DNA from: Chiloscyllium plagiosum
Taxonomy: Eukaryota
Assembly: GCF_004010195.1 (NCBI RefSeq)
Contig: NC_057755.1
Span: 7,244,252 to 7,291,980 of the forward strand
Direction: 5' to 3'
DNA: 47,729 nucleotides
Shown: positions 1-47,729 of the stretch, piece by piece
Numbering within the stretch: the first letter of the stretch is position 1
How the letters are laid out: every line of letters starts with the position of its first letter
The notes under the pieces: model-generated
What the model was told of the DNA's origin: nothing
The model's database searches: none
The model's input: the letters and a program-made list of their open reading frames with translations, nothing else
Position numbers and translations under genes: made by a program

Positions 1-208
1 AGTGTGTTGCTTGAAAAGCGCAGCAGGTCAGCCAGTATCCAAGGAGCAGGAGAATCGACGTTTCGGGCATGAGCCCTTCTTCAGGAATGAGGGCTCATGC
101 CCAAAACGTCGATTCTTCTGTTCCTTGGATGCTGCCTGACCTGCTGCACTTTTCCAGCAACACATTTTCAGCTCTGATCTCCAGCATCTGCAGTCCTCAC
201 TTTCTCCT
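1..208. mobile_element. Penelope-like element terminal remnant (family A) arranged as an inverted repeat
   Basis: Arm ~4-76 is the reverse complement of arm ~91-165, followed by the tail CTCTGATCTCCAGCATCTGCAGTCCTCACTTTCTCC. The same sequence recurs at 14.5k, 26.2k, 27.9k, 28.7k, 36.4k and 40.0k. The left end may extend beyond the window. Confidence 0.75.
52..89 (-). ncRNA. Minimal type I hammerhead ribozyme motif
   Basis: Minus strand 84->57 reads CUGAAGA-A-GGGC-UCAU-GCCC-GAAA-CGUC: conserved core boxes, a 4-bp stem II, palindromic ACGU in place of helix III and a GUC cleavage triplet. Helix I is weak. Confidence 0.65.
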
Positions 209-519
209 CGTACATCTTCTCCATACTCACTCTGGTAATTCCAGTCTGTGTGAACCATCGGCATATTTCATTCTTTTGTACATTTCACGTCGATTAAATC
301 ATCGTTTAAATGTCATTAGTATTCCTGCACTTTTATCGATGTCCAGCTTTTTTTTAGCATCGTGGAGATCCCGTGACTTTAAAGCAGGAAGCGCACTAAA
401 ATTTGTGGTCAAATGCACAGCTCAGATTTCAACATGTAACATGTCACACAGGGAGACATATTGATAGAATTGGAGAAATTCTATATAAATCCTTATAACA
501 GAACATGAAGCTCTTTTAG

Positions 520-852
520 GAGTGTGTCAGTGAGAAAGAGAGAGATGATATGTGTTTGTCTGTTTGATTCGTTGTGTGTGTGATAGTATTTGTATGGGAG
601 TGTGTGATTCTTCGTGTGTTTGTGATTATCTTGATGTGAGTGTGAATGTGAATGCATGAGTGTATGTTTATTTTTGTGAGTGCGCGCGAGTCAATAAATG
701 AATGAGTAAGCCAGTTAGTGAGTCAGTGTGTGTGAATGTGATTGTGTATGTATGAGAGTTCATGTGTGTGCATTGTGCGTGAGTGACTTGAAAGCGAGCA
801 AGCATGAGTGAGTGCGTGTGCTTGTGTGCATGTTTATGTGAGAGACAGTGTG
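520..852. repeat. Degenerate (TG)n/(GAGT)n low-complexity tract
   Basis: TG-rich imperfect dinucleotide repeat read directly. Confidence 0.85.
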
Positions 853-1097
853 AAAGAAAATCTAATATTGCATTTATGAGTGCCTTTGCTCCACAATTCT
901 AAGTGATAGTGCTCCAAATGTCCTGTTGAATGCAGCATTACAGAGTTCAGCTGCAGCTAATATATGTTTCACGATACCTGGGAACCGAATGACTCGAGCT
1001 GCCAGTTGCTGCCTTTTAAGCATGGCAGCGAGGAACACAACTGCTCACTATAAGCACATGTAAAATATCCTCCATTCTCGGGGGAATGGGGTGGGAG

Positions 1098-1215
1098 TGC
1101 TCCTGTGATGAAGTGGTAAATGTTCCTACTTCTGAGTCAGCAGATGTGGATTTAAGCCCTTCCTGCTCCAGAGGGTGCTATGATGTTCCTGAACAGATTG
1201 ATTAGAAAATATTTA
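1098..1215 (+). mobile_element. Short degenerate tRNA-derived SINE
   Basis: A-box-like AAGTGGTAA and B-box-like GGATTTAAGCCC, ending CCTGAACAGATTGATTAGAAAA. Homologous to the minus-strand copy at ~32435-32550. Confidence 0.5.
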
Positions 1216-1799
1216 CAAGCTCACTACTCTCCCAGTACAGGCAGGCCCCAAGTTCCCTTGCCCTGACTTGAATCCGTGTGGAGTAAGTGACGTTCGTTGA
1301 GAATGTTCTCGTTAATGGAGAGGCATAAACTATCCAGAGGGTTTGAACTGGCCCTATGTCTCAGGAATTCTGACATAATGTTTGTGCTGGAAATGTGGCA
1401 GATAAACTCAGACTGAGCAGTCTTGCTCAGAGAAGACCAGCCATCATACTGGCACAGTCCATAAACCCAGCAAAGTCGTGGTGAGTGACGGGATGTGTGT
1501 CCGAGCCCACTTGGTACTCATTGCGTGTTTCTGTCCATCGGGATGGCTACATTGCAACAGCAGTTCAACTCTCGGTTTTCTGAGCTAAAAAAAATGGTCT
1601 TGTTATCACTTTAATTGATGCCGCTCATAATACAATCCAGTGGTGAAATTAAATCTGATGATCTTTCACTTTTCAAGATGTAGCCCATGTTTTGGAATTA
1701 GGGTCATAAGAGCAACATGAGACCGTTCAGCCCCTTGTGCTTGTTCTGGCATTCAATGCGTTCATGCTCATCAGAGGCATAACACGATAGGGTTTTAAA

Positions 1800-2112
1800 A
1801 CTGTATTCATAGGGCATTGGCATCACCGGCAAGGTAAGAATTTATTGCTCACAGGGCAATTCAGAGTCAATCACGTTGCTGTGGATCTGGAGTCACACGT
1901 AGGCCAGAGCAGTTGAGAATACCTGAAGGGCGTGAGAGGACTAGATGTATGTCTTACGGACAATGATTTCGTGGCGATCATTAGGCTCATAATTCCAGAT
2001 TTTTATGGAATTGAACACCCACCATCCACCATGGTGAAGTTCGAAACTGGGCGCCCAGAATATCACTGGGGTCTCTGGATTAATCGTAAAGTGATAATGC
2101 CACGTGGCCAAT
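1800..2112 (-). mobile_element. Degenerate tRNA-head SINE (DeuSINE/SacSINE1-like)
   Basis: Shares blocks (ATTTATTGC..CA, AGAGTCAA.CAC.TTGCTG, GTCTGGAGTCAC, terminal TTCGAA B-box) with copies at 15.6k, 41.0k and 45.6k. The family name is from recall. Confidence 0.55.
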
Positions 2113-2799
2113 GACTTTGACCTGCATTCTGCAATAACTTTGGATTACAAAATACTATCTATCTCAGATTTAAAGTAAATGACTGATTTAACTTTCACTG
2201 CCATTCGTTGAAGAAAGTTGAGAAAATTGATCAAAATTACTAGCATAAATCACATTTTACTCTCGCACGCTCAAACAAGCTTGAACAAGCATCAAATATA
2301 AGAGTAATTAGAAGTGAAGACATAATAACCATTTGGCACATTCCATCATTTCGTGCCTTTTTCGTCAACAGGTCACGCTCAGATATATTGCTAATGTCTT
2401 AAAATTATTTTGAATGCAATGTTTGAAGTTTTCCATTTCCCTTATTAGAAGGGATTATGACACAAAATGGACCATGTATTTAAAGCCGCTGCTTTTCAGC
2501 AGGGCTTGGATAACTTCCCAAATTTCACATAGGCAGAGCAATAGGAACATACAAAATGTAACAAGTCAGGTCAGCCACTGAATTATAGGTGTGAAGCCTT
2601 GCTCAGAATCGATCACAGAGTTTTAACCTACAGCCAGACTTGTTTTTTCCCGAAAGCAGGAATTTATAAAGTTTCATACTGTCCAACCATAACTTCAAAT
2701 TTTGCGTTGTCTGTCGAAAATAAAACAGAAGTAACTGCCATTTATCTAAACTCTTGAATGGAATCATTCACCCCAGATATGTGAGCGTCTATGCCTCCT

Positions 2800-2826
2800 T
2801 CTCTCTGTCTCTGTCTCTGTCTCTAC

Positions 2827-2857
<31 letters not shown>

Positions 2858-2930
2858 TGTGTGTGCGCACGTGTGTGTGTGTGTGACTGTGTCCTGTGTG
2901 GCTGTGTGTGCGTGTGTGTGTGCATATGCG
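2800..2930. repeat. Compound (CT)n(GT)n microsatellite
   Basis: Read directly; accounts for the spurious SLSL/CVCV ORF. Confidence 0.95.
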
Positions 2931-3106
2931 CACATGAGAGGGGGAATGTGGAAGTGTCTGCCTGAACTCCTAACAGTGTGCGTATGTAAAACCCTTTTTT
3001 TGGTAAGAGATTGAGTGAGTGTGTGAATTGTATTTATTTATGACTATGTGTGAAGGAGAAACCCAAAAGTGATATTTATATCTTCATAGAAAGGGAAGAT
3101 TAGATA

Positions 3107-3439
3107 TGTGACGAAACTGGTCCTTTCCGAAGGTTACTGTGTCTTTGAGGTTTTTTTTCAAGGTGTTAATTTGGCCAGGGTCCAAGTGGACTGGGTTTGG
3201 ATAGTTTAATGGGTCCCTTGTTGTGTTCAGATAGGATAAGTTTCGGTATTCCATTTTCCGTCTTAGTGTTTGATTACTTAAGCTTGAAAATAAAGTGCGT
3301 TTTGTTTAATACTCAGTAGTCTGACCAGCTAATTCTATCCGAGAAAATCCCTTATACGCTTCGGCAAATCAAATATCAAAGTTAAGGTATGGGTTACCTG
3401 TTTAAACATATTTTGAGGGATCAAGCCTTGTCCATAACT
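3107..3439 (+). repeat. 5' LTR (internally deleted)
   Basis: Starts TGTGACGAA and aligns with both ends of 9398-10008, but lacks roughly 280 bp of its middle. Followed by a degenerate PBS-like TGG..GCTC...CGGGAT at 3443-3460. Confidence 0.8.
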
Positions 3440-6400
3440 GACTGGTGCTCTTTGCGGGATTTGATTTTTTAATTGCAAATTGGGATTTGGGATTCGAATT
3501 GTTTGGATTCGGAGGCAGCGAGTGTTATGTGTTACTGTCTTCATTCCGGGCGTTGATTTGGTCGGATAAACAGATGGCGATGGTTCTTTCAGTCACGAAG
3601 AGCTTTCTGGAGGTATTAGAAGTGATCTTGGAGGTTTGAGAAAATATCATTAAGGCCAAGCTGCGGGAATTTGCGGAAAAGCCGGACTTGGGGCTATCTC
3701 CTTCCGTGAGGAAAGATGTGACAATTACCGCAATGGCTCAGCATTTAAATTTGCTGGAAACACCATCAGGATGTGTAGAGACGGATAAAATTCGATTGCA
3801 AACTAAACAAGTTGAGTTAGAAGCGAGAGAGAAGGAAAGGCCAACAGAAATGAGGGATGATTAAAAGCAGAAGAGAAGGAAAAAGTAGGAAGGGCTTTAG
3901 CAGAAGAGAAAGAAAGAGAGAGAGAGAGAGAGAGTTTGTACTTCAGAAAATGACACTCAGAAAGGAATGTCAACTCAAAAGGATGGAGTTGAAGGCTGAA
4001 AATGAGTCTATTGAGGAAGCGAGTGAAGATGAATAAGCTTGTGGTAGTCAAAACCTGGCGAGAAGCTGTTTAATTATATTCAAGCATTGCCTAAGTTTGA
4101 TGAGAAGCCTTTTTCATCTTATTTGAAAAAATGTCTAAACACCTGCAGTGGCCAGGGACCATGTGGGTTTTGTTTATCCAAACAGAATTTGTAGGTAGAG
4201 CTTAGTGAGTTACTCGCATCACTGTCAGAGGAGGTATGTGAGGAGTGTGAGGCAGTGAAGAAATTACAAATGAGCATGTGCCAGAAACCGCCAGAAAACG
4301 TTTCAGGAATCTAAGAAGGGCCCTGGTCAAAACTATATCGAGTTTGAAATAATCAAGCAAAGTAATTTTGATAGGTAGATAAGAGTATTAAAAATAAAGC
4401 AAACTTCTCAGAGAGACAAGTATTTTGGAGGAATTCAAAATTTCACTTCCTGATGTGGTGCGAACTCATGTGAAAGCAGAGAGTTAAAACGGCAAGGTTA
4501 GCAGCTGAATTTGTTGATGATTATGAATTGGTCCATAAAACACAGTTTGATGAACAATCAACTTCAGTACTTGAGGAATATAAATTGCGGCAAAGAGAAA
4601 TCCTCACGTGGTAAGGGAAACGTAAATCTCAGTGAAGATCATAGGGATAACTTACCACGGTTTAAACATGAAAACCTTGAAAGGGACAAAGAAGCTAAAA
4701 AAAGCTCTGTTGTTTTCATTGCAATAAAGTAGGTCACATGAAATCAGTGTTGGTGGGCTAGGAGAAGCACTGGAAACCCAGTTGTAGGTAAACCTGTGAG
4801 TTTTGTTGGAGTGAAAACAGAAGGCCCGGTGGAGGCGAGAAAGCTGCAACAGAACTTACATGCTGACCGAAGGTTGGTTAAGGACGAAGTACCAGATCTG
4901 CTTAATAGATATACATGCAAAGGTAAAGTTCATTCACATAGAGCAGGAGTAGCAGGTAAAGAGTTTACTATATTAAGGGACACAGGATACTCTCAGTCTG
5001 TGATGCTGCAAGACGAGAACATATGTACTTTTGAAAAGTTATTGCCAGAAAAGGTGCTGGTAACGGGAATTCATGGTGAGCTAGAAAGTGCTTAATTATG
5101 TTTAGTGAGGGCATAGAGTCTACAAAAGAAGGGCGACTTTGTTGTAGAAGTACTGGACAAACTCTCAACTCCAGGAATACAATTTGTCCTTGCTAATGAT
5201 ACAGCCAATTCACCGGTAGAAGTGCTGCCTCCTGTGGTAGAAAAGTCAGTGGAAACTCAGTCAACTGAACAATTGCAAGACACACATCTTGGATTATTTC
5301 CTTGCAGCATGTTAACGAGGTCACAAAGTTACAAGTTTGAAACAGGAGATATCAAAGAGTACAGATAAGACAGCTGGAGTGACATTAGCAGAGACCCTGT
5401 TTGATCAGATGGTTGAGACAAAACAGAAGCAGATACATGACAATGCAGACATCTTTCACTCAGATAAATTAGTTGAGTAACATCAGAAAGATAAAAATTT
5501 AAAGCAAATATATCAAAATGAACACATAGAGAATGAATCAGAATGTATCCATGGATGTTATTACCTTAAAAATGATGTCTTAATGAGGAAAAGGGAGGAC
5601 ATCACAAATCCAGGCAGGTGAGAAATGGGCAGAAAGTCATCAAATGAATTTCTACCCAGTGGGTATAGAAAATAGGTGTTGCGAGTGGAACATGAACTAC
5701 CACTTGGAGGTCATTTAGGAGTGAGGAAAACACAGGATAAATTGCATAGACATTATACTGGCCTGGACTGCACAAGGATGCAGTTGAATTTTGCCAGACA
5801 TGTCATATATGTCAATTAATTGGAAAACCACAGGTGGTAATAAAACCTGCACCTTTAATACATATTACAGCATTTGAGGAACCTTTTTACAATAGTCTTA
5901 ATTGATTGCATAGGTCCCCAACCACAAGCAAGTGGTAGGAAACAGTATTTGTTCACAATAATGGATCTATCGACTAGATTTCCAGAGGCCATTCCATTAT
6001 GCAATATCACAGCTAAAAGAATTGTAGAGGAATCACTCAAATCTTTCACCAGATACGGACTACCAATGGAAATGCAGTTGAATCAAGGGTCAAATTTCAC
6101 ATCAAAATTATTCAAGGAAGCTATGGACAGCTGGGAATTGTAGGGAGCGCCAGATAGTTGGCATCAAGCATTAAAGACAATGTTGAGGGTTTGTAGTGCA
6201 GACTATCCAGATGTTTAGGATATGGAAATTCTGCTTGTCCTTTTTGCATCAAATAAATCGATCATTCCCGTCCGTTTGGATTAGTTTTTGGGCACAAAGT
6301 GAGAGGACTATTAAAATCGATTAAGGAGAAATTAGTAAGTCAGATTTCAGAGAGCACGCTTTTGGACTATGTGGTAAATTTTAAGGGAACGATTAAGTAG

Positions 6401-6660
6401 AGCTAGGGAGTTGGCTAGATAGCATTTGCAAATATCAAAGCACACAATGAAACAGGAAGCAGACAAGATATAAAAAATGCTATTTTGCTATTGGGGATAA
6501 GACATTAGTGTTTCTTCCAGTTTTAGTGGACGTTATCAAATCGAAAGGAAATTGAATGAGGTGACCTTTTTGATCAGGATACTCGAAGAAATCGCACAGA
6601 GTATGTCATGTGAGTATGCTCAAATGGTATTTTGACAGGAAAGGAAAGGAAAGCCAGTAT

Positions 6661-6960
6661 GGGCGGCACGGTGACTCAGTGGTGAGCACCCTGCTTCACA
6701 GCACCAGGGTCCCAGGTTCGATTGCAGCCTCGGGCGACTGTCTGTGTGGAGTTTGCACGGTCTCCCTGTGTCTGTGTGGGTTTCCTCCGACAGTCCAAAG
6801 ATGTGCAAGTCAGATGAATTGGCCATGCTAAATTGCCCATAGTGTGGTTAGGTGCGTTATTCAGAGGAGAAATGGGTCTGGGTAGGTTAATCTTCGGAGG
6901 GTTGATGTGGACTTGTTGGGCTGAAGGGCCTGTTTCCACACTATAGATATTATAATCTAT
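6661..6960 (+). mobile_element. HE1-type V-SINE inserted at the end of the Gypsy integrase
   Basis: tRNA head GGCGGCACGGTGACTCAGTGG...GGTTCGATT, V-domain TGTGTGGAGTTTGCAC..CTCCCTGTGTCTG.GTGGGTTTCCTCCG, 3' tail GGGCTGAAGGGCCTGTTTCCACACT. Confidence 0.88.
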
Positions 6961-7069
6961 TAAAAAAAAAGGAAGCGGTGTTAATGATTACAACACAGAT
7001 TGAAAAAATAAATTCAGAGGATTCTGAATTGGACAATCAATGAAGACGTTGTCAAAAATTGGCATAACT

Positions 7070-7632
7070 TGGCTGTGTGTGTGTGTGTGTGTGTGAGTGT
7101 GTGTGTGTGTGTCTGTGTCCTGTGTGGCTGTGTGTGTGTGTGTGTGAGTGTGAGAAGCTGCCACTGTCTCAATGTTCTGACTTCGAACCTTTAAGGCTTT
7201 GCATCATTTTTACCTTTTGTGCCAAAAGATGTTTATTGCGATTGCTGCAAATATTTTTTGAACAGCATCATTAAGTCCGGATAGACTGTTGTGTTCAGAT
7301 AGGATAAGTTTCGGTATTCTATTTTCCGTTCTTAGTGTTTGATTACTTAAGCTTGAAAATAAAGTGTATTTTGTTTAATACTCAGTAGTCTGACCAGCTA
7401 ATTCTATCCGAGAAAAGCCCTTATACGCTTAGGCAAATCAAATATCAAAGTTAAGTTATGGGTTACCTGTGGACTTGTTGGGCTGAAGGGCCTGTTTCCA
7501 CACTATAGATATTCTAATCTATTTAAAAAAAGAGGAAGCGGTGTTAATGATTACAACACAGATTGAAAAAATAAATTCAAAGGATTCTGAGTTGGACAAT
7601 CAATGAAGACGTTGTCAAAAATTGGCATAACT
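7070..7632 (+). repeat. Mosaic local duplication: (TG)n, then LTR segment, then copy of 6906-7069
   Basis: 7072-7150 resembles 2840-2920. 7150-7470 is LTR sequence, of which 7290-7470 is nearly identical to 3220-3400. 7468-7632 is nearly identical to 6906-7069. Confidence 0.85.
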
Positions 7633-7850
7633 TTTTGAGTTATCTTGCTGTCAAAAATCGAAAGGACCTGAAAGTGGTATTACTATCGTATGGGGAGATA
7701 TGCGGAAGTAAACTGGGAAGTACGAACGTAATTGTGCTCGACATAGATATAGAAGATGCTGTTCCGATTAAGCAACGGCCTTATAAGCAAAACCCTCTAA
7801 ATACTGCACAGGTTTAAAAAGATATTGAATGCATACTCCAACGTATAGGT

Positions 7851-8120
7851 TAGATCAGATTACATTACAGTGTGGAAACAGGCCCTTCGGCCCAACAAGT
7901 CCACACCGACCCGCCGAAGCGCAACCCACCCATACCCTACATTTACCCCATACCTAACACCGTGGACAATTTCCCATGGCCAATTCACCTGACCTGCACA
8001 TCTTTGGACTGTGGGAGGAAACCGGAGCACCCGGAGGAAACCCACGCAGACACGGGGAGAATGTGCAAACTCCACACAGTCAGTCACCTGAGTCGGGAAT
8101 TGAACCCGGGTCTCTGGCGC
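7851..8120 (-). mobile_element. HE1-type V-SINE, 5'-truncated, within Gypsy RT
   Basis: Reverse complement of the HE1 V-domain and tail, with a (TAGAT)-like tail at 7851-7866. Confidence 0.88.
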
Positions 8121-9397
8121 CAGATGGTACCCAATGGTTGTGTGGACTATCGCCAAGTAAATGCAGTTACAAAGACTGATGCATATCGGATTCCGCGTTT
8201 GGAAGACTATGTTGAAAAGGTATAATCAACTTATACTTCTAAGTTAGACTTGCTCAGACGATAGTGGCAGGTACCTTGGTCAGAAAGAGAAAAGGCAATT
8301 TCGACTTTCATAACACTGAATGGACTGTATCAGTTTAAAGTCATGCCATTTGATATGAAAAACGCACCAGCCACATTTCAGAGACTAACAACAAGGTCAA
8401 TGTCGGAATACTCAACTGTGTTGTCTACATAAATGATCTGGTGGTTTTCAGACACACATGGAAGGATTTGTTTGATCGTCTTCGACAGGCAGGCTTGGTG
8501 ATAAACCTGACTGAAAGTGAATTTGCCAAAGCCTGAGTCAGTTTCCTGAGCCACGTTATTGGACACGGATAAATGGCCCCACGGGATGCGAAAACAAAGT
8601 CAATTGGGAAATTTCCCACACCATCGTCAAAAAGAGCAGTACTCTCAGTTCCTGGGATTGAGCGAATTTTATCGAAGGTCTGTGCCAAAGTTTCACAGTG
8701 TGGCTCCACTCACTGAATTGCCAAAGAAAGGCAAGAAGTTTTAGTGGATAGCGGACTGTCCGAAGGCGTTTGACAGTCTGAAAACTGTGTTAACCACTGC
8801 CATCCTATGAACCACACCTAATTGCACAAAGTCTTTCAAGGCGGCTACCGGTGCAAGTGATGTGGGTATTCGTGTTGTGTTCCTGCAGGAAGACGACGAG
8901 AAGATAGAAAGACCTATCGGGTATTGCTGCAGGAAGCTGAACATTCATCAGCAGAAATAATCGGCAGTTTTGAAGGAGGCTTTGATGTTTGTTATAGCAA
9001 TACAACATTTCATTGTTTATGGCACCAGAAACGCATCTGAGACAATCGTTTGCACTGAGCATTACCTAGCCAAGTTTGTGAAGAAATGTAATGACAAGAA
9101 TGCCCCAGTGTTTAGATGGAACTTGTTGTTACAGCCATTCACTTTGAAAACTGTGCTTGTGGTGGGTCGAGAAAACATGATTGCCGATGCATTTTCGAGA
9201 CTTGAATGTGATACAACGGCGTTCGGTGCTGGGAGTGCCACGGACTGAATCCGAATGTAGTTGTGCATTTTGCATGTATATTGTCAGTGAATATATATGT
9301 GCGCTTTACGGTGGTAACCACGTTTTTTGGGGGGGGAGGGTTTGAAAGATATTGCGTCTTTGGATATTGATGGTTCATTTTTTTACAAGCAGGGAGG

Positions 9398-10008
9398 TGT
9401 GATGAAGCTCATCCTTTCTCAAGGTTACTGTAACACTGAGCACTTTTCTGGTAGGTGTTAGTTGGCCAGGCTCCAATGAGACTGGGTATGGATAATTTAT
9501 TGCCCTTTTTATGTCCACCTAACAAAAAATGCCTCCAGTGGAGATCTTTCAAGTCTTAAAAAATACCGCTATAATCAAAGGGGAATGGCCAGCTAGCTGC
9601 GGAGCTAGCGTTCGTTTAGATTAGTCAGTTGAGTTCAGCTGCAGTCTGCGTGAGAAAGTGCCACTGTCTCTCTTCCTTTGACTTTGACCCCGTAAGAATT
9701 TGTTTCGTTTTTGCTTTTTGTGCCAAGAGATGTTTATTGGGATTGTTGCAAGTATTTTGGAACAGCATAATTAAGTCGGCATAGCCTGTCCTGATTGGAA
9801 ATGATAAGTTTCGCTATTCTATTTTCTGATCTTTGTGGTTGGTTCTGTAATCTTGCAAATAAAGACTGTTTTGTTTAAAACTCAATAGTTTGCCCAGCTA
9901 AGTCTGTGCTGAAAAGTCGGCTATACACTTACATAAATCAAATAGCAAAGTTAAGGTCTGGGCTACCTGCTTGAAAATGTGTTCAGGAGTCGGACCTGGT
10001 CCGGAACA
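9398..10008 (+). repeat. 3' LTR
   Basis: TGT...ACA ends, preceded by the polypurine tract AGGGAGG (9391-9397); contains AATAAA near 9858. Confidence 0.85.
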
Positions 10009-12319
10009 GATGTGGATGGATTATAAGGAAGTACATAGGTGTAGTCTCCTCGGTTCTGAAGAGAATGAGAAAGAGAGAGCAAACTTGGAAGCATTTAGTG
10101 ATATCAGGAACAGTACTGTGCAGAGAAACTTTTCTATGAAACCAGTTGTTAGACTTTAAGAACAAATTGTTACCGAGTGCGCTGAAGGCTAGTTCATTTG
10201 CAGCATCCAAGATGAATTTAGGTAGTTAATTCAAAAAGTACACAGAAGTGAGTAAGAGAACGGCACGATCTAATTGCTCATTCAGAGAGCTCGTACATAA
10301 TTAATGGGCTTAATAATCTTCTTCTTCACTGCAACCATTATTGGACTCAGGGACGTAGCTCTGACCTGAGAATGGATAGCGAGAGCAATAGAGACAGGAA
10401 TTTCTCTCTCTGGTGTGTTCTTGGAAGACTGAAAAGTCCTGAAAAGTAAGAATGATAGCTATTCTATTGAAGAAATGGGGGGCTGCAAGCTGCTTGTACA
10501 AAAAAAACCCCTGAAGTTTAAAGGCATTTACTTGCATTTGTGAAAGATGAGAAATTACAAACAGATCTGGGAACCCTGACATTTAATATCAGCAAAAATG
10601 ATGCATCACCAGGAAGTAGGGACACGGTTTTGACATTCATAAATGGATAGAAATTAAAAGGAGAGTGAAACCAGAGGAGGTGCACTGTAAAATAAAATAA
10701 TGTGTCATTCTTACTGAATGATGTTGCAATGGGGCATTTCATTTCATGATAATTAAGCCTCATTGCCTACATTTTGGAGGGAACAAAAAATGTTCACAAA
10801 TCAAATCCCTACAACAAGCGCCTGAAAAAGGCAAAAGGACTGAGAGGGCGAGTGGAGCAGATTCTAAAATCATTATTATGGACCAAACTAAATATATCAA
10901 GGAGGTAGCCGAGACTCTAATTTTTATCGTATGTAAGGACAAGTGCAAGGTGCTTTGTTCCAGATGTCATTCGAGTGGTCGTGCTTTTCTGCTGCTAACA
11001 AAACATATCTGATTAAACAAAACATTACAAGACAAACAGAGGAAAGAAGAATTGGTGTAGTTTTATCTCAACTGGAAAATCGAACAGAAGAATAGGCTGT
11101 TCAACTACTAAACAGCAACAGTTCAAAATAGTAATATTTCATAAACACACACTTGGCAAAGGCAAATTCAGTAAGACAGGTTGTCTCGCATAAAATATTT
11201 CTCCAGTCAGGAGAATAGAACACCAAAGCAGAGCACGAGAACTCCAGCTTTTTGCTGTGGCTGAGAGAGATGTATAACAGCTTCCACAGACAATTTCAAA
11301 ACCCAACAACAGAATGCTGAACAAAGACACTTGTTCTGTCTGAACGTGACTCTCTACATCTCAGCCACCACTATTGTTTTAATTTTATATAATAATAAAA
11401 GAAAACCTGAGCCTCCCAAACTGTTTATTGGCTTGGAAGAGACATTTCTGTATCTCTGGCTTAATGTGTTCTTTCAAAGAAAAGACCAGAAACCATCTCT
11501 CAACACTACAGTATCATCACACTCCCCACCCTAAAGAAAATGAACCATTAACATACAAAAGTGTATTCGTTTTTACAAAAACCCTTAGCCCCACGATATT
11601 AGTACACTACAACACATATACATTTATTTGACTCTAAGCATGCAAACTTTTGATTTTTTTATAGTGCATATCAGTCCATCTCTTCCACCTTTGTCTTCCT
11701 TCATCAACGTCATGACAATGCACCCGCAATTACAGTTTCTGAACCAGCCACTTGTATAGTTTTTTCAAATTAAATGTCTATAAAATAATCTCCATTTTAT
11801 CAATCTGTTAATTTAATCTTTTTTCCCCAAATCGTTAAGGGGTTTTGATCAGAATATACAATTGTGTCAGACACATTACTGCAACATAAATATTGCAACC
11901 CCAATACAAAACAAAGGATGTCCATCTCACCTGAGGAATAGTTTTGTCGATGAATATTTAGCTTTTTGTAAAAATGTCCATGAAGTTTTTCTCTCTATTC
12001 TTGTCATTAACTTTGTAAGTGTACAGCACTAACACCGACAACACTCGCAACGATAGCCACTTTGAATGGCTTAAGTGTGGTTAACGCTGAGGCATGTTAA
12101 CGGAGCTCTCAGCATGCCAAATGACTTTTGACGTTACCCAGCCTACTGAAACTTCCTGGACTTTTGCAACAGATCAGTCAAAACAGCAAAGATACGGGTA
12201 ACATTTGGGATGGATCTTTGAACAAAGCTACTCAGTCCCAGGAATCATAGCACTTTCCTCTTTAATGTCATGGCCTTGATTTAGTCATCTGTTCATGTCC
12301 AATAATATGATTTGGACTT

Positions 12320-12568
12320 AGCAAGTTTTGAGAAGATTCGTAGCTCAGGTTGAGGTTCTGGATGTAGGTTTTCCCGCTGAGCTGGAAGGTCAATTTTCAG
12401 ACGTTTCGTCACCATACTAGGCAACATCTTCAGTGAGCCTCTGAAAAAATTGCTGCTGGTGTTTCCTGCTTTCCATTTATATGTTTGGGTTTCCATGGGT
12501 TGGTGATGTCCTTTCCTTATAGTGGTGAAAAATGAACCTTCCAGCTCAGCGAGCAAACCGATATCCAG
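12320..12568 (-). mobile_element. Penelope-like pseudo-LTR remnant (family B) with inverted partial copy and 12-bp TSD
   Basis: 12526-12568 is an inverted copy of ~12358-12399. Flanked by TGATTTGGACTT (12308-12319) and TGACTTGGACTT (12569-12580). Confidence 0.78.
12397..12436 (-). ncRNA. Minimal type I hammerhead ribozyme motif (family B)
   Basis: Minus strand reads UCA-CUGAAGA-U-GUUGCC-UAGUAU-GGUGAC-GAAA-CGUC-UGA: 3-bp helix I, 6-bp stem II (two GU pairs), ACGU palindrome and GUC site. Confidence 0.72.
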
Positions 12569-14466
12569 TGACTTGGACTTTTGTTAACTCATTCTTAGCC
12601 AGGTTAATTACCAAGCCGGCCTTTTAAAGTCGATCAAAGAATTCAGATAGATGATCCAAATGTTCCTTCTATGTGTGGCAGAACTGTTTGGGCGAAGTTC
12701 AGAGCATAGAATTAGATAAGTGAATTGTTTTAACTGTGGCCTACAGAAAGTTTGCAGCAGTGAGTAGAGTGGGTTATTTCTTAATTATATGATTTTTGTG
12801 ATATGTCTCTTGATTAAACTTAAAATATAAGCCATAACTATTAATTTAACCTGATGCAGTGTTTTGTAGAGGAATTAGACGGTGTTACTTTCTGGGTCTG
12901 TAGATTGTGAAGGAGCAAATATGGCGCTTAGTAGAGTGATATGCGCTTTTTGCCGGAAGTGGGAGTTTGAAGAGAGTTGAAGGGTTATTGCGGATTATAT
13001 CTGCAATAAATGCTGTTGGTTGCGAATCTTATCAGATCGAATGGATTGGTTGGACAGACAGTTAGAAGCAATGAGGAATATTCAACAGCGACAGCATATG
13101 ATGGATGGCAGTTATAGGAAGGGGGAAAAGTCTCCGATACAGTCACATAGATGGGTTAACTCCAGGAAGGGTAAGAGAGGTTGGCAGCTAGTGCAGGAGT
13201 CTTTTGTAGCTATCCGCATTTCAAACAAGTATGCTGTTTTGAAAAATGTAGCGGGTGATGGATTCTCAGAGGAACGTGCATGAACAGCCAGGTTTCTGGT
13301 ATTGAGGCTGGCTCTAATGCAACGAGGGGTGCGTCGGGTGTTACGGGATTCTCTAGTCCGAGATACAGACAGACGTTTAAGTCGCCAGCAGAGAAAAATC
13401 AGAATGATGTGTTGCTTCCCTCGTGCCCGGATCAAGGATGTCGCAGATAGGGTGCAGAATGTACTCAAGGAGGAGAGGGGCCAGCAAGAACTCATTGTCC
13501 ACATTGGAACCAACGACACAAGAAGGGAAATGGTTGAGATTCAGAAGGGAGATTACAGAGAGTTTTTAACTTTCCAAACATAGACTGGGATTGCCATAGT
13601 ATTATGGAGTTAGATGCAGAGGAATTTTTTAAGTGTGTACTAGAATTTTTTTCTGATTCAGTATGTGAATGCACCTATGAGAGAAGTCCAAAACTGGACC
13701 GACTCTTGGAAAATAAGGCAGGGCAGGTGACTGAGGTGTCAATGGGGAGACTTTGGGGCCAGCGACCATAATTCTATTAGATTCAAAATAGTGATGGAAA
13801 AGGATAGACCAGATCTAAAAGTTGAAGTTCTAACTTGGAGAAAGGCCAATTTTGACAGTATTAGGCAAGAACTTTTCAAAAGCTGATTGGAGGCAGATGA
13901 TCGCAGGTAAAGGGACGGCTGGAAAATGGGAAGCCTTCAGAAATGAGATAACGAGAATCCAGAGAATGTATAATCCTGTCAGGGTGAAAGGAAAGACTGG
14001 TAGGTATATGGAATGCTGGATGACGAAAGAAATTGAGGGTTTTGTTAAATAAAAGAAGGAAGCATATGTCAGGTATAGACAGGATAGATCGAGTGAATCC
14101 TTAGAAGAGTATAAAATGCAGAACGAGTATAATTACGAGGGAAATCATGAGGGAAAAAAGGGGACATGAGATAGCTTTGGCAAATAGAATTAAGGAGAAT
14201 CCAAAGGGTTTTTACAAATACATTAAGGACAAAAGCGTAACTGAAGAGAGAATAGGGCCCCTCAAAGATCAGCAAGGCGGCCTTTATGTGGAGCCACAGG
14301 AAGTGGAGGAGATATTAAACGAGTATTTTGCATCAGTATTTACTGTGGAAAAGAATATAGAAGATGTAGACTGTAGGAAAATAGATGGTGACATCTTGCA
14401 AAATGTCCATTTTACAGAAGAGGAAGTGCTGGATATTTTGAAATGCGTAAAAGTGGATAAATGTCC

Positions 14467-14684
14467 AGAGCTGAAAATGTGTTGCTGGAAAAGCGCAGCA
14501 GGTCAGGCAGCATCCAAGGAGCAGGAGAATCGACATTTCGGGCATAAGCCCTCATTCCTGAAGAAGGGCTTATGCCCGAAACGTCGATCCTCCTGCTCCT
14601 TGGATGCTGCCTGACCTGCTGCACTTTTCCAGCAACACCATGTCAGCTCTGATCCCCAGCATCTACAGTCCTCACTTTCTCCTC
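14467..14684. mobile_element. Penelope family A palindromic insertion into CR1, with ~13-bp TSD
   Basis: Inverted arms at ~14467-14551 and ~14566-14650. GATAAATGTCCAG (14456-14468) and GATAAATGTTCAG (14685-14697) flank it and interrupt the CR1 VDK-x-PG motif. Confidence 0.85.
14553..14590 (+). ncRNA. Minimal type I hammerhead ribozyme motif
   Basis: CUGAAGA-A-GGGC-UUAU-GCCC-GAAA-CGUC at 14558-14585. Confidence 0.65.
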
Positions 14685-15639
14685 GATAAATGTTCAGGAC
14701 CAACCAGGTATATCCTAGAACTCTGTGGGAATCTAGAGAAGTGATTGCTGCATTCAGATCGCCTTTGGGCACATTTTCAATCTCTCTTTGAACTAGAGCC
14801 AATTTTCCGTATGAATTCGATAAGGATTTTTTAAAACTGGAGCAGCATTTCAGTAGTCGACATCATGAATAATCATGTTATAACTTCACAGCTTATTCTC
14901 GCATACCTCTCCATATGAATTTTACAACTCTTTCAGGTCACTTCAAATTCCTCTGTAAGGTAACTCCAAAATTCATTCCAATTATAGCGAATTCCCTCGT
15001 TCTTCAATTTAATTTGAAGAATATCAAATTCAAATTTATGCGAATTTTGTTCTTCAGTCCACGTTATAACAAATATTACTTTCTACTTTTGTGTTTCTTC
15101 CCTGTCAAAATAACATTTCAGTATATTCACATGACACAATTCACCTGACTCAATTTCCTTTTCATTTGATAATGGCCCACTAAATCTGTCTTTTAAATGT
15201 TCAACCACCACTTCTAGCAGCACTAACACTTCATCTCCTCTGGTGAAACTATACATTTTTGATTTCATATCTGCTTCCTGTTTCACCACATGCTACTCGA
15301 CGTTAATCAAAACACACTTTATTCTTACACCCAGTTAATATACGAACAAAAGAAAGGAGAATTAGCATAACCTCAATTCTTTTGGGAAAGATAACAGAAT
15401 AATAGACTATTTAACCGCTAAACATCAACTGCTCCAAATACTAACATCACGTAAACACACCATTGGCAAAGGTAAATAGGGAGAGAGAACTCCAGCTTTT
15501 TGCTGTGGTTGAGAGATATGTATAACCACTTCCGAAGTCAATTCAAAACCCAAGCAACCGAAAGCTAAGTGAGAGATAACTATTTGAAGTTGGCTAAGAC
15601 TGATCAGGATTTGCTGGAGAAGATTATCATCTTTGGTTT

Positions 15640-15965
15640 CAGTCATTCACAGGATGTGGGTGTTGTTGTGTACACATTCATTTATTGCCCATCCCAAAAG
15701 TACAGTTAAGAGTCGAACTCATTGTTCTAGTACTGGACTAACATGGGGATCAGAACATATAAGACTTCATGATTCACTTCCTTAGAGGACATTAGTGAAC
15801 CAGATAGATTTTCTGACAGCGAGCAACACTTACGTGGTCATCAGAATGCTTGAAAAATTAAAATGCAATCGTTTTTCATTGTGAGATTTGAACTCGATTC
15901 TACAGAATATTGTCACTGTTTCTTGACTAATGATGCAGCAACAATGTTATTAAGTGATTCCCTCC
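15640..15965 (-). mobile_element. Degenerate DeuSINE/SacSINE1-like SINE
   Basis: Homologous to 1800-2112 and 40995-41200. Confidence 0.55.
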
Positions 15966-16396
15966 CTCTTGAAAAAAAATCGCAAATCTGGAGAAGTTGA
16001 AAAGCTTAAAATAGGGTAGTTAAGTTAACAAGACTGCAGAAACCATTGGATATGGGAGCAGGAGTAGCCAGTTAGACCCTCGACCTTGCCCTGTCGTTCA
16101 ATTGCATCATGACATTCCTCACATCCACTTTCCTACCCATGCTCCATGCCCGAATGGTCAAGAACTTGCCACTTCCAGATAAACAGCTGCCCACACAAAT
16201 CTCTACAACAAGAATTTCCAATGCTTCACAACATTCTCAGCAAAACAAAAAAATCCTCATCTCAGCCATGTATGAGTGATCACATCTTGAAGATCTCTGA
16301 AAGGGCATGATGGGGTTAATGTTGAGATAATACCTCACAACATGGGAGAATCTCGAACCGGAGAACACAATCCAAGAGAACAGGAGTGTCAATGTA

Positions 16397-16752
16397 AGTG
16401 ACATTAAGTGAGAGGTCAATGAATTGTCTCGATGGAGGTTGACATAGAAGTCAGATCAGTGACGTATCTCGACGGAGAATGACAATAGAATCGAGGCCAT
16501 TGATGCATCCGTTTGGATAGTGACAATAAGATTGAGGTCAGTGATATATCGGGATGGACAGTGACAATAAGACAGGTCGGTGATGTATCCGGACGGAGAG
16601 TGACAATAAAGTCGAGGTCAGTGATATATTAGGATATCCAGTAACAATAAGACAGGTCGGTGATGTATCCGGACGGAGAGTGACAATAAAGTCGAGGTCA
16701 GTGATATATTAGGATATCCAGTAACAATAAGAGTGAGGTCGGTGATGTATTG
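16397..16752 (+). repeat. ~41-bp minisatellite, about 9 units, with an exact 80-bp dimer duplication
   Basis: Units start near 16412, 16452, 16493, 16534, 16573, 16614, 16653, 16694 and 16735. Consensus is approximately GAGGTCAGTGATGTATCCGGATGGACAGTGACAATAAGANT. 16564-16643 equals 16644-16723. Confidence 0.92.
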
Positions 16753-17247
16753 GTTGCAATAAATGGAGATCTCAGGATGAGGCTATTTGGATTTTAGTGG
16801 GCAGCAGAAGTATTGGCAGATTACTGATTCTTTATTTTTCTTTATTTAGTTATGATGACCTCTGTCTTGTTCTCACTCACCTTCCGTGCTCTCACTCATC
16901 CAGCCCCCCCCCAAACTCTTCACTATCTCACCATTCTACTTTCTCTTTTTTTCTGAGTGTTTCTTTCCCCCCCTTTCATCATCCATCGCTGGATATTTCC
17001 CAATCAATCCCAGTATTCCAGATGTTGAGAAGGAAGGGTCTGCAGGAACAGTTGTGGCTGTTTCTAATTCAACAAGTAGATTATTTTAATGTTCATCTGG
17101 TACTTTCATGATCTTTATTGTTGCTCGTCACGTTATAATTCAACACTTCTTCACCAATATTCTTCTTTGTGATGAAGACTGATTGCAAATGTTTCTTGGG
17201 CAACGTCTCCACCGCTAGTCTGCGTGAACTGAACTGATGTTAATTGC

Positions 17248-17297
17248 CCAATTAAAAACATAAGTTCACACTTGGTCAACAACTATGCTATAAAAAG
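17248..17297 (+). promoter_or_regulatory. Candidate core promoter of the GPCR gene (CCAAT and TATA box)
   Basis: CCAAT at 17248-17252 and TATAAAAAG at 17289-17297; the TATA starts 84 nt upstream of the ATG. Confidence 0.6.
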
Positions 17298-17372
17298 GAA
17301 GCCCTGTTACAGCTCCCAACCATTCTCATCTAAAGGATACAACGAAGCATAAAGTGAGCATTCTTCTGAAGA

Positions 17373-17442
17373 ATGGTGCGTCCTATAATTTTACAGATAA
17401 AGGATATCTTCTATCCTATGCTTGCAGCCTTTGGTGTTCCAG
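17373..17442 (+). CDS. GPR139-like class A GPCR, coding exon 1 (MVRPIILQIKDIFYPMLAAFGVP + 1 nt)
   Basis: ATG at 17373, 23 codons plus G, then donor CAG|GTATGT. The phase-1 join to exon 2 gives TM1 FYPMLAAFGVPANLLATVIL, matching the GxPAN motif of GPR139/142-type receptors. Confidence 0.88.
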
Positions 17443-17446
17443 GTAT

Positions 17447-17590
17447 GTTCTGCAAAAGGATCACTGGGCTAGAAACTTTAACTCAGTTTCTCTCTCGACA
17501 TATCCAGCCTTCCCAGCTGCGTTTATGAAACGGCTTTTGTTTGATTCTTTCGGATCTCCATCATCCACTGTTCTTCATTTTATTTAATTA
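17447..17590 (+). mobile_element. Degraded Penelope-like end (family C) right after the exon 1 donor
   Basis: GTTCTGCAAAAGGATCACTGGGCTAGAAACTTTAACTCAGTTTCTCTC resembles 27168-27295 (-) and 46607-46700 (+). Confidence 0.5.
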
Positions 17591-18019
17591 CTACATCTTG
17601 TTGTCTAATACTCGCTGTTGAACACTTTGTGAATCCTTATGTAACAATGTACATAGGAACACAATAGGCCAGTCTGCCTGTACAGCCTGTTCCTCCTTTC
17701 AATGAAGTAATCTTTAGTCTGTGACTTAACTAAATTGACTTGCTTTCAGCCCGTCCAGTTTAACAAAAGTATTATCAATTTTCTTTGAAAACGAAAAACT
17801 GATCGAGTTTGTGAGAGTTCTAAAATTCTCCCATTCGTTGTGTGGAGAAATGTGTCCCAGTGTCTTGCTTTCACTGTTTTAAAGTTGGGACTCACACTTT
17901 GAGCAAGTGATGAGAGTTTTTTCTCTTCCTTTGTCTCTCTTACTCTCTCTATCTCTCTGTCGCTCTGTCTCTCTGTCTCTCTCTCCCTATCTCTCTCTCT
18001 CGGGATCATACGAATTTGG

Positions 18020-18230
18020 CTTTCACTGCGTCAGGATGTGTTGGAGACAAAATAGTTGAATATTTTCAAGACCGGTGTTGATAGATTCCTATTTGGCTAG
18101 GGGATCGAGGGTTATTTGAAATTAATAGAAACGTGGAGTTCAAAACCCAGCAGAACAGCAGGATCTTACTGAATAGCATAGCAAGCTCGAGGGGATGAAT
18201 GGACTACCCATGTTTATGATCCTAATTTCA
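18020..18230 (+). mobile_element. Old CR1 3'-end fragment
   Basis: Similar to CR1 3' ends elsewhere in the window (e.g. 33510-33860). Confidence 0.55.
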
Positions 18231-18469
18231 TGCAAACAGAGATATGTGCATTGAGCTGTAGAACCTGTTTATTGATTCACGTAGAAAAATGACCGCCCAA
18301 CAAAGAGAATCTTTTCAGAATTAATTTATTTCTTTAAATATTTTCTTTCTTACTTCTTGGGACGTGAGACAGCCCTCGTTATTCATCTCGCATTGATTCT
18401 GTTAAAGTAGTGGTGAGGCTTCCGCTTGAAGTATTGATTTTAATTTCTTTGATTTGATTTACAATTGTC

Positions 18470-18843
18470 TGATACACCTTTGTACAGTGAAAGGTTTCGT
18501 TTTATTTGAAGTGCAGGCAGAGGATACCAGAAAAAAAGTGCACTTGGTGAATCCAACACAACAAAGTATGCAGAACTACTGCTGCAGAGAAGATGCACAG
18601 AAAAAGAGAACAACTTTAAATTAAGAATTTGAGAATTCTATTACCTTCTGCCTGATGGAAGAGGGTCGAAGAGATTGTAACTGGAATGGGTTGATTTTCT
18701 GAAGCAGTGGGAACTGTAGATGGAGCCAATAGATGAAAAGCTACTTTGTGTGATGGATTAGGCTGTGTTCACGACTCTCTGTAGTTTCTTGGGGTTTGGG
18801 GAACAGCAATTGTGAAACCACAATGTGATTCACCCAGACAGAA
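18470..18843 (-). mobile_element. Degraded non-CR1 LINE 3' fragment (L2/Rex-like)
   Basis: Recognised only loosely by recall; no intact motif. Confidence 0.3.
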
Positions 18844-18844
18844 T

Positions 18845-21650
18845 ACAACACAGAACAGCCCCTATGGCCCTCGATGCTGCACCAACCTGTGAACTAATCT
18901 AAGCCCATCCCCCTAGACTATCATCATCATCATACAGATGGTTATTCAAGGATTGTTAAATGCCCCTAATGTGGCTGAGTTAACGGCATTGGCAGGCAGG
19001 GCATTCCACACCATTACCACTCTCTGTGTAAAGAACTTGCCTCTGACATCTGTCTTAAATCTCTCACCCCTTAATTTGCAGTTATGCCCTCTTGTACAAG
19101 CCAACGTCAACATCCGAGGAAAAAGACTTACACTGTCTACTGTATCTAATCCTCTGATCATCTTGTGTGTCTCTATCAAATCCCCTCTTCGTCTTCTTCT
19201 CTCCAATGAGAACAGCGCCAGGTCCCACAGCCTTTTCCTGATAAGACCTTCCCTCCAGACCAGGCAACATCGTGGTAAATCTCCCCTGCACCTTTTCCAA
19301 CGCTCCCACATCCTTCCTGTAATGGGCCGACTAGAACTGTACACAATAGTCCAAGTGAGGCCGCACCAGCGTTTTGTACAGTGTTAGCATGACATCAAGG
19401 CTCCAGAATTCAATTCCTCTACTAATAAAACCTAAAACTCCTTCTTAATAGCACTATCAACCTGGGTGGCCACTTTCAGGGTTATATGTACGTGGACTCC
19501 ATGGTCCCTCTGCACGTCCACGCTATCAAGAATCGTTCCATTGATCCAGTATTCTGCCTTGCTGTTTTCTTCCCAAAGTGAATCACCTCGCACTTATCTG
19601 TATTAAACGCCATTTGCCACCTGTCAGTGCAGTCCTGCAGTTTATCCAAGTCTTCCTGCACCTGCAACATTCTTCCACAGTGTCCACCACTCCACCGACC
19701 TTACTGTCATCCGCAGACTTACTAACCTATCCACCTATACCTGTGTCCAAGTCATTTATAAAAATGACAAACAGCAGCGGTCCAAAAACAGATCCTTCTG
19801 GCACACCAGTATTAACAGGACTCCACTCCAGGCTGAATATTTTCCATCAAACACCACTTGCTGCCTTCTTTCAGAAAGCCCGTGAATGATCCAAACTGCT
19901 AAATCACCCTTAAACCCATGTCTTCGCATTTTCTCCAAAAGCTTACCACGTGAAGCCTTATCAAGGGCTTTGCTGAAGTCCACGCACATCAAATCAACTG
20001 CCCTACCCAAATCCATATGCTTGGTCACCTTCTAAAAATGAAACGTAATGAAATGTGTGCGACGCGACCTGCCCTGGACGAAACTATGCTGATTATGTCA
20101 AATTAAATTGTTGCTTGCTCGATGATAATCAATCCTGTCTCTTATAATCCTTTCCAAAATCTTTCCTACAACATACATAAGGCTCACTGATCAATAATTA
20201 CCTGGGTCACCTCTACTGCCCTTCTTGAACAAGGGCACAACATTTGTAATCCCCCAGTCCTTTGGTACTAAACCTGTAGACAATAACGACTGAAAGATCA
20301 AGACAAAAGCTTCCACCATACCCTCCCTAGCTTTCCAGAGAATAATCGGATAAATACCATTCGGCCCAGGGGACCTATCTATTTTCACACCTTCTAGATT
20401 TGATAACACCTCCTCCTTACGAACCTCAAACCTTTCTGGTATAATAGCCCGTATTTCAGTCTTCTCCTCTACAATATTCTCCTTTCTCTGAGTAAAATCA
20501 GATGATAAATATTCGTTTAACATCTCTTCGATCTCCACAGGGTCCACACACAACTTTCCACTTCTGTCTTTGACTGGTCCTATTCCTATCCTCGGCATCC
20601 TTTTATTCCTTGCATACGTATAGAAAGTGTTTGGGTTCTCCTTTATTCTATTTGCTAAAAACTGCTCATGTCCCCTCCCTGCTCTTCTTAACTCTCTCTT
20701 TAAATACCTCCTGACTAATCTGTAACTCTCCATTGCCTCATCTGAACCATCTCGTCTCAGCGTCATATAAGCCTCCCTCTTCTGCTTAACAAGAGATACA
20801 ATTTCTTTAGTAAACCACGGTTCCCTTAACTTTTCACTTCATCCCTGCCTGACAGGGACATATCTATCAAAGACACATAATACCTGTTCCTTAAAACAGC
20901 TCCGCATTTCGATTGCCCCCATCCCCTGCACTTTGCTGCCCCATTCTATGCCTCTTAAGTCTTGCCTAAATGCAATATAATTGCCCTTCCCCCCTCTATA
21001 ACTCTTGCCCTGTGGCATGTACCTATCCCTTTCCATCGCTAAACTAAACGTAACCGAATTATGGTCACTCTCTCCAAAGTGCACACCTACAACTAAATCA
21101 AACACCTGGCCTGGTTCATTCCCAAGTACCACATCCAGTGTGGCCTCCCCTCTTGGTGGCCCTTCGACATACTGTGTCAGGAAACCCTTCTGCACACATT
21201 GGACAAAAATTAATCCATCCGACGTACTAGAGTTATAGCATTCCCAGTCAATGTTGGGCAAGTTAAAGTTTCGCATAATGACCACCCTATTCCTTTCATC
21301 CCTGCCCAGAATCGTTTTTCCAATCCTCTCCTCCATATCCCTGGAACTTTGTGGAGGCCTATAAAAAAACTCCCAGCAATGTGACCTCTCCTCTTCCGTT
21401 TCTAACCTCAGCAGATACCACATTAGTAGTCGAGTCGTTGTCAAAAGTTCTTTCAGCCACCGTTATACTGCCCTAGACTAATAAAGCCAAACCGTCCCCT
21501 CTTTTACCCCCCTCCCTGATCTTAATGAAAAATCCGAACCCTAGAACCTGCAGCATCCATTCCCGACCCTGCTGTATTCATTTCTCCGAAATGGCCACAA
21601 CATCGAAGTCCCAGTTCATGCTGCAAGCTCACCTACCTTATTCTGAACAC
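18845..21650 (-). mobile_element. CR1 LINE ORF2 (endonuclease and RT) in the GPCR intron, antisense, decayed
   Basis: FYRPPQSS, NFNLPNIDW, LDVVLGNEPG, SDHNSV, NVVPLFKKGSRGDPGNY, DFSKALDK and LERRRRRGDLIE motifs across several frames. Confidence 0.92.
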
Positions 21651-21874
21651 TCACTGGCAATGATTCCATTTTCATCATTAGCTGCTTAATTTCAGATTTT
21701 ACTTAATTCGGATTTAATGAATTCAAATTCAAATTTCTATTTCAGGCTCGTATCAGAATCGCCTGAATATAATTTGTGTTTATCTATTCATAACCTAATG
21801 GTAATGCTACTTAATCATCACCTTCCGTATTTTGTGTGAACTCTAACTTATCTATTTTTCTCACTTTCTTACAG

Positions 21875-22821
21875 CAAACCTCCTGGCCACTGTGATTCTC
21901 GCGAGAGGAAACTGCGGACTTTCCAAATGTATTTCAGTCTACATGCTGGCGATGGTCACAGCAGATCTGATGGTCATGCTCGTTAATGTCATTTTGTTTC
22001 ACATTTTGTACAAACGGCTGCCAAATTCTTTCCTTTTCTACACTGTAGTTATCAAGCTAATATTGTACATGAACTGCACCAATGTGTATCTGTCGGTGTG
22101 GTACACAGTCTGCTTCACCTTTGACCGATTTATAGCTATATGCTGTCAGAAACTTACAACGAAGTATAACACAGTGAAATCTGCATCCACGGTCATAATA
22201 ATTGTCTCGGTCCTGGTATATTTAGGGAACATCCCTTTTTGGTTTGCATATGAAAAACAACACACAATTAACAATATTCACTGGGGATTCCGTCCCAATG
22301 TGAACTTTCTCACATCGCCCATAGGTGGAATGTACTCCAGGTTACAAAATGTTTTAGTTACTTGGATTCCTTTCATTTTGATATTTGTATTTAATGGTTT
22401 GACTGCCAGACATATTGTAGTAAGCAATACTATTCGCAAGAGACTCTGGATTCAGAAGGCTGAAAATCAGAATGATCCAGAAATGATAAATCGAAGGAAA
22501 TCGATTGTTTTACTCTTTGTGGTGTCAGGCAGTTTTATATTGCTAAATATGACATCTGCAGTCAGTTCTTTGATCAACACCTTGGTTGTGCTTGACCAAA
22601 TGCACTATACCTCCACCCCATACATTGCCACTGAGACTGGATATCTGTTCACCCATTTGAGTTCTTGTACAAATACATGCATCTATGCAATGACGCAAAG
22701 CAAATTCAGGGCAGAGCTACAGAAGGTGCTGAAATCCCCTTGGATACATTTCTTGATAATCGTCAAACGATTCAAAAAAACACTGCAAGCTTTTGTATCC
22801 TATTTAGAGCTCAAATTTTGA
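21875..22821 (+). CDS. GPR139-like class A GPCR, coding exon 2 (rest of TM1 through C-terminus; 338 aa spliced)
   Basis: Polypyrimidine tract and CAG acceptor ending at 21874, with branch-like CTAAC at 21843. Open frame to TGA at 22821. Motifs LAMVTADL (TM2), FTFDRFIAIC (TM3), WIPF (TM5), RRKSIVLLF (TM6), TNTCIY (TM7) and helix 8 SKFRAEL. Orthology to mammalian GPR139 is not established, so no symbol is given. Confidence 0.92.
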
Positions 22822-22996
22822 CCTAGATCCTGTGTACACTGATCATCATTTACGTTTGAAAGAATATTTATATGAAACTCGAGATGTTAACGCTGTATCT
22901 CTCTATATCTCTGTCTCTCTTTGTCTCTGTCCAGACTTCTCCAGCACTCCCTGTTGATATCATTTCATATTTTCACAACTCGCAATTATAGTGTCA

Positions 22997-23108
22997 AGAG
23001 TCCAACAGCAAGGAGATAGATCCTTTGTCCCAAAGCGGTCCATGCCGACCAAAATGTCCACCAATGCGAATTCCACTTCCCTGCACTTGGCCAATACCCT
23101 TCTCTAGT
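22997..23108 (-). mobile_element. 3' tail of an older CR1, continued at 26435-27060
   Basis: CR1-type 3' UTR. The sequence resumes after the 23.1-26.4k insert (CCAATACCCTTC vs CCGATATCCTTC). Confidence 0.55.
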
Positions 23109-23109
23109 C

Positions 23110-26100
23110 TAGATGACTTACAAGGGGAAAACAGTGGGGTATAGGGCTCTGGAACAGAGTCTGTCCCTGCTGCTCAGAGGGGAAAGGGGAAGAGGAGCAG
23201 TGCAGTAGTCACTGGGGGCAGATAGGAGGTTCTGTGGGGACGAGAGAGACTCACGGTTGGTGTGTTGCCTCCCAGGTGCCAGGGTTCGTGATGTCTCTGA
23301 TCGTGTTTTTGGGATCCTTAATGGGGAAGGAGAGCAGTCACAAGTCGTAGTCCACATAGGCACCAACGACATAGGTAGGAAACGAGATGTGGAGTTTTTG
23401 TAGAAATTCAGGGAGCTAGGAAGGAAGCTTACAGCTGGGATGAACAGAGTTGTTGTCTCTGGTTTGTTGCCCNNNNNNNNNNNNNNNNNNNNNNNNNNNN
23501 NNNNNNNNNNNNNNNNNNNNNNNNNNNNNNNNNNNNNNNNNNNNNNNNNNNNNNNNNNNNNNNNNNNNNNNNNNNNNNNNNNNNNNNNNNNNNNNNNNNN
23601 NNNNNNNNNNNNNNNNNNNNNNNNNNNNNNNNNNNNNNNNNNNNNNNNNNNNNGTGAACTTGCAGCATGGGTTGGTACCTGGGACTTCGATGTTGTGGCT
23701 ATTTCAGAAACATGGATAGAGCAGGGACAGGAATGGTTGTTGCAGGTTCCAGGATTTAGATGTTTCAGTAAGAACAGAGAAGTTGGTAAAAGAGGGGGAG
23801 ATGTGGCATTGTTGGTCAAGGACATTATGACAGTTGCAGAAAGGATGTTTGGGGACTCGTCAACTGAGGTAGCATGGGCTGAAGTTAGAAACAGGAAAGG
23901 AGAGGTCACCCTGTTGGGAGTTTTCTATAGGCCTCCAAATAGTTCCAGAGATGTAGAGGAAAGTCTATCAAAAATGATTCTCGGTAGCAGTGAGAGAGAC
24001 AGGGCAGTTGTTATGGGCGACTTCAACTTTCCAAATATTGACTGGGAACATTATAGTACGCGTAGTGTAGGTGGGTCAGTTTTTGTCCAGTGTGTGCAGG
24101 AGGGCTTCCTGACACAGTATGTAGACAGGGCAACAATGGGCGAGGCCACATTAGATTTGGTACTGGGTAATGAGCTCGGCCAGGTGTTAGACTTGGAAGC
24201 AGGTGAGCACTTTGGTAATAGCGATCACAATTCTGTTATGTGTGCTTTAGTTGTAGAAAGGGATATATGTGTATACCACTGGGCAAGAGTTACAGCTGGG
24301 GGAAAGGGAATTATGATGCGATTAGGCAAGATTTAGGAAGCATAGGATGGGAAGGAAACTGCAGGGGATGGGCACATTAGAAATGTGGAGCTTATTCAAG
24401 GAAAAGCTCCTGAGTGTCCTAGATAAGTATGTACCTGTCAGGCAGGGAGGAAGCTGTAGAGCGCGGGAGCGTTGGTTTACGCAGGAAGTGGAATCTCTGG
24501 TCAAGAGGAAGAGGAAAGCTTATTTTAGGATGAGAGGTGAAGGCTGAGTTAGGGCGCTTGAGGGTTACAAGGTAGCCAGGAAAGGCCAAAAGAGAGATCT
24601 CAGAAGAGCCAGGAGGAGACATGAGAAGTTGTTAGCGGATAGGATCAGAGTAAACCATAAGGCTTTATATAGGTGGTTAAGGAATAAAAAAATGACGACA
24701 GTAAGTTTAGGGCCAATCAAGGACAGTAGTGGAAAGTTGTGTGTGGAGTCAGAGGAGATGGGGAATCACTAAGTGAATACTCTTCGACAGTATTCATTCT
24801 AGAAAGAACAATGTTGTCGAGGAGATTACTAAGATACAGGCTACTAGACTAGGTGTGACTGAGGTTCACAAGGAGGAGGTATTATAAATTCTGCAGACTG
24901 TGAAAATAGATAAGTCCCCTGGGCCGAATGGGATTTATCCTAGGATCCTCTGAGAAGCCAGGGAGGAGATTGCCGAGCCTCTGGCATTGATCTTTAAATC
25001 GTCATTGTCCACAGGAATAGTGCCAGAAGACTGGAGGATCGCAAATGTGGTTCCCCTGTTCAAGAAAGGGAGTAGAGACAATTCTGGCAATTATAGACCA
25101 GTGAGCCTCTCTTCAGTTGTTGGTAAAGTGTTGGAAAAGGTTATAACAGATAGGATTTATAATCATCTAGAAAAGAATAATTTGATTAGGGACAGTCAGC
25201 AGGGTTTTGTGAAGGGTATGTCGTGCCTCACAAACTTTATTGAGTTCTTTGAGAAGGTGACCAAACAGGTAGATTAGAGTTAACCGGTTGATGTGGTGTA
25301 TATGGATTTCAACAAGGCGATCGATAAGGTTCCCCACAGTAGGCTAGAAGGGTGGGTTAGTAAATTTGCAGACGACACTAAGGTCGGTGGAGTTGTGGAT
25401 AGTGACGAAGGATGTTGTAGGTTACAGAGAGACATAGATAACTGAAGAGCTGGGGTGAGAGGTGGAAAATGGTGTTTAATGTGGACAAGTGTGAGGTGAT
25501 TCACTTTGGTCAGAGTAACCAGAATGCAAAGTATTGGGCTAATGGTAAGATTCTTGGTCGTGTAGATGAGAGAGAGATCTCGGTGTCCTGGTACACAGAT
25601 CCCTGAAAGTTGCCACCCAGGTTTACCAGGCTGATAAGAAGACATACAGTGTTTTAGCTTTTATTAATAGAGGGACCGAGTTCCGGAACCATGAGGTTAT
25701 GGTGCAGCTGTACAAAACTCTAATGCAGCCGCACTTGGAGTATTGTGTACAGTTCTGGTCACCGCATTATAAGAAGGTTGTGGAAGCTTTGGAAAGGGTT
25801 GAGAGGAGATTTACTAGGATGTTGCCTGGAATGGAGGGAAGTTCTTGCGAGGAAAGGCTGAAGGACTTGAGGTTGTTTTCGTTAGAGAGAAGAAGGTTGA
25901 GAGGTGACTTAATAGAGTCCCAGTATGGTGGCGGCGAGCACGAAGGGGCAATAGCTTTAAATTGAGGGGTGATAGATATAGGACAGATGTCAGAGGTAGT
26001 TCTTTACTCAGAGAGTAGTAAGGGTATGAATGCTTTGCCTGCAACGGTAGTAGATTCACCAACTTTAAGCACATTTAAGTCGTCATTGGACAGGCATATG

Positions 26101-26211
26101 GACGTACATGGAATAGTATAGGTGGGATGGGCTTCAGATCAGTATGACAGGTCGGCGCAACATCGAGGGCCGAAGGGCCTGTACTGCGCTGTAATGTTCT
26201 ATGTTCTATGT
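23110..26211 (+). mobile_element. CR1 LINE (ORF1 esterase end, ORF2 EN and RT, 3' UTR, (TTCTATG)n tail), decayed with internal deletion
   Basis: CCLPGARVRDV..HIGTND; VAISETW; GGDVALLVK; FYRPPNSS; MGDFNFPNIDW; SDHN; NYRPVSL; KFADDTK; tail GTTCTATGTTCTATG at 26196-26210. Confidence 0.93.
23473..23653. other. Assembly gap (181 N)
   Basis: Run of N inside the CR1. Confidence 0.99.
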
Positions 26212-26212
26212 T

Positions 26213-26429
26213 TGGCGCTGGAAAAGCACAGCAGGCCAGGCAGAATCCGAGGAGCAGGAAAATCGATGTTTCTGGCAAAAGCCCTTCATCAGAAACTTCA
26301 GCCCTTCTTGACGAAGGGCTTTTGCCAGAAACGCCGATTCTCGTGCTCCTCAGCTGCTGCCTGACCTGCTATGCTTTTCCAGCGCCTTACTCTCGACTCT
26401 GATCTCCAGCATCTGCAGTACTTACTTTC
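26213..26429. mobile_element. Penelope family A palindromic remnant with two degenerate hammerhead cores
   Basis: Inverted arms. Minus core CUGAUGAAGGGCUUUUGCCAGAAACAUC (26292->26265) and plus core UUGACGAAGGGCUUUUGCCAGAAACGCC (26308-26335). Confidence 0.78.
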
Positions 26430-26434
26430 ACAAC

Positions 26435-27065
26435 CCGATATCCTTCCTTCTTATAATTTGCTGTCCATATATTATCCAGATAAATGTTATTAAATTCCCC
26501 ATCTTAACTACTTTCATCGGTAGCTCATTCCACATGTGTACCACCCTGTGTGTAAATCTTTGCCACTCAGGTTCCCTTTCATTTTTTCCCCTCTAAACTT
26601 AAACGGATGCCCTCTTGTCCTTGATTTCCCAAACCTAGGGAAAACAACTAAGTGCATTCGCCCATCCATGCCTCACATGATCATATAAACGTTTATAAGA
26701 TTACCCCTTAGTCTAGTACACTCTAAAGAAAAAATAGTCCTAGCTTGACCAACCCCTCCCCATAACTCAGAAGTTTGAGTCCTGGCAACATCCTTGTAAA
26801 TTTCTTCTGCACTCTTTCCAGTTTAGTAACATCATTCCAAAGCTGAACACAATACTCTACGTGTGGCTTCACCAACATCCTGTATAACAGCAACCTAACT
26901 TCTCAACTTATGTATTAATTGTCTTGACTGATGAAAGCCTACCATGTGGAAACTTATCAAAGGCCTTACTGAAATCCATATTGACTACGTCTACCTCCCT
27001 GCCATCGTCAAACTTCGTGGTCACTCCATCAATGAACTCCAACAGTTCTTCGTTTATATCATCCA
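26435..27065 (-). mobile_element. Old CR1 ORF2 fragments (RT and 3' end)
   Basis: LLEFIDGVT..VDVVNMDFSKAFDKFPHGRL plus 3' end similarity. Confidence 0.8.
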
Positions 27066-27167
27066 ATTTCTGGTAGCTGTGAAAAGTATCAGCTACCAGA
27101 AATTCAGTTCCTCTCTGATGTGTTTGGTGCATGACATTCTCTGGAATTGAATGCCGGCGCTTCCTTC

Positions 27168-27295
27168 TGAAGCAAACGCAAAGAATGTTGGAGAAACTCA
27201 GTAGTTCTGGCAGCATCTGCAGACAGAGAAACCGAGTGAATATTTCCAGTAGACTGACCCTTCCTCAGAACTGAAAACAGCTAGAAACGTTAACA
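27168..27295 (-). mobile_element. Penelope-like end (family C) with degenerate hammerhead core
   Basis: Minus strand GTTCTGAGGAAGGGTCAGTCTACTGGAAATATTCACTC...GATGCTGCCAGA: CUGAGGA..GAAA boxes with a decayed stem II. Confidence 0.55.
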
Positions 27296-27699
27296 ACACC
27301 CCCTGGGAAGAGGGCGGGGGCTGTTCCCTTTTGAAACCGTCCACTTTGCATTCCGGACCCGGAGACAAAATGCACATTTTACGCACGACAGTTGACGATG
27401 GTCATGAGGATATCAACATCGTTTGCCTTACTCTTCAGTGATTGGAATACCGCCGACTGGTCAAAATATTGTGCAGTATGTGTATTTTCAAAGAGGCAGG
27501 CAGGAATGAAAGTTTAGTGGGGTAGGTTCAGACTGAGCTGGAATGCGTGCAAGCACAACCAATGATCTTGGATGGTAATGTACACAACCATACAGGTGGA
27601 GGTCACGAATTCTGAGGGCGAATAGATTTCGGTGGATGTGACAGGAAATAAATCAGGAGGTCGAGAGGTAAGTGCAAAAAGCAACACATTAAAGCCTAG

Positions 27700-27870
27700 A
27701 CGTGGCACAGTGGTCACAGTGCCAGGGACCTGGTTTCGATCTCTCCCTCGGCTAGTTGTCTGTGTAGAAGTTGCACATTCTCCACGTGTCAGTATGTCCT
27801 TCCTCCGGATCCTCCCATGGTCCCAATACATGAACGTTAGAATGGATTGCCTATACCAAATTAGCCTGGC
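27700..27870 (+). mobile_element. Degenerate HE1/V-SINE fragment
   Basis: GTGGCACAGTGG..., GTCTGTGTAGAAGTTGCACATTCTCCACGTGTC. Confidence 0.65.
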
Positions 27871-27890
27871 ACTTTGTCAATAACGCGTGT

Positions 27891-28047
27891 GATGTTGCAA
27901 ATGCACAGTTGGTCAGGCAGCACCTGAGGAGCAGGAGAATCGTCGTTTTGGGCAAGAGCCCTTCATCAAGATTCCTGACCAGCTGTGGTTTTCCAGCTCC
28001 TCACTCTCGACTCTGATCTCCAGCATCTGCAATCCTCACTTTCTCCA
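27891..28047. mobile_element. Penelope family A remnant (inverted, deleted)
   Basis: Minus arm up to CCCTTCATCA, then the plus tail CTCTGATCTCCAGCATCTGCAATCCTCACTTTCTCC. Confidence 0.7.
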
Positions 28048-28666
28048 CTCTTTTAATCACTCCCAGTGTTACTTCCCCAGTCTTGAGTCAGCACTATAAC
28101 TTTATCATATATAGAGGAATACCAAATGTCTGTCCATCTACCACACAAATTATAACTCAGAATGAGTGCAAGTACGTTCATCTATTATTATTAGAGACAG
28201 ATTGGATCCTTTATCTTTGAAAATTACTTCTTTCCTTTCTCCCCCTGTTCTTTCGGAGTAAACGAGACCCACAGAGGAGAATTCTTTACAGAGATCAGGC
28301 ACTAACTCCATACCCAGTCTTGCCGAGTCTGTGTACTCTTCTGCAGCTCCTCGATCTTTCTTGGGGATCCCTTCACTACTTTCACTAATGTCACTGGCTT
28401 AGCTTCTTTTTGCACATCTTTTCTCACAGTGCATTTCTTTAATGACCAGCACTGTGACTTTATGTGCACCACTTTGACACAGTAGAAACACCTCAGGCCT
28501 TTCACCTTCTTTGGGCTTAGAACATAGAACGTTTCATACTATGTCTCTGCGCTCTATGCAAGGATTAAAATTGGACTTGGACAGCCAATCAAAAAGATTA
28601 CATCAGACTGGCTTTAAAATAGAAAGATAAATGGTTATAAGAATACACTTGGTGATCAACTAAACT

Positions 28667-28764
28667 GATTCCTGAAGAAGGGCTTATGCCCGAAACGTCG
28701 ATTCTCCTGTTCCTTGGATGCTGCCTGACCTGCTGCGCTTTTCCAGCAACACATTTTCAGTTCT
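28667..28764 (+). ncRNA. Penelope family A single arm with intact minimal hammerhead motif
   Basis: GAUUC-CUGAAGA-A-GGGC-UUAU-GCCC-GAAA-CGUC-GAUUC (28667-28704); helix I pairs at 4 of 5 positions. Confidence 0.7.
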
Positions 28765-28767
28765 CAA

Positions 28768-30552
28768 TATTGCCCTCGACAACATTGTCTTTTTCCAGTT
28801 AGAATACTGAAACGAAAAATATTCACTTAGCACTTACCCTACCTCCTCTGATTCCACGCACAATTTCCCACTACTGTCCTTGATTGGCCGCAATCTTACT
28901 CTTGTCATTCCCTTTTTCCTTATATACCTTTATAAAGCTTTTGGGTTTTCCCTGATCCTATCCGTCAACAACTTCTCATGTCCCCTCCTTGCTCGTCTTA
29001 GCTCTCTGTTTTGGTCTTTCCTGGCTACCTTGTATCTCTCAAGCGCCCTACCTGAGCCTTCACGTCCCATTCTAACATCTGCCTTCTTCTTCTTATTGAA
29101 AGAGATTCAACTTCTTTAGTAAACCACGGCTCCTGCTCTCGACAACTTCCTCCCTGTCTGACAGACACATACTTATCAAAGATGCAAAGTAGTTGTTCCT
29201 TGAATAAACTCCATATTTCTATTATGCCCAATTCCCTGCAGCTTCCTTCTCCATCTGATACATCCTTAATCTTGGCTAATCGCATCGTAATTGTTCTTCC
29301 CCCCCAGCTGTATATCTTGCCCTCCATACCTTTCCATCGCTAAAGTAAACATAACTGAATTGTGGTCACTATCTCCAAAGGGTTCACCTACTTCCAAATC
29401 TGACACCTGGCCACGTCAATTACCTAGTACCAAATCTAAGATGTCTTTGCCCCTTATTGGCCTGTCTACATACCGTCCTCCTGCACACAATGGACAAAAG
29501 CTGACCCATCTAAAATACTTGAACTATAGTTTCCCCAGTCAATATTTGGGAAGTTGAAGTTCCCCTAACAACTACCCTGTCACTCTCGTTCCTATGGAGG
29601 GTCATCTTTGCTATTCTTTCGTCGACATCTCTGGGGTTATTCGGAGGCCAATAGAAAACTCCCAGTAGGGTGACCTCTTCTTTCCGGTTTGTAATCTCAG
29701 CCCATACTACCTCAGTTGACGTCTCCTCAAATATCCTTTCTGCAGCCATAATACTTTACTTGACAAACAATTCCACGCTCTACTTCTTTTATCGTCTTCC
29801 CTGTTCTTACTGAAGCATCAACATCCCAGAACTTGCAAAACCCACATTCCGGTCACTGCTCTAACAAATTATCTGAAATGGCCACAATATCGAAATCCCA
29901 GGTACTGACCATGCTGCAGGTTTTTCCCACCTTATTCTGGATGCTCCTGGCGTTGACAATAGACGCACTTCAACCTTTTGCTTGCTGGTGCCCTCTTGCG
30001 ACTGTGTACCCTTATTTATGACCTCCCGATTCTCAACCTCCTCTTTACTTGAACTACAATTTAGGTGTCCATCCTCCTGCTGAATTAGTTTAAACCCATC
30101 CAAAGAGGATAACAAATGTCACCGCCCCCCCACCCCCAGACATTGGTACTATTCTCATTCAGGTGAAGACTATCCTGTTTGTAGAGGTCCCACCTACCAC
30201 AGAAAGAGCCCCAAATTATCCAGGAAACCAAAACCTTCCCTCTTGCACCATCTGTGAAGCCACGTGTTCAACTTCTCTCTGTCCCTTTTGCTCACCTCAC
30301 GAGAACATGGCACGGATTACAAACCAGAAGTAACAACTCTGTTTTTCCTAGCTCTTAGCTTCCAACCTGGCTCCCTGAATTTCTGCCTTAAATCCCCATC
30401 TGTCGTTGCTGTCTATGTGGCCCACGTCTATGGGCTGCTTCCCCTCACCCGCAAGGATCCCATAAACACTACCAGAGACATCGCAAACTCTTGCATCTGG
30501 GAGGCAACGCACCAACAGTGATTCTCTCTCTTTCCGACAGAACCCTCTGTGT
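28768..30552 (-). mobile_element. CR1 LINE fragment (ORF1 esterase end and endonuclease)
   Basis: RCLPDARVCDV, LLGVFYWPPNN and related motifs. A short tail remnant AGAACATAGAAC is at 28519-28530. Confidence 0.88.
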
Positions 30553-30974
30553 GTGACCAACTATGGCTTATTTTTAATCGCATGGCAAACAATTGCTAGT
30601 GTTTTCTATTCTTTGCTTCGTAGTGTAGGATCTCCCATTCTCCCAAGTTCCATACCTCACAGTTTGAAATTCTTGCTGGAAGGTAAACTTTGTCTTATGC
30701 ACCAATGCATATTCATCTGCCATCTCTGCTGCTCTTCTCACTTCTTGCCCTTTCTGTTCCTCCACATGAATTCTTATCATCTCTGGAAGTGAGTTTTTAA
30801 ACTCCTCCGGCAGAATAAACCTCTGTTAGAGCCTTATAGGTCTTATCTATTTCGAAGGCCTGCACTCATCAAAAATGCTTTGTTTAATTCTTTCAAACGC
30901 ATATGACTTTGCACTTCCCAAGTCTAACATACGTAGTCGACACATCCCTGTACACGATGAAGAACTTACCACGA

Positions 30975-31056
30975 CTGATCCACCTAATCTGCACATCTTT
31001 GGACTGTGGGAGGAAACCTACGCAGACACGGGCAGGATGTGCAAAATCCACACACC
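30975..31056 (-). mobile_element. HE1/V-SINE fragment
   Basis: CTGCACATCTTTGGACTGTGGGAGGAAACC..GCAGACACGGG. Confidence 0.75.
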
Positions 31057-31089
31057 AACTTCCATCGTCAGAGCAAAGGCCAGCCGAAC

Positions 31090-31835
31090 ACTATTGATCA
31101 GAGGTATCGTTTTCATATGAAACACCCTTGCAGCAAAAGACTGAAGACAACCCAGTGAGATCTACAGCCAGAGGAAGACAGACACCAGAGACGACAGCCG
31201 CTGTAGAGATTTTCAAATTAAGTTGATGTAATTTTTATAGGGCCATTTCTGCAAACAATATATTATTGGAGTTGGAGGCAGATAACGAGCAGTTCAAAGA
31301 AAGGAGGTTTAGAGTTGTAAATAGTTGTTGTACAATGTTCATTTTTAGAATTGCAGAAAAAAATGTATTTTTTTTCATTAAATAGTGGAATTTGGGGAGT
31401 TCTGTGTCACTCATACTTTAAAAGATTACGAGGGGAGGTGAGCTTTCTGAGTGCTTAGTCTAATTGCAGAAGGTTTCGCCGCGTGTCATGATGGTTTGGG
31501 GGATCACGTCCGTAATGTGGACAGGTTTAGACAGATCCTATTTGAGATTTGGACAGATTTGGTCAGATTTGAGGTATAAAAGATCCCAGCAGATTTAAAC
31601 ACTTCCCGATTAGTGTCCTAAATCGTTAAATAAAACGTAGATGAGACAACTTGTTTAATTGAGGATATTTGTGGTTGGTTAAATTAATAGTGAGTGAAAT
31701 GGCTCTTAAGATTGCTAAAGGCGTTCTGGGGTTTACCAAATTTGCCAAGAAAGCTACGAAGGACAGGAACAAACCATAATTTTAGAATTAGGAACGAGGT
31801 TACATTTCAGTTTAAACAAGAATAAAAGTGAAGCT
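31090..31835 (+). mobile_element. Gypsy LTR 3' part, PBS and gag start
   Basis: tRNA-Pro-like PBS TGGGGGATCACGTCCG near 31497; ATG 31699 MALKIAKGVLG; similar to the gag start of the 34.2k element. Confidence 0.55.
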
Positions 31836-31843
31836 TTTAAAAT

Positions 31844-32167
31844 GGGCGGCACAGTGGCACAGTGGTTAGCACTGCTGCCTCACAGCGCCAGAGACCTGGG
31901 TTCAACTCCCGCCTCAGGCGACTCTCTGTGTGGAGTTTGCACATTCTCCCCACGTCTGCGTGGGTTTCCTCCGGGTGCTCCGGTTTCCTCCCACAATCCA
32001 AAAAATGTGCAGGTTAGGTGGATTGGCCATGCTAAATTGCCGGTAGTGTTAGGTGAAGGGGTAAATGTAGGAGAATGGGTCTGGGTGGGTTGCGCTTCGG
32101 CGGGTCAGTGTGGACTTGTTGGGCCGAAGTGCCTGTTTCCACAATGTAAGTAATCTAATCTAATCTA
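31844..32167 (+). mobile_element. Full-length HE1-type V-SINE
   Basis: A box TGGCACAGTGG, B box GGTTCAACTCC, V-domain, LINE-derived tail and (AATCT)3. Confidence 0.92.
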
Positions 32168-32434
32168 AAACGAATGAAAAGGAAAGATGGTTTCTCAATA
32201 AATCTGATATGCTGCTGTTTCACCAGTGCAAGAAAATGTCCATTTGATAAAATGATGATGTTAAATTGCATAAATTAAGTTTAGCTCTATTCCAGAAGAA
32301 GGCATAAGCACAGATTGAACTCACTGTCATACCAAACATTATTGGAAGGAAAATCCGAATAAGTGCTGCAAAACCATAAATTACCTGATTGCCTTCTGTT
32401 TATATATAAAGCCAGGCATTTAGAAGCATCAACG

Positions 32435-32550
32435 TTTTTTCCGAATCAACCTGTTCAGAGATGTCACGACATAACTGCATAGCAGATGAGACTTGAACCT
32501 GGATCTCTCTCGTCCACAGATAACGATTAACAGCATCAACACAATCACAA
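32435..32550 (-). mobile_element. Short degenerate tRNA-derived SINE
   Basis: Minus strand CCAGGTTCAAGTCTCATCTGCT...GACATCTCTGAACAGGTTGATT; homologous to 1098-1215. Confidence 0.55.
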
Positions 32551-33049
32551 TTGAATGGCGCTGGCAATCCCCCGGCGAGCCAATACATCTCACCAACTTG
32601 AAATTGGAACAATCAAACAGTAGGCGTGCATATCAACCAACCACAGACCTCGCACTTTATCAGTATTTGTTCAAGCTGATCCGATGACATCACTCATCTT
32701 ATGAGTAGAACATGGTGGTGCTAACCTGATGGCTTGGAATTGAAGTTATTTTGCATTGTTGTTCATAATGCAGGACAATATTTTACAACTTCTGCTAATC
32801 ACTGCTCTTTGAACAATAATCAGTCAAAGCACGAAAAATAAATATTGGACATCGCGATTACCAGGAATCAGAAAATAAAACTTTCAATACGTCCAATTAC
32901 AGAAAAGTTCTTGCAATCACCACAGAAAATATGGTCTTTTGGTCAACAATGTGGAAACTGTGACGAACATAAATAATGAAAGTGAAGGTTTCATGCATTC
33001 ATTAGTTTCATGTAATCATTAGTAGACATTTAAAAACTTACTTAATATA

Positions 33050-33860
33050 TAGAGCAGCTTTGGACGCGTGTCGAAGGAAGGATGTGTTGGAATTGAAGGG
33101 GACTCAAAGGAGATTGCAAGAATGATCCCGGGAATGAAGGATTTGTCATGTGTGGAGCCCGGTAGAATACTCTGTGTAAGTACTCAATGGAGTTTAAAAG
33201 AATGAAGAGCGATCTAATTGGAACTTAAAGATGAATGAGATGATGTACCGGTGTTGAACTGTAGCTGACAATGTCAAAAAATCACGCAATGCTAGATAAT
33301 AGTCCAATACGATTATTTGGCAGTAAAAGATTTTGGACTGCCGCACCTTTGTCAGACAGCTAGTTGGGTAAGTCTTTTTGAACATAGAATTTGTAATAAA
33401 ATTTACTTTTAACTCTGTGTCCTATGATCCTGCCCAACTAGCTATCTGACGAAGGCGCAGCGCTCCTAAACTTGTACTTCCAAATAAACCTGTTAGCCTA
33501 TGACCAAAAATCTTAGAGGCCGGGATGGAGTGGACAGGATAATATGTTTCCAATTGCAGGAGAGACCAGGACCAGTAGGCAACGCCTCAGAGTGAAGGAA
33601 CGACAATTTAGAATTGAGATGAGAAGGAATATCTTCAGCCAGAGGCTTCTGGTTCTGTTGAATGCATTGCCACAGAAATGCTGTGGAGACCACGTTACTG
33701 ATTGCATTTAAGACAGAGATAGACAGTTTCTTGATGAATAAGCACATCAAGGGCTACATGGAGGAGGCAGAAGAATAGAGGTAAGAAACACAGCTGGGGC
33801 CACGCTGAATTATGGATCAGATTTGTTGGGCCAAATGACCTAATTCTGCTCCTCTACCGT
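33050..33860 (+). mobile_element. Old CR1 3' end interrupted by a Penelope-like palindrome
   Basis: ORF2 C-terminal similarity at 33050-33250, resuming at 33510-33860. Confidence 0.65.
33300..33502. mobile_element. Penelope-like palindrome (family D) with two decayed hammerhead cores
   Basis: 33300-33372 is an imperfect inverted copy of 33429-33500. Plus arm CTGACGA-AGGCGC-AGC-GCTCC-TAAA followed by CCAAATAAACC. Confidence 0.6.
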
Positions 33861-36424
33861 ACGTTCTTGTAATCTTACGGACAAGTAATAAATCATATCA
33901 GATCCACACATGTGTCAAGCAATTCCCAAGAATCTAAATAGATTCTAAGCGTCGCCCTTTGATCTGCCATAAATAGTTCCATGCAGTTGGCCGTTGAGGG
34001 TGTCTTTATGACCGTTTGCCTGCCATTCTTATATTGTTACATCTGGGCCGTGTGCCTTCAGAGAAGGAGCAGGCCGTATCTACCAACACCCCCGAGGTTT
34101 TCAAGAGAGGCAGGCACCCCAGGGTTTGGAGTGCCTTATTGCCCCCCACTGCAACTATTTTGATTTTGTCCCTGCGATAGCCTTTCACTTCTTGATCACA
34201 CAGAATTACCCTTTGATGAAAAGGGCGCTGATTGTGTTGTGAACATGCATGGATACTGTACCTTTAAAAGATTTGAAAAGCTAGCAAGGACTTAGAGAAG
34301 GGCAGAGAGTCTGGAACAGGGTAACAACGTAACAACTGTAATAGTTCAGAATTAACAAAGAAGCTAGATTTGGATTTAACAAGGACAAAGGTAAGGCTGA
34401 CATTTTAAGTGAGTTACTCAAACGCCTAGATTTGTCAGAGAAACAGACAAGGGCAGTCGATAAAAGAAAGAGAGAAGGTTCTTCGCTGAGCAAAAAGAGA
34501 GAATTTGAATTTGAGAAGTTGCGACTTATTCAGCAAAGTGAAGTTAACAGGATCTGGATTAAAAAAGAAGTAGTGGAGTATACAAATATGTTAAACCTGC
34601 CACATTTTGATGAGCATGATGTTGAAGCCTTCTTTATTTTATTTGAAAAATGGGGTAGGCAGATGGAGTGGTCCGAGGATTTATGGGTAATGTTAGTTCA
34701 GACTAATCCGGTAGGCAGAGCGAGTGAGGTATTTGCCACGCTGTCAGATGAGGGGTCAAGAGATCAAGAAGAGGTCAAACAGGCTATTCTAAGCGCTTAT
34801 GAATTAGTAGCAGAAGCATATAGACAGCGGCTCAGAAATAGAAAGTGGGAACCAATTCAGACTTAGTTGAGTACGAACGAATTAAACACAGTCATTTTGA
34901 TTGATGGTTGCGTGCTCTAAAGATAGATAGGACCTTTGAGGCGAGGTTGTTCTTCTGGTGGAATGTAAAAACTCACTCCCAGAGATGGTATAAATTCACG
35001 TGGAGGAACAGAAAGTTCAGGAAGTGAGAAGTGCAACAGAATAGAAGATGAATAAACATTGGCGCATAAGACAAGCATCCACCCAGAATTTTGTCCTGTG
35101 AGGGATAAAAGTTGGGAGAAGGGGAGATCCTACACTATGAAACAAAGAGTAGAGAGCACTGGTAAGGGATGACCACAGGTTAAGTAAGAAACCCAAGAGG
35201 GTGAAAAGGAGGTGAATGGCCTCAGGGCTTTTCAATGTAATGGAGGGGGACACAGAAAACTTCAGTGCCAGTGGTTTCAGAAGGGCACTGGGAAAAGGTG
35301 TTTTCGCTGCCAGAAGGTTGGACACAAAGTCACAGTGCTGGTCGTTCATGAAACGCGCTGTGGGAAAAGATGTGGGAAAAGAAGCTAAGCCAGTGGCATT
35401 AGTGACGGTAGTTAAGGAAATCTCAAGAAGAGCCGAGGACCTGGAGGAGAGTGCACGACCTTGGCAGGGGCTCGGTATAGATTTACTACCTCATCTCAGT
35501 AAAGAATCCGCATCTTTCGGTAAAGTCTACTCAGAAAGAACAGGGGAAAAAGGGCCAGGAGCTATAATTCTGAGAGATACAGGAGCTAACCAGTAGTTGA
35601 TAGTAAGAGATGAGCGAATATGCACACTTTCTGTTGTAATTTGTGGGATAGGTGGACAGAAATTTAGCTTTCTGCTCTGTAAGATCAGGTTGGAGTACCA
35701 AATCAAGACTGGGGAAGTTGCAGTAGGACTGGTTGACAGATTATCAGTTCTAGGAATTCAGTTTGTTCTTGGGAATGATTTTGCAGGGTCCAAGTGGGAG
35801 TGACATGCATTGTTGTGGAGAAGTCCCGTGAAGACCAAGAAACTGAGGAGTTTAAACAGCAGTATCCTAGCATTTTCCCTGACTGTGTAGCAGCCAGATC
35901 CCACGATCTTAAGTGACAGCATGAAGCAAAAACTAAAGAGTAAGCTGAAGGGGTTGAGGTTCAGTTAATGGATAACCTGCTTGATGTAATGGCGCAGGGA
36001 CAATCTGAACAGGCAGAGGGTCCTGAAAGGCGAAGGGAATTGCAACAGCAAGACAAGACGACAAAAGATAAATATGAAGATGTATACTCCGAAAATGAGT
36101 CAGAGAATATCCCCGAGGTTATTACCTGAAAGATAGAGTCCGAAAACGGAAAAGGAGACCATGACAGGTTAGTGCAGGGGATAAATGGGCCGAAGTACAG
36201 ATTGTGTTGCCAGTCGCATACAGACAGGTAGTTCATGTGTAGCACATGAACTACATCTAGGAGGTAACTGTGGGGTAGGAGATACTCAGGCTCAAGTACA
36301 AAATCATTTTCATTGGCCTGGGATGCACAAGGATGTGGTTAACCTTTGCCTTACGTGTCATACATACCAAATGGTAGGTAAGCCACAGGTGGTAAAACCA
36401 ACACCTTCCCAAGCACTACAAGTG

Positions 36425-36553
36425 GGAAAAACAATGACTGCAGATGCTGGAAACCAGATTCTGGATTAGAGTGGTGCTGGAAAAGCTCAGCAGTTCAGGC
36501 AGCATCCGAGGTGCAGTAAAATCAACGTTTTGGGCAAAAGCCAATCATCAGGA
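36425..36553 (-). mobile_element. Penelope family A-like arm within the Gypsy integrase
   Basis: CTGCAGATGCTGG...GCTGGAAAAGC.CAGCAG.TCAGGCAGCATCC...TCATCAGG. Confidence 0.7.
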
Positions 36554-37816
36554 GTGGGAACCAGTACTTGTTAATCAGAATAGATGTGTTGACCAGGTTT
36601 CTGGAGGTAATTTCATTATGGAATATCAAGACAAAAAGAGTGGTAGAGGTGTTAGCAGCTTTCTTCGCACGGGATGGACTGCCCAGAGAGACTCAGTCGA
36701 ACCAAAGTCGTTTAACGTAGTTTAAGGTGGTTATGTATAGCTTAAATATACAGCGTTTTAAATCCAGTGCATATCACCCTGAATCCCTGGAAGATTTAGA
36801 AAGGTGGCATCAGACGTTAGAAACCACGCTGAGAGCATACTGACAGGGTTGCTGGAATGATTGGGATAACATTATTTGTATTGTTTGCCATTTGAGAAGT
36901 CCCAAACTAATCTATTCAGTTCACTCCCTTGGAGTTAGAATTTCGGCATTAAGTGAGAGGCCCTTTGAAACTAATGTGAGAAAAATTGGCAGGACCAAAG
37001 TCAGAGATCTCACACTCAGATTATGTATCTGAGGTGAGGGAGAAATTAAATTGGGTAGGTGACTTAGTTAAACAACACCTAAACAGGGCACAGCATAGAA
37101 TGAAGCAGGTGGCAGATAAAAGCTCTGAGGGTCGGCCATTTTCCCGATGGGATGACATGTTGCTACTATTGCCAGTGATACAAGATCTCTTCAAAGACAA
37201 ATTTAACGCTCCCAATCAGATTGAGGAAAAGTTGAGTCAGGTGAAAAAGGTGATTAATCTAGTAAAGATGCCAGATTGGGAAAAAAAAAGTAGTGAGTAT
37301 TGCATGTAAACATGTTGAAACTGTATTATAATAGAGAGGATAACTGGAGAAACAAGTGTTCGTTACTGCCCCGCAGAGTGAGGAAGCAAATCCAAATGAT
37401 GTGGATTTTGATGCGCTACAAAATAGATTGATAAAATGAAGAAGTCCTTGAGGAGTGGGATAGGTTAGCAAACTATCTGTGTCCTGAGCAGAACTATCTG
37501 TGTCCTGAGTTGAAAGATTCATTAATGCATTGGAAGAACATATGTAAGAATCAGATGGGGAGGATTAAATGCTATTGTACATGAAGTAGGTGTAGGGAAT
37601 GCTACTCCCACAAAACAGCACCCCATTCAGCTTAATCTTCCAATGCCAGACAGGTCCAGAATGAGGTGGGGGCCATGCTTGCAGACGATATCATCGAACT
37701 CGATGATTGAATTGCTCATCGTCTTAGTTGCCAAACTGGATGGGATTCAGTGATTTTGCATGGATAATTGGAAGGTCAATGCTGTTACAAAATCAGACTC
37801 AAATCCAATTCCGAGT

Positions 37817-38099
37817 TTAGATTAGATTACTTACAGTGTGGAAACAGGCCCTTCGGCCAAACAAGCCCCCGCCGACTCTCCGAAGAGCAACCCACCCAGA
37901 CCCATTCCCCTACATTTACCCCATCACCTAACACTACAGGCAATTTGGCATGGCCAATTCACCTGACCTGCACATCTTTGGACTATGGGAGGAAACCGGA
38001 GTATGTACAACCTCCACACAGTTGCCTGAGGCAGGAATTGAACCCAGGTCTCTGGCGCTGTGAGGCAGCAGTGCTAACCACTGTGCCACTCTGTGGCCC
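37817..38099 (-). mobile_element. HE1-type V-SINE
   Basis: (TAGAT)n tail, V-domain and tRNA head, all in reverse. Confidence 0.9.
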
Positions 38100-39187
38100 G
38101 GTAAAAGCTTGGAAGATTATAACGAGAAAGTCGGACATGCCAGTTACAAAACCAAGTTAGACTTACTGCGTGGTTACTGGCAGGGACCTTTATTAGAGAC
38201 AGTGAAAAGAATTTCTGTGTGTGCAACCCCAAATGGGCCATATCAATTTAAAGTGATGCCCTTTGGAATGAAGAATACACCCACCACATTACAAAGATTA
38301 ATGAACAGAGTCGTGGCTGGGTCAATGTATTTGGACAATGTCGTGATATTTCGTAAGTCCTGGAAAGATCACATGGTACAGTTGGCAGAGCTCTTTGAAT
38401 GACTACGAGAAGCAAAACTGGTAATAAACCTAAACAAAACTGAATTAACGAAAGCAGAGGTCACGTTCTTGGGACATAACATTGGTCATGGAAGGTTTTT
38501 TTAGATTAGATTAGATTAGATTACAGTGTGGAAACAGGCCCTTCGGCCAAACAAGCCCCCGCCGACTCTCCGAAGAGCAACCCACCCAGACCCATTCCCC
38601 TACATTTACCCCATCACCTAACACTACAGGCAATTTGGCATGGCCAATTCACCTGACCTGCACATCTTTGGACTATGGGAGGAAACCGGAGTATGTACAA
38701 CCTCCACACAGTTGCCTGAGGCAGGAATTGAACCCAGGTCTCTGGCGCTGTGAGGCAGCAGTGCTAACCACTGTGCCACTCTGTGGCCCGGTAAAAGCTT
38801 GGAAGATTATAACGAGAAAGTCGGACATGCCAGTTACAAAACCAAGTTAGACTTACTGCGTGGTTACTGGCAGGGACCTTTATTAGAGACAGTGAAAAGA
38901 ATTTCTGTGTGTGCAACCCCAAATGGGCCATATCAATTTAAAGTGATGCCCTTTGGAATGAAGAATACACCCACCACATTACAAAGATTAATGAACAGAG
39001 TCGTGGCTGGGTCAATGTATTTGGACAATGTCGTGATATTTCGTAAGTCCTGGAAAGATCACATGGTACAGTTGGCAGAGCTCTTTGAATGACTACGAGA
39101 AGCAAAACTGGTAATAAACCTAAACAAAACTGAATTAACGAAAGCAGAGGTCACGTTCTTGGGACATAACATTGGTCATGGAAGGTT
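37831..39187 (+). repeat. Tandem duplication, period 690 bp (HE1 SINE plus RT segment)
   Basis: 37831-38497 and 38521-39187 appear identical; identical 97-aa ORFs at 38109 and 38799. Confidence 0.95.
38501..38789 (-). mobile_element. HE1-type V-SINE (duplicate copy)
   Basis: Identical to 37817-38099 except for tail length. Confidence 0.9.
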
Positions 39188-39600
39188 GGCCCCTTGGAAC
39201 ACAAAGGTGAAGGCCATCAATGAGTTTACACGACAACGTCGAAGAAAGAGATGCTTCGATTCTTAAGAATCCACGAATTCTATCAGATATTTGTTCCAAA
39301 CTTCAGTAGTGCAGTGGCATCGTGAGCCGACTTGCTGAAGAAGGAAGTTTCAGTGGACATAACAAAGCCAGGAGAACGATATTAACCACTGCACCAATTT
39401 TGGCTGCAAAGTTTCAAAATATTTTAAAGTTTCCCTCGATGCTAGTGATAGAGGAATTGGAGTCACACTGTTATAGAAGACAAGGATGGGATTGAATTGC
39501 CAGTTGGTTACTTTTTGAAGAAACCCAACATCCACCAGAGGAAATACTCCACAATCAAAAAAGAACTAGTGAGTTTGGTACTGGCCTTACAACATTTTAA

Positions 39601-39880
39601 GGTCTCTCTGAAGAGTGGGGTGGGGCGGGAAATATATCCCGAGTGGTGGGGTCTGTTTGCAGGTAATGGAAGTGGCAGACAATGATGTGATGTGTCCAGA
39701 AGTTGGTGGGGTGGAAAGTGAGGATGGGGTGGTTTCTGTCCTTGTTGCGATTGGACGGGTGACAGTCAAGGGTGGAGGTGTGGGAACTGGAGGAGATACG
39801 CTGGAGGGCATTGTCGACCATGTCGGGGGGAAAATTATGGTCGTAGAAGAAGGCGGCTCTCTGAGATGTTGGTCCTCCTT
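39601..39880 (-). mobile_element. Penelope-like element coding fragment (RT C-terminus/linker before GIY-YIG)
   Basis: VDNALQRISS..RNKDRNHPILTFHPTN..HFHYLQTDPTTRDIFP.PP resembles the PLVLTFHP..IFP.PP linker of vertebrate Penelope ORFs. It truncates the Gypsy RNaseH. Confidence 0.7.
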
Positions 39881-40004
39881 GGAACAGTCAAAGGGCAGTC
39901 TACAGGGGTCCGTTAAGTTTTCTGGTGTCCGCTGATTAGAATGTAATTTTAGTGAAAAAATAAAGTTAATGTAAAATGGGAAACTTCAAAAGAGGTATAA
40001 ATAG

Positions 40005-40091
40005 TCCTCGGATGCTGGTTGACCTGCTGTGCATTTCCAGAACCACACTCTGGACTCAGATCCCCAGCATCTGCAGTCCTCCCTTTCTCCT
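40005..40091 (+). mobile_element. Penelope family A tail fragment
   Basis: CCTCGGATGCTG..TGACCTGCTGTGC.TTTCCAG...CCAGCATCTGCAGTCCTC. Confidence 0.7.
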
Positions 40092-40199
40092 GGAAGTTCT
40101 GTACATATCTTTGAGAAATAAATATATGGAATCGAAATTTATTGCACCTTAGATGACTGAGGTTCTTGGTACGTTAACAAGGAAGAAAAAGTGTATACC

Positions 40200-40890
40200 A
40201 GAAACATAACAGAAATAGAAATTGGGAAGAGTTTCTGAAATGCAAGAGAGAGATGCTAAGACTTGAGTAAGGAATGTAAAGAGGAAGGGGAGAGGAAAGA
40301 ATGCCAGGCTGCGTTGAAACAAATAATAAAATGTTCTTCAAACAAGTTCACAAAATAGGTTTAGTGAAGGCTAGACGGGGCTATGTGGAAATACATGTGA
40401 TGTACAGATCCTTGGCAGCATGGATTAGTAAATTAAACTTTGGCCAAAATATAGGAAGCAGAAGCTATACACAGATGGACACTTAAACTGGAAACAAATT
40501 GACACTGATGTTACCCAGGGATCAGGAATGATACTCGTGCTTTTTTCTTTCTGATTCATATGAATGAATTGGAGAATGGTATTGTAAGAAAAATCTCGAA
40601 ATTTGCAAATGATAACATCCAAAGGAGAATAGGGAAATCTGAGCATAATCCTGAGCATACACAGGATGGCCAATGGGCAGGTTCCTGGCATATAAACGTC
40701 AATGCGGAGAAATGAACCACAATGCATTTGGGTAGAAGAAGAAAGAAGACGCGATGCAGGATCAATGGTAACGCTTCCTGGGGAGTGCAGGACAGAGGCA
40801 ACAGAGTTCAAGTGCATAACTCTCAAATGTGGTCAGGCAATTTGAAAGAGATGTTAAGAAGACTGTGTGAATACCCTTGCTGAAATACAC
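40200..40890 (+). mobile_element. Highly degraded CR1 ORF2 fragments
   Basis: VTQGSGMILVLFLIHMNEL..ISKFAND, a decayed QGS..FADD motif. Confidence 0.65.
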
Positions 40891-40994
40891 GCAATCTCCA
40901 CCTCCCGCTCCACTCTCATGTACACACTTACTCTCCTCCTCAAAAAGTTCGAACACATGAAAACAAATTTCAATATCTTGTACATGACAGAAGG

Positions 40995-41200
40995 TCACTC
41001 CTGGGACGTGGGTGTCTCTGGCTTGCCAGCATTTGTTGCCTATCGTTGGCTGCTCTTGAACTGCGTTTTTTGCCAGGCTATTTGTGAGGGAAGCTGAGAG
41101 GAAACCATGTTGCTGTTGGTCTGGAGTCGCATGTTGGCCAGACCAGGTGATGGTGGCAGATTTTCTTCCTTGAAGAACATTAGTGAGTCAGGTGGATTCC
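40995..41200 (-). mobile_element. DeuSINE/SacSINE1-like fragment
   Basis: Homologous to 1800-2112. Confidence 0.5.
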
Positions 41201-41299
41201 CCCCACCCCCCTCCCATAATACACATGTTTCTGCATTTCCCTCAATGTTGGGAATTAATGCATTTTTCTTCATCAAAATGCATAATTTTATTTTTCTCG

Positions 41300-42110
41300 G
41301 CATTCAAACTCAACTGCAATGTGTCTGCCCATTTGGCTGACAGTTCAATGTCGCTCTGAAATCGCTCAGTGCCCTCTTCCCCAATTCACTGCTCTCCCCA
41401 GCTCCACAATAGCTTCAAATTTAGAGAATTTGCCATTGAACCCCATGTCCAACCCATTTGCCGTCTCCAATCTGAGGAAGTCCATCCATACCAAGATTAT
41501 GCTTCCTATCGTTTATCCAGTTTCTGATCCATGCTACGAAGGGCACATCAACGTTTATAATTTGCAAACCCAGACGTAATGTATGTATAAACTACATACA
41601 ACTACTCCAGCACATCCCAACACCCACTTAATCAAATAAAATGAATTAAAATTACCGGACATCACCTACGTTTGACAAAACCATGTTGATGGTCGAATAT
41701 TAACTGAGTTTTCATGAAGTGTATATTTATCTTACTCTTATTATGGCCTGTATGAATTTTCCCACTGTTGATGACAAACTAACTGGTCTGTTGTACATCG
41801 GGCTATCACTTGCCACTTTCGAAAACATTGGTGCCATATTTGGGTTCCTCCCGGACCCCAGGACTAATTCTGTGTTCAGATCAGCCTCGGAAATTTCTGT
41901 CAACGACCCTACAATTTTCTCTCTTTACTCTCTGAGCAATCTAGATATATATGATCTGGGCCTAGCGACGAGTCGACATGGAGTGCTGCTAGCCTTTGTA
42001 GCATCTACTATGAGACTGCTCAGATGCTTAAAGCTAATTTGGCAAAGACTCATTTAGCACCTCTTCCATGTCCTGTGTGAGCACCTTTCTCTGCTTGTTT
42101 CTTATGGTCC
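41300..42110 (-). mobile_element. Highly degraded CR1 ORF2 fragments
   Basis: Patchy similarity to the RT region of the neighbouring CR1 (e.g. YNRPVSL-like sequence near 41780). Confidence 0.5.
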
Positions 42111-42114
42111 TATT

Positions 42115-45100
42115 ATAGAACATAGAACATTACAGCGCAGTACAAGCCCTTCGGCCCTCGATGTTGCACCGACCTGTCATACCAATCTGAAGCCCATCTA
42201 ACCTACACTATTCTGTGGACGTCCATATGGTTGCCCAATGACGACTTAAATGTACTTAGAGTTGTCGAATCTACTACCGTTGCAGGCAAAGCATTCTATA
42301 CCCCTACTACTCTCTGAGTAAAGAAACTACCTTTGACATCTGTCCTATGTCTATCACCCCTCAGTTTAAAGCTATTCATCCCTTGTGCTCGCTGTCACCA
42401 TACTTGGAAAAAGGCTCTCACTGTTCATCCTATCTAACCCTAAAACTATCTTATATGTCTCTATTAACTCACCTCTCAACCTTCATCTCTCTAACAAAAA
42501 CAGCCTCAAGTCCCTCAGCCTTTCCTCGTAAGACCTTCCCTCCAGACCAGGCAAAATCCTAGTAAATCTCCTCTGAACCCTTTCCAAAGCTTCCCCATCC
42601 TCCCTATAATGCGGTGACCCGAACTGTACACAATACTCCAAGTGCGGCCACACCAGAGTTTTGTACCGCTGCGGCATGACCTCATGGTTCTGGAACTCGA
42701 TCCCTCTATTAATAAAAGCTAACACACTGTCTGCCTTCTTAACAACCCTGTCAATCTGGGTGGTAACTTTCAGGGATCTGTGTACCTGGACATAGATCTC
42801 TCTGCTCATTTACACTACCAACAATCTTACCATTAGCCCAGTACTTTGCATTCCGGTTACTCCGACCAAAGTGAATCACCTCACAATTGAGCGCATTAAA
42901 CTCCATTTGCCACCTCTCAGCCCAGCTCTGCAGCTTATCTATGTCTCTCTGTAACCTACAACATCCTTCGTCACTACCCACAATTCCACCAACCTTAATG
43001 TCATCTGCAAATTTACTAACGCATCCTTCTACACCCTCATCCAGATCGTTTATAAAATGACGAATAGTAGTGGACCCAACACCGATCCTTGCGGTACACC
43101 ACCTGTAACTGGGCTCTAGGATGAACATTTCCTATCAACCACCACCCTCTATCTTCATTCAGCAAGCCAATTACTGATCCAAACTGCTATATCTCCCACA
43201 ATCCCATTCCTCCACATTTTGTACAATAGCCTACTGTGCTGAAACTTATCGAACGCTTTGCTGAAGTCCATATACACCACATCAACCGGTTTACTCTCAT
43301 CTACCTGTTTGGTCACCTTCTCAAAGAACTCAATAAGGTTTGTGAGACACGACCTACCCTTAACAAAACTGTGCTGACTCTTCCTCATCAAATTATTCTT
43401 TTCTAGATGATTATAAATCCTATCTCTTCTAAACCTTTCCAACACTTTACCAACAACTGAAATAAGGCTCACTGGTCTATAATTACCAGGGTTTTCTCTA
43501 CTCCTCTTCTTGAACAGGGGAACCACATTTGGTTCTATTCCTGTAGACAATGACGATTTAAAGATCAATGCCAATGCCTCGGCAATCTCCGCCCTGGCTT
43601 CCCAGAGGATCCTAGGATAAATCCCATCCGGCCCAGGGGACTTATCTATTTTCACACTCTGCAGGATTTCTAATACCTCCTCCTTGTGAACCTCAATCAC
43701 ACCTAGTCTAGTCGCCTGTATCTCAGTAATCTCCTCGCCAACATTGTCAGTTTTCGAGAGTGAGTACTGTCGAAAAATATTCATTAAGTGCTTCCCCTAT
43801 CTCCTCTGACTCCACACACAACTTCTCACTACTATCCTTGTTTGGCCCTAATCTTACTCTCGTCATTCTTTTATTCCTTAAATACCTATAGAAAGCCTTA
43901 GGGTTTACCCTGATCCTATCCGCCAACAACTTCTCATGTCCCCTCCAGGCTCTTTGGAGCGCTCTCTTAAATCTTTCCTGGCTATTTTGTAACCGTCAAG
44001 TGCCCTAACTCAGCCTTCACATCTCATCACAACATAAACTTTTTTCTTCCTCTTGACCAAAGATTCCACTTCCTTCGTACACCATGGCTCCCATGCTCGA
44101 CTGATTCCTCCCTGCCTGACAGGTACATAGGTATCTAGGACACACAGGAGCTTTTCCTTGAATAAGTTCCATATTTGTAATGTGCCCATCCTCTGCACTT
44201 TCCTTCCCCATCCCATGCTTCCTAAACCTTGCCTAATCGCATCGTAATTTCCTTTGTCCCAGCTGTAACTCTTGCTCAGTAGTATACACATATCCCTTTC
44301 TATCACTAAAGTAAAACTAACAGATTTGTGATCGCTATCACCAAAGTGCTCACCTACTTCCAAGTCTAACACCTGGCCCTCTACATCTCTGGAACTATTC
44401 GGAGCCTATAGAAAACTCCCAACAGGGTGACCTCTCCTTTCCTGTTTCTAACCTCAGCTCCTACTACCTCAGTTGACGAGTCCCCAAACATCCTTTCTGC
44501 AACTGTAATACTGTCCTTGACCAACAATGCCACACCTCCCCCTCTTTCATCATTTTCTCTGTTCTTACTGAAAAAGCTAAATCCTGGAACCTGCAACAAC
44601 CATTTCTGTCCCTGCTCTATCCATGTCTCCGAAATGACCACAACATCGAAGTCCCAGGTACCAACCCACTCTGCAAGTTCACCCACCTTATTCCGGATGC
44701 TCCTGGCGTTGAAGTAAACACCCTTCAAACTAACTTCTTGCTTTCTGGTGCCATCTTGCGTCCCTGAAACTTGATGTCGCACCCCCCTACTCTCAACTTT
44801 TTCTATACTCGAACTATTATTTTGGTTCCCATTCCCCTGATGGATTAGTTTAAACCCACCCCAATAGCCTTAGCGAATTTCCCCCAGGATATTGATACCC
44901 CTCTGGCTCAGATGAAGACTATACTGCGTGTAGAGGTCCCACGTATCCCTCCTGCACCATCCCTATAGCCACGTGTTCAAATCCTCTCTCTTCCTATTCT
45001 TTGCCTCACTAGCAGGTGGCATGGGCAATAAACCAGAGGCAACAACTCTGTTCGTCCTAGCTCTAAGCTTCCATCCTAGCTCCCTGAATTTCTCCTTTAT
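42115..45100 (-). mobile_element. CR1 LINE (ORF1 end, near-complete ORF2, 3' UTR and tail), decayed
   Basis: YFNARSIRNK, ISETW, GGGVALLVK, DKSPGPDGIYPRIL, NYRPVSL, DFSKAFDK, KFADD, HLEYCVQF; tail ATAGAACATAGAACAT at 42115-42130. Close relative of 23110-26211. Confidence 0.94.
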
Positions 45101-45188
45101 ATTCTACACTAATCTTTTATGAATAATATATAGATATATTATTGTAAATGAAAGATCAGAGATCATCATTTTCTGAAGGATGTATCCC

Positions 45189-45345
45189 AAGTTTAGTGAT
45201 TGATCCCGAGGGACAATGAGAAAAACAGGGATGCCAGTGATACATCTGGATACAGACTGACATTCAGATTGAGGTTAGTGACTTATCCGGATGGACAGTG
45301 ACAATAAGAGTGAGTTTACTGATGTGTCCAGATGGAAGGTGATGG
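45189..45345 (+). repeat. Second array of the ~41-bp minisatellite (about 4 degenerate units)
   Basis: Unit at 45271, GAGGTTAGTGACTTATCCGGATGGACAGTGACAATAAGA, matches the unit at 16534 with 4 mismatches. Confidence 0.8.
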
Positions 45346-45644
45346 TTTGAGGATTTGCATTCTTGTTAAATTCTGCCTTATTTGAACGTGGTGCTTTGAT
45401 GAAGGACGTGTGACAATCTGACTGTGATTTTTATTGTTTGGATAAATGCAAGCTTCTGTTCGGAGGGCTCTGTTCTTTGGATGAGCTCCGTTGGCTTGAG
45501 ACGTTTGTGTCAGGGAATGGGATTCATTCAGAATAAAGAATTGCTTGAATTTGATTTCTATTAAATTCAGAAATCGAAACTGCTTGTAATGCTGAAGTAG
45601 CGTGAGACGCTGAATTGTTTTCTCTTACAATGAGCTTTTGGAAG

Positions 45645-45940
45645 ACAGTGGCATAGTGAAATTATTACTTAGTTACTGTTGTGAGGTCGAGGTTAATGTG
45701 TAGTGAGTGTAGGTTCGAATCCCACCATGGCAGGTGCAGAAGTTCAAATGACATTGCAATTTTCAATTAATCCGCTCGTCCATTTCTCCATTGTGGGAAG
45801 TGCATCTTGTTCACTGAAAACCTTTCATCAGGAAAATGAGTCTGCTCTCCTTACGTGATCCTCCATATGACAACAGACTCTGAGCAATGGTGAATAAATG
45901 CTGATCACAGCAGCAATGCACACATTCACTGAACGAGAAG
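45645..45940 (+). mobile_element. DeuSINE/SacSINE1-like SINE
   Basis: A box GTGGCATAGTG, B box GGTTCGAATCC, 3' AATAAATGCTG..CAGCAATGC.CACAT. Confidence 0.6.
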
Positions 45941-46241
45941 AACCAGATCAAACATTGAGTTAAAAGTTCTTGTTTGAAATAGGCAGCTCCAACCCTTGAG
46001 GGCAGAGAATGATATTTGAGTGGTCAACATTATTGCTTATATGTCGCACATTCTGTTTTTGTTATTCAGTTTGTGTCCAGAGTAGCAATGCTCCTTCATA
46101 ATACGGATTGCATTCGTTTTTGCAATTAGCCTGCTCATTTACAAAAAAAACAACAATTGGAAAACGGTCACAAAGCTGAGCAAAGTTGCAATCTTGACTT
46201 CCCCAGGGAGATTCCGCAGAGTATAAGGCGGCGTTTATGGA

Positions 46242-46332
46242 ATGCATCAAATCAGAGTTTCAAACAAGGATCAACCAATTCAACACGTGTAAAAACTGTT
46301 CTACACCACCCTTGCTTGCATTGGCATTTCTG
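46242..46332 (+). pseudogene. Probable pseudogenised exon 1 of a second GPR139-like receptor
   Basis: One frame reads MHQIRVSNKDQPIQHV*KLFYTTLACIGIS+G, then GTATGG. It aligns to exon 1 of gene 1 (PIILQIKDIFYPMLAAFGVP), has the same phase-1 donor, and has TAA at 46290-46292. TATAAG lies at 46222. No exon 2 is in the window. Confidence 0.6.
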
Positions 46333-46606
46333 GTATGGCGTTATGACAATTAAACTTGTTTTAATGTGCTGCTGATCTGCTCTGTGCTTTTACTCTTTGA
46401 ACAACAATGTGACAAGCTGTCTTACTGGTCAGCCTAATCCAGCCACCCAAACAGTGATAGCAATTTATGGAGCAGAATCCTCGGTACAGATCTCCACTGA
46501 CAGGGGCTCCCAATTTCACTGCTGCAGCAGCATTTTCTGTTCTCAGTGTTCTGCCATCTGTTGTGGGTTTGAAACATTTTGAACGTATGAAGAGAGATAA
46601 TACGAG

Positions 46607-46700
46607 TTAGTTCGGATGAAAAGCCACTGGACTTGAAACATTAATTCTGCATTCTTTCCTATAGATGCTGCCCGATCTGCTAAGTAATTTATGCTTTTGT
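46607..46700 (+). mobile_element. Degraded Penelope-like end (family C)
   Basis: GTTCGGATGAAAAGCCACTGGACTTGAAACATTAATTCTG...AGATGCTGCC. Confidence 0.5.
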
Positions 46701-46729
46701 TATACAAAGAAGGACGCTGTTACAGAATA

Positions 46730-47445
46730 ATAGTCATAGAATAATACATGGAAAGGGGTCCTTCAGTGCAAACGTGCCCATGCTGAACATGGTGCCCAAT
46801 CAGCTAGTTGAAATTGCCCATACTTGGTTCATATCCCTCTAAAACCTTCCTATGTTTGATAAATGTTGCGATTGTACCTGCTTCAACCACTTTCTCTCGT
46901 AGAGGATTCCGTATATGCAAAACTGTCTGCATGAAGAAGTTACCCCTCAGGTCCTTCCCAAGTCTTTTCCCTCTCACTTAAAAATTATGGACTCTAGATT
47001 TCAATTCCATATCCCTGGGCAAAAGGCTATATGCATTCAATCCATCTATCCCTCGCATGATTTTATACACCTCAAGAAGTTCGCTCCTCATTTTTCTGCG
47101 TACCAAGATATAAAGTCCTATTGTTGGCAACCTCTCCCTACAACTCAGGCCTACAAGTCCTGGCAACATGCTTGCGAATTTCTTTTGCACTCTTGCCAGT
47201 TTAATTATGCCTTTCCTGTAACAGGTTGACAAAACCTGTGTACAATGCTTCGTGTGTTGTCTCACCAAGAACTTACACAACAACAACAACGCAACCTCCC
47301 AAATCCTATGTTCAGTGTCTCGACAGATCAAAGCAAGCATTTTAAATCCGTTCTTCATCACTCTGCCAATCTGTGATGTCACATTCAATGGACTATGTAT
47401 TTGTAGTCCTAGATCCTTCTGTTCCACAATACTCCTCAGGACCTA
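46730..47445 (-). mobile_element. CR1 3' end fragment
   Basis: KDLGLQIH..RVQKKFASMLPGL..ELLEVYKIMRGID. Confidence 0.85.
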
Positions 47446-47729
47446 GAATCAGGGGATATAGAGTCAGTGTGGATAGAGCTGAGAAATTCTAAGGGTAAAA
47501 AGACCCTCTTGGGAGTTATCTACAGGCCCCCAAACAGTAGTCTGGACTTCGGATGCAAGTTGAATCAGGAGTTGAAATTGGCCTGTCGCAAAGATGTTAC
47601 TACAGTTGTTATGGGGGATTTCAACATGCAGGTAGACTTGGAGAATCAGGATGGTATTGGACTTCAAGAAAGAGACTTTGTGGAGTGCCTCTGAGATGGA
47701 TTCTTAGAACAGCTGGTGCTGGAGCCGAC
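47446..47729 (+). mobile_element. CR1 endonuclease fragment running off the window
   Basis: ESVWIELRN.KGKKTLLGVIYRPPNSS..VVMGDFN..GFLEQLVLEP. Confidence 0.88.

Follow-up and report, generated by a model that had tools for sequence, protein, structure and literature searches.

A 41-bp tandem repeat occurs twice in the 47,729-nt stretch of Chiloscyllium plagiosum DNA analyzed here (the window), each time upstream of a sequence that resembles the first exon of a G protein-coupled receptor. The question raised by this locus is whether the repeat belongs to the receptor genes, possibly as a regulatory element, or is a minisatellite with no special tie to them. We conclude that the repeat probably travels with these receptor genes. 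The reading that we favor, with a probability of about 0.45, is that of a family-linked upstream minisatellite of elasmobranch GPR139/142-related gene clusters, the arrays of which would be kept alike by occasional sequence exchange.

An intact receptor gene, a dead exon and their upstream arrays

The first of the two genes, gene A, has two exons and an intact open frame of 338 aa that encodes a class A seven-transmembrane receptor (PF00001, E 1.2e-16). Coding exon 1 (17373..17442, plus strand; 23 codons and 1 nt; profile iE 8e-15) is followed by a phase-1 GT donor at 17443, and exon 2 (21875..22821, plus strand), preceded by an AG acceptor at 21873-21874, encodes the remainder of the receptor. 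Of the 1932 candidates in a search with exon 2, 924 proteins had E <= 1e-10; thus, the family includes at least 924 related proteins. Sharks and rays account for all 120 matches listed, most of which carry the NCBI label "probable GPR139", and the closest among these are whale shark and zebra shark models at 80-82% (whale shark, 82%). In a tree of 42 proteins (5 rows under half filled; human GPR139 left out), gene A groups with shark and ray models of the same label (clade 100/99) and is contained in an elasmobranch-only clade (100/100). The best match of gene A among solved structures is human GPR139 (E 2e-17), at 66.6 bits. Shark paralogues reach 280-530 bits and CCR1 reaches 57, these values being derived from different searches. 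Because the GPR139 match is this low, the label means "nearest named relative"; judged by the score of this profile match and by the hundreds of paralogues, gene A does not appear to be a GPR139 orthologue.

Related models are also found in coelacanth, teleosts, amphibians, lamprey and amphioxus. Fish and coelacanth orphan receptors placed beside GPR139/142 are named GPR210A/B in the accessible portion of PMC6504862. Gene A is close to GPR139/GPR142 in having human GPR139 as its best solved-structure match and in the wide occurrence of related models; its difference from GPR139/GPR142 lies in the elasmobranch-only clade and the large number of related proteins. The family is clustered in other sharks. 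A single horn-shark sequence carries 15 of the 120 listed matches (sequences of equal length taken as one), and 7 zebra shark models from several branches lie on one 13.97-Mb contig (equal length taken as the same contig). These 7 include the models that match gene A most closely, as well as one member of the clade to which exon B, the second exon 1 of the window, belongs. The tandem GPR139-like receptor cluster postulated in the earlier note is thus supported, exon B being a paralogue and both subfamilies sharing this contig. No further receptor exons were detected in the window by tblastn of 122 proteins or by exon-1 profiles, and a receptor profile yielded 145 pattern matches in metagenome contigs, none of which was confirmed. 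The approximately 2% of a single-cell run (tissue unstated) that was read contained no exon 1-exon 2 joint and gave exon depths of 0-0.28, which has no bearing on expression.

Exon B is the pseudo-exon 1 of gene B, a member of a second subfamily (46242..46332, plus strand), with an intact phase-1 GT donor at 46333. With the family exon-1 matrix, it ranks second of 1127 G|GT sites (21.9 bits; the following site scores -1.1). A narrow profile of near paralogues gave an iE of 2.2, and a wider exon-1 profile, which comprised 45 sequences from 50% representatives with model P0218 excluded and 9 mis-anchored rows dropped, gave an iE of 0.008. The bamboo-shark model P0218 matches exon B together with the TATA region (tblastn E 4e-7), the stretch of P0218 that matches the region 46200..46227 reading PQG...YKAA. 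Compared to P0218, exon B has a 16-codon gap, lacks the usual start codon and contains an in-frame TAA at 46290-46292 (sequence as assembled); an ATG at 46242, 20 nt past the TATA-like box of this copy (TATAAG, 46222-46227, plus strand, 5' of exon B), is in the same frame as the TAA. Exon B is a true exon-1 homologue but, since its start codon is lost and its frame interrupted, gene B is very probably a pseudogene; the functional second exon 1 assumed earlier did not hold up. The window ends 1.4 kb past the exon B donor, and exon 2 of gene B would lie further on.

Tandem Repeats Finder reported 7.3 copies of period 41 at 16456-16750 for array 1 and a short period-41 call within array 2 at 45258-45336. 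Worn ends counted, array 1 (16398..16752, plus strand) contains 9 units of 39-41 bp, namely worn 5' units, a near-consensus unit (16520-16560) and two near-perfect copies of an 80-bp dimer (16561-16720), in which a 39-nt unit is joined to one of 41 nt. Array 2 (45190..45342, plus strand) contains approximately 3.5 worn 41-bp units. The two arrays are 73% identical over 148 nt (E 6e-18), and an HMM of the array-1 units had no match elsewhere in the window, in agreement with the claim that the repeat occurs there twice and nowhere else. The mean identity of units is 70% inside array 1, 60% inside array 2 and 66% between arrays; the best between-array pair reaches 83%, and random 41-mers show 45 +/- 6%.

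Several candidate origins of the repeat were examined and rejected. The array is not part of the LINE 5' end. Descent from a coding repeat was examined for the 13-14-aa N-terminal repeat found in one receptor branch (profile built from 1 unit) and for the 16-aa repeat that model P0089 contains, and both scored within background. The translated repeat had no match, on the plus or minus strand, at E 0.1 among protein models longer than the query, which is weak evidence, and none among 270 receptor homologues. There was no Rfam match for a structured RNA in the window, and the unit pattern had 0 matches in metagenome contigs and viral contigs.

Both arrays are on the gene-sense strand upstream of GPR139/142-related exon 1s, as described previously, and both exon 1s of the window have an array (2/2). 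At gene A, the distance from the array end to the ATG is 620 nt, the spacing originally reported, and that to the TATA-like box TATAAAA (17289..17295, plus strand, 84 nt ahead of the ATG), which is presumably used, is 537 nt. In cassette B, the spacer contains an old SINE-like insertion (~45635..45947, plus strand) with nhmmer matches to 1826-2124 (E 8e-6) and 15632-15895, the SINE copies being 57-66% identical in pairs. Once this insertion is removed, the array end is 567-584 nt from the TATA, consistent with the second spacing of ~600 bp proposed earlier. Such a shared position of the two arrays is unlikely by chance (P ~2e-4 to 2e-3, a rough, post hoc estimate for the window only).

Age of the genes and likeness of the arrays

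One account of this arrangement is a plain neutral co-duplication of the entire cassette, as the earlier note had it, and the matching order and spacing of parts at A and B are what such an event would leave. We compared the spacers directly. Spacer A (16753..17288, plus strand) is single copy and unalignable with spacer B: in this comparison, of a kind that had been proposed as a check of the cassette, the score was 77, compared to 75.5 +/- 10.5 for shuffled sequences, 118 of 300 of which reached 77. The likeness of the arrays ends at the array edges, 5' and 3' alike, and neither the two sides of the arrays nor the introns contain alignable sequence except common repeats. Since the spacers of ~0.6 kb share no detectable sequence, the shared cassette is conserved in layout only, that is, in order, strand and spacing.

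The sensitivity of the comparison was gauged on simulated spacers. At 60-80% identity, all of 100 trials gave a detection, as did 89-97 of 100 at 50% and 89-100 of 100 over the range of 50-55%. Thus, every simulated pair at 60-73% identity was recovered, whereas the real pair was not. Gene A and P0218, the model closest to exon B, are 43% identical and fall into separate clades (each 100/99-100), each of which contains sharks and rays; therefore, the gene split predates the shark-ray split. Given spacers that cannot be aligned, under a procedure sensitive down to 50% identity, neutral co-duplication fails to explain arrays that are 66-83% alike in subfamilies this old, and we consider it very improbable. 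Either the arrays exchanged sequence later, or they were kept by selection, or they were placed independently.

The first of these options is the core of the reading that we favor. An ancestral gene unit would have consisted of an array, ~0.55 kb of spacer, a TATA box, an exon 1 of 22-23 codons, an intron and a large exon 2, with the unique spacer having since diverged past recognition. The array may be present at other family members as well, and arrays in a cluster would occasionally exchange sequence by ectopic gene conversion or unequal crossing-over, and so remain alike; they may also seed further duplications. Each array would, in addition, change alone, either by gaining units, such as the 80-bp dimer of gene A, or by eroding, as at pseudogene B. 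If an array influences transcription at all, it would do so as a promoter-proximal VNTR. The identity of units between arrays equals that within arrays, a pattern consistent with a last exchange long ago and subsequent decay. In one register, the arrays share 5 derived letters, compared to ~2.7 expected, in a weak test in which a second register also gave 5. We note that only two arrays have known neighbours and that one of the two neighbour genes is dead, which counts against family linkage.

Repeat content in three species

Further arrays were sought by aligning public contigs of the window's species and of two related species to 15900-23400 at 80% likeness, a threshold at which most arrays in the worn state of array 2 go undetected. 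The summed depth in the main array bin reached 2398 in the window's own species; the two related species gave 1173 and 56. Relative to single-copy depth (the median of 5, 4 and 4 flanking bins, one uncovered bin omitted), this corresponds to approximately 163, 31 and 6.5x, and exon 2 was at 4-32x in all three species; summed contig depth is not equivalent to copy number, since short overlapping contigs inflate it. The content of near-identical repeats varies widely between species and does not track receptor number. A collapsed local expansion as the source of the high array depth was considered and appears to be excluded, because the next bin is single-copy (11.8) and contig ends at 16593 and 16703 fit 2-3 turns of the dimer. 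The depth pattern fits a repeat with fast turnover. The array at gene A is retained in both related species. Contigs of both also contain joints that lead back by 41 nt or whole units, head-to-tail, with differing letters in the variable part, and such joints indicate that further arrays exist in both species.

These data bear on the possibility that the repeat is a dispersed minisatellite or the relic of a mobile element, without a special tie to the genes, and that the two arrays arrived independently or by local hopping. The many near copies in the window's species, the 25-fold range of levels over the three species regardless of exon-2 depth, and the lack of common flanks or spacer are all in line with dispersal, and the identities of the arrays resemble those of young-to-old neutral repeats in this DNA (57-66% for the SINE pair). 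However, the placement of both arrays within 1-2 kb upstream of the two exon 1s in the sense orientation would be improbable for a dispersed repeat (a rough chance of ~2e-4 to 9e-4, post hoc), and the excess in the third species is ~6x single copy, compared to thousands-fold for LINE bins, which counts against a SINE-like abundance, with copies less than 80% alike being invisible in this comparison. Shared element ends or terminal repeats were not found in the flanks of the two arrays, where very old ends could escape detection, and the LINE adjacent to array 2 ends at 45102, where other copies of it continue. Taken together, dispersal seems to us rather unlikely. As a separate observation, the lack of correspondence between array depth and exon-2 depth also fits arrays located far from receptor genes and, to that extent, counts against family linkage.

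Regulatory signs and known systems

The remaining alternative is selection on the array as a common upstream enhancer: a multimer of transcription factor sites that would escape methylation at live genes, be adjusted through the number of its units and perhaps set the frequency of receptor expression. The fixed position and orientation, a similarity that outlasts that of the spacer, and the retention of the array at gene A in two related species are all compatible with such a function. Array 1 contains 16 CpG, compared to 6.4 expected (o/e 1.16; window o/e 0.46; Poisson P 0.0009, post hoc); the excess persists without the duplicated dimer (P 0.0045) and in the worn 5' units (6 versus 2.4 expected, P 0.035). 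None of 921 windows of 355 nt elsewhere reaches an o/e of 1.1, so that array 1 is the most CpG-rich. The array at pseudogene B has an o/e of 0.32, and the difference between intact gene and pseudogene (a post hoc contrast) is in the direction expected of an enhancer; however, array 2 is too short for significance (P 0.45), and the CpG content of array 1 could reflect either a lack of methylation at a live gene or units that turned over recently. The CpG excess is also unpredicted by the exchange reading and, as such, counts against it.

The motif scan gave a similarly divided picture. The window contains two perfect TCCCNNGGGA sites, both inside cassette B (45204-45213 in array 2, and 46200-46209), compared to 0.46 expected, and 5 of 100 shuffles reach two; we take TCCCNNGGGA to be an EBF/Olf-1-type site. 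These sites are in favor of an enhancer. Against it, an IUPAC scan found no EBF-type site in cassette A and, within the arrays, one in a single worn unit of 12-13. TAATTR is absent from arrays 1 and 2 (simple IUPAC scan); therefore, the Lhx2/Ebf composite of mouse receptor enhancers is absent as well. A perfect IR1 nuclear-receptor site had 0 matches. Column conservation is close to the binomial expectation (9 of 41 invariant columns over 8 units, compared to 5.6 expected). In the related species, array-bearing contigs diverge by 6.3-6.4%, compared to 4.8-5.5% for intron and 3' contigs, a difference that is not significant (Fisher P 0.23) and in which array and flanking DNA are mixed. We regard a selected common enhancer as a doubtful explanation. 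Still less likely, in our estimate, is its extended form, in which a several-hundred-member orphan receptor family of sharks and rays, perhaps chemosensory, would be run by per-gene tandem-repeat enhancers that are conserved in position, turn over in unit sequence between lineages, are unmethylated at live genes and decay at pseudogenes, with unit number setting receptor choice.

Known systems resemble the family-linked minisatellite in part. Beta-satellite is interspersed with KRAB zinc-finger genes at human 19p12, as Eichler et al. reportedly described in 1998, and may be tied to the expansion of that cluster; this, too, is a tandem repeat amid an expanded, clustered gene family. The shark arrays, in contrast, are small (0.15-0.35 kb), are located 0.55 kb ahead of a TATA box, occur in subfamilies that separated before sharks and rays did, and accompany orphan GPCR genes. 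Promoter or enhancer VNTRs, such as those of MAOA and the 72-bp VNTR of SIRT3, are single-locus repeats with demonstrated effects and, according to the accessible part of PMC12776774, VNTRs are able to act as enhancers, a point in favor of the enhancer alternative. They share with the shark arrays a location near a promoter and a variable number of units, which could alter factor-site density or methylation, whereas the shark unit recurs at distant paralogues. The mouse Greek Islands, as presented in the accessible part of PMC5608512, are intergenic, with adjacent Lhx2 and Ebf sites, and one of them serves many genes. In sharks, too, the class A GPCR family is large, occurs in clusters and includes pseudogenes, and cassette B contains EBF-type sites; the shark arrays differ in being per gene, tandem and without the Lhx2 motif.

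The papers listed in literature searches covered neither a GPR139-like expansion in cartilaginous fishes nor the 41-bp repeat; the expansion may nevertheless figure in the gene-family tables that accompany shark genome papers. GPR139 is absent from the accessible text of PMC8455134, and the main text of PMC11979771 names neither GPR139 nor GPR142. PMC8455134 portrays cartilaginous fishes as having few olfactory receptors and GPCRs, and the 924 or more relatives of gene A contrast with this receptor poverty. If the repeat is dispersed, it is an ordinary minisatellite beside one gene and one pseudogene. If it marks the promoters of the family, it would provide a simple tag for members and pseudogenes, a candidate engine of the expansion and, through reporter assays, a route to the regulation of these receptors.

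Candidate factor sites near the receptor promoters

We found only two perfect matches to TCCCNNGGGA, which we take to be an EBF/Olf-1-type site, in the 47.7 kb window, and both of them (45204-45213 and 46200-46209) are located within cassette B, i.e., the second repeat array with its spacer, TATA-like box and pseudo-exon 1. The TATA-like box of this cassette lies 22 nt downstream of one of the two sites, and the corresponding stretch of the paralogue P0218, the bamboo-shark receptor model closest to the cassette's exon, is compatible with the same site. At gene A, the intact two-exon receptor, the stretch 35-50 nt upstream of the TATA box (17241-17254) carries a pair of TAATTR homeodomain-type sites, one on each strand.

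Retroelements around gene A

Gene A's intron and the space between genes are filled by several decayed LINE copies (18900-21600, 23100-26300, 28800-30550 and 42100-45100), seen as endonuclease and reverse-transcriptase fragments; an assembly gap of 181 N (23473-23653) falls within the LINE shortly past the gene. Within a decayed retroelement, the segment 37831-38820 contains two copies 690 bp apart that share 100% identity over 300 nt or more; one copy either arose very recently by tandem duplication or is an artefact of the assembly.

Repeats at the N-termini of receptor models

In one branch of the elasmobranch GPR139/142-related receptors (P0250, P0234, P0156, P0212, P0239, P0253 and P0176; the species named are catshark and zebra shark), the N-terminus consists of 13-14-aa tandem repeats, in up to ~8 copies, with N-glycosylation sequons. 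This is a predicted mucin-like ectodomain, and gene A's branch is without it. The Heptranchias model P0089 begins with a tandem repeat whose unit is 16 aa (48 bp) long (residues 1-79); this repeat is probably an upstream minisatellite mistaken for an exon. Comparison by back-translated matrix revealed no relationship between this repeat and the 41-bp unit of the two arrays in the window; P0089 may be a further family member that is preceded by an array.
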